Assembly (NCBI GenBank): GCA_002269645.1
Contig: NIVC01000413.1
Location: 310,001-374,000, forward strand
Source: Macrostomum lignano
Taxonomy: Eukaryota
DNA: 64,000 nt
Direction of reading: 5' to 3'
The notes under the pieces are model-generated. The model made no database searches. It was not told the DNA's origin and saw nothing but the letters and a program-made list of their open reading frames with translations. Position 1 is the stretch's first letter. Each line of letters begins with the position of its first letter. Shown here one piece after another: positions 1 to 64,000 of the stretch. A program made the translations under genes and the position numbers.

Positions 1-770
1 CATCAAACGGGTAATTTATTTGCTCAAGATAGTTAAAGATTCTAGAGGCTGATTTTAAAAACGCCTCCAAGAGGGTGACCTCTGTACCCCGGTGGGGAGG
101 GCTGAATAAGCGCGCAAGACGCTACTGCCATTGCGTATATTTTTACAATATTTGACATAAGCGCGCACAGGCAGAAGCGCGCGAATGCGGCAGTGACACA
201 AGAGCGCAGACAGTTTCGACGGCAGTCACCTCAAAGATAAGTCGATGACTGTGACCCAAGCCCAAGAGAAAAAAATCTAGCATTAAACAGGCATACGAAA
301 CCAGTCGGGAATATATTTTTGGATATTTTTGGATCAAATACAAAGACGAACGATAAAGTAAAGTAAGCTGCCACTTAAAGTGATAATGCGCGCTTGTGTG
401 TCACGTAGAGCAGTTTCAAAATGCGTGCTAATGTCATGCGCGCTCAATCCTGCGTCCCTCCGGTGCTCCAGCTCCCTTCAGAATAAATAATCAAATATTT
501 ACCGAGTAGAGAGATGATGGGAAGAGAAATAAGAGAAAACGACATCAGCCAATCACAAACCGCTTCAACTTAGAAGACAGTACGAGTAGAATAAGACAGA
601 TTGTGCGGTGAATTTAGCACAGGAAGGGCACAAGACAAGTCAGGCTTTAAAAGCCGCCAAACCTTGGTCTGACTGATAGGCTGAAGGGATAGATGCGAGC
701 AGTCATCGAGCAGCCAGCCCTAAGTAAAAATATAAAAACCCCGCTAAAATTTAACAAACGTTGCCTTCAG

Positions 771-2341
771 GCTGCCGCTTACGGTGGAGGCCAGCTGGGA
801 CCCAAGGTATCAACGTGCCGCCCAGGTAAAGCTGTGACTCCTGCTCATTCTCCCTGGACTCTGCCACAGGGACATGCTCGGCTTTAAAGGAAACTGCTAC
901 GCTGTGAGCAAAGTCAGAGCGAATGTGACAGCCGCAATGTCCAGCATCAGAGGCGATGCTCAGCTGGCCAGCTTCTCCAGCATGTCTGAGATCCGCAGTC
1001 TGATTGCTGCAAGTGAGTTGTGACTCTGATAATTTGTTTTCAATTTCCATGACTACTTTATTATAAAAATGAGCATCAAAACGTTTCAGACACAGCCAGA
1101 CTATCAGTGCATCCGTACAGACGGCCCCTGAGCCTGAGCCAGCCAGTGCGGCTCGGCATGTTCTACAGTGCAGCCGATGCCTCAGCGCTCTCTCTAATCA
1201 GACAGGATAGCGGTGAATGTGAATTGAAGCCTGTTCTCGGATCTGAGAAATTTGTGTGAGTAATTCCGTTTCACCTTCTGTAAAACGGAAGAGGCTATAA
1301 AAATAAGCTGGGAGTAAATCAAGAACACCTTTAAATAACTGCAGATATTCAGGCGCCGCGACAGGTCCGTGCGTGACTGTGAATGTGGATTCTTCTGACA
1401 GAGCGGAAATCGAATCGAGAAGCTGCAGCAGCCAGATTCCATTTCTTGTAAAGTTTCCTGAGAGAGAAAACGCAGTGAGATACAATGCAGACAGCTGTAG
1501 CGCGAAAGCGGTCATTTGGAGAGTTATGGAAGCACTGCAACAGAAGCAGACAACAAAGATGCATTTTATTGCAGATACTGATGCTACTAGTGTTGTCGCT
1601 AGAGATTCTTCTGATCTAAAAACCGGTATTAGAATATCACCAACAGCAATTACTCAATCAATACGAGACTGGACCTCAACTGAAGCTTCACCAAGCAAGT
1701 TGGCCATCATTTTTGGAGTTTCCTGCCCGATTCTGCTAGTATTTATTGCAGCCATTATGATTTTCATTGTCTTCAAAAGACGGTGCCGCTTACGACCTAG
1801 TACTGAGCAGTCTGGTACGAAAGAAGATGTTGAACCAAGAAATGCTTCAAAACCCTTAATTGAACATGACACTAGTAATCCAGCCGATAATTCAGTGAGT
1901 GATAGAGTCGATGCTGCAGCTGGCACTTCAGAAAACTCAAACGTTATCTCGGCGTCACGGGACTCGATTCCTTCTGGTGACCTAACCAACGAGATACCTG
2001 AAGAATCACCTGATTTTACACCTGAAAATCCACAGAATTTCACAGCAGATGCACAACCTGACGAGACGCCTAATCCAACGTTAATCAGAATGACCAGCCT
2101 CGATTCAGATAAGTATTACAGTTTCGAACCAGATAGCATGGAAATTCAATCGCCTTCTAGGCATTATCCGAATCGGATGGACAGCATAGACGACACGTTT
2201 TACAGTTTGCTAGAAACACCAGAAACAACGGAAGGCATGGACTTCAAAGGCGTTCGAGAGACTTCGGTACAGAATCGGACGGAGAGCACCGGTTTCGAAC
2301 CCAATGAGAGTGGAGAGGATAACTTAAATTGTTTCCAATAG
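771..2341 (+). pseudogene. Receptor paralog copy 1 (3' part): lectin-like exons 771-1012 and 1090-1255, terminal exon 1345-2341 with TM helix and cytoplasmic tail; premature TGA at 835-837
   Basis: AG/GT-bounded exons with consistent phases. LCHRDMLGFKGNCYAVSK resembles the C-type-lectin N-terminal C..W..F.G.CY motif. TM segment LAIIFGVSCPILLVFIAAIMIFIVF is followed by KRR. CTG TGA CTC here versus CTG AGA CTC in copies 2 and 3. Confidence 0.8.
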
Positions 2342-2774
2342 CAAATTATTGAATATCTGGTCTGTCAACAATCACGTTTGCTTCTACTCGTAATATTACA
2401 CCCACGTATGCTATCCATGTAATATAAATCACTCATAATAGTTACCAAACATCATACTAATCATTAGCTAAAAACACAGTAACAATATTAGTCTTTGTAT
2501 TTTTTATTTATCATTTGAAAGTTGATCGCGAATTGATTAATGTGAAAAGGGCCACTGTATGGAAAATTATACTTTTGTTTTGAGGAAAGTTTTAAGACGT
2601 TTTAGGTTATTTCGACGTAACAATTGTGACAATATTTGAATTCAATTGCTAGTCATTCGCAGAAAAAATAACGGTTTGCTCAGCACAATATCAGATATAC
2701 TTCAAAGTATGTACTATCCTTAAAAAATGTTTTGTTTCGAATAGAAATCAAAATAATCTTTGCGTTTGAGTAGA

Positions 2775-3520
2775 ATGCTGTCTTTGAGTAGGGTACTGTC
2801 TTAGAGTAGGGTACTGTATTTGAGTAGGGTACTGTCTTAGAGTAGGGTACTGTCTTTGAGTAGGTTACTGTCTTTGAGTAGGGTACTGTCTTAGAGTAGG
2901 GTACTGTCTTAGAGTAGGGTACTGTCTTAGAGTAGGGTACTGTCTTTGAGTAGGGTACTGTCTTAGAGTAGGGTACTGTCTTGGAGTAAGGTACTGGCTT
3001 AGAGTAGGGCACTGTCTTTGAGTAGGGTACTGTCTTTGAGTAGGGTACTGTCTTAGAGAAGGGATAACTGTCTTTGAGTAGGGTACTGTCTTAGAGTAGG
3101 GTACTGTCTTTGAGTAGGGTACTGTCTTAGAGTAGGGTACTGTCTTGGAGTAAGGTACTGTCTTAGAGTAGGGTACTGTCTTGGAGTAAGGTACTGGCTT
3201 AGAGTATGGCACTGTCTTTGAGTAGGGTACTGTCTTTGAGTAGGGTACTGTCTTAGAGAAGGGATAACTGTCTTTGAGTAGGGTACTGTCTTAGAGTAGG
3301 GTACTGTCTTAGAGTAGGGTACTGTCTTAGAGTAGGGTACTGTCTTTGAGTAGGGTACTGTCTTAGTGTAGGGCACTGTCTTAGTGTAGGGCACTGTCTT
3401 TGAGTAGGGTACTGTCTTAGAGTAGGGTACTGTCTTTGAGTAGGGTACTGTCTTAGAGTAGAGTACCGTCTTAGAGTAGGGGTAACTGCCTTTAAGTAGG
3501 GGTACTGTCTTTGAGTAGGG
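2775..3520. repeat. 18-bp minisatellite (GAGTAGGGTACTGTCTTA/T) with ~200-bp higher-order duplication
   Basis: Tandem units are directly visible and give the PYSKTV-repeat ORFs. The variant block ending GAGAAGGGATAACTG recurs at ~2980-3070 and ~3180-3270. Confidence 0.95.
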
Positions 3521-3739
3521 GGCACTGTCCTTGAAGATGCACACTGTATTTGAAGATGGACCCTGTTTTTCTATCCTAACTGTCCGGTTAGGGTACTGTC
3601 GAAGTTCTCCAGAAAAGCTACGCAAAATATTTGCATCTGAATTTTTTTCTCAAGCATGTAATTACATCAAATTGCATAAAATTTTCTATTTTAACCTTGA
3701 ATGAGCATCACTGTCTCTGCTTTAGAGTGAGTTGAGACA

Positions 3740-4920
3740 TTTGCTTGCTGAAGAATAGGAGCAATAAGAACGAATGTGCTTCGCAGCACCATCCGCTCAA
3801 ATGCCGATGGAGATTCCCTCCTCGACAGTCAGCTCAATCAGATAGCAGTCAATAGCACTCCACACTTTTTGAAGCTGACCAGTGGTCCAGTCCTGGTCGC
3901 GACCTTGAATGATCACTCCCGGGATTTTGGCCTTGGCCTTCGCCGCAAAAATAGCTCCCGAAGGAACCTCCTTGTTGGCAGTGGCCATTTGTTGCGCCGT
4001 GGTTTCGGCCTCAGCAGCCGCAGCAGCATCTCCAGGGAGCGCCGCCGCTGAACTACTGGAGCTTCCACCGGCCGGCCCGTCTGGTTGCCTTGGGAGGCCA
4101 GTCGCTTCAGCATCCATGGTGGACGCCGCCGCTTCGGCTCCCTTCTTGGCCTGCCTTTTGCCGCGTTGCTTAGCGCGTTTGCACTCAAGCCGAGCCCGCT
4201 GAGCTTCGTCGGATCTGCCAGATTTGGCCGGTCCTTTAGGCTCAGAGCTCGCGGTTCCCTTAGATCCACCAGCAGAGCTGGCAGGTCTTTGGGTACTTTG
4301 GTTTATGTAGCTCTGGTTGGATCTGCCAGCAGAGCCAGCCGGTCCTTCGGACTGAGGTTGGGGTTTAGAAGGGTCCCCGTCCCTAGATATAGCTTGATTA
4401 TCCATAGTCGGCTCGAAGGCCATGATAAAGGTTGATTGGCTACCCTCGAAGGGGCGCGGTACCCACCCGGCCCCTCCACCTGACCGGGCAGTCAAAATAA
4501 CCCTCAAGGCTGGCCCGACAGCAGGAGGGGGACCGCTTGCGACCGGACTACTCCCCGGCCTTCCAGCCCATCGGCACGGTCAAACACCTTAGGCATTAGA
4601 GGGTACGTTGAGCAGTACCACAGCCTGCGGACTGGCAAGCCAGACCTGCATACCCAAGTTCGGCAAAAGCCACTGGATGGGTCCCCAGCGCCGGAGCCCA
4701 GTCTGTCCGGCAGCCCCAGGGTCTACCTTGAACACTCGCGGGGACGGGTACCCCTGGGTCGGCTTGCGAAACAGCGGGGGGGGGGGTACGCGGCTGCTAG
4801 CGGCAATAGAGGGTGCAGACCTCCCACCGGACTTTACCTGCTGAAGATAGGGGCAGACGAGGAGCATCGCAGACCTTAGCCCATAGGCCTGGTCTGTCTC
4901 ATACTTCACTGGCATGCTGA
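3740..4920 (-). mobile_element. Putative non-LTR retrotransposon 5' fragment: ORF1/gag-like (DUF4780-like) plus GC-rich leader
   Basis: ORF 3797-4507 has a low-complexity basic N-terminus followed by FAAKAKAKIPGVIIQGRDQDWTTGQLQKVWSAIDCYLI, and continues after a frameshift as ERMVLRSTFVLIAP. The family assignment is from remembered resemblance only. Confidence 0.4.
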
Positions 4921-5879
4921 ATACGCGAGCTGATGTGGGTCACAGTCTAGCTAATTTACCAGGTGAACAGTTCGAATTCTAGGCAATATTCGAACCAGAG
5001 GAACAGCTTAAGTCCGGAACTCGGGAACCAGAGCAAGTTTCACTCACAGACCCGATGGACAGCTTGCTTATCTCCAAACCGTTTGAAATGATAGAAATGT
5101 TGTAATTGATCAAGTCGTAAACAAATTAAATTCATTAAAATTATTTCGTTTAACTGGAACCAAAAAATGTAATTATTCATTAAGTGGACTGCGCAGGCGA
5201 GGGCAAGGGCGAGCGGCGAGATACCCTGACAGGCTTTTGACCGATGCTGGGGTGTGAATTTTTTATGGCCCAGAGACGCGCTCTCTGACTTCTCCCCCAT
5301 TTCTGGCCACTGCGTGGTTGGCGGGAGAAGTATTTTTTGTTGTTGTTGTTGTTGTTGTCGATATGGAATTTTTTCTAAATTAATCCCCCTTTTCGCAAAA
5401 TGAGAAAAAAATGAATTTCTTAAGCTTTTCCGAACACTTTCTTACTTACGTTTAACGCTCAACAGCACAGAAAAAGCTTGCATTTAGCCAAAAATGTCAC
5501 GTGCTTTTTCTGTTGTTGCATGATGCATAAAGACTTTTTGTAATGATGGTATCGCAATATAACAAGTGATATATTGTGACGTATATGTAAATCAGTTTCT
5601 CTCTGAGATTATCGTCCTCAGCGAGAAGAGCAGATTCTTGTTTAGAACTTTAAATGAAGCAGGGCGAGATGCCTGCAGAGATGCAGGGCGATTATTTTTG
5701 TCCGGTTTGAGCACTCTGTTTTCGAGAGAAGCATAATATTCTGCTAACAGGAAATTGGAAATTAAAAAAATGATTGGCTTGTGCAGCTTGCTTTTTCTTC
5801 GCTTTTACGGTTTAAGCACAGACGATGTAAGGTGCTTAGGTTCTGCTTACATCTCAGAAACAGGAGAATCGAATAGCAA

Positions 5880-6205
5880 GGTACTAAAATTAATTGTATT
5901 AGCAAAGCACCTAATAATTACCCAACTTTTGTGCACAAAACTTATTTATAAGCGTGTACTCGTAGCTACATCTGCGAGTGATGCGGAGAACTCATAAAGC
6001 TCCATTTGCTTAGCCTCAACAATAATACTGCTCGGTGCTCTGTACGGTTGAAAACGAGTAAAACTATTTAAGCACAAGATAGATGCTCGTTTGCAAAGCT
6101 AGCTATGAAAAATATATTATAAAATTATGCTGTCATAATCGTTTGATTCTATACGATTTAACTGGTCTGCTTAAGGTCCGTGGCGGCAGTTCATACGAGC
6201 TTCTT
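5880..6205 (+). promoter_or_regulatory. Conserved upstream region of receptor copy 2 (paralogous to ~62030-62390)
   Basis: Shared blocks GTATTAGCAAAGCACCTAAT, TGTGCACAAAA, TTAGCCTCAACAATAATA, CTGTGTACGGTTG-like and CCGTGGCGGCAG lie upstream of both signal-peptide exons. Confidence 0.55.
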
Positions 6206-6273
6206 ATGCTAAATTTACCACTTCCGACTTTGACAGCAGTGTTTGTGCTGCTCCAGGTGCTGACGAGCCCTGG
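6206..6273 (+). CDS. Receptor copy 2 exon 1, signal peptide MLNLPLPTLTAVFVLLQVLTSP(G)
   Basis: ATG, hydrophobic stretch, GG|GTAAGA donor in phase 2. Homologous to 62391-62458. Confidence 0.8.
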
Positions 6274-6975
6274 GTAAGAATTTTATACACATTTTTGTGC
6301 CTGTACAATTCCATTGATACGCAGTCTCGAGCACTTGGTCACACGGGCCGTGAATTCCACTCTTTCCCCCCCCCCTTCGGCCAGTGTTTGCGCCAACCTC
6401 CTCTCCCAGCCGTCTTCGTGGACCCCCTCCCTCTATCTGCCTGCACTCCCCCATTCTTTCTCCCTCTGTTTTGCGCGCTTAAGAGTGATTGGCTGCCCCC
6501 CCCTGCTCTATCCCCATTTTTGTCCGCAGCCCTGCCCCTTGTCGCATTTTTAATGTTTCCTAGCCAATAAGAATTAAGCATCACAGTAATTAATCGCTTA
6601 AGCTCTTACCCAAGGACTAATTTGTCCCTGACATAGGAATTTTTCCACAGAATCTAAGGCCCTCAGAATACAGTGTTAGTGTCAATAGAAACTGCGTCTT
6701 GATATACCGCTATACTGTATCGGTGCACTGTGCGTTCGATGAAACACGGGTGAATGTAGCAGCTATAGCTATATGAAACATATAAATGTATTTTTACACA
6801 AACGCTCAGACAGCATTGTACGAACAGTTGCAGTCAAGCTTTCTTGAGTAAAATCATTTTCCCAATTTCTAGCACCTGCCCGAAAGGCGATGATTTGGTC
6901 AATATTTTTGACCGGTTCACCAGTTTGTGTCACTGTTTATTATAGTCGGTGTCTTTGTTTTCGCCGCATTTCCAG

Positions 6976-7311
6976 TTGCCAAGGCGCCAACCACTACTGC
7001 GTGAATGGGCTGACAATGCTGATAACAGTTGACGATTTTTTCCACCGAGACGAGAGCATCATTCCGAGAATGCTGACGGACGAGTCGGATACGAGCTACA
7101 TGAAATGCAGGTGGATCATTAAGAATTCTGCTGCTCAAGAAGACATGCAGCTTGTGCTACAGGGATTGCTCATCGGTTCTGCCGACAACACCGACTTGCG
7201 CTTACAATCGGGAGAGAATCGAACTGGCTCAGCAGAGTTGGTCATCAGCTACAGCGGAGGAGAAATTCCCGTGACTGCTGGGATGTTTCACGTCCAACCG
7301 CAAAAATCCAT
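6976..7311 (+). CDS. Receptor copy 2 exon 2a, CUB-like extracellular domain (336 nt, phase 2-2)
   Basis: TTTCCAG acceptor; CQGANHYC...CRWIIKNSAAQEDMQLVLQG; donor AT|GTTGGT is weak. The CUB-like label is inference from the C.W.I motif. Confidence 0.65.
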
Positions 7312-7443
7312 GTTGGTCAAAGGGATAGAAGAGATCCTTTTGGTGCTTGAAAATTTTCAAACTGAGAAGTTGTAGGGTAAAAAATGTAATGGAGACCTGC
7401 TACAGGCAAGAATGCAAACAGTCATGTCCATTTGATTGACCTA

Positions 7444-7827
7444 GAGGGGTCGCCATCATAAACCCGAAATATCATACCTCCGAAAACCAAAATAGTGTTG
7501 GACATTACTAGAACTTTCGAAGTTATGATATTTCGGGTATATGATTGGCGTTGCTATTTTGTTTTTCGGAGTTGTAATTTTTCGTGTTTGTGATATTTCG
7601 AGTTTATGATGTGTGTTGCTATTAATTTCGGAGTTACGATCTTTCAGGTTTGTGATATTTCGGGTTTGTGATATTTCGGGTTTATGATATTTCGGGTTTA
7701 TGATGGAAAGCTCTTTTCGGAGTTGTGATTTTTCGGGTTTGTGATATTTCGGGTTTGTGATATTTCGGGTTTATGATGGAAAGCGCTTTTCGGAGTTGTG
7801 ATTTTTCGGGTTTGTGATGCCCCCCTC
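7444..7827. mobile_element. Non-autonomous TIR element (Sola2-like) with internal 16-17-bp repeats and a 4-bp TSD CCTA
   Basis: Termini GAGGGG..CATCA(T/C)AAACCCGAAA are inverted. The duplicated segment near 11065 shows the empty site TTGATTGACCTAGAGCACGAG. Confidence 0.75.
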
Positions 7828-7847
7828 CCTAGAGCACGAGCATAGAT

Positions 7848-8243
7848 CATGGATGAAGGAATGGGAAGGATCGCTCATCTAAAAGCGAGTCTATGGCCAA
7901 AACCTACTAAAAATTGGGATATCCCCCCGTGAATTTCATTTGCTTGTGGAATTTAATAATAGCGCCCCCCCCCCCTAAGTTCCTACTGGCTGAAGCTTTT
8001 ACGCGAGGGAAATTCCAAAGTCACGATTAACGTTAGATATCTTTAACTTCCTCTGGGCCACGACGGCTTAAGGGAAAGAAATTAGCATTCGACCGCGTAC
8101 AAGCTTCAGCCATTAAGAACTTAGGGGGATATTATTAAAATCCAGCAGCCAATGAAATTCATGGGGGAGTATCCCAATTTTTAGGAGCTTCTGGCCATAG
8201 ACTCGCTTTCGGATGAGCGGTCCTTTCTATTCCTTCATCCATG
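7848..8243. mobile_element. hAT-like MITE, 396 bp, ~95-bp TIRs, 8-bp TSD GCATAGAT
   Basis: CATGGATGAAGGAAT...ATTCCTTCATCCATG. TSD at 7840-7847 and 8244-8251. A single GCATGGAT is present at the paralogous empty site near 11080. Confidence 0.9.
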
Positions 8244-8396
8244 GCATAGATACGTACATCAGGCACAAGCTTACACGGGGTGTGATTGATGATTTAATTG
8301 CATTAAAAAGCCATAGAAATCGAAAATATAGGATTCAATACTTGGTTTTGAAGGCCATAGACATTTAAGCCAGAAAAACCAAGTATTGAGTAGTAT

Positions 8397-8705
8397 TGTA
8401 ACACGATATATATTTCTCGTGCATTAAATGACTCCAGCCAATACGCGATCACGAGCCATTTAAGCCCGCTTTTAGCGTGCATTAAGTAGAAGATAAAGCA
8501 AGAGCCCTAGGGCTCTCGGGCCCTAAAAAATAGTGCCCGGAAAAGCGTGCTTTATCTTATATAGAGCAACCATAGACAAGTGGTTGAAAAATAAAGCCCG
8601 CAACTTGATTAACTGCTTGGAATAGCGGGCAATATTAGGCTCACACCATGCTCTATATGCTTTTAGCGTTTAATGCACGCTTTTACACATTTATATCGTG
8701 CTACA
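8397..8705. mobile_element. Small TG...CA element with 14-bp inverted termini (solo LTR or MITE)
   Basis: TGTAACACGATATA versus TATATCGTGCTACA, plus subterminal GTGCATTAAA/TTTAATGCAC. No TSD found. Confidence 0.5.
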
Positions 8706-10622
8706 GACTGTATTATAAGGTACTAAACTGGAGAGTGTAAAATTTGTTGGTGCAGTGTTTAATAATGTACTAAATTCTACCAAGTACTCCACTTTGTACA
8801 AATGTACATTTATACATTTTATTGTGTAAAATTTCTGTGCACGATTTGTCCCGTCTTCGTCGATGCAAAAGAGTGCCCTTGTCTATCCGGGATAAAAAGT
8901 AAAAGTAGTGTACTTTTCTAAGACAGTACTGTCTCTGTGTTTTGAAACTTTAATTAATGTCCCGGAGCGAAGAGGCGGAGACGGAGCGAGTGGTGATTGA
9001 GCACACAGCGAGGCAGGCCCAAAGCGATTTGGCCCGCGTTTTTCAAGTATATTGTTTTGAAAATATAAAAAATTGAGCGGCAGCAGCGCACTCTAGCGCT
9101 GAGCTGAGCAACGTATAAATAAAACACACGCACACCGGGGATTAGGAGTGTTGAGACAGAGCATGTGACGTACAGCGCGTAAAAACAAGTACAAGTACGT
9201 ACGGTCGGAGCGATTTAAAAGGAGGGGGCAGCGAGACTATAAAATACTCCGCCCATAAAATGAGTGATTCTAGCGTAAGTGCTGGGGGCAGCAAGTTGTA
9301 TGAAGCATCTCTTAAGGCAATACTCCAGGCCGCAGACTGAAACTTGCAGACAAGACAGTAAATTGTATGCCGAACATGTTGATGGTACTATTCTTTGTCC
9401 AGTTGATATTCTCTGGGTAAGACGTTTATTTTCGATACTTGTTTTCCTGGTTTTCATACGTATTGTAGAGAAATATGTGAAATTACAAAATGAAAATTAC
9501 ATGTAAACTAACTAAAAAACTCATCTGGCTATAGATATAAAATACAGGAGGTTGTCTCTGGGTGGCACACCGCGCTGCCAGCAATGAAGTACAGACTGTT
9601 AGCTTCCCGATTTAAGTATTTAAGTTCTACCTTAAGTTTCGGCGCCACTTCTATCGGAAGCTTTCTGTAGCGTAGGTAGTTGCAGCCACCAATCTGTCGT
9701 GTCTCGGCCTTTGGTGAGGTGAGCTTCCGTCGGGACGAAATAACTAAGACGTGCAAACACAGCACCGTGTGCAAATTTGCAGCTTAACGTACAAAAGGCA
9801 TCTCGTCAGCAGATCCTACCGTGGTAGGAAGGGCAGTTAGCTCTTGTGGGCTTTATAGTCTGGGCTCAGGCAGGCAAATAGTAGAAGGGTTAAATGCACG
9901 CACTCGGGAGCGGCTATGAACTGAATTGAATTGTACGGCAGAACTGGAGAAATCCGAGAAACAAGAAACTGAAACTCCTTGACTACTTGACCAAGGGGTA
10001 AGAGGGCCCGTACTTATAGGCTGGGAATCCCCACTACATCACTGTACGCAAGACCTCGTGACTTAGTTCTATTTTTAGAACTGACGTCACCTCATACCTT
10101 AGATCGGAGCTAAGGTGTCCCCGGGCAGGGTGCGTTAAGCCACGTGACTTAGCATCTATTTTTAGAAACAGTCACCACCTACCTATGGGGCACTGGGATA
10201 CGTGATCCCCATAAACACGGGCCAGCGAGTGCTGTAAATATGTTATATATGCACTATATTATATAATGCATATAATTTCATATTAATGATATATACTTTA
10301 CTCAATTTCAAGGATTCTAGAAGTTAACTTATAGCATTAGTTCGTTTTTGGATAATACATAAACTTTTACGAGATTCCAGTTACATAAAAAACGCAGAAG
10401 TTCGACCGACACAATTCACAGTGTCTATATGATGAACTTTTATCCATTTCTATTTAACCTTTTATGCTTTACAGCATTCGGGGAAGCTGGATTAATTTTA
10501 CACCAAAAGACTCACCTTCTCTAATTGGTAAACATACATTAATTAAAATAGCTTTAGTTTTGAGAGCCAATCCAACTTCACCTGCTTCTGTCACTGAGTC
10601 TTTGTTTTCGCCGCATTTCCAG

Positions 10623-10958
10623 TTGCCAAGGCGCCAACTACTACTGCGTGAATGGGCACACATTGCTGATAACAGTTGACGATTTTTTCCACCGAGACGA
10701 GAGCATCATTCCAAGAGTGCTGACGGACGAGTTGGATACGAGCTACATAAAATGCAGGTGGATCATTAAGAATTCTGCTGCTCAAGAAGACATGCAGCTT
10801 GTGCTACAGGGATTGCTCATCGGTTCTGCCGACAACACCGACTTGCGCTTACAATCGGGAGAGAATCGAACTGGCTCAGCAAAGTTGGTCATCGGCTACA
10901 GCGGAGGAGAGATTCCCGTGACTGCTGGGATGTTTCACGTCCAACCGCAAAAATCCAT
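10623..10958 (+). CDS. Receptor copy 2 exon 2b, duplicated CUB-like exon (336 nt, phase 2-2)
   Basis: Near-identical to 6976-7311, open frame, donor AT|GTTAGT. Confidence 0.75.
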
Positions 10959-11669
10959 GTTAGTCAATGGGATAGAGAGATCCTTTGGTGCTTGAAAATT
11001 TTTAAACTGAGAAAAAACGTAATGGAGACCTGCTCAAGAAAGCAAACAGTCATGTCCATTTGATTGACCTAGAGCACGAGCATGGATATAGCTCACACGC
11101 GGGGTGTGATTGAAATAATAACTTGATCAATTTGCTATGGAAATTGAAAAGTAGCAAAAGTCTGATAACATTGACGGTAATTCTGTCGAAAATCCGTGGT
11201 AATTCCACGGTTATTCCATGAAAGTTCCATGGCAGTTCTATGAAGTGCGCATTTCTGCAAATGCATACATTATTCTTTCCCAGACTAGTTGGCGACTGTG
11301 AGAAAATGCAGCATAACAATTAAATTAATTACAGATGAAGCGCTTCTAAAGAAGCACTAGATGCATGAGATACAGTTTGGGTAGTTAGTTGGTCTTTTCG
11401 TATAATCTAGATGTCCTCAGGTACAAATAACTAGACATTAAAATATTTAGTTAGATCTAAGATGTTTTACCTTGCCTACGAGTATAAAAATATACAATGG
11501 TTAAAGTCAATCAATAATTCTAGGAGCTTTCTAGTTCAATGTCGGTCAAATCTCTCGGGCATAAAGGCGTTAAGGTCAACAAGCACTATGACTTTGCGCT
11601 ACGGTCTCCACTCGACCAAAATACTTGTGTTCCGACAATTGGGAAACTAAAATCACATTGCTATTTTAG

Positions 11670-11911
11670 GTTCCCGCTCACGGTGGAGGCCAGCTGGGAT
11701 CCGAGGTACCAACGTGCCGCCCAGGTAAAGCTGAGACTCCTGCTCATTCTTCCTGGACTCTGCCACAGAGACATGCTCAGCTTCAACGGAAGCTGCTACG
11801 CTGTGAGCAAAGTCAAAGCCAATGTGACAGCCGCAATGTCGAGCATCAGAGGCGATGCTCAGCTGGCCAGCTTCTCCAGTATATCTGAGATCCGCAGTCT
11901 CATTGCTGCAA
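11670..11911 (+). CDS. Receptor copy 2 exon 3, C-type-lectin-like domain start
   Basis: TTTTAG acceptor and A|GTGAGT donor. 242 nt, as in copies 1 and 3. Encodes LCHRDMLSFNGSCYAVSK. Confidence 0.85.
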
Positions 11912-11985
11912 GTGAGTTGTGACTATGATAATTTGTTTTCAATTTCCATGGCTTTACTATAAAAATAAGCATCAAAACGTTTCAG

Positions 11986-12151
11986 ACACAGCCAGACTAT
12001 CAGTGCACCCGTACAGACGGCCCCTGAGCCTGAGCCAGCCAGTGCGGCTCGGCATGTTCTACAGTGCAGCCGATGCCTCAGCGCTCTCTCTAATCAGACA
12101 GGATAGCGGTGAATGTGAATTGAAGCCTGTTCTCGGATCTGAGAAATTTGT
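11986..12151 (+). CDS. Receptor copy 2 exon 4
   Basis: TTTCAG acceptor and GT|GTGAGT donor. 166 nt, near-identical to 1090-1255. Confidence 0.85.
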
Positions 12152-12250
12152 GTGAGTAATTCCGTTTCATCTCTGTATTCGTTGAGGTTTGAAAAAAGAA
12201 GTAGAGAGTAAAATTAGGCACTATCTTTTACGAGTAACAGTAGAAAGACC

Positions 12251-13835
12251 GGGGTGCTTTCACAAGGTCGAAGTTTCACAACGTCGAAAAGCAAATTATT
12301 GCACAAGGTCGAAATTTCACAAGGTCGAAATTTCACATCGAAAACTCTAGCAGAAAACTTCATAAGGTCGAAATTTCACAAGGTCGAAATTTCAGAACAT
12401 CGAAAACTCAAATAGCAGCCACTTTCACAAGGTCGAAATTTCACAAGGTCGAAATTTCAGAACATCGAAAACTCTAGCAGAAGACTGCATAAGGTCGAAA
12501 TTTCATAACATCAAAACTCAAATAGCAGCCACTTTCATAAGGTCGAAATTTCACAAGGTCGAAATTTCACAACATCGAAAACTCGAAAAGCAGCCACTTT
12601 CACAAGGTCGAAATTTCAGAACATCGAAACTCAAAAAGCAGCCACTTTCATAAGGTCGAAATTTCAAAACATCGAAAACTCGAAAAGCAGCCACTTTCAT
12701 AAGGTCGAAATTTCACAAGGTCGAAATTTCATAACATCGAAACTCAAATAGCAGCCACTTTCAGAAGGTCGAAGTTTCACAAGGTCGAAATTTCACAACA
12801 TCGAAAACTCGAAAAGCAGCCACTTTCATAAGATCGAAATTTCATAACATCGAAACTCAAATAGCAGCCACTTTCACAAGGTCGAAATTTCCCAAGGTCA
12901 AAATTTTACAACATCGAAACTCAAATAGCAGCCACTTTTACACGTCGAAATTTCCCAAGGTCGAAATTTCATAACATCGAAACTCAAATCGCAGCCACTT
13001 TTACACGTCGAAATTTCCCAAGGTCGAAATTTCATAACATCGAAACTCAAATAGCAGCCACTTTTACACGTCGAAATTTCCCAAGGTCGAAATTTCATAA
13101 CATCGAAACTCAAATAGCAGCCACTTTTACACGTCGAAATTTCCCAAGGTCGAAATTTCACAACATCGAAACTCAAATAGCAGCCACTTTCACAAGGTCG
13201 AAATTTCAAAGCATCGAAAACGCTAGCAAGGTACTTTATAAAGTTGAAATTTCACATGAAAACTCTACAGCACTCACTATACTCCATATGACAAGATCGA
13301 GTAGTGCTGTTTTCTCATAAACAGTGTCTCTACCATAGCAGGTATTTCAAATACATTACGAAATTGAAATACAACTCCAAGCTATTGATACTTTGAAGCA
13401 TGTTAGCCTCCTCTCCAATACTGGAAATGTGAATCATAAATTCTTTCAAGTCTATATATAAAATACAAATATCGATAACTTTTAAATTTGGGTTTCCGAC
13501 TTTAATTTGGATTTGACCGGCAGGGAATTTCGCTTGACTTACTGTTGACACAATATACGTTTTGTATCTGTATTCGCTTAATAAGTAAAGGAAAGTAAGG
13601 TGGTTTGTTCCATGTACTATGTAGGAGCTGCTCAGCTGTGCAGATTTTAGCTACACCGTGCGTGTGGGGTGCGTAGTGCGTACCTCACAAAGTCGCAAGT
13701 CGCTTAGGTGCGTTTGCTATCAAGTTTGGCCGTGTAGTGAAAGTTGGAGTTTGAAACCCCCGCCCTGTTATGTAAAAAACTACAAACAACTCGCCGTGTT
13801 ACAATATCCTAGCTGTAGTAAAAACATGTACATGT
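12251..13835 (+). repeat. Left TIR: outer tandem domain (AAGGTCGAAATTTCAC motifs, 63-bp units) and inner unique domain ~13210-13835
   Basis: Visible tandem repeats. The 21-aa periodic ORF 12898-13209 gives the 63-bp period. Confidence 0.9.
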
Positions 13836-14299
13836 ATATAGCATGCGTTTTCTTACATGTAATTACATGTATTTTTATGTATAGTATTTTTATAATATAA
13901 TTAATAATTTTAGGGTTCAATCAATTAAGGCTTAAGACGAAAATCAGCACAATATCCAGAAACTTTAAAAACAAGAGAATATTTTTTGGCATGTTTTATA
14001 TTTTTTATCAACCGAAGGCAACCGTTAAAGCAAAGACCTCAGTAAGACACTGTTAGGTATATAGACAAATAAGTAAGTTTTTTAGCCAAAATGATTATTA
14101 CAGCCTGTCTATCGATTCATATATACTGTATAACTGTCTAATTGTACCCATTCATCTACCAATTTATTTTTCCATCTAATATTAATATTTATTCTTTATT
14201 GTTGCTAAAGTGATAATATTAAAATCAAAGCAGATTACCTTTATCAATCTACCTATTCATCTGTCTATCTATGTATTAACCTTGACCAATCTATCAAGG

Positions 14300-14523
14300 A
14301 GTTAGGAGGCAAGGAGTATTTTGTGTGCCGCTATACTACTTGTGCTGCCAAAGCACAACTAGAAGGTGGAATTGTAATGACTAGTGGTCAGCACAACCAT
14401 GGTCCAGAGACTGATGAAAAATTAAATGTGATGTCTTTGAAGCAGAGGCTCTGCGATTCTGCCATCAGTCAACCATCAAAGCGGCTTCGCACATTGTTTC
14501 GCACGACTTCGCAAAGGCACTAA
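14300..14523 (+). pseudogene. FLYWCH-type zinc-finger fragment (Mutator-like transposase N-terminus)
   Basis: YFVCRYTTCAAKAQLEGGIVMTSGQHNHGPETDEKLNVMSLKQRL fits C-x4-C...HNH followed by LK.R. It lies just inside the left TIR. No catalytic MULE domain is seen. Confidence 0.6.
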
Positions 14524-14589
14524 CCGTGTGCGAATATTTGAGTATTAAGTCTTGTAATGTAACTCTTGTCTATTCTTAAGTCTTAACTA

Positions 14590-14730
14590 ATGTATTAACT
14601 AATTATATAATAATATTATTATTATATATATTATTATTATATATTATATAATATTATTATTATATAATAATTTAATATAATCTAATAATATTTATTATAT
14701 ATTTAATATATATTTAATATATATTTAACA
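14590..14730. repeat. AT-only low-complexity tract
   Basis: (TA/TTA)n composition. Confidence 0.9.
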
Positions 14731-15019
14731 AGCTGTTGAAACCCGCGGATTTTGAACCCGGGGAATTTCAATCCCCGGAACTACTTTTGCATGTATTCTG
14801 AAATCTAAGGTCATACACAAACAAAAACTTGTTAATAGTTAGTAGGATAGAGGTAGACATAAAATGGAGTACATTCGTGTAAAATTAGGATTTGAGGCAA
14901 ACATTGATATTGTTGGCTGGGGTACTGCACAGAATGTCAGGCAATGTCTGTCTGACTCTAAAACATGTATTGGCAAACTCTGGCCTCTCCCTGACTCTCC
15001 CTATGTCCCTTGGATCCTT

Positions 15020-16550
15020 TAAAATTTCTATCGTCTCTTCTGTTTCCTCTCTTCTCTCTCGTCCCTCGTCTCTCCTCTCTCTTCTCTCCTCTCTCCTCTC
15101 TTCTCTCATATCTTCCCTCATCTCTCTTTTCTTTCATCTCTCTTATCTCTTGTCTCTTCTCTCTTCTCTCCTCTCTCCTGTCTCCTCTACTTTTCGTTTT
15201 CTCTCTCCTCTCCTCTCTCCTCTCTACTCTTTCGTTTTCTCTTTCCTCTCCTCTCTCCTATCTTCTTTCGTATCTTCCCTCATCTCTCTTCTCTTTCATA
15301 TCTCTTATCTCATCTCTTCCCTATTCTTTTCTCTCTCCCCTCCTCTCTCCTTTCTACTTTTCGTTTTCTCCCTCCTCTCCCCCTCTTCTCTCGTCTCTTC
15401 CTTGTCCTCTCTATTCTTTTCTCTCTTCTCTTAACTCTCTCCTCTACTCTCTCAGCTCTCCTCTCTACTCTTTCCTCTCTCTCTCTCTCCTCTCTCCCCT
15501 CTTCTCCTCTTCTCTCGTCTCTTCCCTCACCTCTTTCCTCTCTCTCTTTCCTCTCATCTCTTTTCTTGTTTTATCTCTTCTCTCTCCCCTCGTCGCTCGT
15601 CTCTTCCCTCTCCTCTCTTCTCTCTCGTCTGCTCTTTCATCTCTCCTTTCTCTTCTTTTATCTTTTCTCTCTTATATCTTCTCGTTTCTCTCTGCTCTGC
15701 GCTCTCTCTCTCTCTCTCTCTCTCCTCTCTCCTCTCCCATCTCTCTTCTCCTCTCTACTCTTTCCACTCTTCATTCTCCTATTTCCTCTTCTCTCTCCCT
15801 GTCTCTCCTCTCTCCTCTAGTTTCTGTAATCTCTTCTCTCTTATCTCTCCTCTGTTCTCTCTACTCTCCCATCTCTCGTCTGTTCACCCTCATCTCTGCT
15901 CTCTCATCTGTCATCTTTACTCTCTAATACGTTCTCTCACTTATCTCCTCTGTACTCTTCTCTTTCACCTCTTCTGACTCCTCTCTTTCCTTACTCCTCT
16001 CTTCTTTTCTCTTCCCTCTTCTATACTCTCTCTCCTCTAATATCTTCTCTCGTCTCTCTGCACTCTCCTCTCACCTTTTTCATCTCTCATCTTTACTCTT
16101 TCATCTCTCCTTTCATTTGTCTCATCTCTACAATCTCATCTCTCCTTTCTCCCCTCTTCTTACACCCCTCTCTTATCTCTATCTCTTCTCTTCTCACTCC
16201 TCTCTCCCCCTCTTATCTCCTCTCTTCTCCATCCTTTCTACTCTCTCCTCTCCTCTTGACCCTCTGTCATCTTCTTTCTGCTCTCTCATCTCTACTCTCT
16301 TCTCACTCTTCTTTACTCTCCTCTCATCGATCCTCTGTCTCATCTCTCCCCTCTTCTCACCTTTACTCTTCCTCTCTACACCTCCTCTCCCTCCTTTCTC
16401 CCCTCCTCTCGCTTCTTCCTCCCTTCTTCTCTGCCCTCTCCTCACCACTTGTCTCTCCTCTTATCTTCCATGTTTTCTCTTATCCCCTCTCGCCTCTCCT
16501 CTCTTCTAATAGTCTATTCCTTCTCCTTTCCTCTCTCATCTGGCCCGCAC
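15020..16550. repeat. CT-rich cryptic microsatellite (polypyrimidine on + strand)
   Basis: Composition is almost entirely C/T. The long Leu/Ser ORFs here are compositional artefacts. Confidence 0.95.
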
Positions 16551-17299
16551 ATAAGCTGGATTCTTTATCTGGCTTTTGAAGTAAAAGTCTGCCGATCCCT
16601 GCTTCGAAAGCCAGTTTGTGGGACGTACTACTCTCATCGTTATTCTCATGCTTTGATCACGTCATCTTTCTTGCCAATTTGCAGCCCTGAAAGGAATTTG
16701 TGTATCTTCAGCTCCACTGCAGTCTGCATCAGTCTAACAACCAAGGAAATACGCATTTCTTAGGAGGCCATTTAAAATTTACACAGTACCTTTAAAAGAA
16801 ACCTAAAATTTCCATGGTGTGCCTAATTTAGCAGGGTTGTATTGCATTGCATCGCATCGCCTTTTCATAAATATTTCGCTTTTACAAACCATGCTGGATT
16901 GCCTCGATTTGCCAATTGCCATCCACTGTTAAACTGCTGCAGAGTTTGCCAATACAGAGGGGAGGGCAGTGGTTAGAATTTCTCACTAAACTGTTATGGC
17001 TAAACGTAGCCTCTCCACTCTCGGGGTGCAGAGAAGGCTATTAAAAAGTTATTCCAAAACACTGTACACTCGCTATGTACATTGAGCCCTATTGCCTGAC
17101 CCTTCGTATGGCTCTGGGGGAATGAGTGAGTGAGTGGCACAAACAACAGAAAAAGCAGACAAACTTCACATGCTTACAGTTTCTGCTCTGATTTAGTTAG
17201 AGAGTTGAAACTTTACATTTAGACAGAGAATGAATCAAAGAAGAATTGTGTTAAGTTAGAAGTCAATCGCTTCACGTGGAGCAAACTTATGGCAGCCGA

Positions 17300-20200
17300 A
17301 AGTTAGTCATTTTAAAGCCCATTTACACCCTTTGCCCAGATCGGGAAAGAGGCAGGCGGGCGGAGGTTGGGGTGGCTGTCTCGCTGAAAAAAACAGCCTA
17401 ACTTTAAAAGTGCACAGCGCCGTTCAGGATTAACATTGAGACTCGAAATTTTACACGATTGTGTCAAAATAGTTGAAAATTGATTGTGTCAAATTTGAAG
17501 AGGATCGGTAGAAGTGGAGCGGCGCTAAGGAGGCTTTAGTAAAAAAAATCGCGCATTTTGAGCAGTTTTTTGCACTTTTAGGTAGGAAGACTTGAGTCTA
17601 GGAAATTAAAAGGTAGCCTAAGACATTCTCCGTAGTAAGTTTAGGGTGAGTGTAAAGTTTGGTGTAATTTGGTTAAGCGGTTTGGGAGTCCATAGCGATC
17701 AAAATTGACCACACACAGACAGACACACAGACACACACACACAGAGTTTTGATTTTTATAGGTAGAGACGAGTGGAACTCCTCCTTCGGAGGAGAAAGGG
17801 GAAGAACTCCCATCACCGGAATTCCATTCCCTGAAATATCCATCAACTGAAATTCCATGTCTTGAACCCTATCTTCCAAATCGTCTCCAAATTCTTTACA
17901 AAATCTTTGAAAGACCATAGCTCAAAGACTCTCACGTCTCTCATATCTCCTCTCTCTTCTATTCGCTATTATCGTGACTCTCTTCTTTCTCCTCTCTCTC
18001 ATCTCATCTCTACCCCTACTCCCTTATTTATCTCTTCTCCCTCGTCTTTCGTTTGTACCCTCTCCTGTCTCTTGTCTCCTCTCTTCTCTCATATCTCTCC
18101 TCTTCACTTCTGTCTCCTGTCTCCTCTCTTCTCTCTTATCTCTCCTCTTCTCTCCTCTCTCATATGTCATCTCTCCTTACTTATCTATCGTCTCTCTTAA
18201 CCCTCTCTCTCTTCTCTTTTCTCTCCTATCTGCTTCTCATTTCTCATATCTCATATACGCTCTCACACTCTACTTTCTTGTCTCCATCTTTCTTTCCTCC
18301 TTACCACTATCCCCTGTCTCTTCTCTTCTCTCTTTTCTATCCTCTCCATTCTCTCTTCTCTCCTCTCCTTTCTCATTTCATCTTCTTCCCTCTCTTCTCT
18401 AATCTCTAATCTCTTCTCTCTTATGTTCTCACTCATCTCTTTTCTCATCGCATCTCTCATCTCTCCTCTCCTCACTACTTTCCTTCTGTTAACTCTCTTA
18501 TCTCTGATCTTTCATCTCTTTCCTCTCTCCTCTCTCTCTTCTCCTCTCGCTTCTCTCTCTCCTCTCTCTCCTCTCATCTATACTACCTTATTTATATCTT
18601 CTCCCTGGTCTTTCGTCTCTACTCTCTCCTGTCTCATTTCTCCCTCTCTTTCTCCTCTCTTCTCTCTCCCCTCCTCTCTCATCTCTCATCCCTCATCTCA
18701 CTCCTTCTTTCTTCTCTACTCTCCCCTCTTTTCTATTACCTCTGTACGCTCTTATCCCTCATCTCTATTCTCTCTCCTATCATCTCTCTTGTCTCCCTCT
18801 GCTATCTCATATCTCCCCTCTCGTCTCCTCTCTCCTCTTCTCTTCTCTCTCCTTCGTTCCCGCCTTACTCCCCTCTTCTCTCCCATCTGTCATGTCTAAT
18901 CTCTCGTCTCATTTCTACTCTGTTTTCTATCATCTCATCTCATCTCTCTTCTCTTTTCATTCTTCTCTTTACTCTCTTCTCTGACTGATTGAAGATGCCA
19001 AATCCATCAAGATCCTCTCCGCGAAGCAGAAAAATCCTGTCCGTGCGACTGAAAACCATCGAAATCCTCTCCGTGAAACTGGACTCCTTCGAAATCCTCT
19101 CCAGAAATCCTCTCATTTCTACTCTGTTTTCTTTCATCTCATCTCTCTTCTCTTTTCATTCTTCTCTTTACTCTCTTCTCTGACTGATTGAAGATGCCAA
19201 ATCGATCAAGATCCTCTCCGCGAAGCAGAAATCCTGTCCGTGCAACTGAAAACCATCGAAATCCTCTCCGTGAAACTGGACTCCTTCGAAATCCTCTCCT
19301 TGAAACATAAATTCATCAAAATCGTCTCCATAAAATAGAAATCAATCATAAATTATCTCCGCGAAACAGAAATCCTCTCCGTGAAGCTGAACATCGTCGA
19401 AATCCTCTCCGTGAAACTGAACACCATCGAAATCCTCTCCACGAAACAGAAATTCTCTCCGTCAAAATTAAAACATTGAAATCGTCTCCGCTAAACTGGA
19501 CTCAATCGAATTTTTTCCGTCAAACAACTCAACTCTCCGGATTCATTGGTTAGGGTTAGGGTTAGGGTTAGGGTTAGAACTGCGCACAGGTTCGTGTTAA
19601 AAGGCACTGATAAAAATATTGAACTAATTGAATCAATTCATTGCGCAACTGATTTCACAGTCAGTCAGTCAATCTAAATCAACCCTCCAATACACAGCAG
19701 CAGTGAGAAGTTGAACCCTCCCCCCAACTTTATCTATTACGTCTCGCAAAACTGATTACAATTTTTGCAAAAAGTTAAAAGTATGGGAATAATTTTTGCC
19801 AATGAAAAGCTTTTAGTTTTCATATATAAAGCAAACAACTTATATCCTCGAACTCTGCGTTGCAAGATCTTTCCAGCAATATAAGTTTCTCCTCTCAAAG
19901 TTTAAAACTCGAGGAACAGTTAGCGTTTGAAATTTACCGATTTCCCGACTGCTTGCTAGAGAAGCTCGCAATTCATTGAATTTCACTGCCAAGCTAATAC
20001 ACAGGGATGCCTATGGAGAAAAAAAGGCGCCAATAATAAAACCAATTGAATCCCGACACAGTCCTGATTCCTATCTATCTGTTTACACTGTACAACTGCT
20101 ATGTACACTCAGCCCAAGCCCAACCCCCCGTTCTGGGGGAAGCATTAAATTTAACTGAACCCCCCAACACGCGGGGGGGGGTTTATTTTCACTCGCACCC

Positions 20201-23200
20201 ACCACCCCTCAATACACAGCGGCCCGCGGGCGGAGGTTGGGGTGGCTATTTTTACAAACTGGCTGCAGCCCCAGGCAGAGTGGCAAAAGAAGGTTATTGG
20301 GGGTCAAAAAGGCAGTTTCCTGCTTTTTTGAGGATCTTAGAAATTAAAATTTCAGAATTAAAATAGCCTATAGCCGACCTCGGATAATTTCCAATCTTCC
20401 CATATAAGTTTCAACGCTGAGTTGCCACTATTCAAGGAGGAGTTGTCGAAATGACAGACAGACAGACAAACAACGCGTCAACTTTAGTATATGTACGAGT
20501 GGAACTCCTCCTTCGGAGGAGAAAGGGGAAGAACTCCCATCACCGGAATTCCATTCCCTGAATTATCCATCAACTGAAATTCCATGTCTTGAACCCCATC
20601 TTCCAAATCGTCTCCAAATTCTTTACAAACCTTTCAAAGACCATAGCTCAAAGACTCTTACGTCTCTCATATCTACTCTCTCCTCTCTTCGCTAATATCG
20701 TGACTCTCTTCTTTCTCCTCTCTCTCATCTCATCTCTACCCCTACTCTCTTATTTATCTCTACTCCCTTATTTATCTCTTCTCCCTCGTCTTTCGTCTGT
20801 ACCCTCTCCTGTCTACTCTCCTATCTTCTATCTTATCTCTCCCCTTTTCTCTCCTCTCTCATATCTCATCTCTACTTACTTATCTATTGTCTCCGCTCTA
20901 CTTTCTCTCTTCTCTCTGCTCTCATTTCTCGTATCTCTTATACGCTCTCACCCTCTCCTTTCTTATCTACCATCTTTCTTCCCTTTCTACTGCATCACCT
21001 GTCTCCTCTCCTCTCTTTTCTCTCCTCTCATCTCCCCTCATCTCTTCTCTAATCTCGAATCTCTCCTCTCTCATATCTCTTCTCTACTCACTTATCTATT
21101 CTCTCTCCTCTGCTCCCCTTTTACACTTTCGTATATGCTCTCACTCTCACCCTCCCCTTTCTTATCTCCTGTTTTTTACACTCCTTTCTACCACCTGTCT
21201 CCTCTCGTTTCTCTCCTCTCTGCACTCTCATCTTTACCCTCTTCTTTCTCCTCACTACTTTCTTCTCTTAAATCTCTGATCTCTGATCTTTCATCTCTCT
21301 CCTCTCACCTCTCACCTCTCTCCTCTCTTTCCTCTCTCCTATTGCCTCTGTACGCTCTTATCCCTGCTTTCTTTTCTCTCCTGTCTCCTCTCTGCTATCT
21401 CATGTCTCCTCTCTCATATCCTCTTCCTTCATCTCCTCTCTCCTCTTCTCTTCTCTCTCCTTCGTTCCCGCCTTACTCCCCTCTTCTCTCCCATCTGTCA
21501 TGTCTAATCTCTCCACTCATTTCTACTCTGTTTTCTACCATCTCATATCTCTCTCTTTTCATTCTTCTCTTTACTCTCTTCTCTGACTGATTTAAGATGC
21601 CAAATCCATCAAGATCCTCTCCGCGAAGCAGAAAAATCCTGTCCGTGCAACTGAAAACCATCGAAATCCTCTCCGTGAAACTGGACTCCTTCGAAATCCT
21701 CTCATTGAAACTTAAATCCATCAAAATCGTTTCCATAAAACATAAATCAATCATAAATTTAACTCCGCGAAACAGAAATCCTCTCCGTGAAGCTGAACAT
21801 CATCAAAATCCTCTCCGTGAAACTGAGCACCATCGAAATCCTCTCCACGAAACAGAAATCCTCTCCGTCAAAATTAAAACATTGAAATCGTCTCCGCTAA
21901 ACTGGACTCAATCAATTTTTTCCGTCAACAACTCAACTCTCCGGATTCATTGGTTAGGGTTAGGGTTAGGGTTAGAACTACGCACAGCTTCGTGTTAAAA
22001 GGCACTGATAAACTATTGAACTAATTGAATCAATTCATTGCGCAACCGATTTCACAGTCAGTCAGTATCAGTCTCAGTTAAAGTTATTAAAAACATTGCG
22101 CAATCTAATCAACCCTCCAATACAAAGCAACTGACCCCCTTCCTATACACAGCGCCAGTTAGAAGTCGAAACCCCCAACTTTATCTCTCACCTCTCGCCA
22201 AAATGAGTACAATCTTTGCAGAAAGTTTAAAGTATGGAAATAGTTTTTGCAATGCAGAGCTTTTAGTTTTCATATTTGAAGCAAACAATTTATATCCCTG
22301 AAATCAGCTTTGCAAGTTCTTTCCAGCAATATAAATTTTTTCTCTCAAAGTTAAAAACTCGAGCAACAGTTTGCGTTTGAAACTTTCTGATTTAAAGCAT
22401 TGAAATATCGATTGTACGTTCACTGCCTGCTAAAGAGGCCCGCAAGTTTATGCATTGAATTTCAAGGTTCAACAAAATCACAGGGCTGCCTATTGAAAAT
22501 TAGAACACAAATCTTTGCGCAATTGTCTACACAGTCAGCCAGTGAGCCAGGGTCCGATTGTACACAGGCAGCCATTTAGAACGCCCCATCCCCCCACTGG
22601 AGAGAAAATACACTGCAGAGATAGGGAAAAGTTGTGGCGCAATCACTTGAAATTCATGCAAATTTTCAGCTCCAAGCAGAAAGAGGGGACAATTAAGATT
22701 ATCAAAGGTCAAGACCGCCGTTTTCTGCTTTTTTGAGGATCTTAGAAATTAAAATTTCAGAATTAAAATAGCCTATAGCCGACCTCGGATAATTTCCAAT
22801 CTTCCCATATAAGTTTCAACGCTGAGTTGCCACTATTCAAGGAGGAGTTGTCGAAATGACACACATACAGACAGACAAACAACACGTCAACTTTAGTATA
22901 TGTAGACGAGTGGAACTCCTCCTTCGGAGGAGAAAGGGGAAGAACTCCCATCACCGGAATTCTATTCCCTGAAACATCCATCAACTGAAATTCCATGTCT
23001 TTAACCCTATCTTCTAAATCGTCTCCAAATTCTTTACAAAATCTTTCAAAGACCATAGCTCAAAGACTCTCAAGTCTCTCATATCTCCTCTCTCCTCTCT
23101 CTCATCTCATCTCTACCCCTGCTCCCTTATTTATCTCTTCTCCCTCGTCTTTCGTCTGTACCTTCTCCTGTCTTCTGTCTCCTCTCTTCACTCTTATCTC

Positions 23201-26200
23201 TCCCTCTTCTCTCCTCTCTCATTTGTCATCTCTACTCACTTATCTATCGTCTCTCTTAACCCTCTCTCTCTCTTCTCTTTTCTCTTCTCTCTGCTCTCAT
23301 TTCTAATATTTCATATACGCTCTGACACTACTTTCTTGTCTCCCATCTTTCTTCCTCCTTTTCACTATCCCCTGTCTCTTCTCTTCTCTCTTTTCTATTC
23401 TCTCCATTCTCTCTTTTCTCCTTTCCTTGCTCCTTTCATCTCTCTCCTCTCTCCTCACTCTCTTCTCCTTTCGCTTCTCTCTCCTCTCTCTCCTCTCATC
23501 TTTACTACCTTATTTATATCTTCTCCCTAGTCTTTCGTCTGTACTCTCTCCTGTCTCCTCTCTCCCCTCCTCTCTCATCCCTCATCTCCTTATCTCACTC
23601 TTTCTTTCTCCTCTACTCTCCCCTCTCTTCTATTGCCTCTGTACGCTCTTATCCCTCATCTATTCTCTCTCCTATCATCTCCAATCTGTCATGTCTAATC
23701 TCTCCACTCAATTATACTCTGTTTTCTATCATCTCATCTCTCTTCTCTTTTCATTTTTCTCTTTACTCTCTTCTCTGACTGATTGAAGATGCCAAATCCA
23801 TCAAGATCCTCTCCGCGAAGCAGAAATCCTGTCCGTGCAACTGAAAACCATCGAAATCCTCTCCGTGAAACTGGACTCCTTCGAAATCCTCTCCTTGAAA
23901 CTTAAATCCATCAAAATAGTCTCCATAAAACAGAAATCAATCATAAATTATCTCCGCGAAACAGAAATCCTCTCCGTGAAGCTGAACATCATCGAAATCC
24001 TCTCCGTGAAACTGAACACCATGGAATCCTTTCGTGAAACTGAACATCATCGAAATCCTCTCCACGAAACAGAAATCTTCTCCGTCAGAATTTAAACATT
24101 GAAATCGTCTCCGCTAAACTTGACTTAATCGAATTTTTTCCGTCAAACAACTCAACTCGCCAGATTCATTAGGGTTAGGGTTAGGGTTAGGGTTAGGGTT
24201 AGAACTACGCACAGCTTCGTGTTAAAAGGCACAGATAAAAATATTGAACTAATTGAATCAATTCATTGCGCAACCGATTTCACAGTCAGTCAGTATCAGC
24301 CTCAGGTAAAGTTAACAAAAACATTGCGCAATCTAAATCGACCCTCCAATACACAGCAGCAGTGAGAAGTTGAACCCTCCCCCAACAATCTTTGCAGATT
24401 AAAGTACAATCTTTGCAGAAAGTTAAAAGTATGGAAATAGTTTTTCAAATGCTGTGCTTTTTCTTTTCATATTTAAAGCAAACAACTTATATCCCCGAAC
24501 TCAGCGTTGCAAGATCTTGCCAGCAATATAAGTTTCTCCTCTCAAAGTTTAAAACTCGAGGAACAGTTAGCGTTTGAAACTGTCTGATTTATAGCATTGA
24601 AGTATCGAGTGTACGTTCACTGCCTGCTTGCAAGTTGATGCATTGAATTTCAATGTCCAACAAATACACAGGACTGCCCATTGAAAGGCAGGAAAACTTA
24701 TCAGTAGCCATATCATTGCGCAATTATCTATACAGTCAGCCAGTGAGCCAGGGTCCAAGTGTACACACGCAGCCACTGAGAACGCTCCCACCCCCCACTG
24801 GAAAGAAAATACACTACAGAGATAGGGAAAAGTTGTGGCGCAATCACTAAAAATTCATGCATTTTTCAGCTCCAAGCAGAAAGAGGGGACAATTAAGATT
24901 ATCAAAGGTCAAGATTCAAGTTTTCTGCTTTTTTGAGGATCTTAGAAATTAAAATTTCAGAATTAAAATAGCCTATAGCCGACCTCGGATAATTTCCAAT
25001 CTTCCCATATAAGTTTCAACGCTGAGTTGCCACTATTCAAGGAGGAGTTGTCGAAATGACACACACACAGACAGACAAACAACACGTCAACTTTAGTATA
25101 TACGAGTGGAACTCCTCCTCCGGAGGAGAAAGGGGAAGAACTCCCATCACCGGAATTCCATTCCCTGAAATCCATCAGCTGAAACTCCATGACTTGAATC
25201 CCATCTTCCAAATCGTCTCCAAATTCTTTACAAAACCTTTGAAAGACCATAGCTCAAAGACTCTCACGTCTCTCATATCTCCTCTCTCTTCTATTCGCTA
25301 TTATCGTGACTCTCTTCTCTCTCCTCTCTCTCATCTCATCTCTACCCCTACTCCCTTATTTATATCTTCTCCCTGGTCTTTCGTCTCTACTCTCTCCTGT
25401 CTCATTTCTCCCCTCTTTTCTCCTCTCTTCTCTCTCCCCTCTCCTCCCTCATCTCTCATTCTTCATCTCACTCTTTCTTTCTTCTCTACTCTCCCCTCTC
25501 TTCTATTTCCCCTGTACGCTCTTATCCCTCATCTCTATTCTCTCTCCTATCATCTCTCCAAATTCTTTACAAAACCTTTCAAAGACCATAGCTCAAAGAC
25601 TCTCACGTCTCTCATATCTCCTCTCTCATATCTCTTCCCTCATCTCACTCTTTCTTTCTCCTCTACTCTCCCCTCTCTTCTATTTCCTCTGTACGCTCTT
25701 ATCCGTCATCTATTCTCTTTCCTATTATCTCTCTTGTCTCCCTCTGCTATCTCATATCTCCCCTCTCATCTCCTCTCTCCTCTTCTCTTCTCTCTCCCTC
25801 TTCGTTTCCGCCTTACTCCCCTCTTCACTTCCATCGGTCATGTCTAATCTATCCACTCATTTCTACTCTGTTTTATACCATCTCATGTCTCTTCTCTTTT
25901 CGATCTTCTCTTTACTCTCTTTTATGACTGATTGAAGATGCCAAATCTATCAAGATCCTCTCCGCGAAGCAGAAATCCTCTCCGTGAAACTGAAAACCAT
26001 TGAAATCCTCTCCGCGAAACAGAAATCCTCTCCGTGAAACTGAAAACCATCGAAATTATCTCTTTAAAACTGGACTCAATCGAAATTTTCTCCGTCAAAA
26101 AAGAATAAAATATTAGGATTCATTGGTTAGGGTTATTGTTAGGGTTAGGGTTAGGGTTAGAGCTACACACAGCTGCGTGTTTAAATAAAAAATTGAGCCA

Positions 26201-29200
26201 ATTGAATCAATTGATTGCGCAACCGATTTCAAAGTCAGTCAGTATCAGTCTCGGGTAAAGTGAACAAAAAGATTGCGCAATTTAAATCAACCCTCCAGTA
26301 CACAGAGACCGGCCCCTTTTCAATACGCAGTGGCAGTTAGAAATTGAACCTGGGTGTTGGGGGCATTGAACTAAAAATGAGTACAATCTTTGCAGAAAGC
26401 TAAAAGTATGGAAATAGTTTTTGTATGCTGTGCTTTTAGTCTTTATATTTAAAGCAAACAACTTATATCCCCGAACTCAGCGTTGCAAGATCTTGCCAGC
26501 AATATAAGTTTCTCCTCTCAAAGTTTAAAACTCGAGGAACAGTTAGCGTTTGAAACTGTCTGATTTATAGCATTGAAGTATCGAGTGTACGTTCACTGCC
26601 TGCTTGCAAGTTGATGCATTGAATTTCAATGTCCAACAAATACACAGGGCTGCCCATTGAGAGGCAGGAAAACTTATCAGTAGCCATATCATTGCGCAAT
26701 TATCTATAAAGTCAGCCAGTGAGCCAGGGTCCAAGTGTACACACGCAGCCACTGAGAACGCTCCCACCCCCCACTGGAAAGAAAATACACTACAGAGATA
26801 GGGAAAAGTTGTGGCGCAATCACTAAAAATTCATGCATTTTTCAGCTCCAAGCAGAAAGAGGGGACAATTAAGATTATCAAAGGTCAAGATTCAAGTTTT
26901 CTGCTTTTTTGAGGATCTTAGAAATTAAAATTTCAGAATTAAAATAGCCTATAGCCGACCTCGGATAATTTCCAATCTTCCCATATAAGTTTCAACGCTG
27001 AGTTGCCACTATTCAAGGAGGAGTTGTCGAAATGACAGACACACAGACAGACATACAGACAAACAACGCGTCAACTTTAGTATATACGAGTGGAACTCCT
27101 CCTTCGGAGGATAAAGGGGAAGAACTCCCATCACCGGAATACCATTTGCTGAAATATCTATCAACTCAAATTCCATGTCTTGAACCCTATCTTCCAGATC
27201 GTCTCCAAATTCTTTACAAAACCTTTCAAAGACCATAGCTCAAAGACTCTCACGTCTCTCATATCTCCTCTCTCCTCTCTTCGCTGTTATCGTGACTCTC
27301 TTCTCTCTCCTCTCTCTCATCTCATCTCTACCCCTACTCACTTATTTATCTCTTCTCCCTCGTCTTTCGTCTGTACCCTCTCCTCTTGTCTCCTCTCTTC
27401 TCTCATATCTCTCCTCTTCACTTCTGTCTCCTGTCTCCTCTCTTCTCTCTTATCTCTCCCTCTTCTCTCCTCTCTCATATGTCATCTCTACTCACTTATC
27501 TATCGTCTCTCTTAACCCACTCTCTCTCTCTTCTCTTTTCTCTTCTCTCTGCTCTCATTTCTCATATCTCATATACGCTCTAACACTCTACTTTCTTGTC
27601 TCCCATCTTTCTTTCCTCCTTACCACTATCCCCTGTCTCTTCTCTTCTCTCTTTTCTATCCTCTCCATTCTCTCTTCTCTTCTCTCCTTTCTCTTTTCAT
27701 CTTCTCCCCTCTCTTCTCTAATCTCTAATCTCTTCTCTCTTATGTTTTCACTCATCTCTTCTCATCGCATCTCTCATCTCTCTTCTCCTCACTACTTTCC
27801 TCTCTACACTCTCTATCTCTAATATTTCATCTCTCTCCTCTCTCCTCTCTCTCTTCTCCTTTTGCTTCTCTCTCCCTCTTCATTCTCGCCTTACTCTCCT
27901 ATTCTCTCCCGTATGTCATCTCTAATCTCTCTTCTCTCATATCTACTCTCTTTTCTCTCCCATTGGAAGAACTCCCATCACCAGAATTCAATTCCCTGAA
28001 CTTCATTAGCTGAATTCCATGACCCGAGTTCCATCATCCAAGTCCTCTCCGAAGACAAAAAGTCCTCTCCGTGAAACTGGACTCAATCGAAATTTACTTC
28101 GTCAGACAGAACTCAACTCTCAGGATTCAGTGGCTAGGGTTAGGGTTAGGGTTAGGGTTAGAGCTACACACAGCTGCGTGTTGAAAGGCAGCGATAATAA
28201 AAAATTGAACTAATTGAAGCAACAGATTGCGCAATCGATTTCTCAATAAGTCAGTATCAGTCTGAGTTCAAGTTAACAAAATGATTGCGCAATTTAAATC
28301 AACCATCCAATACACAGCGACCGCCCCCCTTCCAATACGCAGTGGCAAGTAGACGTTGAACCCCCCAACTTTATCTCTGACCTGTCGCAAAAATAAGTAC
28401 AATCTTTGCAAAAGTATGGAAATCGTTTTTTGAATGCCGTATTTTTAGTTATTATCATATTTAAAGCAAACAACTTATATCCCCGAACTCAGCGCTGCAA
28501 GCTCTTTCCAGCAATAAAAGTCTCGTCTCTCAAAGTTCAAAAATCGAGCAACAGTTAGCGTTTGAAACTTTCTGATTTAAAGCATTGAAATATCGAGTGT
28601 ACGTTCACTGCCTGCAGCAGAGGGAGGCTCGCAAGTTTATTCATTGAATTTCACTGTCCAAAACTACACAGGGCAGCCTATTGAAAATCAGAACACATAT
28701 CGTTGCGCAATTGTCTATCTATACAATCAGCCAGTGAGCTAGGGTCCGATTGTACACACGCAGCCACTGAGAATGCGACCATCCCCCACTGGAGAGAAAA
28801 TACACTGTAGAGATAGGAGACAGTTGTGGCGCAATCACTCAAAATTTATGCAAATTTTTAGCTCCAAACAGAAAGAGGGGACAATTAAGATTATCAAAGG
28901 TCAAGACCACCATTTTCTGCTTTTTTAGGGATCTTAAAATGTAAAAATGAAATATTAAAATAGCCTAAAGCCATCCTCAGAAAATTTTCAGTTTTCCAAT
29001 ATAAGTTTCAACGCTGAGTTGCAAGTATTCTAGGAGGAGTTATGCAACAGACAAACAAACACACAAACATCGCACCAACTTTAGTATATACAGATAGATA
29101 GACGAGGCCAACTCCTCCTTCGGAGAAGAAGGGGGAGGAACTCCAATCAGCGGAATTCCATTCCCTGAACTCCATCAGCGGAATCCCATTTTCCAACACC

Positions 29201-32200
29201 TCTCCGCGCAACAGAAATCGTCTCCGTGAAACTGAACACTATCGAAATCCTCTCCGTGAAACTGAACACCATCGAAATATTCTCCGCGAAATAGAAATCC
29301 TCTCCGTGAAACTGGACTAAATCGAAATTTCTACGTCAAACAGCCCAGCTCTCAGAATTCATTGGTTAGGGTTAGGGTTAGGGTTGACAGCTGCGTGTTG
29401 AAAGGCGCCGTAAAAACATTGAACCAATTAAATTGCGCAACTTATTTCTCAGGCAGTCAGTATCAGCCTCAGTTAAAGTTAACAAAAAGATTGCGCAATC
29501 TAAATCAACCCTCAAATACACAGCAACCGACCCCCCTTCCAATACGCAGTGCAGCTAGAAATTGAACTCCCCCCCACCAACTATTGGGGGGTCGGTCGAA
29601 CCCCCATTGAACTCCAAAATGAGCACAATCTTTGCAGAAAGCTAAAAGTATGAAAATCTTTTCTTGAATGCTGTCAATTTAATTTTCATATTTAAAGTTT
29701 CCTCTCCGTGAAACTGGACTAAATCGAAATTTCTACGTCAAACAGCCCAGCTCTCAGAATTCATTGGTTAGGGTTAGGGTTAGGGTTGACAGCTGCGTGT
29801 TGAAAGGCGCCGTAAAAACATTGAACCAATTAAATTGCGCAACTTATTTCTCAGGCAGTCAGTATCAGCCTCAGTTAAAGTTAACAAAAAGATTGCGCAA
29901 TCTAAATCAACCCTCAAATACACAGCAACCGACCCCCCTTCCAATACGCAGTGCAGCTAGAAATTGAACTCCCCCCCACCAACTATTGGGGGGTCGGTCG
30001 AACCCCCATTGAACTCCAAAATGAGCACAATCTTTGCAGAAAGCTAAAAGTATGAAAATTTTTTCTTGAATGCTGTGAATTTAATTTTCATATTTAAAGC
30101 AAAAAACTTATATCCCCGAACTCATTGCAGCAAGATCTTTCCAGCAATATAAGTCTCTCCTCTCTAAGTTCAAAACTCGAGCAACAGTTAGTGTTTGAAA
30201 CTTTCTGATTTTAAGCATTGAAATATCGAGTGTACGTTCACTGCCTGCTAAAGATGCTCGCAAGTTTATGCATTAAAATGCACTGAATTTCACTGTGCAA
30301 AAAATACACAGGGCTTTCTGTTAAAAAACAGAACACAAATAGTTGCGCAATTGTCTATAAAGTCAGTCAGTGAGCCAGGGTTCAAGTGTACACACGCAGC
30401 CACTGAGAACGCGACCATCCCCCCACTTGAGAGAAAATACACTGCCAAGATAGAAAAATTTTATGGCGCAATCACTAAAATTGATGCAAATTTTCAGCTC
30501 CAAGCAGAAAGAGGGGACAATTAAGATTATCAAAGGTCAAGAACGCCATTTTCTGCTTTTTTAGGGATCTTAAAAATTGAAAATGAAAGATTAAAATAGC
30601 CTAAAGCCATCCTCGGAAATTTTTGCAGTTTTCCCATATAAGTTTCAACGCTGAGTTGCAAGTATTCTGGGGAGGAGTTATGCAACAAACGGACAAACAG
30701 ACAAACAGACAAACATCGCACCACTTTTAGTATTAAGACGAGGCCAACTCCTCCTTCGGAGAAGAAAGGGGAAGAACTCCAATCAGCGGAATTCCATTCC
30801 CTGAACTCCATCAGCGGAATCCCATTTTCCAACACCTCTCCGCGCAACAGAAATCGTCTCCGTGAAACTGAACACTATCGAAATCCTCTCCGTGAAACTG
30901 AACACCATCGAAATATTCTCCGCGAAATAGAAATCCTCTCCGTGAAACTGGACTAAATCGAAATTTCTCCGTCAAACAGCCCAGCTCTCAGAATTCATTG
31001 GTTAGGGTTAGGGTTAGGGTTAGAGCTACACACAGCTGCGTGTTGAAAGGCGCCGTAAAAACATTGAACCAATTAAATTGCGCAACTTATTTCTCAGGCA
31101 GTCAGTATCAGCGTCGGTTAAAGTTAACAAAAAGATTGCGCAATCTAAATCAGCCCTCCAATACACAGCAACCGACCCCCTTCCAATACGCAGTGCAGCT
31201 AGAAATTGAACCCCCCCTACTAACTATTGGGGGGGTCGGTCGAACCCCCATTGAACTCCAAAATGAGCACAATCTTTGCAGAAAGCTAAAAGTATGAAAA
31301 TCTTTTCTTGAATGCTGTGAATTTAATTTTCATATTTAAAGCAAAAAACTTATATCCCCGAACTCATCGCAGCAAGATCTTTCCAGCAATATAAGTCTCT
31401 CCTCTCTAAGTTCAAAACTCGAGCAACAGTTAGTGTTTGAAACTTTCTGATTTTAAGCATTGAAATATCGAGTGTACGTTCACTGCCTGCTAAAGATGCT
31501 CGCAAGTTTATGCATTAAAATGCACTGAATTTCACTGTGCAAAAAATACACAGGGCTTCCTGTTAAAAAACAGAACACAAATAGTTGCGCAATTGTCTAT
31601 AAAGTCAGCCAGTGAGCCAGGGTCCAATTGTACACACGCCGCCAATGAGAACGCGCCCATTCCCCCACAGGAGAGAAAATGCACTGGCGACATAGGAAAA
31701 AGTTGTGGCGTAATCACTCAAAATTCATGCAAATTTTCAGCTCCGAGCAGAAAGAGGGTACAATTAAGATTATCAAAGGTCAGAATTGCCGTTTTCTGCT
31801 TTTTTAGGGATCTTAAAATGTAAAAATAAAAGATTAAAATAGCCTAAAGCCATCCTCGGAAAATTTGCAGTTTTCCCACATAAGTTTCAACGCTGACTTG
31901 CAAGTATTCTAGGAGGAGTTATCCAACAAACACACACACACACGGACAAACAACGCACCAACTTTAGTATTAAGACGAGGCCAACTCCTCCTTCGGAGAA
32001 GAAAGGGGAAGAACTCCAATCAGCGGAATTCCATTCCCTGAACTCCATCAGCGGAATCCCATTTTCCAACACCTCTCCGCGCAACAGAAATCGTCTCCGT
32101 GAAACTGAACACTATCGAAATCCTCTCCGTGAAACTGAACACCATCGAAATATTCTCCGCGAAATAGAAATCCTCTCCGTGAAACTGGACTAAATCGAAA

Positions 32201-34000
32201 TTTCTCCGTCAAACAGCCCAGCTCTCAGAATTCATTGGTTAGGGTTAGGGTTAGGGTTAGAGCTACACACAGCTGCGTGTTGAAAGGCGCCGTAAAAACA
32301 TTGAACCAATTAAATTGCGCAACTTATTTCTCAGGCAGTCAGTATCAGCGTCGGTTAAAGTTAACAAAAAGATTGCGCAATCTAAATCAGCCCTCCAATA
32401 CACAGCAACCGACCCCCTTCCAATACGCAGTGCAGCTAGAAATTGAACCCCCCCTACTAACTATTGGGGGGGGGTCGGTCGAACCCCCATTGAACTCCAA
32501 AATGAGCAAAATCTTTGCAGAAAGCTAAAAGTATGAAAATCTTTTCTTGAATGCTGTGAATTTAATTTTCATATTTAAAGCAAAAAACTTATATCCCCGA
32601 ACTCATCGCAGCAAGATCTTTCCAGCAATATAAGTCTCTCCTCTCTAAGTTCAAAACTCGAGCAACAGTTAGTGTTTGAAACTTTCTGATTTTAAGCATT
32701 GAAATATCGAGTGTACGTTCACTGCCTGCTAAAGATGCTCGCAAGTTTATGCATTAAAATGCACTGAATTTCACTGTGCAAAAAATACACAGGGCTTCCT
32801 GTTAAAAAACAGAACACAAATAGTTGCGCAATTGTCTATAAAGTCAGCCAGTGAGCCAGGGTCCAATTGTACACACGCCGCCAATGAGAACGCGCCCATT
32901 CCCCCACAGGAGAGAAAATGCACTGGCGACATAGGAAAAAGTTGTGGCGTAATCACTCAAAATTCATGCAAATTTTCAGCTCCGAGCAGAAAGAGGGTAC
33001 AATTAAGATTATCAAAGGTCAGAATTGCCGTTTTCTGCTTTTTTAGGGATCTTAAAATGTAAAAATAAAAGATTAAAATAGCCTAAAGCCATCCTCGGAA
33101 AATTTGCAGTTTTCCCACATAAGTTTCAACGCTGACTTGCAAGTATTCTAGGAGGAGTTATCCAACAAACACACACACACACGGACAAACAACGCACCAA
33201 CTTTAGTATTAAGACGAGTGGAACTCCTCCTTCGGAGGAGAAAGGGGAAGAACTCCCATCACCGGAATTCCATTCCCTGAAATATCCATCAACTGAAATT
33301 CCATCTCTTGAACCCTATCTTCCAAATCGTCTCCAAATTCTTTACAAAACCTTTCAAAGACCATAGCTCAAAGACTCTCACGTCTCTCATATCTCCTCTC
33401 TCCTCTGTTCGCTATTATCGTGACTCTCTTCTCTCTCCTCTCTCTCATCTCATCTCTACCCCTACTCACTTATTTATCTCTTCTCCCTCGTCTTTCGTCT
33501 GTACCCTCTTTTGTCTCTTGTCTTGCTTCTTTTCTCTTATCTCTCCCTCTTCTCTTCTCTCTCATATGTCATCTCTACTCACTTATCTATCGTCTCTCCT
33601 AACCCTCTCTCTCTTTTCTCTTTTCTCTCCTCTCTGCTCTCATTTCTCAAATCTTATATACGCTCTCACACTCTCACACACACTCTCTCTCACGCTCTTA
33701 TCCCTCATCTATTCTCTCTCCTATCATCTCTCCTGTCTCCCTCTGCTATCTCATATCTCCCCTCTCATCTCCTCTCTCCTCTTCTCTTCTCTCTCCCTCT
33801 TCATTCTCGCCTTACTCTCCTATTTTCTCCCATATGTCATCTCTAATCTCTCCTCTCTCATATCTACTCTTTTCTATAATCTCTTTTCTCTTTTCTCTGA
33901 CTGACTGAAGGTACCAAATCCATCGAAATCCTCCGTCAAATAGAAATCCATCAAAATTCTCTCCGAGAAACAGAAATGTATCAAAATTTTCTTTGGGAAA
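17300..34000 (-). mobile_element. Head-to-tail array of non-autonomous Helitron-like units (1.2-2.7 kb) carrying (TTAGGG)3-5 and GA/CT tracts
   Basis: Minus-strand junction reads hairpin CTCCTCCGAAGGAGGAG, 5 nt, CTCG|TC-TATA..ACTAAAG..(CTGT)n. Plus-strand CGAG at 17769, 20496, 22907, 25103, 27087, 29103, 30739, 31976 and 33215. Confidence 0.75.
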
Positions 34001-34515
34001 CTGAAAGCCATCAAAATCGTCTCTGTGAAACAGAACTTTATCAAATAATACATTATATCTACATGACAAAAATATTAAGTTTTTAGTTATATTTATTACA
34101 TAAATTACATAGTCACAAAACACAATCCACAGCAACCGTTGAAGTCGATAAGCATTAGAAAGCTATGGTAGAGCATCGCAATACATGTTAAGATTGACAT
34201 CGGAAATAATAGGGGAAGGCGGAAATGCTACACCAAAAGCGAAGGGCAACGCATTCACTGACGAATGACCAAAAAAGTGACTGACAGGCATGACCGAGAA
34301 AGATTACAAAAAGAGAAAGTGCGACTTCCTGGGAACCCTACTACAGAAGCAGGAGCTATAATTTTATCTTCTAATAAATCGTTTGCATCGTAGAAACTAA
34401 TAATTCTGAATTAATTTTACCATGTTTGATTAAACTAACTAAACTAAATAGCTATTAAATAGTATGGTTACATGTGGTCGCAAAAAAGAAAGAAAACAGA
34501 AAGTCAGTTCAGTTC

Positions 34516-34911
34516 GCCGCAGCCGGGTCCTCCTTGGGCGCCGCCGCAGACTCCTCAGCCAGGGTATCGCTCTTGTCGGGCTCGTCCTGGCTGTGGGGTC
34601 GCTTGGCTGGTGGTTCCAAATTGAGCTCGACGGTTGCGAACAGAACTTGCTCCTGCTCTTGCACCAGGGCTTCCAGTCGCTCGCACTCTCTCTTCTTGCG
34701 CTCCAGCTCAGCCTCGGTGGCTGAGCCTTTGCTCAGCCACGACTTCGGCGAGTGATGCCTTGCTCTTCGATTCGTGTTGTAGTGTCTCGTGGTCCTCCTG
34801 AATTATTTCCGATGTCAATCTTAAGAATGTATTGAAGTGCTGCTCCATGGCTTTCTTCTGCTTGTCGAATTTCTCCAGGTTGCTGCCGGATTGTGTTGTG
34901 TGATGAGCCAT
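34516..34911 (-). pseudogene. Unknown small coiled-coil ORF (~130 aa) with one frameshift
   Basis: MAHHTTQ...LAEVVAEQRLSH, then a shifted frame EAELERKKRECERLEALVQEQEQ...PPAKRP...AAAN-stop. GC-rich coding-like island between AT-rich flanks. Confidence 0.45.
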
Positions 34912-36022
34912 AAGTTAATTAAGTTAGGTAAGTGAATAGAGTAAATTAAGAAAAAAATTTGGACGTTATTTTGGGAACAGATATTTTTTCAGATGAATGG
35001 CTGCTGTCACATTTATCGGGCTAGATTTGCACAGAACTGGTTTAGAACTGGTTGGGGTAGCCAGCTAAAGGTTTTAGCACCTTGAAAAAAATTGACAAAA
35101 AGGCCTGTGTCGAGATCAGGTAGAAAGGTCTGTAGGATTTTTTCATTTACTCGTAGACATTGCAGTCATTGTGTAGGGTAGGCCTGCAGCTGTGCACTGT
35201 GAGCGCATAGAGAAAATCCAAGAGTTTGGGGTTGATTGTTAGAGGGTTAAGCTTATTTACGCTATTGAGTCAATACACTGTTGTCGTGGTGGGGGCCGAT
35301 AGTTGTTGAGGTGTAAAGGTGCAGAGTGTCATTTTAAAGTTGATAGTTTAAAGTTTAAAGTTTGTTCTGTAGCCTACTGGGCATTCACTGTGTACACTGA
35401 ACCCTATCACTTCACCGCTCGCCACCCCCGCCACCCCGGCCCCAACACGGGTTATTTGAATTGAATAGTTGTCAGAAAATTTAAAGAATGATTTTTTCTT
35501 GAATGCTGTGCTTTTTGTTTTCATGTTTAAAGCAAGAAACTTATATCCCCGAACTCAGCGTTGCCAGCTCTTTCCAGCAATATAAGTCTCTTCTCTCAAA
35601 GTTTAAAACTCGAGGAACAGGTTGCGTTTGAAATTGCGTCTGTACTCTCTCCTGTATCTTTTCCCCCCTCTTTTCTCATATCTTTCCCCCCCTCTTTTCT
35701 CATATCTTCTCTCTCCTCTCTCCTCTACTCTCTCATCTCTCATCCCTCATCTCACTCTTCTTTCTCCTCTACTCTCTCCTATTATCTATTTCCTTCCTAT
35801 TAACTTTAACTTTAATAAATTATCTCTTGTAGACATTCTGATCAATGCTTGGCAGTTAGTTGTTTTGATAACGGAGTCTAATTTTCTTTGCATTAACTGG
35901 TTTTTCGTACTCCATATCGCTTTCCCTACTGAGGAGCTTTGCAATATCCCCTCAAATCCCTGCACTCCTGTCACTCCCTCACCATTTGAAATATCCCATC
36001 AGAACTCTGCACCCCTGTGACC

Positions 36023-36184
36023 CAGGGGCGTAGGGAGGGGGGAGTTAGGGGGGATGTATCCCCCCGAAGAGCCTGACCAAAACTTTTTTGTTGCCCTTTG
36101 TTGCTATACATGCTACCACGTGACTCTGCATAGCACTTTTACCTTGGTGTATCCCTCCGTAGGAAATTCCTGGCTACGCCCCTG
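36023..36184. mobile_element. Short hAT-like MITE
   Basis: TIR CAGGGGCGTAG...CTACGCCCCTG. No clean 8-bp TSD. Confidence 0.6.
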
Positions 36185-37159
36185 CCCCTGTCACGATCCC
36201 TCACCATTTGAATATCTCCAAGGAAGAAAGTCTCATTCGCTAAGTAATTTCGTGTAAATGATTAAGGCAAGTCGGAGACGAAAGTTATTAATTGAAATTT
36301 ATTAGAAAAGGCCTCAACACGTGTAAGTTTGAAGATTTCCTGCCCTTCTGTGCCTCATTTCACGAAGCCACATGTGTTCAGTTATGACTTAAAAAGGCGT
36401 TTTGACATTGTGTAGAAGCAGGTATTAAAGTTTAGCAATTGATTTGAGATTTAGTAATATATAGTGATGATATAAGCTGTAACAATCATACATTGAAGGA
36501 AATTTGTGAAGAGGCCTTTTTCATATAATTACTATTTGTATTTACATTGAAAAATTTAGAATTGTACATTATTTTACTTTAGTGACGCAGAAAAGTTAAA
36601 AAGCATAATAAAAATAGCAGTAGAAGTATCGAGCTGGGATTTTTATATAGGAAGTGAAAAATATGAAAGTGCTTAATTGTAGCAACTAAATTTTAATAAC
36701 AATTTTCCATCGCTTAGTTCTACTGATAGAAAATTTTGGCAAATAGCTATTTACAACCTGGGGAATGTATTTGTACGCATGATAATGGAGGGCATCCTGA
36801 AAAAAATAATTTGTAGAGAAAGGATAAAGTGAATTTGATAAATTCCTCGACAATTCTATGTGGCTGATAGAATCCCCATATGGAACAGTTAATTGACAGT
36901 CTTGAATAGCTAGCAGCGAATTTTTCTAGCTTAGCGGGAATTTTCACAAAGGAGCCAAAATTGCCGAGTTGCTATGAATTTCGACACGGCGTATGTAATT
37001 TTTGATGCCCTGAATTATCAAAGGGAATATTTGAATGGGTGAAATACAAATGTATGAGAAATATACAATAAATGAAAGATGGCATACAAAATTCATGAGG
37101 CACCCGATCAGGGCAAGCACGATAAAACACTTGATCAGATTGAAGCAATTGCACGGAGC

Positions 37160-40100
37160 TGCAGCTGGGCGCAAATTGGTCACAGCTTGGGCTTCAGCGA
37201 CTCCGAAGGCTGTCCAGGGGACTCTGGCCGGTGGCGTCCTCAGCTACCGGCGTGTCGACCCTCAGATCCCTGAGCAGCAACGGGCCATTGGGACAGCAGC
37301 AACGGGCGGGCTGATGGCACATTCAGCTCGGGTCGATGTTGAGAGGCCAGTCGTTGAAGTCAAGTTTGAGCAGCTCCGGCGGGAAGGAAAATGAGGGGAG
37401 ACTTTAAAGCATGAATCAAGTGTTCTAGGGCTATAAAAATCTTTTAATGTTTTAATATTAAAAAGCAATAAAAAAGTGGGGCTTGATCGGGTGCAAATAA
37501 ATTAATAGAAAGTGCGAAATATCAGTCTAGCCTGCAGCAGGGCGTTTCAGATGTTAATCTTAATTTCAAAATTTCATTATTTACTCGTATACTGCACGTG
37601 AAGCATTATTTGCTGTTAAATTTTTAGTTTGAACTTGCAAATTATAGCTTAAATAGAAATTAAGTTATAGATATTTTACTTTTGGCTGAGCTGCAGCCCA
37701 GACTTATTATTTACAATGACAAATCCGGCAAAAGAAGGACACGAACCCGGTCACCTCGGCGCGCTGCTTTGCCTGCGAGGGAGCTGTCGCAGGTCAGTGT
37801 TGCGCGCCGCGGGATGAAGGCCGACCGCCTTTGAAACTGGGCCGCAGCGACCACGGCGACCAGTTCATTGTCCCGCAGATCTCGATGAAGTAACCGGGCT
37901 CTATGTCAGCGGCGAGGTCAGAAGTTGCGTGCTAGGGTGAGAAAATAAAAATTTAGCAGTCAAATTGAGTATGAAAATTAGAGTCAATTTCCCTTATAGA
38001 CTCCCTAAGCATCTATGTCGGCTACCTTCAGACTTAAATTTTTACTTCTAATTTCTATATTGCCGGTATTGCCAAATTTATATTTCGGGTCACCCAAAAA
38101 AGTACAGGCTGAAATACACTAAATTCAGCTGACGACACTAAAATATGTATTTAGGGATTGAACAATTGAACTTACCAATGAGCTGCCGCAGTACGATGTT
38201 CTGCGTCCGACCGCCTGGGCGCGCACCTTGACGCCCGATGCACTCCGCGCACGACTCAGAGCCACGTAGAGCTGGCCGTGCTGAAAGCAGCCCGTCGTCA
38301 GGTCGACGGCGTAGGTGCTCAGCGATTGGCCCTGGCTCTTGTGGATGGTCATGGCGAAGCATGGCCGGATTGGAAACTGCAGGCGGCGGAACGTGAAGGG
38401 CAGCTCAGCAGGACTCGGCTCCTGTGGGATTCGCGGGATGAACACCTGTCGCCCACGGTAGATGCCAGTGGCGACCTCCGCGAGCAGCACGTTGTCCCGC
38501 AGCTCACGCAGCAGCAGCCGGGTTCCGTTGCACAGCAGCGGTGGGTCGAGGTTCCGCATCATCATGACCGGCATGCCGACCTTGAGCTCCAGCCGGTGAT
38601 GCGGCAGGCCGTTGGGATCAAGTCGGTTCAGCAGCTCCGGTGGAAAATTGGTAGCTGCCACATCGTCGTTCGGAATTGAATCGACTGATAGATAGGCCCG
38701 ACTGTCTCCAGGAAAGAGCGCCAGGCAGGCGGCGTTGGTCTCGTCTACCGTCCTGTTGAGCGGCGACAGAATGCTCCGCTCCGCGAACATCTGGTCACGG
38801 TGCGGGCTTGGCTCGAACGACGGGTAGACGCGCCGGATGAGCTGCTCAGTGGTTGTGTCATCAGGCATGAGAATCTCGCTAGGTAGGGAAACCATGCCCT
38901 CTTCGTCCTCTGGTAGCTCTCCGTTGCCAACCTAATGGAATTGAGGAATAAAAGAGACATTTCACGTCATAGAGTTATTTATTTAGTCTCTGTAAGCATG
39001 CAGAAATCGATTTAGAAGAATATTGCACATATTTTGAAATTTGTTTTGGAACGTAGCTTATGAATGAAAAGCATTAATTTGAAAGTTCGTGCAAAATAGT
39101 GAAGGAATTATTTTCTCACCTGCATAAGAAAATCTGCGTAGCTTTTGGCATCAGAGTCGCTCTCGAGCCGCAGATTTCTGGTCAAGTGGTGCTGCTGGAA
39201 ATGCGGCCACAAAGCCGACTGAGTCAGGCAGGCGTCGATCGTGTTCGCCTGCGTTCCTCCGGGCACTACAGCCAGCAGCTGGCGGAAGTCGCCGGCTAGC
39301 ACCAGCAGCGCTCCTCCGAACGGCTGCTCGACCCGCAGCAGATCTCGCAGAGACCGGTCCACGATCTCCAGGTCCTTGCGGTGCGTCATCGGTGCTTCAT
39401 CCCACACGATGATTCGCGCATTCCGCAGAATTTCTGCGAGCTTGCTCCGCCTGCCGATGGAGCAGAAGGCATGTCTTGCCGAACTGCGCAGACGGGTATC
39501 TTGAACCTGGGCGGAGAGGATGAAGATTCGGGTTGAACAGCAAAGCTCGATATGAATTGATTAGGAAACGGAAGCCGCTAAAATATGCAAGCAAAAGTCA
39601 CAAAAAGTGCCAGCAAAGCAGAAATAAAATCAAAAAGGGCGGCTCACGTTGAATGTGCGGTCCTTCCACCGGGAAGAATGGTCGCCGCAATTCCAGACGA
39701 TGCCACCGCTACAGCAATTTGACGCTTCGCTCGAGCAGAATTAAGCAGAAGCGTCAGCAAGAATGTCTTGCCCGTGCCGCCGGGAGCATCGATAAAGTAC
39801 AGACCGCCACCGCCGGCCTGCATGCTGGACTGAATGGCGTCGAAAATGGCCCGCTGCTCGCCAGTCAGGGTGCCGATTTGCGCCATGACTTTTGCCTGGA
39901 GCTCAACTGCTTCTTCGTTTGTCGGCAGGCAGTCAGTAAGTCGGTGGGTCTGGGAAAGAGAAAAGAAATTGCTTATAGAAGATTTTGTTTATCAGTTCTG
40001 CATTAAAGCTGCACTCTATAGCCTTCCTCAATAGTAAAATTTTCATATTACGTGATTATTTTTTCCGCATAAAGAGTACTGTAAGAAATGAAATTACAGA

Positions 40101-43100
40101 AATAATGCTTTCATAAGAATAAGTGCACTTACCTGATCCGGCTCTACCCGTGGCTTAGGCAGGCCGTAGGCAGGCAGCTCGGATCCTCCCATGGTCTCCA
40201 GAAAGTTCTCCAGTTGCCGCAGCACTTCCGACTCGGCAGCTTCGGTGCTGTAGCCCTGGTGCAGCAGGTCGCCAGCCATGTCACTGGAGAACTCGCGCCA
40301 CAGCTTCGGTGGATCGCTGGGGTCACCATGGGTGAGAATTGCCGCGAAAAGCCGGCGCAGAGCTGCTGGCAGCCGCGTCTCCACAGCCTCGCGCATGCAC
40401 AGCTGCCAGTGCTTGTCGTCTTCCAACAGCCCTCTCGCCTGGCAAGCGGCCTTGAAGGTGGGCAGCAGGACGCCGTCAACAGTGCGCAGCGCCTCGAATG
40501 ACGTCGGGCCGCGCACGTTCACCAAGAGCAAGCGCAAGTAGAAGCAGTCGCCCATTCGAGGACTGACTGTGTAGATGCGGCCGATATTGCCGGTCGTCAC
40601 AACGCCAGCTGGCTGACCGGCAGTCTCTCGGCCGCGACCTGCGCGATGCCAGGTGTGCGCCCTGTTGTCCCAGGTGAAGTGCCGGGGCACCTCTTGGTAG
40701 AGCAGGCCGCGGGCGACTTCATCTTGGCGACAGAGCTGGAAAGGTGTATGAATGTGTTATGATAAGAAATATTATAATAAAAAAGCGGAGTAATGTTGAC
40801 TGCTTTAATTAACTTGAAGCATTCTAGTATAAGCATTGCCTATAGTACACAGAGATATATGCAGAAGCAATAGTTGGCTGAAAGACTTACATCAAAGAAG
40901 GCGGTCAGAGTCGTGTCTTTAGGCCGAGCAGCAACAGCCTGGGCCGTCTCGCGAGTGAAGAAGACCCGCTGCTCGTCCTTCAGATGAACGGCGAGTCTGA
41001 TCACAGGGGGTATCGGCTGTGCACTTCAAAGCCCAGGATCGTATTGACCGCTTCCATTGGACCGATGTACCTGCCCAGAAGGTAGTCCTTGATCTCGTCA
41101 ACCATCTTGCCGTGCGCCGACTGACCGACAGTAGGGGCAGTAGTGCTGGCTGACGCAGATGCAGCCTCTTGTCGGACTTGATAGGCAGCCATGTCGCTAC
41201 CCTTGGTGATGTACTTGACGACATACTTGATCGCCTTGACTGTCGCGCAGATCTCGACATTAAGGTGACAGCGAAACTCGCGCAGCAGCGCTGGGCAGTA
41301 CGGAACCACCCAGCGGTTGTCGAAGGTGAAATTCGCCTTCTGACCGCCGCGCAGCTTGGCCATCTTTGTCACCGAAAAGCCGCCCATCTCGACAGATCTG
41401 CGGCAGTAGTGCGGGTAGCCGTCTTCTTCAACCCTAGTGGCTGCTAGGAATGCTCTCGGGTAGCGTTTGCTGCAGACCCCGTTCTCCATGCACGGCGCTC
41501 CCGGGTTGAGCTGCTGGCCACACGGACCATGCAGCAGATTCTCGGCGACCAGCTTGTGCAAGTCCGCGTCGGCAACTGGGTCCGGGATCTCGGCGCTGAT
41601 GATTGAGTCGTACTGGTCCGGCTTCAGCTTGTCGGCCAGCCACAGCAGAGCGTGCACGTGGGGAAGACCTGGATGTGGATAAAATTTAATTTTATTACAA
41701 TTAACGAAATTTTGGAGGCGACAGATAATGCTACAGTTTAAAGCTTAAATGTACACTTGCCTCGCTTCTGGTACTCCAGCGAGCAGACTCGAGCCAGAGT
41801 ATCTCCGAACAGACTCTTCAGCCTGTTTAGGAAGGCCTTCTTCTTCAGCTCGAACACCCGGGCGGTGATGTCCGGCCGATCGACGGCAGTCTGGCCCGGA
41901 AGTAGCTCAGCCAGAATCTCGGGCCACTTTGGGTTACACGTCATCGTCAGAAACAGGTCTGGGCGGCCGTAGGCGTGAACGTATGCCATGGCATCCTGCT
42001 GACGCTCAAGACGGTAACGTGGCCCTCCGACGTAGCTGGAGGTCAGGATGATATGCTTCCCGACTTCTTCCGGGTTGCCGTCGTCCTCGTGCAGCGCGTC
42101 TCGGAGACCGCGAAGACTCTCGGACTGCAGGTCTTTCTGGTGCTGCCGAATGTACGTAAGTCGCTCGGACTCGATCTTGGCAGCCTGGTCCACCAGGTAC
42201 TGCTGGAAGAGCCGGCGACCGTACAGCAGGCTGTTGAACTGGCCTGGCCGCACCTGAATCATGAAGGCGTAGAACTTCATGTTGGTGATGCCGCGATCCT
42301 GCTTGAGCCCAATGTGCCAGCCGTCCTCACCGAAGGGGAATAGGAGCACATACTCCAACGGATCATAGGAGCGGTGGGTCTCGCAGATATCTTGCAGGCC
42401 TGCGAATGAGTAAAAATAGAATTAGGAAGTAATAGAGGAGATAATCAAGAATCTGGAAATATTAGCTCTAGGGGAGAATAAAATTTTACGGCTCCTATAA
42501 ATTAATTGCAGCTACTTCATATAAGCCATAATTGCAGTAAATTAATAATGTGCCTGTCGATGCCATAGAACTCACCACCATCTCTCAGACGCAAGATCAC
42601 ATCCCGTCGCTGCGCCTGAATTACGCCTTCATCATCGCCAAGGTCCGTTAGGATGCCAACTTCACTGCACTCGGGCAAGTTGAAGCGCCGGACATGCTCC
42701 CCAGATGGGCGGGCATCTGAGTTAATCACGACCTTGGCGTTCTGCAGCTGCGATCGCTGCGCAGCAAGTCGACTGCGGACTTGAAGCTGCGCACGTAGCT
42801 GTTGCAGTCGTGCAGAGTTGCCTGCAGTTCCGCCAGCAGACGGCTGTTCAGCCCGGTGGCCCACTGTAGTCGAGTTTGCAGCTCCTCGTCTACAAAGAAG
42901 ACCTGGCAGAACCGAGCCGGGTCCTCCGGGTTCGGCAACAGGCTGCCGATCCGATGGTGCATCTGACCATGGAGGATGAAGCTCGGGTTCCAGCCGGGCT
43001 GCTCTCGCTGTGCGGCACCGAGAGATGTCATGTGGAGGGCGCCGTTGTACTTCCGAATGTCCTTGAGGAACTGCGAGCTGTCCGGATGCTCGCCAGTCAG

Positions 43101-44470
43101 CAGTCGCTTCAGGAAATCGGGCGGATCACGGCGCGGCTCCAAGTGGGTCTGCCGGTTGGGTTTAGAAAACTCCTCATCTTAAACAGGTTATTAAAATTAC
43201 GGCATGGCAATCAGTAAAAAAACTAAAAAATTTAGCATTTGCATGCTCTTGCTAGGGTACTCATTAAGTTTCTAAAGCTTCATGCCATTGATAAAGTATT
43301 CAATAAAATGATCAATAAAACTAATTAATAAAAACTGGACTCACCTTGCCAGAGTGGCAGCAGATGCTGGCTGGCTCGTCATTCCAGCGTAGCGCGCCGC
43401 AGTGGGGACATTGACGGTCCATGCGGCCGAGGACATGTGGCTGGTGTGCCAATTCCAGCAGTCTGAGAAGCAAAAAACGGGAAATGTAATTATGAGGATC
43501 ATTTAAGTAAAGATGCTGAATGTGGATATAAAGTCCTATTACGCTAGGAGCCTTCTACGTAAAGGTTGTAATGTATGGGCTACAAAAATATACATTATAA
43601 AGGTTATAATCTATCTTCTTATATACTAATTTTCACGTGTTGTTTGTCCGATAAGAAGTAATAGTAAACTAATTTTAATATTAATAATAAACTAATTTTA
43701 ATATTAATAATAAGAACTAATAATACTTATCATAGAATATTATACACAGTAAAAGCATTGATGTACATTGTAAAATAAAAATGAGTGAAACGCCTACCTG
43801 TCTCGGCGCCGGTCTGCTTGCGCATGCAGACGCAGGTCGTGCTCATCAGCGGCCTCAGCCGTGCGACGCTGACTCTGTCGCTGCCGCTGCACGTCAAGGC
43901 GATGCATGTGGACCGTCTCCGATTCACTCGCGCGGCATTCCGCTGTGTGCTGCTGGTCTAGCTCGCGGCGATGCTTGCGCTCGGCTTCGCCCTCAGCTGC
44001 GCGGTCTTCAGCTGTTCGCAGCCGGTCCTGCTCGAGGCGATGCTGGCGCTCGGCCTCGTCCTCAGCTGCGCGGTCTTCAGCTGTGCGCAGCCGGTTCTGC
44101 TCGAGGCGATGCTGGCGCTCGGCCTCGTCCTCAGCTGCGCGGTCTTCAGCTGTGCGCAGCGGGTTCTGCTTGAGGCGATGCTGGCGCTCGGCCTCGCCCT
44201 CAACTGCGCGTCTTTCCGCCTGGCAAAGCCTATTCTGCTCCAGGCGTGCTGCATGCTCCTCTGGTGTCTCGGAGTCCCTCCGCTTCTTGGCACCAGATGC
44301 AGCGCGTGTAGAGCGGGACAAATTGCCTCGACCGCGTTTAGGCATTACAAAAAAAGGAATTTATTTGAAGAAAATATTTTAAAAAATATTGAGAGGCGAT
44401 TGAAACAATCCGGCCAAGTGTGGATCGGTGGTATCGAAACAAAACGTGACTTTATATAAAGCAATTAGCT
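37160..44470 (-). mobile_element. Helitron (autonomous type, intron-containing RepHel); exact ends not located
   Basis: Contains a complete set of Rep and Pif1-helicase motifs (see the RepHel feature). Confidence 0.9.
38125..44345 (-). pseudogene. Helitron RepHel (HUH endonuclease plus Pif1-family helicase), about 9 exons, at least 3 single-base frameshifts
   Basis: N-terminal 23-aa repeats; CPHC...CCHSGK zinc finger (43345-43464); Helitron-N region YDPLEYVLLFP; EYQKRG/LPHVHALLW HUH motif; YVVKYITKG; APGGTGKT Walker A; WDEAPM Walker B; GDFRQLL; AMTIHKSQGQSL; HGQLYVALSR. Frameshifts near 42760, 41005 and 39468. Confidence 0.92.
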
Positions 44471-44751
44471 GTCCCGTGCCTGCAGCTTTGCGTCACTAAA
44501 TCTCCACTTCTCTACACCAAGTGTACAAACATCGCTTTGATGAGTAAAACTGCTGCCTAACCAACCAATCAGCGGACAGTTCTCTGTGGACTAAATTTTA
44601 TCTTATCTTCAATGTACATACAGACAATCGATTTAATTTATTAATTTAGAATTCACCAATTACTATGCACGAAAAGGAGTGAATTCTTCATTGGGCCGGG
44701 GGTTGGGGTTAGGGTAACCATCATTTCATCGTTCTTTCATTTCATTGCTAT

Positions 44752-47700
44752 CTGTAGCCTACTGGGCATTCACTGTGTACACTGAACCCTATCACTTCAC
44801 CGCGGCCCGCCACCCCTGGCCCCAACACGGGTTATTTGAATTGAATAGTGTCAGAAAATTTAAAGAAAGATTTTTCTTGAATGCTGTGCTTTTTGTTTTC
44901 ATGATTAAAGCAAGAAACTTATACCCCCGAACTCAGCGTTGCAAGCTCTTTCCAGCAATATAAGTCTCTTCTCTTAAAGTTTAAAACTCGTGGAACAGTT
45001 GCCGTTTCTAATTTCCCAATTTCCCGACTGCTTGCCTGAGAGGCTCGCAATTTTGTACATTGAATTTCACTGCCAAGCTAATACACAGGGCCGATAATAA
45101 AAAAGTGAACCAATTGAATCAATTGATTGCGCAATATATTTCTGTGTTAGTCAGTATAAGTCTCAGTTAAAGTTAACAAAAAGTTTGCGCAATCTAATCA
45201 ACCCTCCAATACAAAGCAACTGACCCCCTTCCTATACACAGCGCCAGTTAGAAGTCGAAACCCCCAACTTTATCTCTCACCTCTCGCCAAAATGAGTACA
45301 ATCTTTGCAGAAAGTTTAAAGTATGGAAATAGTTTTTGCAATGCAGAGCTTTTAGTTTTCATATTTGAAGCAAACAATTTATATCCCTGAAATCAGCTTT
45401 GCAAGTTCTTTCCAGCAATATAAATTTTTTCTCTCAAAGTTAAAAACTCGAGCAACAGTTTGCGTTTGAAACTTTCTGATTTAAAGCATTGAAATATCGA
45501 TTGTACGTTCACTGCCTGCTAAAGAGGCCCGCAAGTTTATGCATTGAATTTCAAGGTTCAACAAAATCACAGGGCTGCCTATTGAAAATTAGAACACAAA
45601 TCTTTGCGCAATTGTCTACACAGTCAGCCAGTGAGCCAGGGTCCGATTGTACACAGGCAGCCATTTAGAACGCCCCATCCCCCACTGGAGAGAAAATACA
45701 CTGCAGAGATAGGGAAAAGTTGTGGCGCAATCACTTGAAATTCATGCAAATTTTCAGCTCCAAGCAGAAAGAGGGGACAATTAAGATTATCAAAGGTCAA
45801 GACCGCCGTTTTCTGCTTTTTTGAGGATCTTAGAAATTAAAATTTCAGAATTAAAATAGCCTATAGCCGACCTCGGATAATTTCCAATCTTCCCATATAA
45901 GTTTCAACGCTGAGTTGCCACTATTCAAGGAGGAGTTGTCGAAATGACACACACACAGACAGACAAGGCCGATAATAAAAAAGTGAACCAATTGAATCAA
46001 TTGATTGCGCAATATATTTCTGTGTTAGTCAGTATAAGTCTCAGTTAAAGTTAACAAAAAGTTTGCGCAATCTAATCAACCCTCCAATACAAAGCAACTG
46101 ACCCCCTTCCTATACACAGCGCCAGTTAGAAGTCGAAACCCCCAACTTTATCTCTCACCTCTCGCCAAAATGAGTACAATCTTTGCAGAAAGTTTAAAGT
46201 ATGGAAATAGTTTTTGCAATGCAGAGCTTTTAGTTTTCATATTTGAAGCAAACAATTTATATCCCTGAAATCAGCTTTGCAAGTTCTTTCCAGCAATATA
46301 AATTTTTTCTCTCAAAGTTAAAAACTCGAGCAACAGTTTGCGTTTGAAACTTTCTGATTTAAAGCATTGAAATATCGATTGTACGTTCACTGCCTGCTAA
46401 AGAGGCCCGCAAGTTTATGCATTGAATTTCAAGGTTCAACAAAATCACAGGGCTGCCTATTGAAAATTAGAACACAAATCTTTGCGCAATTGTCTACACA
46501 GTCAGCCAGTGAGCCAGGGTCCGATTGTACACAGGCAGCCATTTAGAACGCCCCATCCCCCCACTGGAGAGAAAATACACTGCAGAGATAGGGAAAAGTT
46601 GTGGCGCAATCACTTGAAATTCATGCAAATTTTCAGCTCCAAGCAGAAAGAGGGGACAATTAAGATTATCAAAGGTCAAGACCGCCGTTTTCTGCTTTTT
46701 TGAGGATCTTAGAAATTAAAATTTCAGAATTAAAATAGCCTATAGCCGACCTCGGATAATTTCCAATCTTCCCATATAAGTTTCAACGCTGAGTTGGCAC
46801 TATTCAAGGAGGAGTTGTCGAAATGACACACACACAGACAGACAAACAACACGTCAACTTTAGTATAGACGAGTGGAACTCCTCCTTCGGAGGAGAAAGG
46901 GGAAGAACTCCCATCACCGGAATTCTATTCCCTGAAATATCCATCAACTGAAATTCCATGTCTTTAACCCTATCTTCCAAATCGTCTCCAAATTCTTTAC
47001 AAAATCTTTCAAAGACCATAGCTCAAAGACTCTTACGTCTCTCATATCTACTCTCTCCTCTCTTCGCTATTATCGTGACTCGCTTCTCTCTCCTCTCTCT
47101 CATCTCATCTCTACCCCTACTCTCTTATTTATCTCTACTCCCTTATTTATCTCTTCTCCCTCGTCTTTCGTCTGTACCCTATCCTGTCTACTCTCCTATC
47201 TTCTATCTTATCTCTCCCCTTTTCTCTCCTCTCTCATATCTAATCTCTAATCACTTATCTATCGTCTCCGCTCTACTTTCTCTCTTCTTTTTTCTCTCTT
47301 CTCTCTGCTCTCATTTCTCGTATCTCTTATACGCTCTCACCCTCTCCTTTCTTATCTCCCATCTTTCTTCCCTCCTTTCTACTGCATCACCTGTCTCCTC
47401 TCTTCTCTTTTCTCTCCTCTCCATTCTCTCTTCTCTACTCTCATCTCCCCTCATCTCTTCTCTAATCTCTAATCTCTTCTCTCTCTTATTTTCTCACTCA
47501 TCTCTTTTCTCATTGCATCTCTCATCTCTCCTCTCTCTCTCTCCTCTCATCTGTACTATCTTTTTTATCTCTTCTCCCAGGTCTTTCAAATTTACTCTCT
47601 CCTGTCTCCTCTCTCCCCTCGTCTTTCCTCTCTCATATCTCTTCTCTACTCACTTATATATTCTCTCTCCTCTGCTCCCCTTTTACACTTTCCTATATGC

Positions 47701-50700
47701 TCTCACTCTCACCCTCCCCTTTCTTATCTGCTGTTTTTACACTCCTTTCTACCACCTGTCTCCTCTCGTTTCTCTCCTCTCTGCACTCTCATCTTTACCC
47801 TCTTCTTTCTCCTCACTACTTTCTTCTCTTAAATCTCTGATCTCTGATCTTTCATCTCTCTCCTCTCACCTCTCACCTCTCTCCTCTCTTTCCTCTCTTC
47901 TATTGCCTCTGTACGCTCTTGTCCCTCCTTTCTTCTCCATCCTGTCTCCTCTCTGCAATCTCATATCTCCTCTCTCATATCCTCTCCCTTCATCTCCTCT
48001 CTCCTCTTCTCTTCTCTCTCCTTCGTTCCCGCCTTACTTTCCTCTTCTCTCCCATCTGTCATGTCTAATCTCTCCACTCATTTCTACTCTGTTTTCTATC
48101 ATCTCATCTCTCTTCTCTTTTCATTCTTCTCTTTACTCTCTTCTCTGACTGATTGAAGATGCCAAATCCATCAAGATCCTCTCCGCGAAGCAGAAATCCT
48201 GTCCGTGCAACTGAAAACCATCGAAATCCTCTCCGTGAAACTGGACTCCTTCGAAATCCTCTCCTTGAAACTTAAATCCATCAAAATCGTCTCCATAAAA
48301 CAGAAATCAATCATAAATTATCTCCGCGAAACAGAAATCCTCTCCGTGAAGCTGAACATCATCGAAATCCTCTCCGTGAAACTGAACACCTTCGAAATCC
48401 TCTCCGTGAAACTGAACACCTTCGAAATCCTCTCCTTGAAACTTAAATCTATCAAAATCGTCTCCATAAAACATAAATCAATCATAAATTTAACTCCGCG
48501 AAACAGAAATCCTCTCCGTGAAGCTGAACATCATCAAAATCCTCTCCGTGAAACTGAGCACCATCGAAATCCTCTCCACGAAACAGAAATCCTCTTTGTC
48601 AAAATTAAAACATTGAAATCGTCTCCGCTAAACTGGACTCAATCAATTTTTTCCGTCAAACAACTCAACTCTCCGGATTCATTGGTTAGGGTTAGGGTTA
48701 GGGTTAGAACTACGCACAGCTTCGTGTTAAAAGGCACTGATAAACTATTGAACTAATTGAATCAATTCATTGCGCAACCGATTTCACAGTCAGTCAGTAT
48801 CAGTCTCAGTTAAAGTTAACAAAAACATTGCGCAATCTAAATCAACCCTCCAATACAAAGCAACTGACCCCCTTCCTATGCACAGCGCCAGTTGGAAGTC
48901 GAAACCCCCAACTTTATCTCTCACCTCTCGCCAAAATGAGTACAATCTTTGCAGAAAGTTTAAAGTATGGAAATAGTTTTTGCAATGCAGAGCTTTTAGT
49001 TTTCATATTTGAAGCAAACAATTTATATCCCTGAAATCAGCTTTGCAAGTTCTTTCCAGCAATATAAATTTTTTCTCTCAAAGTTAAAAACTCGAGCAAC
49101 AGTTTGCGTTTGAAACTTTCTGATTTAAAGCATTGAAATATCGATTGTACGTTCACTGCCTGCTAAAGAGGCCCGCAAGTTTATGCATTGAATTTCAACG
49201 TTCAACAAAATCACAGGGCTGCCTATTGAAAATTAGAACACAAATCTTTGCGCAATTGTCTATACAGTCAGCCAGTGAGCCAGGGTCCGATTGTACACAG
49301 GCAGCCATTTAGAACGCCCCATCCCCCACTGGAGAGAAAATACACTGCAGAGATAGGGAAAAGTTGTGGCGCAATCACTTGAAATTCATGCAAATTTTCA
49401 GCTCCAAGCAGAAAGAGGGGACAATTAAGATTATCAAAGGTCAAGACCGCCGTTTTCTGCTTTTTTGAGGATTTTAGAAATTAAAATTTCAGAATTAAAA
49501 TAGCCTATAGCCGACCTCGGATAATTTCCAATCTTCCCATATAAGTTTCAACGCTGAGTTGCCACTATTCAAGGAGGAGTTGTCGAAATGACAGACAGAC
49601 ACACAGACAGACAGACAAACAACGCGTCAACTTTAGTATATATAGATAGACGAGTGGAACTCCTCCTTCGGAGGAGAAAGGGGAAGAACTCCCATCACCG
49701 GAATTCCATTTCCTGAAATATTCATCAACTGAAATTCCATCTCTTGAACCCTATCTTCCAAATCGTCTCCAAATTCTTTACAAAACCTTTCAAAGACCAT
49801 TGCTCAAAGACTCTCACGTCTCTTATATCTCCTCTCTCCTCTCTTCGCTATTATCGTGACTCTCTTCTCTCTCCTCTCTCATCTCATATCTACCCCTACT
49901 CCCTTATTTATCTCTTCTCCCTCGTCTTTCGTCTGTACCCCCTCCTGTCTCCTCTGTTCTCTGTTCTATCACATCTCTATTCTTCACTTCTGTCTCCTGT
50001 CTCCTCTCTTCTCTCTTATCTCTCCTTCTTCTCTTCTCTCTCATATGTCATCTCTACTCACTTATCTATCGTCTCTCTTAACCCTCTCTCTCTCTCTCTC
50101 TCTCTTCTCTCCTCTCTGCTCTCATTTCTTATATCTCATATACGGTCTCAGACTCTACTTTCTTGTCTCCCATCTTTCTTTCCTCCTTTCCACTACCCCC
50201 CGTCTCTTCTCTTCTCTCTTTTCTAATCTCTAATCTCTCTTCTCTTATGTTCTCACTCATCTCTTCTCCTCGCATCTCTCTTCTCTCCTCTCCTCACTAC
50301 TTCCCTCTCTTAACTCTCTCATCTCTGATTTTTCACCTCTCTCCTCTCTCCTCTCGCTCTTTTCCTTTCGCTTCTCACTCCTCCCTCTCCTCTCATCTCT
50401 ACTACTTTATTTATATCTTCTCCCTCGTCTTTCGTCTCTACTCTCGTCTGTCTCCTTTCTCCCCTTTTTTCTCCTCTTTTCTCTCTTCTCTCTCCGCTCC
50501 TCTCTCATCTCTCATCCCTCATCTCACTCTTTCTTTCTCCTCTACTCTCCCCTCTCTTCTATTTCCTCTGTACGCTCTTATCCTTCATCTATTCTCTCTC
50601 CTATTATCTCTCTTGTCTCCCTTTGCTATCTCATATATCCCCTCTCATCTCCTTTCTCCTCTTCGCTTTTCTGTCCTTCGTTCCCGCCTTAATCCCCTCT

Positions 50701-52060
50701 TCTCTCCCATCTGTCATGTCTAATCTCTCCACTCATTTCTACTCTGTTTTCTACCATCTCATATCTCTTCTTTTTTCATTCTTCTTTTTATTCTCTTCTC
50801 TGACTGATTGAAGATGCCAAATCAATCAAGATCCTCTCCGCGAAGCAGAAATCCTGTCCGTGCAACTGAAAACCATCGAAATCCTCTCCGTGAAACTGAA
50901 GAGAATCGAAATCCTCTCCGCGAAACAGAAATCCTCTCCGTGAAACTGAAAACCATCGAAATTCTTTCTTTTAAACTGGACTCAATCGAAATTTCCTCCG
51001 TCAAAAAGAATAAATATCAGGATTCATTGGTTATTGTTAAGGGTTAGGGTTAGGGTTAGAGCTACACACAGCTGCGTGTTCAAATAAAAAATGAACCAAT
51101 TGAATCAATTGATTGCGCAACCGATTTCACAGTCAGTCAGTATCAGTCTCAGTTAAAGTTAGCAAAAAAATTGCGCAATCTAAATCAACCCTCCAGTACA
51201 CAGAGACCGACCCCTTTTCAATACGCAGTGGCAGTTAGAAATTGAACCTCAAACTTTTGGGGGCATTGAACAAAAAAATGAGTACAATCTTTGCATAAAG
51301 CTAAAAGTATGGAAATAGTTTTTTGAAACAATTTATATCCTCGAACTCAGCGTTGCAAGATCTTTTCAGCAGTATAAGTCTCTTCTCTTAAAGTTTAGAA
51401 CTCGAAGAGCAGTTAGCGTTTGAAAGTTCCCGTTTTAAAGCATTGAAATATCGCGTGTACGTTCACTACTGCCTGCTGGCACAAATAATAAAACAAATTG
51501 ATGGCGCAATTCATTTCTCCGTCAGTCAGTATCAGTCTCGGTTAAAATTATTACGCAAACTAAATCAACCCTCCAATGCTCAGAGACTGACCCCTTGCAA
51601 TACGCAGTGGCGGTTAGAAATTGAACCCACCCCCCCCCCCCCCCAACTGTTGGGGGGTCGGTCGAACCCCCATTCAATCCTAAATGAGTACACTCTTTGC
51701 AGAAAGTTAAAAGAATGGAAATAGTTTTTCCAATGCAGAGCATTTAGTTTTCATATTTAATGCAAACAATTTATATAATTGAAATCAGCATTGAAAGATC
51801 TTTCCAGCAATATAAGTCTCTTCTCTCTAAGTTAAAAACTCTGGGAACAGTTTGCGTTTGAAATTTCCTAATTTAAAGCATTGAATTTTTGAGTGTACGT
51901 TCACTGCCTGCTACATAGGGAGGCTCGCAAATTTATTCATTGAATTTTACTGAAGCCCTAACACCCCCAATACGTACGGGGGTTTTATTTGCCCCAGTGC
52001 TCAATGCAAAAAATTGTGGCGCAATCGCTAAAAATTGATGTCAACCGGCCCGGTTACACC
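44752..52060 (-). mobile_element. Second array of the same Helitron-like/telomeric-repeat units
   Basis: Same modules, junctions at 46870 and 49651, TTAGGG arrays at 48686 and ~51040. 46958-48770 is closely similar to 20589-22040. Confidence 0.75.
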
Positions 52061-52068
52061 CGGTTACA

Positions 52069-53609
52069 CATGTACATGTTTTTACTACAGCTAGGATATT
52101 GTAACACGGCGAGTTGTTTGTAGTTTTTTACATAACAGGGCGGGGGTTTCAAACTCCAACTTTCACTACACGGCCAAACTTGATAGCAAACGCACCTAAG
52201 CGACTTGCGACTTTGTGAGGTACGCACTACGCACCCCACACGCACGGTGTAGCTAAAATCTGCACAGCTGAGCAGCTCCTACATAGTACATGGAACAAAC
52301 CACCTTACTTTCCTTTACTTATTAAGCGAATACAGATACAAAACGTATATTGTGTCAACAGTAAGTCAAGCGAAATTCCCTGCCGGTCAAATCCAAATTA
52401 AAGTCGGAAACCCAAATTTAAAAGTTATCGATATTTGTATTTTATATATAGACTTGAAAGAATTTATGATTCACATTTCCAGTATTGGAGAGGAGGCTAA
52501 CACGCTTCAAAGTATCAATAGCTTGGAGTTGTATTTCAATTTCGTAATGTATTTGAAATACCTGCTATGGTAGAGACACTGTTTATGAGAAAACAGCACT
52601 ACTCGATCTTGTCATATGGAGTATAGTGAGTGCTGTAGAGTTTTCATGTGAAATTTCAACTTTATAAAGTACCTTGCTAGCGTTTTCGATGCTTTGAAAT
52701 TTCGACCTTGTGAAAGTGGCTGCTATTTGAGTTTCGATGTTGTGAAATTTCGACCTTGGGAAATTTCGACGTGTAAAAGTGGCTGCTATTTGAGTTTCGA
52801 TGTTATGAAATTTCGACCTTGGGAAATTTCGACGTGTAAAAGTGGCTGCTATTTGAGTTTCGATGTTATGAAATTTCGACCTTGGGAAATTTCGACGTGT
52901 AAAAGTGGCTGCGATTTGAGTTTCGATGTTATGAAATTTCGACCTTGGGAAATTTCGACGTGTAAAAGTGGCTGCGATTTGAGTTTCGATGTTGTGAAAT
53001 TTCGACCTTGGGAAATTTCGACGTGTAAAAGTGGCTGCTATTTGAGTTTCGATGTTGTAAAATTTTGACCTTGGGAAATTTCGACCTTGTGAAAGTGGCT
53101 GCTATTTGAGTTTCGATGTTATGAAATTTCGACCTTATGAAAGTGGCTGCTTTTCGAGTTTTCGATGTTGTGAAATTTCGACCTTGTGAAACTTCGACCT
53201 TCTGAAAGTGGCTGCTATTTGAGTTTTCGATGTTGTGAAATTTCGACCTTGTGAAACTTCGACCTTCTGAAAGTGGCTGCTATTTGAGTTTTCGATGTTG
53301 TGAAATTTCGACCTTGTGAAAGTGGCTGCTTTTTGAGTTTCGATGTTATGAAATTTCGACGTGTGAAAGTGGCTGCTATTTGAGTTTCGATGTTATGAAA
53401 TTTCGACGTGTGAAAGTGGCTGCTATTTGAGTTTCGATGTTATGAAATTTCGACCTTGTGAAAGTGGCTGCTATTTGAGTTTCGATGTTATGAAATTTCG
53501 ACCTTATGAAAGTGGCTGCGCTTTTCGAGTTTTCGATGTTATGAAATTTCGACCTTGAAATTTCGCTTTTCGAGTTTTCGATGTTGTGAAATTTCGACCT
53601 TTGTGAAAT
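52069..53609 (-). repeat. Right TIR of the giant element
   Basis: Reverse complement of 12251-13835, with one extra 63-bp unit (124-aa versus 103-aa periodic ORF). Confidence 0.9.
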
Positions 53610-53754
53610 GAAAGACCATGATTTCGAATACACACATTTTTTTGTCTGGATCTCCAAAAATATTCAACCAATTGCCATGAAAATCCAGAACACGGGCTAA
53701 AAGTTTTCGCTCTATTTGATGACAACTTCGAGAATCACGAAAAATCGGTATCGT

Positions 53755-54750
53755 CGAGATATTCAACGATTCTCCTCGGGGTGTCTAGTGGAAAAAACCA
53801 CCAACATTGGCAAAATTTTTCTGCTCACAAAATCTCATCATGAAACCACGTCGGCTCGACAAACTATGCATATCAGTCGTAGAGGCCTTTGTTCTCAGCA
53901 TCACAGGCACCAGGGTTCCCTTCGTCACCATCTGGACATCGGCGGCGACCGTCGGGACCTTCAATAAAAGCACCCGATTGGCATCTTAGAGATGGTTGCG
54001 TTCCCAAAACTGAAATGGAAGAATCCTCTTCTGCATGCAGCATTCAGTCAGTAGACACAATCGGTGAATGAAATGGACGATGGTGACCCTCTAGACTGAT
54101 CTGTAGACATACAGGCGACCAGAGTTTTGTCGACACAGAGGTACGGCCCGGAAAGAACAGGATGGCGCAGCTGACTGACAAAGGTGTCCCACAAGCGTCG
54201 GATGTCGTAGAGCTTGTCCGTTGCGGCAGTCCGCTGATGATGTTCGGCAGTTTCGAATTTAACATGGTGCAAAAGCATTGCATAATACGCAGACATGCCT
54301 GGTTTGGTGCCTTGATAGAAAAAGCATGATGTTGGTGGTGTCAGCTCGTCGGGGCCGCGTGGTGGCTCTCCGTTGAAGGTCCCAAAGGTCGCCTGTATGT
54401 CTACAGATCAGTCTAGAGGGTCACCATCGTCCATTTCATTCACCGATTGTGTCTACTGACTGAAGGCTGCATGCAGAAGAGGATTCTTCCATTTCAGTTT
54501 TGGGAACGCAACCATCTCTGAGATGCCAATCGGGTGCTTTTCTTGAAGGTCCCGACGGTCGCCGCCGATGCCCCAGATGGTGATGAAGGGAACTCTGGTG
54601 CCTGTGATGCTGAGAACAAAGGCCTCTACGACAGATGGACCCAGATTATTGAGCCAATATGGATTCACCATTCACCATTAAGGTTTATACAGTGTAGTGT
54701 TGGTTGTCCTAGCCACCAGTGTCTTCGACAAGAATCGTTGAATATCTTGA
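53755..54750. repeat. Long inverted repeat: arms ~53872-54120 and 54387-54636 highly similar, with a degenerate outward extension
   Basis: CTAGACTGATCTGTAGACATACAGGCGACC versus GGTCGCCTGTATGTCTACAGATCAGTCTAG; AGATATTCAACGATTCT (53757) versus AGAATCGTTGAATATCT (~54731). Confidence 0.85.
54113..54310 (-). pseudogene. piggyBac transposase fragment (DDE_Tnp_1_7-like)
   Basis: MLLHHVKFE...TDKLYDIRRLWDTFVSQL...GPYLCVDKTLVA matches the piggyBac DKL..IR..WD.F....L...Y..G.YLTVDEQLV block. Confidence 0.75.
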
Positions 54751-54949
54751 ACATCTGACGTCGGATGACTTTGAAAGTTAGTTCGTCGGAAAGGGCGGAA
54801 AATTTTGATTCATATGGTGGACTTTTAAGAAAATCGGTAATTCGGTTTGCGAGCTATCGTGAAATGGGTCGTGTGTATTTGTACTATACGACGTGGTCTT
54901 TCTCCATGGGGAAAATTAGTGTGGTCTTTCTACTGCTAAATAATTACAG

Positions 54950-56215
54950 AGATCCAGGCGCTGCGACAGGTCCGTGCGTGAATGTGAAGGTGAATTCTTC
55001 GGACAGAGCGGTGATCGAATCAAGAAGCTGTAGCAGCCAGCTTCCATTTCTTGTAAAGTTTCCTGAGAGAGGAGGCACTGCGGGACCCTATGCAGACAGC
55101 TGTAGCGCTAAGACGATCATTTGGAAAGTCCTGGAAGCACCGCGACAGAAATGGACGACTAAAGTGCCGATAAATTCTATCGAATCGAGCGGCAGGATGT
55201 TATTATCAGAAAAAGTACAATCAAAACCAGGCCAGGCCTCAACTGAAGCACCAGCAAGTAACTTGGCTATCATTTATCGAGTTTCCTTCACGATTCCGGT
55301 GGTCATTGTTATAGTCATTTTGATAATTATTGTCTACAAAAGATTTTACTGCTTATCAAATAGTTCTGAGCAGTCTGTTGGGAAAGGAAACGCTGATACT
55401 GAAACACTGGATAATGTTTTAAAACCTTTATTTAAGCATCAACCTGGGATTTCAGGCGGCGTTTTAGAAGGTGATGCAAACAAGGTTTCAACTAGTACTT
55501 CAGAAAACTACTACCTCTTAAACGAGAGCTGCCCAGACGACCAGCGCAGTATGGCCCACGACTTCACTTTTAGTGGGCCAATTGATGCACCATTGAATGC
55601 GCTACGAAATTCGCCACCGATTGCAAGACTCGATGCACCACCTGATGCACCTTTTGATGTGACACATCTAAATTGGACGGACGGATCAGATTCAGAGCAG
55701 CACTACACACGCGTCAGCTGGGATTCAAGCAGTTATTACAGTCCGCCACCGGACTCGATTCCTTATGGTGGTCTATCCATTGAACTACCGGAAGGACAGT
55801 TAGATTTTGCACCTCCCGTTGTATCGGCGCGTGCAGCACCCGATGTACCACCCAATGCATCACTTGATGCGCCACCCGATGCTCCACCTGATGCTCCACC
55901 CAATGCTCCACCCAAAGCTCCACCCAATGCTCTACCCGATGCTCCAGCCGATGCTCCAGCCGATGCTCCACCCGATGCTCCACCCGATGCTCCACTCGAT
56001 GGGCCACTCGATGCAACAGTGCATTCTGAAGACAGTCAGAGTCGGACTGCTCTGTCACGAGCGTGCGAAGCCGGTCACTTGCGAGTAGCGAAGGCTCTGA
56101 TAGACAGAGGAGCGGATGCGAGTAATCGAAACTGCCGGAGTCTGCCGTGTGCACAGGTGGCCCAGCGAGTTGAACAGCGGCAGGTGCTGCGGCTGCTGAA
56201 TCCCAGTGGAGCGGG
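54950..56215 (+). CDS. Receptor copy 2 exon 5: lectin-like end, TM helix, Pro/Asp (DAPP)n linker, one ankyrin repeat
   Basis: AATTACAG acceptor homologous to 1345. Uninterrupted frame. TM FTIPVVIVIVILIIIVY followed by KR. RTALSRACEAGHLRVAKALIDRGAD is an ankyrin consensus. Donor GG|GTGAGT. Confidence 0.85.
55850..56020 (+). repeat. Coding 12-bp minisatellite GATGCTCCACCC (DAPP repeats)
   Basis: Visible tandem units within the exon. Confidence 0.9.
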
Positions 56216-56422
56216 GTGAGTGAGGCGGGAAATGAAAATGTTATGCTTCTGTTCTGTGTTAACCGTTGAAAGTGGAATTTTTTTGCAAAATGCCCTTCGA
56301 AACTCAGAAGGGCTGAGATTGGGTTTGACTGAGTGCTGCAGCAGCTGCACTCTCAGCTCTCCTGCTTGTTCTGTCCATCCAACCCTGAGCAAATCACACA
56401 CACACATCTTGGATCATTCCAG

Positions 56423-56793
56423 GCTCTCAGACGACTCCCAGCAAGACAGGCGTCTGAGCGAGAAGCTGCATAGACTGCTCACTAAGGCAGGATTCACCGA
56501 GCAGAGAGCAAAGTGTCAGCAGAGACTGGCTGGCTGGCTTCAAGAAGTCGCTCAAGTCCTCACACAGGATGGCAGGCAGATGACAGGCAGCTACGCAGAG
56601 GGCTGGGCCAACACCAACAGTCTGGTGCAAGTGAACGGCAGGACAGCTGCAGACTTGGACATTGACTGGACTGTGCTGGCTGCTGGGCAAGAGCTCCATC
56701 TGGAAGGTAGCTTCAACAGAGATTGGCAGCAATGCAGAGACGCCACTCGGTTGCAGGTCAAAGAGGGTCACGCACAGGTGGCAGTGGGAGCAG
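56423..56793 (+). CDS. Exon 6: Mab-21/cGAS-like nucleotidyltransferase N-lobe
   Basis: TTCCAG acceptor in phase 2, matching the exon 5 donor. MTGSYAEGWA...ADLDIDW fits the hG[GS]...DhD nucleotidyltransferase signature. Donor G|GTGAGT in phase 1. Confidence 0.85.
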
Positions 56794-57699
56794 GTGAGTA
56801 AGGCTGGGTTCAACAGAATGCTGAGATCAGCATGCAACTGGAAGCCCATTAACCTTGCTCAGTTTTACATTCGCTACCGAGTGGCGCCCAGCCTCCAGCA
56901 GCTTCTGACTGCGAATGTCGGTTTCGGTGATGGAACAACTGGCAGGTAAAATAAAAGCGAAAACTCTGATGACAACTGGCTGAGCCGGGCCATTGGTTTG
57001 TTTAAATTCACAGGCTCCCATTGTAGCAGAGTGGTTGCAGCGGTGATTGGGTGATTGACGGTAGGCGGCATGGCTCTGCTGAAGTGTCGCTGCTCTCACT
57101 TGGAAAATTTCCAACAAAATAAACCGAAGCCGCCCTGACTGCCTGATTGGTGCCTTGCTGCGGGGCACTGGGTCCACGGGGCACCGGGTACTGGAAAGTG
57201 TGTAAATAAGCGTTACTTCTTGAGTGTAAAGTTAAATGTTTTTGAGCCTTCAGCTTATCATACTTTTCAGTAAAAATATTTCATGACAATCTTCGAGGCT
57301 TTTTAGGCATACATAATATTATTATATGTATACCACATAAAAATAATTTATTACACATGCTCCAATTGAGCCAGATGTGCAACCTGTGAGCCATTGATTT
57401 TCTCTAGCTCATGTAAAAGTTCAAAGCATGATTTAGCAGTGCACGAAAATCCCAAAAACCGCATTAGGGCGAAGCGATGTTACATGTATTTATTTATTGT
57501 TTGTCGACCCAGACCGAATTGCATAGGGTGGTGGCAGCAACTGTACATTTGCCTACTTACGAGTACAGATAAGGGAAAGAGAGTTGGAGAGATCCGGAGA
57601 GAGAACTGGCTGATGCGTGGAGCCGGAAAAATGGGGCAAGGCGCTCTAGAGAAAATCAGTGGCTCACATCTCTCCTCAACGCAGAAAAGAAAATAATTT

Positions 57700-59450
57700 C
57701 TGGGAAACTCCATGCTTGCATTCGAAAACACGGGGATACTCAAACGCTTGGCGCAGCGGCGAGGAGACGGCACTTCAAGACCAGTGGCCTATGCCAGTCG
57801 GACGCTCTCCGATTTTGAGTCCAGAAACTCCCAGACCGAAAAGTGACATTGGCAGTGAAATTCGGATGTCTCCGATTCCAATTCTACCTGCACGGCGCCC
57901 CCGATTCGATGTGATCACGGACCACAGGCCGTTGGTCAACATGCTGGCGCCAGGGTCGAGGCCGCCTCCTAGAGTCGAGCGAATGGCTCTGCAGATTCAG
58001 CACATGACTTTCAAGTTGGTGTACCGCCCAGGGCCTCAGAACGCAGCGGGCATCCTCAGCCGACAACCGCTAGCGATGTCCGGGCGCAGCAAAGACGCAC
58101 AGCAGGACTCCGCCTGCATCGGTGCCGTACTGCAGGCCGCGGTGCCGAAAGCGCTCACTGTAGAGGACATCAGGCGACACTCGCAGGCTGACCCGCTGAT
58201 CAGAGCCGCAATCGCCGCCATCCAGGGAGCCAGGTGGGACCTCGGCCACCCGGAGCTGAGGGCACTGTATGCACTACAAGACGAGCTTGCTGAGGAGGAC
58301 GGGGTGCTGCTTCGGCGGGACAGGATTGTGGTGCCAAGCAGCCTCCGGGAGACAATAGACCATATGAATAAAATGAGCAACTGCTCCAACAGAAGCATTG
58401 ACTCGGGCCTGTATGAATAAACTAAGAAATTGCTCATGAGATTTTTCTCAAGAGAATTTGCTCTGATTTTTATTCATACGGGCAAATGTTGCGCCTCGCA
58501 CATGCCGGCCACCTGGGACTGCGGAAGACGCTGGCCAGGCTGAGCAGCAAAGTCTGGTGGCCAAAGATGAGCGCAGATGCGGACAAGGCCGTCAGCAGTT
58601 GCCGCAGCTGCATCATGGCGTCACATAAGCCGACAGTCAGCGCGACGCCACTGCAGCCGTCCAGCATCCCCAAGGGCGCCTGGTTGTCGATCGGCGCCGA
58701 CTTCCTCGGTCCGATACAGAACAAGATGCTGCTCGTCTGCGTGGATCACTACTCTCGGTATCCCGAAGTGCAAGTCATGCAGTCTACTTCAGTGGAGGCA
58801 GTCATCCCGAAGCTGCGGGAATCATTCTGCAGGTTCGGCATCCCGGAGGAGCTCGTTACGGACAATGGGCCTCCATTCTCGTCGGCGCAGTTCAAGGACT
58901 TCCTCAGGAGCTTCGGAATTCACTCCAACACTCCGCTCTACCCAGCGGCCAACGGCATGACGGAGCGCCTGAACAGATCGATCAACAAGGTCGTCCGCGC
59001 CGCAATCGCGGAGAACAGAAACTGGCGCGAGGCTTTGGACGAGTGGATTCTGGCGTACCAGACGGCGCCACACGCCACAACCGGGCGCGCCCCCGCAGAG
59101 CTGCTGATGGGCCGCGCTATGGGAAACGGCGTCCCCGGCCGGCGGCCTCCAGCGCGGGTGCACATCAACGACAAGGAGCTGCGGGAGCATGACCGCAAGC
59201 AGAAGCTGACAATGAAGCGGCACGCCGACGCTGCTCGGAGACCAAAAGAGCAAAACTACGCGGTCGGCGACCAGGTGCTGAGGAAACGCTTCAACCCGCT
59301 GAAGGGCCAAACCCCATTCGAGAGCGAGGCCTGGACCGTTACCAAAGTGGAAGGCAACTCGCTGCAGCTACAGCGCGGGCTGGTCACCTGCTGGCGGCAC
59401 TGCGCGGCCCTGAAGGCGCTGCCACCGGAGCCCGACCTGGTGGAGCCTGG
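57700..59450 (+). mobile_element. Ty3/Gypsy pol fragment (RNase H end plus integrase), disrupted
   Basis: FDVITDHRPL...VYRPG..NAAGILSR; HAGHLG...WWPKM...SCRSC zinc-binding motif; DFLGP, TDNGPPF and ERLNR integrase core. Confidence 0.9.
58360..58481. mobile_element. ~120-bp MITE-like insertion interrupting the Gypsy pol frame
   Basis: CCATATGAATAAAAT versus TTTTTATTCATACGG. It splits LRE/MLRLAH. Confidence 0.55.
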
Positions 59451-59454
59451 TACA

Positions 59455-59563
59455 GAGTTAAGTGTCTTGCTCAAGGACACAAATTGTTCCAGTGGGATCT
59501 CGAATCGAACCTTCGACCTTTAGGTCGTGAGTCCGGCGCTCTGACCGCTGGACTACAACCCCC
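59455..59563 (-). mobile_element. tRNA-derived SINE (head plus start of the conserved body)
   Basis: Minus strand GGGGTTGTAGTCCAGCGG (A box)...GGTTCGATTC (B box), followed by GTGTCCTTGAGCAAGACACTTAAC. Confidence 0.75.
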
Positions 59564-59789
59564 TCAACAACTAGGCTAAGCCTACACATTACGTACAGAA
59601 TGCTATCATAGACAAAATTCCTGACTCAAAATAAATGACGCTTAGATACTCGCACTGCGAGCACTCCTCCATGTTAGCCCGAATCTCAATGATGACGTGC
59701 AGGTAACTGCTAACACGAAACCCATGTAGGGAATTGATTGATTGAAATAATTTATCGGGTTAGGTTCGCCAGTTTCTCGATAAGTAGCT

Positions 59790-60400
59790 TTTTGATTATC
59801 TCAGCTCCTTGTTGCGGAGTCCGGAAATGAAATGGTCTCTCAGGCGGACGTCAAGATCCGTGAAGCTACAATGCTTAGCCGCTTGGCGCAGTCTTCTGCA
59901 ACCACGTTCTTCACCCTCTTCTCGCTTCATGTGGTGGAAGGCGTAGTGTTGCGTGATTTCGAACTTGGCTGCTTTGCGTCTCAGCTGAAACAGATTCTTC
60001 AGCTGAGAGTAGCTTTTCTGTTCTGGCTTCTCAGATAGCGCGGCGTCTGGCATAAATGCAATGCCTTATCCCAAGATTGGCTATCGGTGCAAGCTTCAGG
60101 ACGTCGTCGTCCCATTTCTGGACCTTTGCTGTGCCTTCAAAACGCTGGAACCAGCACCAATTTCGTCAGGCACATCCGTTTCGAGGGGCTCGATAAAACC
60201 AGTCGTGGTTGCCAGTGTTACTTCTTAGGGTCAAGCAATATTTTAGAGCCTTTAGCTTATCAAATTTTTCAGGTAAATTTATTTTGTGATATTCGTTGAG
60301 ACTCTTTTAGCCTATGCATTGTAGCACACAGCATGTGGTCGCACTTCTAACAATAAAATGTGCCTTTTTTCAAGTATTTAAAATGTGTATTAGTCAAATA
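59790..60400 (-). mobile_element. Gypsy 5' fragment in the opposite orientation: LTR end, PBS-like site, degenerate gag
   Basis: Minus strand GTAACA-CTGGCAACCACG; RLRQAAKHCSFTDLDVRLRDHFISGLRNKELR is a gag-like motif. Confidence 0.65.
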
Positions 60401-60498
60401 CTCGAAACTCCCAACCAACCAGTAGAAAATTTCAGTTTCAAACCAACCCATCATTTTTCACTCGTCACAAAGAGACTATTCGCTCACTCCACCCTCAG

Positions 60499-61991
60499 GC
60501 AGCCAACCTGCAGTGACAGCGACGATGTGCGGTGTGAGGTCTGCACAGGACACGTGTCATGCGATCGATTGCTGCAGCAGTTTCTGTAAGGACAGAGTTG
60601 GAAAACTACTTCCATCTAGTGGTTTTGTTCACCTCGTGCGGGCGACCAGACCGAGCTCGACCAACAAGCTCAGAGTGAGCTTCAGCTTCCAAGAAAAAGA
60701 CATCATGAGACAGCTGAGCACAGTCCAGGGCCAGCTGTTCACACTTATCAAGTTTATCTTCAAGAGACACTTGCCGCTCAATCTGGACACACCTGGACTC
60801 AAGACCTACCATGCAAAGACTCTGCTCTTCACAATGCTCGAGAAGCATGGCACAGATTCTGAAACTGAGGCTTGGCAACCGCGCAATTTGATCGCTCTTC
60901 TGAAAGAGTCTCTCGACATGATGCTGAGCTTCATCGACTCAATCAGCTCACCCAATGAGTGCATGCCTCACTTCTTCATGCAAGACGCTCCGCTCTACTT
61001 CAAGAATGCTGGAATCGGCGGCGACTTCGACAACACGAAGGCGAGGCTCCGGGAAAGACTTTTTGAGCTGAGAACCGACATTGGTGGAGTGGTCGAGCAG
61101 CTAAGGAGACTCGTGAGACCTCTGCAGTCAGAGAAGTTCTACTTTTACCCATTCACTCTGCTGCCTCTGACAGCGCCGCCTGTTGTCACGGGGATTAGGG
61201 AAGGAAGAGCCTACCAAGAAATGTACTACAAGTTCGCAGACGTGTACAGTGTAGTGCATCAGTGTGTGAGCGAGCTGCAGTCGGAATCGAGCGATAAAGA
61301 CAACCTGATGAGGCAGCTCAGGCTTCTGCATGAGCAGCAGTGGTGCAAGTGCTCCGCCCTGTGCATGACTGCCATGGCGCATTTAAAGTTTGGAGACTCT
61401 GAGGAAGCTGAGAGACTCGCGATGGAGCTCCAGAGACATCAGGTTGAGTCAGGATTGAAGCCAAAAGATATTCGAGAAGAGAGTAGCTGGTACGGGAGTA
61501 GTAAGATAGAACTGCCAGTAGACTCAGACTGGGCGTGGAGGTTCTGCCTCCCCTGTGACTCTCCGCCTCGCTTCCCATTCCTTCCCGAGTTCACACAGAC
61601 TCTGTTCACAGCCAGACTGTCGCAGCCTCTCTCCTCCCACCTGTACGTGAACTTCCGCTGCCTGAGCTGGAGTCTCCAAGCTGAGCTGCTCCGCAATCGC
61701 GCACCTGCAATCGCATTCGATTATTGGATTGAACAGCTGCTTGAGGATCCGGACTTGGAGGAGCTGCTCACTCTGGCTAATTACAGCGACTGCCGCGAGC
61801 ATGTGGAGCTCAGCCTGCAGCAGATGGAGATGATCGAGAAAGAGAGACGCATCGCAATGGAGACGCAGGACAAGGAGAAGATCGGCTGGGTCAGGGAGAA
61901 GCTGGAGAGACTCGATGCAGCACCCGGAGTCCTCGAGCTCAAAGTCGAGTCGCAAAGTCGAGGTCGGAAAAGCAAGGCAGAGTCAGACTAA
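60499..61991 (+). CDS. Exon 7: Mab-21/cGAS-like C-lobe plus helical C-terminal region, stop TAA
   Basis: CCCTCAG acceptor in phase 1, matching the exon 6 donor. QDTCHAIDC (candidate third catalytic Asp); LRVSFSFQEKDIM; LKTYHAKTLLF; CMPHFF are Mab-21 family motifs. Uninterrupted frame of about 497 codons. Confidence 0.88.
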
Positions 61992-62390
61992 CTGCCTCGT
62001 GCGGTGCTCGATGCTGACAAAATTTTCATTTGTACTCGTATTAGCAAAGCACCTAATTGGCTACCCAACTTCTGTGCACAAAAACGTATGCACAACTCAC
62101 AGCGACATTTGTGGGTGACGCAGAGAAAATGTGCACTCACGAAGCTCCATTTTTCTTAGCCTCAACAATAATATTGCTAATAATAGTGCTGTGTACGGTT
62201 GACGAAAATGACTGAATCTATTTAAGCATCAAATAAAAATGCTTTTGTGTAAAGCTATAGCGACATAACATATACATGTATTTTAAAAATACGCTAAAAA
62301 ACATCAAACTACTCGTACTCTAGCAGTATTAATCCTCTGCATCAATCAAGTTTGAACTACGAGCGTGCACCCGTGGCGGCAGCTTTACTT

Positions 62391-64000
62391 ATGTTGATTT
62401 TAAAATTTCCGACTTTGACAGCAGTGTTGGTGGTGCTCCAGCTGCTGATGTGCCCCAGGTAAGAATTTCATTCATAATTTGGATTCCTAAAAACAGTCAG
62501 TCTCCACGATTTAGCTTCGAAAGCATGCCAATAAAATCTGGGTCTTGATGCCACCTCGAATACCTCTTAAACAGTTTATCAATTTGTCGTCTGAAGGATT
62601 ACATTAGTAAAGTAATTATCTGGACCAGACCGAATAGAGGCATCCATTCCTCCCTTCGGCTCCCAAAGAGGAAGTTTTCTTGCCAGTAAACAAGATGTAA
62701 GATGCGCCCAGTTTTATAAAAAGCATTCAAAAACAATGTGAAAATTACTATATAAGTAAATATTTTAGTTTTGTCTTCTTGTCAAGGTGCAGAAAATTTG
62801 TCAAAGGGCATCATTGGATACTGACTCAGTGATAGCAGTTCTACATTTACTCCTGAAATACTTACCACATTCAGATAGGTCAAAATGACTACAATGTCGT
62901 TTTTGTTTTGTCATTAAACTGTAGGAATATACGACGCTCGCATGTAAAAAACGTTGCTATAGAAACGCTTCATATCCTGCAATCCTGCATTTTAGTTGCC
63001 AAGCCGCCACCCGTTACTGTAATGTCAACCCAAAGCTGACGTCATCGATAATTATTTCCGATGATCAAAAACAGCACGTTGAGCTCACTGCAAGCTACTC
63101 AGAAGAGACAGACATCAGGCAGCTCAGCGGACGCTGCTCATGGAGCATCGAAAGTTCAGTGACTGAAAAGAACCTGCAGCTTGTCCTGCAAGGACTTACG
63201 ATGGACTCGCAAACAAAGGATCGAAAGCAACAGATAGATTTGGTCATCAGATACAAAGGAGGGACACTCAATGTGACTCAAGGAATGTTTTTGGTCGCAC
63301 CTGAACAGCTAATGTAAGTCGCTGGCAATATAGTAATCGATCAGTATTTGTAATTTGAAATGTTGCTACGAGCTCAGATCGTGTTAAAGTTGTCAATAGT
63401 AAAGCTGCTAACTCTACAATGCTTTAGACGGAGGGTTGGCGCCATCCAGGGAGGTTCTCAGGGGGTTACCAGCAGCTGTTTCTCCCGGAATGGCGATTCA
63501 ATAACTTGTTATGTGGTCAAAAGGTAGCTCGAATGGTTTTTACTTCAGGAGTTTGAACGCTGTTTATAGTTACATATGCGGACAGTAATATGATACATGT
63601 AGGGCTTTCAGCGCTGTACCAATATTTTATTTCAGGCTGCCTCTCACGGTGCAGGCCAGCTGGGACCCGAGATACCAATCTGCCCCCAAGGTAAAGCTGA
63701 GACTCCTGCTGATTCTCCCTGGACTCTGCCACAGAGACATGCTCAGCTTCAACGGAAACTGCTACGCTGTGAGCAAAGTCAGAGCCAATGTGACAGCCGC
63801 AATGTCCAGCATCAGAGGCGATGCTCAGCTGGCCAGCTTCTCCAGCATGTCTGAGATCCGCAGTCTCGTTGCTGCAAGTAAGTAGCGACTCTCAGCATCT
63901 GTTTTTGATTTTAATCTCCAGAGCTACTTTAAAATAGAGGTGAGCATCAAAACGGTTTTAGACACAGCCAGACTGTCGGTGCACCCGTACAGACGGCCTC
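62391..64000 (+). CDS. Receptor paralog copy 3 (5' part): exons 62391-62458, 62996-63313, 63636-63877, 63962 to window end
   Basis: Signal peptide MLILKFPTLTAVLVVLQLLMCP; diverged CUB-like exon CQAATRYC...RCSWSIE; lectin-like exon of 242 nt. All splice phases match copy 2 and frames are open. Confidence 0.85.

Follow-up and report, generated by a model that had tools for sequence, protein, structure and literature searches.

The analysed window, a 64,000-nt stretch of Macrostomum lignano DNA, contains a predicted eight-exon gene on the forward strand flanked by two members of a tandem gene array (Table 1). All exons (8/8) are preceded by AG and followed by GT, except for the start ATG of exon 1 and the terminal TAA of the last exon, and splicing yields a stop-free frame of 4278 nt (1425 aa) with both 336-nt exons included or 3942 nt (1313 aa) with a single one. 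Junctions 56215/56423 and 56793/60499 match intron positions of the M. lignano paralog P0004, and at the position of junction 12151/54950 the paralogous gene of P0036 has an intron of 90 bp. The exon borders together with the paralog introns thus bear out the AG/GT ends, matching phases and single open frame described in the first-pass annotation. One uninterrupted ORF (54765-56219) holds both the TM helix and the ankyrin repeat, which had likewise been assigned to the same exon, so that their join is independent of any splice; the TGA noted behind exon 6 is present (56217-56219). At 484 and 492 codons, the ORFs are much longer than chance would allow. A continuous, phase-compatible reading frame is supported, running from a predicted signal peptide via extracellular domains, TM helix and ankyrin remnant to a Mab-21/cGLR module. 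Judged from sequence homology, genes of two Macrostomum families, a receptor-like array gene and an ankyrin-cGLR gene, are combined in this chimeric locus.

Table 1 Features of the chimeric locus and its surroundings (window coordinates)
Feature	Position	Strand	Description
Preceding array member, 3' exons	1-2341	+	Last-exon ORF 1373-2341: TM and a different tail, without ANK or Mab-21
Exon 1	6206-6273	+	Start codon and signal-peptide-like hydrophobic N-terminus (MLNLPLPTLTAVFVLLQVLTSPG), GT donor
Exon 2, CUB-like domain copy 1	6976-7311	+	Arm of tandem duplication, arms ~3.6 kb apart
Exon 2', CUB-like domain copy 2	10623-10958	+	Copy collinear with M. lignano paralog
Exons 4 and 5	11670-11911, 11986-12151	+	First part of Cys-rich second extracellular domain; family-invariant GDAQLASF motif
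Transposon-rich insertion, 42.7 kb	12229-54936		Alignment to L002 intron 23247-23336 (90 bp), satellite arrays, Helitron domains
Inverted repeat, left arm	12881-13838		958 nt, 99 % complementary to right arm
Degenerate, fragmented Helitron	38125-44345	-	Within insertion; Helitron_like_N (7e-53, 41738-42358) and Pif1-type helicase ORFs (Pif1_2B 6e-17, 38125-38895)
Inverted repeat, right arm	52065-53022		958 nt
Exon 6, host part	54950-56006	+	Extracellular-domain end, stalk, TM helix (55263-55337), KRF stop-transfer, tail homologous to P0036, DAPP 12-nt tandem repeat (55837-56014, 178 nt)
Left junction (PLDAT/VHSEDSQ)	56004-56039	+	Microhomology CTCGATGC / CTCGGTGC, DAPP repeat versus donor-family ankyrin exon
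Exon 6, donor part	56007-56215	+	Ankyrin array remnant: one repeat (56040-56132) and capping half-repeat (~1.5 repeats)
Exon 7	56423-56793	+	N-terminal helix and first half of NTase core, homologous to paralog exon 12564-12932; GS (56583-56606), DxD (DLDID, 56652-56669)
Insertion in intron 7, ~3.2 kb	57176-60399	+	Paralog homology broken between 57175 and 60400; retroelement integrase fragment 58486-59523 (Integrase_H2C2 2e-13, rve 3e-10)
Exon 8	60499-61991	+	Third catalytic Asp (SAQDTCHAI, 60540-60566), Mab-21_C helical domain, family-specific C-terminal helical extension, stop TAA
Right junction	62032-62037		Donor homology stops 41 nt past stop codon; array homology (upstream region of next receptor-like gene) then starts
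Next array member, start	62038-64000	+	Homology to array

Exons 1 to 6a are part of a tandem gene array encoding orphan type-I membrane proteins that are restricted to Macrostomum. In these proteins, a signal peptide is followed by a CUB-like beta-sandwich and a Cys-rich second domain, and the TM helix leads into an Asp/Pro-rich cytoplasmic tail that evolves fast. Identity to the M. lignano array locus L002 amounts to 93 % for window 1-1951 (L002 11958-13899) and 92 % for 10617-12177 (L002 21682-23272), and window 54937-55750 aligns with L002 23324-24101. The upstream region (5896-6295) recurs at 62038-62480, ahead of the next array copy. The two CUB-like exons differ at 11/336 nt. Their CUB label, proposed in the first-pass annotation, stands weakly and at the level of the fold only: the AF2 model of the 86 %-identical paralog P0039 is a beta-sandwich with CUB domains as top Foldseek matches. 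Searches gave no support for the accompanying lectin-type (CTL) label. The Cys-rich domain, for which any fold assignment is an unconfirmed candidate, runs unbroken over the exon 5/6 junction in P0036, P0039-P0041 and P0044-P0045. Lys/Arg residues lie on the C-terminal side of the TM helix. Members of the ectodomain family carry short or repeat tails, and neither ANK nor Mab-21 was found among those scanned.

The stretch from 56007 to 62032 is a 5'-truncated genomic copy of an ankyrin-cGLR gene with introns retained, comprising the back two-thirds of this cGAS-like enzyme gene; in M. lignano, the family has at least 37 soluble members and had been listed among the cGLRs by Li et al. 2023. The ankyrin remnant (87 % identity to the ANK-cGLR paralog L001, 10241-10468) stays under the Pfam Ank cut-off (19.2 versus 21.1 bits), has Foldseek ANK matches with a probability of 1.0 over ~60 residues and evolves at a dN/dS of ~1. 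A 54-nt microexon located upstream of the paralog's exon-7 equivalent is missing. Exon 8 scores above the Pfam Mab-21_C cut-off (24.9 versus 24.1 bits) and shares 84-85 % amino acid identity with paralogs, while the profile of the module matches the structures of cGLR1 (8gjy, 4.7e-5) and cGAS (3e-4). The module is 80 % identical to PAA68676.1 (P0012; BOX15_Mlig016402g1), which Li et al. 2023 (PMC9980059) list as #93 in their cGLR screen, with PAA93208.1 as #92. The screen table gives these closest two subfamily members without a product name, and the text does not name an 'Ml-cGLR'. By the field's own catalogue, i.e., the PAA68676.1 entry, the module in the window is a cGLR. The Mab-21/cGAS-like identity claimed beforehand is consequently sustained by Pfam, profile matches and the catalogued paralog, as is the retention of GS, DxD and third Asp by their position in family-invariant alignment columns, distant M. 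lignano cGLRs included. In the AF2 model of the enzyme, pLDDT is <50 over the NTase core, and the active-site geometry is therefore only putative. Homologs of both halves are all from M. lignano, save two JGI metagenome matches to the enzyme half.

At the DNA level, homology to L001 is limited exactly to 56007-56234, 56329-57175 and 60400-62025 and extends through the introns, and both junctions are sharp. The in-frame join on the left sits inside the 12-nt DAPP repeat. L002 contains no ANK-cGLR segment, the gene there terminating with ...DAPLDKKICLLD and a stop codon. No fusion was found at other loci among >50 ANK-cGLR relatives and ~40 ectodomain relatives, and a convincing TM segment or window-type ectodomain is absent from all other ankyrin-cGLR relatives recovered. 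The join thus represents a DNA-level chimera that occurs once and not a conserved architecture. Seven candidate products are missing from a collection of 15 billion proteins, and neither a fusion transcript nor a gene model was found.

The 42.8-kb intron 5 equals the 90-bp paralog intron plus a 42.7-kb transposon nest, to the left of which 77 nt of the original intron are retained and to the right 13 nt. The nest is recent, since its 958-nt inverted arms are 99 % identical. As it ends 13 nt short of the exon-6 acceptor, the joining of ectodomain to enzyme in the mRNA represents the weakest point, and it is uncertain that the full-length form is expressed today.

The reading we favour, at a probability of about 0.55, is that of a young, lineage-specific Macrostomum chimeric gene with a predicted membrane-tethered cGLR product of putative function. 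The host would be one member of the tandem array of type-I membrane proteins, in which a microhomology-associated DNA event may have swapped the end of the last exon and the 3' flank for a fragment of an ankyrin-cGLR paralog. This fragment would extend from the middle of the donor ankyrin exon to 41 nt beyond the stop codon, carrying both introns and joined in frame. Later damage would comprise the nest in intron 5, the 3.2-kb retroelement fragment in intron 7 and the duplicated CUB exon. Transcription, and splicing at the inherited sites, would yield a single-pass membrane protein in whose predicted cytoplasmic part a ~50-residue Asp/Pro-rich linker and 1.5 ankyrin repeats precede the entire cGLR nucleotidyltransferase, GS / DxD / D intact. 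For the type-I transmembrane cGLR suggested at first pass, the continuous frame, catalytic residues and cGLR identity speak in favour, whereas its occurrence at one locus only, the sensor array cut to ~1.5 repeats and the nest in intron 5 speak against it.

The 687 donor codons contain neither stops nor frameshifts, and the dN/dS of the donor part is 0.37-0.44 pairwise and ~0.31 on the window branch (dS ~0.19); this low ratio in the enzyme part may largely be older than the fusion. The window copy departs from the family at 9/180 invariant positions (5 % versus 0-2 % in typical paralogs), four of which fall within the ankyrin remnant, while a further one (S to L) adjoins DxD. Such an excess would agree with a dead-on-arrival or recently inactivated chimera, i.e., a real rearrangement and pseudogene in waiting that gives no functional full-length product and whose frame would have stayed open only because too little time has passed since the events. 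We regard this as possible on account of the uniqueness of the fusion among its relatives, the lost sensor array and microexon, the young insertion next to the acceptor, the retroelement fragment in intron 7, the near-neutral evolution of the host family tail (omega 0.81) and the zero products on record. However, an unconstrained 2.06-kb CDS should at this dS hold several stops or frameshifts instead of none at an omega of ~0.31, every inherited splice site is intact, and the catalytic residues are all kept.

The insertion separating exons 1-5 from exon 6 could also divide the locus into two units, with exons 6-8 expressed alone from a promoter in the nest or by spliced-leader (SL) trans-splicing onto the 54950 acceptor. 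This would give a membrane-tethered cGLR with either a short ectodomain or an N-terminal anchor, and exons 1-5 would be silent or encode a truncated secreted protein. SL trans-splicing is widely used in M. lignano, an in-frame ATG ORF begins at 54765 within the intron with a further Met 28 residues ahead of the TM helix, and MiD49/51 illustrate that a protein can work with its N-terminus anchored and its Mab-21 fold in the cytosol; nevertheless, with the exon-5 donor and exon-6 acceptor intact and conserved with the paralog, we consider this division unlikely. Very improbable is an assembly artefact, in which the receptor-exon/ANK-cGLR join or the 42.7-kb block would have been mis-joined in repeats. 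The genome is indeed highly repetitive and paralog-rich, the left junction lies within the 178-nt tandem repeat, and the large block is bordered by the near-identical inverted arms and satellites. Yet two independent mis-joins at sharp junctions ~6 kb apart would be needed, the left junction keeps the frame with microhomology involving the donor sequence itself and not just the repeat, and the donor fragment, which differs by 13 % from all paralogs known, is thus no stray read of any of these.

Compared to the ankyrin-cGLR family of M. lignano, the favoured chimeric gene agrees in its enzyme module (76-84 % protein identity, ~87 % DNA identity with introns), intron positions, GS/DxD/D and long C-terminal helical extension. 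The parents differ in being soluble, with an MGQN... start, helical repeats and a multi-repeat ankyrin array; in the window gene, everything before the last 1.5 ankyrin repeats is now signal peptide, ectodomain, TM and tail. Vertebrate ITPRIP, ITPRIPL1 and ITPRIPL2 (DANGER family) are likewise single-pass, with a signal peptide or TM N-terminal to the Mab-21 domain, but none of them is closely related; they have a short ectodomain devoid of a CUB-like domain and are ancient conserved genes as opposed to a one-locus chimera; to our knowledge, no nucleotidyltransferase activity has been demonstrated for them. MiD49 and MiD51 (MIEF2 and MIEF1) share membrane anchoring and a cytosolic Mab-21/NTase fold, differ by an N-terminal anchor in the mitochondrial outer membrane without ectodomain, and bind nucleotide while being catalytically inactive. 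Among membrane-anchored Mab-21-fold proteins (ITPRIP/ITPRIPL1, MiD49/51) we know of no catalytically active one.

MiD49 and MiD51 are counted among the cGLR-superfamily paralogs (PMC10732462), and it is only for Mab21L1/2/3 that Li et al. 2023 (PMC9980059) state the lack of a predicted functional active site. There, 13 % of cGLRs are stated to bear extra domains; the ANK-, TPR- and death-domain fusions of corals and other invertebrates resemble the window gene in joining the cGLR core to protein-interaction modules, but all of these described there are cytosolic, and no cGLR fused to signal peptide, ectodomain and TM is reported in that paper as searched. The combination of TM and Mab-21 fold as such has precedents in ITPRIP/ITPRIPL1 and MiD49/51.

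Receptor guanylyl cyclases are alike in logic, combining a type-I ectodomain, one TM helix and a cytoplasmic nucleotide-cyclising enzyme. The analogy is functional only: they are non-homologous, ancient, conserved, dimeric and experimentally established, whereas the coupling in the window gene is purely hypothetical. If functional, the ectodomain would set the local concentration or clustering of a membrane-tethered cGLR and would thereby stand in for the ankyrin/helical-repeat sensor array of the soluble parent family.

Exon border checks placed AG upstream and GT downstream of the eight exons of the locus at 6206-61991 (+ strand), with an ATG at 6206 and a TAA at 61989-61991. Spliced together, the exons read in a single frame through 4278 nt without a stop (1425 aa), or through 3942 nt (1313 aa) when only one of the two 336-nt CUB exons is used, as the first-pass annotation had proposed. 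These two exons are copies within a tandem duplication, lie ~3.6 kb apart and differ at 11 of 336 nt. Also in agreement with that annotation, the join between TM helix and ankyrin repeat is exon-internal, both being contained in a single ORF, the end of which is the TGA at 56217-56219 named there. The ORF lengths (484 and 492 codons) are well above random expectation. An exact-sequence look-up in a collection of 15 billion proteins retrieved none of 7 candidate products of the locus, among them the 1425-aa form, both 1313-aa forms and the ORFs of exons 6 and 8.

DNA homology to the locus of an ANK-cGLR paralog (L001, encoding P0004) spans 56007-56234, 56329-57175 and 60400-62025, including the donor introns. 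The exon borders of this paralog coincide with the window junctions 56215|56423 and 56793|60499; an extra 54-nt microexon of the paralog is absent from the window. On the left side, donor homology sets in at 56007, where a 12-nt tandem repeat runs out; here the repeat unit ...CCACTCGATGC abuts donor ...ATCGATCTCGGTGCGTCAGTGCG, forming a microhomology. This junction is in frame (PLDAT|VHSEDSQ versus LGAS VRAEDSQ in the paralog). On the right side, donor homology stops at 62032, 41 nt past the stop codon, and the sequence from 62037 onward belongs to the upstream flank of the following array gene. Since the donor introns were carried along and homology is sharply limited on both sides, the event is, judged from these alignments, a DNA-level swap of the host 3' end for a ~2.8-kb piece of an ANK-cGLR gene truncated at its 5' end. 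An artefact of splicing annotation is thereby dismissed, and retroposition of the donor was rejected on account of the two introns. Helitron gene capture was set aside as fusion mechanism, since the element's remnant at 38-44 kb (minus strand) is part of a separate insertion and 12 kb away from the junction.

The ankyrin segment scores below the Pfam Ank cut-off (19.2 vs 21.1 bits), corresponds by homology to the final repeats in the strong ANK arrays of the paralogs, and matches ANK structures over ~60 residues in its AF2 model (Foldseek probability 1.0). The segment is read as the remnant of an array truncated to 1.5 repeats. The further TM plus Mab-21 fusions, for which a search had been suggested, did not emerge: among all recovered relatives of both halves, there was no convincing case of a TM segment or ectodomain combined with Mab-21. 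On this comparison, the fusion is a one-off DNA chimera of two expanded families.

Relatives of the ectodomain numbered 14 in a set of 5.8 billion proteins and 41 in 1.84 billion cluster representatives, all examined ones being Macrostomum-like and devoid of Pfam domains. Three of them (P0045, P0065 and P0036) are in full length type-I proteins with signal peptide, ectodomain, TM segment and a short or repeat-rich tail. P0036 (BOX15_Mlig023892g1) has the TM segment and juxtamembrane tail of the window gene, followed by ~270 aa of DAPP/DEPP repeats that end with ...DAPLDKKICLLD before the stop; both ankyrin and Mab-21 are absent from it. At the P0036 locus (L002), receptor-like genes are arrayed in tandem. 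The window shows this same array: a copy at 1-2341 precedes the chimeric gene, and a further copy follows from 62038. An 18-nt satellite (CTGTCTTAGAGTAGGGTA) is situated between two receptor-like array genes of the window, and related arrays occur at L002 16375-18048.

The hydropathy profile of the window protein has just two hydrophobic stretches (aa 1-19 and ~485-512). KRF directly follows the TM helix on the cytoplasmic side, and the predicted ectodomain contains 5 N-x-S/T sequons and 12 Cys. By hydropathy and sequence, the protein thus has the features of a type-I single-pass membrane receptor (signal peptide, one TM segment, positive-inside, Cys and sequons outside), a layout shared with P0045 and P0065; type-I transmembrane topology as such had been proposed in the first-pass annotation.

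The ectodomain model was made on P0039, a paralog 86% identical, as proxy for the window protein. Residues 1-148 (CUB-like domain) were predicted as a beta-sandwich with moderate confidence (pLDDT ~65-88), and its top Foldseek matches were CUB domains, at weak E-values between 3e-4 and 5e-2 (Neto2, 3e-4; C1r CUB2, 1.8e-3; neuropilin-2 CUB, TM 0.55). Searching Pfam and PDB with the ectodomain, by sequence as well as by profile, retrieved nothing, Pfam CUB not matching the window protein; automatic UniProt names include 'CUB domain-containing' for three ectodomain relatives. The label 'CUB-like', already used in the first-pass annotation, is tenable for the first domain, as suggested by the model. 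The second (Cys-rich) domain was modelled in P0039 with pLDDT < 50. The designation lectin-type was dropped for want of support, since Pfam Lectin_C (E <= 1), CTLDs among the PDB profile matches and lectins in Foldseek were all lacking; what is left is a loose resemblance in pattern (C..F.GSCY...A...C...LAS...E..F).

In the enzyme half, Mab-21_C (PF20266) scores 24.9 bits (cut-off 24.1; E 2.4e-5), marking the Mab-21 C-terminal helical (HhH/H2TH-like) domain. The family profile matched cGLR1 (8gjy, 4.7e-5) and cGAS (3e-4 to 2e-3) in PDB, and MAB21L1 merely at 0.21, with alignments confined to the C-terminal helical domain; the NTase-core profile Mab-21 (PF03281) gave no match at E <= 1 in the window protein. 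The proposed HMM check of the spliced protein hence verified Mab-21_C, the NTase-core, CUB and Lectin_C profiles failing to match and Ank remaining sub-threshold. Of the catalytic signature that characterises pol-beta-type NTase cores (h[G]S ... [DE]x[DE] ... [DE]), the window enzyme has GS (aa 860-861), D884-I-D886 (DxD) and the third Asp D946. These columns are invariant in 10 aligned sequences, including M. lignano cGLRs of 29-31% identity to the window module. In the alignment with two M. lignano proteins of 29-31% identity that Li et al. 2023 (PMC9980059) cloned as cGLRs, GS and DxD are invariant, as is the Asp further downstream ('RPxxD'). GS and DxD are spaced by 22 residues in the window enzyme, and a Ser beside DxD is replaced by Leu. 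The AF2 model of the ANK-cGLR part, built from a shallow alignment of 38 close paralogs, has a mean pLDDT of 65.6 (NTase core residues 116-253 < 50), and Foldseek with this model yielded ankyrin matches only.

From 'VHSEDSQSRTALS...' to the C-terminus, 37 M. lignano proteins align with 54-82% identity, none of them (0/37) upstream of this point. Full-length models of the enzyme-half paralogs start with MGQN..., followed by helical repeats, a multi-repeat ankyrin array and the Mab-21 module; no convincing TM segment was found upstream of the enzyme module among the ANK-cGLR paralogs, indicating soluble proteins. One paralog with listed ANK domains (P0012, PAA68676.1), the enzyme module of which is 80% identical to that of the window, was cloned as #93 in the screen of Li et al. 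2023, and #92 (PAA93208.1) belongs to the same subfamily. That study describes ANK-cGLR fusions and the absence of cGLRs from most platyhelminths; its searched text names no active M. lignano cGLR. On the basis of this subfamily relationship, the profile matches and the invariant catalytic residues, the enzyme module is a member of the known, catalogued cGLR expansion of M. lignano and falls into its ANK-cGLR group, corroborating the previous prediction of a cGAS-like enzyme with catalytic residues.

Neither half has an identical match; in DNA, the receptor-like part reaches 92-93% with its best match over exons and introns, and the enzyme part 87%. The window is hence assigned to M. lignano, as an unannotated paralog, haplotype or homeolog, or else to a very close relative of it. 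All protein relatives of both halves are from M. lignano, a free-living flatworm, except two JGI metagenome matches (P0092 and P0094, on contigs of ~3 kb) with 60% and 32% identity to the Macrostomum cGLR module, which presumably derive from flatworm DNA in environmental samples. Additional domains were observed in P0009 (PAA66964.1; C-terminal protein kinase), P0013 (second divergent cGLR module) and P0003 (reverse transcriptase), reflecting either genuine domain shuffling or merged gene models. On another M. lignano contig (L004), two ANK-cGLR last exons (34236-35666 and 36278-37615) lie ~2 kb apart; the family therefore also occurs in local tandem copies.

The exon 5/6 intron comprises 90 bp in L002, and the window retains 77 nt from its 5' end and 13 nt from its 3' end, separated by a 42.7-kb insert. 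Since the Cys-rich domain is contiguous over the exon 5/6 junction in six relatives, both exons were ancestrally joined; as judged by this comparison, what separates them today is a transposon nest of recent origin, just 13 nt before the acceptor. The insert is flanked by inverted satellite arrays and rich in CT-rich simple repeats. In structure it resembles either an inverted duplication or a giant element of the foldback or TIR type; a transposase of its own was not identified within the block. A 30-nt repeat (GAAATCCTCTCCGTGAAACTGAAAACCATC), which recurs at > 10 places, alternates with the long CT-rich tracts, and long '+' ORFs in these tracts are low-complexity artefacts. Just 5' of the exon-6 acceptor, where the branch point would be, a local inverted repeat is MITE-like. 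Intron 7 carries a further insertion with a GC content of 0.57 compared to ~0.42 around it.

Coordinates of repeats, insertions and fusion-related features in the window
Feature	Position	Strand	Description
18-nt satellite	2778-3520		41 copies, 89% matches
42.7-kb insert in exon 5/6 intron	12229-54936
Inverted arms of 42.7-kb block	12881-13838 / 52065-53022		958-nt pair, 99% complementary; satellite units 47-226 nt
CT-rich tracts	14000-34000, 46000-52000		periods 7, 12, 14; GC skew to -0.56
Duplicated 402-nt unit	29298-30099		two copies, 99% identity; internal telomere-like (GGTTAG)n stretch
Degenerate Helitron	38125-44345	minus	Helitron_like_N 7e-53, Pif1-type helicase; split over broken ORFs
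ORF next to Helitron	43794-44345		STPR-type peptide repeats, over 69-nt tandem repeat 43930-44251
Local inverted repeat	53841-54667		187-nt arms (98% complementary) with 266 nt between them, inside a weaker 95-nt pair
ORF with TM helix and ankyrin repeat	54765-56219
TM helix	55263-55337
12-nt tandem repeat	55837-56014		CACCCGATGCTC, encodes DAPP
Ankyrin repeat	56040-56132
Intron 7 insertion	57176-60399		3.2 kb; retroelement integrase fragment 58486-59523 (Integrase_H2C2, rve)
ORF in intron 7 insertion	57659-58420		253 aa, no Pfam match

The 687 donor codons contain zero stops or frameshifts, and pairwise dN/dS of the window copy versus four paralogs amounts to 0.37-0.44. On the window branch, which includes time before the fusion, dN is 0.058 and dS 0.186 (omega ~0.31), with higher omega (0.5-0.7) on the paralog branches. 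Against constraint speak the omega of ~1 in the ankyrin remnant, the departures of the window copy at 9 of 180 near-invariant family positions (0-2% in ordinary paralogs) and the fast evolution of the host part (omega 0.56 for the ectodomain, 0.81 for TM segment and tail). Among the departures, S144L is next to DxD, and four affect the remnant repeat (G8S, H36N, D38N, G41S; numbering of the 686-aa donor segment starting VHSEDSQ). Taken together, the data fit a copy on which purifying selection probably acted during most of its past, the window branch being partly pre-fusion. The locus is best viewed, with a probability of roughly 0.55, as a real young chimeric gene that is coding-competent and has a putative function. 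A non-functional chimera appears less probable. All evidence for the chimera comes from a single locus; an assembly artefact is considered very improbable.

As to the product of a young chimeric gene, the DNA encodes in one frame a predicted type-I topology and, on the cytoplasmic side, a complete cGLR with catalytic residues, preceded by an Asp/Pro-rich linker and 1.5 ankyrin repeats, so that a membrane-tethered cGLR would result if the gene is expressed. A tethered enzyme formed from exons 6-8 on their own seems unlikely. Because the presumed ligand-sensing repeat array of the parent family is missing, control may have shifted to the ectodomain or TM segment (clustering, localisation) or may have been lost altogether. 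Provided that a full-length mRNA is made, one may speculate about a true ligand-coupled receptor-cGLR, in which the orphan CUB-like ectodomain would control cyclic-nucleotide synthesis of the tethered enzyme by ligand binding or clustering at the cell surface. This possibility, nested within the readings of a real gene and of a non-functional chimera, is itself a doubtful one; if it held, the logic would be like that of receptor guanylyl cyclases.

By current description, cGLRs are soluble sensors acting in the cytosol. ITPRIP/ITPRIPL1 and MiD49/51 are not known to be enzymatically active. These distant, conserved proteins have a membrane-anchored Mab-21 fold, with type-I topology in ITPRIP/ITPRIPL1 (PMC11357910, PMC1784063; MiD49/51, PMC10732462). 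ANK, TPR and death domains, all interaction modules of the cytosol, are the partners in the cGLR fusions known so far (Li et al. 2023). A catalytically intact cGLR with signal peptide, CUB-like ectodomain and TM segment is absent from the literature searched; TM-anchored Mab-21 proteins as such are known. As a whole, the first-pass annotation is upheld for the frame, the exon-internal TM-ankyrin join and the cGAS-like enzyme, and is corrected for the lectin label; the one-off chimera, the transposon nest as giant intron, the truncated ankyrin array and the existing TM-anchored Mab-21 proteins were not part of it.

If functional, the chimera would extend the cGLR family to surface or lumenal sensing, and a true receptor-cGLR would represent a newly evolved 'receptor cGLR', with pattern-recognition modules re-wired by exon-level DNA shuffling. 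Even if non-functional, it provides a clean, datable case of how such architectures arise, in that an in-frame, microhomology-associated join in a coding tandem repeat links two fast-expanding, lineage-specific families. M. lignano possesses a large cGLR repertoire, unlike most platyhelminths, and its ANK-cGLR expansion, with relatives containing kinase or second cGLR modules, is a place to seek more domain shuffling.

Follow-up and report, generated by a model that had tools for sequence, protein, structure and literature searches.

Nested transposon insertions, in which elements land within elements, are known from maize, and Drosophila FB elements are able to enclose unrelated DNA; intron 4 of the flatworm gene described here resembles the first, and an element within that intron the second. 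Transposon-driven intron enlargement is already well documented and is ordinary in a repeat-rich genome. In the intron gigantism of the Drosophila Y-linked genes kl-3 and kl-5, satellites and transposons likewise enlarge introns by orders of magnitude while exons and splice sites are preserved (PMC6508621). The introns of Macrostomum lignano average 1.1-1.4 kb, and the species thus tolerates long introns to some degree (PMC5730564); because its genome is more than half repeats, enlargement as such is unsurprising, and the elements found here belong to known kinds. Foldback/Phantom elements produce target duplications of 8-10 nt, usually 9 (PMC3169594). The Helitrons with telomeric repeats as targets that have been characterised to date are those of Paramecium, which insert into C4A2 repeats (PMC13085455).

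The window, that is, the whole 64,000-nt stretch analysed, comes from M. lignano assembly Mlig_3_7 (contig NIVC01000413.1, ~310001-374000). The host gene is the second copy (copy 2) of a lineage-specific CUB/lectin-like membrane-protein family that is tandemly duplicated in M. lignano. Its intron 4, the intron's layers and the uninterrupted intron of copy 1 are as follows (window coordinates).

1256-1344, plus strand: comparator, intron 4 of copy 1, 89 nt, without insertion
11982-12151, plus strand: exon 4 of copy 2, located by tblastn with the paralogous proteins P0001 and P0007
12152-54949, plus strand: intron 4 of copy 2, GT..AG, 42,798 nt
12152-12236, plus strand: ancestral intron, left 85 nt, with the target TA (12235-12236) at its end, from alignment to the copy 1 intron (1256-1344)
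12237-12250, no strand: left terminus (TIR) of the outer transposon, of which 12243-12250 doubles as the left member of the 8-nt target duplication around the inner element
12251-13838, no strand: inner element, left inverted arm, with GGGGTGC at the terminus, 16-nt subrepeats (TTTCACAAGGTCGAAA) over about 950 nt, and unique sequence over the next 631 nt
14302-14523, plus strand: FLYWCH-like zinc-finger remnant in the loop (Pfam PF04500, E=0.04, 14.5 bits, sub-threshold)
15000-33915, minus strand: Helitron-derived tandem array, first part, units of 1.2-2.7 kb
35270-44702, minus strand: long Helitron copy with RepHel gene, about 9.4 kb, 3' limit approximate
44703-52064, minus strand: Helitron-derived array, second part
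52065-53609, no strand: inner element, right inverted arm
53610-53617, no strand: right member of the 8-nt target duplication, GAAAGACC
53618-54936, no strand: outer transposon, body and right terminus
53841-54120 and 54387-54667: internal palindrome of the outer transposon
54051-54296, minus strand: weak piggyBac-like coding remnant of the outer transposon (Pfam DDE_Tnp_1_7, 18 bits, E=0.002)
54937-54949, plus strand: right target TA (54937-54938) and the final 11 nt of the ancestral intron, with the acceptor AG
54950-56219, plus strand: exon 5 ORF of copy 2, with the lectin-like end, a transmembrane segment, PDAP repeats and an in-frame ankyrin fragment

Exon 4 of copy 2 matches that of copy 1 at 169 of 170 positions, and exons 2-5 of copy 2 are open. 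Exon 4 ends in ..GAG AAA TTT GT and exon 5 begins with A GAT CCA; these boundary codons join in phase, so the reading frame is kept across intron 4, and the resulting junction (..SEKFV/DPGAATGP..) is identical in two M. lignano paralogous proteins, P0001, the closest paralogue of copy 2, and P0007. Partial duplications are abundant at the locus, including a duplicated exon 2 and the fusion of exon 5 to an ankyrin gene fragment.

The empty site can be reconstructed from the window. Removal of 12251-53617, followed by removal of 12237-12250 together with 53618-54938, leaves 96 nt, and intron 4 occurs at this position and phase in three paralogues, with lengths of 86, 89 and (copy 2, as rebuilt) 96 nt. 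The rebuilt intron aligns with the 89-nt intron of copy 1 at 69 identical columns out of 100, with a score of 67 against -8 +/- 8 for shuffles; none of 2000 shuffles reached 67, and again 0 of 2000 reached the score once the identical first 18 nt were left out. The 3' ends of the two introns also agree (TAAATAACTGCAG in the rebuilt intron vs TAAATAATTACAG in copy 1). The sizes sum exactly (96 + 2 + 1333 + 41367 = 42,798 nt, or 446 x 96): to the 96 nt of the ancestral intron, the outer short-TIR transposon adds 1,333 nt and its target duplication 2 nt, and the inner element adds 41,359 nt and its target duplication 8 nt. A short phase-2 intron of about 96 nt has, on this reconstruction, very probably been enlarged by nested transposon insertions. 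One further locus, L001, which is paralogous to the ankyrin/Mab-21 gene downstream, has an upstream region without synteny to the window and so provides no empty site.

An earlier note on this DNA had described a 96-nt intron inflated about 450-fold to 42.8 kb, with splice sites preserved, an excision product alignable to copy 1, and exons 4 and 5 that were originally contiguous. These claims are borne out by the exact sum, in which all bases are assigned, by the donor GTGAGT from 12152 and the acceptor ..TTACAG up to 54949, by the shuffle comparison, and by the shared junction of P0001 and P0007 together with the 86- and 89-nt paralogue introns at the same site. Its Russian-doll nesting likewise stands, with more layers than it gave, as the inner block is of foldback type and holds a Helitron-derived array with a RepHel copy.

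The TIR 13-mer of the outer element, CAGTAGAAAGACC, has exactly two occurrences in the window, in inverted orientation, at 12238-12250 and 54923-54935 (0.09 expected); the TIR is 13 nt exact, or 14 of 15 counting the mismatched first base. TA lies on either side (12235-12236 and 54937-54938). The target duplication spans no more than 2 nt, or 4 nt if a mismatch is allowed, and a 4-nt GTAA/CTAA duplication is as parsimonious as TA, both readings yielding the same 96-nt empty site. The earlier note had placed this element at a TA 13 nt upstream of the acceptor, and the position holds in that 11 nt separate the right TA from exon 5, or 13 with the TA included, while its TA flanks are one of these two equal readings. 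Short TIRs with TA (Tc1/mariner) or xTAA (piggyBac-like) flanks liken the outer element to non-autonomous members of those groups, and the weak DDE_Tnp_1_7 remnant likens it to piggyBac, as does the TIR core TAGAAAGA, which we take, as a lead only, to resemble a piggyBac terminus. It differs from both groups in that TA and CAGT are separated by an additional, mismatched base and in lacking a transposase at accepted thresholds: six-frame translations of the element contain no Tc1/mariner DDE/D transposase or clear relative, the DDE_Tnp_1_7 match of 18 bits falls below the Pfam cut-off of 22.4 bits, and the remnant has no match among PDB sequences or 1.84 billion representative proteins. From piggyBac it differs further in its flanks, which are GTAA and CTAA rather than a TTAA target duplication. 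The outer TIR is missing from four other fetched loci. We regard the element as a probable non-autonomous short-TIR DNA transposon, with a tentative place in either superfamily.

The inner element is flanked by an 8-nt direct repeat, GAAAGACC, at 12243-12250 and 53610-53617 (8/8 identical; 8/9 if extended to 9 nt). Its inverted arms, of 1,588 and 1,545 nt, carry 22 and 15 copies, respectively, of a 20-mer core, and their non-repetitive parts are identical at 629 of 631 positions. The loop contains no MULE domain and no long ORF, and missing transposase domains are to be expected in a non-autonomous copy. A small, 381-nt relative lies in the window at 7447-7827, and the foldback subrepeat is missing from four other fetched loci. 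GAAAGACC also occurs twice near the right end of the outer element; the two flanking copies could in principle be pre-existing internal repeats of that element, a less parsimonious reading that we rejected because no spacer remnants lie beside the insert. Taken together, the inner element looks like a non-autonomous member of the Foldback/Phantom type, presumptively of the Mutator superfamily.

About 37 kb of the interior of the inner element consists of head-to-tail Helitron-derived units of 0.9-2.8 kb, plus one 9.4-kb RepHel copy. Read on the minus strand, a unit runs from a 5' end CCAATGAAT.. through 30-mer repeats, a GA-rich block and a complex part to a 3' end ..AGCTGTGTGTAG, and each unit is bounded by (CCCTAA)2-5. 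The RepHel copy contains Pfam domains Helitron_like_N (E=7e-53), PIF1 (E=1e-21 and 1e-27) and Pif1_2B (E=6e-17) and is 91% identical at the amino acid level to M. lignano P0016. Its gene contains introns, the HxH motif GLPHVHAL being restored across a GC-AG intron, and is largely complete, its frame requiring a frameshift or an alternative acceptor near 39,470-39,520. Canonical Helitron termini (5'-TC / CTRR-3', a 3' hairpin and an A/T target without duplication) were not found at the unit ends; the observed ends, CCAATGAAT.. and ..AGCTGTGTGTAG, sit between CCCTAA repeats, and a near-palindrome considered as the 3' hairpin folds no better than shuffles (z=0.3-0.5). These units possibly represent a non-canonical Helitron variant. 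An independent contig, L003, has the same array-plus-RepHel arrangement with the same telomere-bounded unit ends, and at L004 (the P0017 locus) a pattern scan found the exact 30-mer absent. An RNA-gene array was ruled out as the identity of the repeats, since the window contains no Rfam family and no tRNA.

The anatomy, the target duplications, the empty site and the identity of the Helitron protein are shown directly; we further infer an order of successive cut-and-paste insertions, and the whole is our best explanation, which we hold with high confidence. The 1.33-kb non-autonomous short-TIR DNA transposon would have landed 11 nt upstream of the acceptor, after which a foldback-type (Mutator/Phantom-like) element would have landed 14 nt inside the left end of the outer transposon. 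The ~37-kb Helitron-derived array would have been either brought as cargo of the foldback element or built in place. The latter, to which we give a little under an even chance, has a small foldback element insert first and the array grow later by serial Helitron insertion into telomeric tracts and unequal crossing-over, in which case no 41-kb unit ever transposed. Variable CCCTAA numbers at unit borders, as expected for telomeric-tract insertion (Paramecium precedent, PMC13085455), very unequal adjoining units (0.88, 1.24, 2.0-2.8 and 9.4 kb), neighbouring units that are in some cases 99.7-100% identical, indicating local amplification, and the presence in L003 of the same array without foldback arms in view are all consistent with such growth. 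However, many units differ by 12-20% and the arms by only 0.3%, which fits pre-diversified cargo unless the donors had diverged or the arms were homogenised, and the boundaries between array and loop show no telomeric tract.

With regard to the gene, canonical exon 4-exon 5 splicing has probably been lost or become rare, as the original branch region now lies 42.7 kb from the acceptor and the insert carries many sense-strand decoys (29 AATAAA, 43 ATTAAA, 23 strong acceptor-like sites and 12 GTRAGT). Read-through past the donor ends at once at a stop codon (12153-12155; ..EKFV-TGA), and the branch site must now derive from transposon sequence; a search for the branch consensus in the right end of the outer transposon gave no good match. 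We consider it unlikely that the gene is still functional, with the 42.8-kb intron removed, maybe stepwise, using branch and pyrimidine sequence of that right end, a role that the earlier note had proposed for it. Such function would be compatible with the intact donor and acceptor dinucleotides and exon frames, with the open exons, with the pyrimidine richness of the transposon end (GGTCTTTCTACTGC) and with some long introns in M. lignano (PMC5730564). Against it, beyond the decoys, no more than 11 nt of the original intron are left ahead of the acceptor, the native acceptors of this CUB/lectin-like family are not pyrimidine-rich and do not rely on such a tract, no protein in the public collection searched reaches 90% identity to copy 2, and the copies neighbouring copy 2 are decayed, copy 1 carrying an in-frame stop. 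The copy 2 locus itself looks decayed. More improbable still is the combination in which a foldback-type transposon moved a telomere-targeting Helitron concatemer into the gene as one unit and the 42.8-kb CU-rich intron that resulted might still be processed by the flatworm; were this so, foldback elements would act as vehicles by which arrays of Helitrons, and with them interstitial telomeric repeats, spread through an animal genome.

We give very little credence to an artefact in which the block, or its size, stems from mis-joined or mis-estimated repeats in the PacBio/Canu assembly. This assembly is described as difficult, with more than 50% repeats and redundant duplicated blocks (PMC5730564), and tandem arrays of near-identical units are prone to collapse and expansion. 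However, both nested junction pairs bear TIRs and target duplications, and excision restores first the outer TIR (CAGTAGAAAGACCA at both ends) and then a paralogue-like intron; a chimeric join would not produce such a pattern, and only the length of the array is at risk. That 12152-54949 is no intron at all, with exon 4 from a copy truncated at its 3' end, exon 5 from one truncated at its 5' end and intergenic repeats between, is scarcely credible, since precise excision leaves a 96-nt GT..AG intron of family-typical size, position and phase with conserved ends, for all that the locus is rich in partial duplications (the exon 2 duplicate, the in-frame stop of copy 1 and the exon 5-ankyrin fusion).

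The locus provides a clean textbook case of a 446-fold enlargement, with every base assignable to a dated layer. It also yields the exact termini, along with the target duplications, of two M. lignano DNA-transposon families not described before, and a natural test of the tolerance of intron inflation in a short-intron gene. Compared with kl-3 and kl-5 (PMC6508621), the intron is 43 kb rather than megabases, nothing points to a dedicated expression programme or to continued expression of copy 2, and the host gene, a young tandem duplicate, may be in decay. The inner element shares with Foldback/Phantom elements (Drosophila FB and Meloidogyne Tm1, PMC3169594) long composite inverted repeats of tandem subrepeats, unequal arm lengths, target duplications of 8-10 nt, asymmetric short terminal motifs and many non-autonomous and MITE-like copies, here the 381-nt relative. 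In contrast, it lacks a MULE transposase and has only the sub-threshold FLYWCH remnant, its subrepeat sequence is unrelated to described families, and its 41 kb far exceed the size of Tm1 copies.

For the array, the nearest systems are the Helitrons of Paramecium (PMC13085455), the subtelomeric Helitron-derived arrays of Hydractinia (PMC11934779) and the telomeric Helitrons of Drosophila biarmipes (PMC6581046). The M. lignano array differs from these in being interstitial, within another transposon within a gene intron, in having units without canonical TC/CTRR ends and 3' hairpin, and in its host, a flatworm with TTAGGG repeats in which telomeric-tract insertion is putative. It resembles them in its C-strand telomeric repeats of variable number on both sides of each unit, in a fixed orientation of these relative to the RepHel gene, in abundant internal satellites between ORF and ends, and in its head-to-tail arrays. 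The most interesting by-product of the analysis is a Helitron family in the regeneration model M. lignano that forms arrays with telomeric repeats between units, which ties this array both to interstitial telomeric sequences and to the telomere-associated Helitrons that were described recently.

Intron 4 of gene copy 2 runs from the donor GTGAGT at 12152 to the acceptor AG ending at 54949, and the exons on either side join in frame (..SEKFV to DPGAATGP..), a join shared with the paralogous host-family proteins P0001 and P0007. The equivalent intron measures 89 nt in the neighbouring copy 1 (1256-1344) and 86 nt in the P0007 gene (7710-7795 of the overlapping locus L002). When 12251-53617 is deleted, followed by the outer element and one TA, 96 nt remain. 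These match the copy 1 intron in 69 of 100 alignment columns, a score that none of 2000 shuffles reached, whether the identical first 18 nt were counted or left out. The sizes sum exactly (96 + 2 + 1,333 + 41,367 = 42,798). The earlier note had described a 96-nt intron inflated to 42.8 kb by nested insertions with its splice sites kept; that observation is real and was correctly read, and the event is of an ordinary kind. A mis-join in the assembly is unlikely: TIRs and duplications are present at each of the two nested pairs of junctions, and taking the insertions out gives back meaningful sequence both times, although the length of the Helitron array could be mis-assembled.

Features of the tandem locus and its insertions
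Upstream of the window: P0007 gene, tandem family member
772-1014, 1086-1255 and exon 5 from 1345: copy 1 exons
6974-7330: extra exon 2
10624-10986, 11671-11913, 11982-12151 and exon 5 from 54950: copy 2 exons
12237-12250 and 53618-54936: outer element, with terminal inverted 13-mer
38125-44345, minus strand: RepHel gene, separating the two array parts
From 62985: further family copy

The outer element, a short-TIR DNA transposon, would have inserted first. Its terminal 13-mer CAGTAGAAAGACC occurs at only two sites in the window, in inverted orientation, where 0.09 are expected, and the TIR match grows by one base per side once the inner block is removed. The flanks allow two readings: either TA is duplicated and the first TIR base is mismatched, or the duplication spans 4 nt (GTAA/CTAA). 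Both yield an identical empty site; the earlier description of the element as TA-flanked is thus one of two readings that fit. Inside the body lie an internal palindrome of 280 nt and a stretch of 60 residues with weak resemblance to piggyBac transposase (18 bits, under the Pfam cut-off), for which PDB sequences and 1.84 billion representative proteins gave no support.

The inner element would then have split the left TIR of the outer element 14 nt from its end. Copies of the direct repeat GAAAGACC stand on either side of it (12243-12250 and 53610-53617), and it has inverted arms of 1,588 and 1,545 nt, in each of which the outer ~950 nt consist of a 16-nt subrepeat with higher-order periods of 47-113 nt and the inner 631 nt are unique (629/631 identical between arms). 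The left terminus is GGGGTGC, and the right terminus lacks its complement. In Tm1, a Foldback/Phantom element of the Mutator superfamily, the composite TIRs contain internal repeats, the duplications span 8-10 nt and the 7-nt terminal motifs are asymmetric (PMC3169594); the inner element is like Tm1 in all three respects. Because the only trace of a protein in the inner element is a FLYWCH-like remnant below threshold (14302-14523), we provisionally call it foldback-like and non-autonomous, short of a proven Foldback/Phantom member. The insertion looks recent, or its arms look to be undergoing homogenisation, given 0.3% divergence between the arms and perfect copies in both duplications. A separate 381-nt foldback-like MITE (7447-7827) sits within the intron after the duplicated exon 2. 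It has the related 16-nt subrepeat TTTCGGGTTTGTGATA, GGGG at its termini and a duplication of 7 nt, CCTAGAG.

Within the inner element, units of 0.9-2.8 kb are repeated in direct tandem at ~15.0-33.9 kb (15000-33915) and 44.7-52.06 kb (44703-52064), forming an array whose plus strand is strongly enriched in C and T. The intervening RepHel gene encodes Helitron_like_N (E=7e-53) and PIF1 plus Pif1_2B (E=1e-17 to 1e-27) domains and is 91% identical to the M. lignano protein P0016. Several short introns interrupt the gene, among them one of GC-AG type at ~41669-41757 whose removal restores ..EYQKRG-LPHVHALLWL..; a frameshift or alternative acceptor is needed near 39,470-39,520, and otherwise all domains are present. 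On the RepHel strand, every unit ends in ..AACACGCAGCTGTGTGTAG, followed by (CCCTAA)2-5 and then the next unit's CCAATGAAT.., and the pattern ..AGCTGTGTGTAG / telomeric block / CCAATGAAT.. is conserved in both array parts of the window and at positions 1-8053 of L003, an independent contig. Of the 12 junctions within the window, one sits immediately 5' to the RepHel copy, which is therefore the long member (~9.4 kb) of the same unit series. L003 carries the same array and junctions with a RepHel gene directly downstream, so the units derive from Helitrons and have telomeric repeats at their boundaries. The array may represent a flatworm Helitron family targeting telomeric repeats; inspection of the units showed neither canonical TC/CTRR ends nor a stable 3' hairpin. 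The units differ from each other by 0-20%; either the array had already diversified before it was carried in, or diverged donors supplied units that built up on site, with a degree of local amplification.

Around the RepHel copy, a 266-nt direct repeat (35366-35629 and 44751-45007, 93% identical) is equivalent to the 3'-proximal portion of long-type units, implying a truncated long unit just upstream of the complete one. A unique 1.3-kb segment (34100-35365, minus strand) with a small coiled-coil-like ORF (MAHHTTQSGSNLEKFDKQKK..) lies between the long copy and the next array unit. In L003, the RepHel gene is cut short at 11454-12134 beside a gene with a weak DNA_pol_B_2 match, possibly a Maverick/Polinton-like insertion.

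Only AATAATTACAG of the original intron is left before the copy 2 acceptor, so any branch site must lie in transposon sequence, where no good branch consensus was seen; native acceptors of the host family have no pyrimidine-rich tract. The sense strand of the insert holds 29 AATAAA, 43 ATTAAA and 12 GTRAGT motifs and 23 strong acceptor-like sites, along with CU-rich tracts amounting to kilobases. Read-through beyond the donor reaches a TGA at 12153-12155, and its product would be a truncated protein lacking the membrane anchor. Long introns are possible in M. lignano, as its introns average 1.1-1.4 kb (PMC5730564). We lean modestly towards a loss of normal splicing of this intron.

The host-gene family, with matches in M. 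lignano only among the hits of the protein-collection search, combines a signal peptide, CUB-like and lectin-like domains and a transmembrane segment, and its copies are arranged in tandem along NIVC01000413.1. This contig of the Mlig_3_7 assembly is locus L002, whose bases 11830-14846 agree at 100% with bases 1-3017 of the window, which places the window at about 310001-374000 of the contig. Exon 3 of copy 1 is interrupted by an in-frame TGA (835-837; CGA in copy 2). This copy lies inside L002 yet is absent from the called genes of that locus, and so is probably a pseudogene. Exon 2 and short flanks are duplicated (6974-7400 versus 10621-11050, ~95% identical inside the exon), with homology beginning just upstream of the acceptor. 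The frame of copy 2 exon 5 extends into a 5'-truncated ankyrin/Mab-21 paralogue, and in the protein collection searched nothing reached 90% identity to copy 2. Taken together, these four features make the gene neighbourhood look decayed. At 55837-56231, the exon 5 frame passes a 12-nt tandem repeat (PDAP-type peptide repeats) and then an ankyrin segment homologous to the Ank/Mab-21 protein P0004 from about residue 84 onwards, which looks like a chimeric junction. Elsewhere, a 41-copy array of the 18-nt repeat CTGTCTTAGAGTAGGGTA lies downstream of copy 1 (2778-3520), and 57176-60433 (~3.26 kb), extra relative to the paralogous Ank/Mab-21 gene of locus L001, is a retrotransposon fragment interrupting the Ank/Mab-21 paralogue, with an integrase ORF (58486-59523; zinc-binding and rve domains) and no LTRs found.

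The inserted elements are new, but of already known kinds, and the array of Helitron units bounded by telomeric repeats most deserves follow-up. It recalls Paramecium Helitrons, which insert into C-strand telomeric repeats (PMC13085455), the Helitron-derived subtelomeric arrays of Hydractinia (PMC11934779) and the telomeric Helitrons of Drosophila biarmipes, as cited in the work on Hydractinia.
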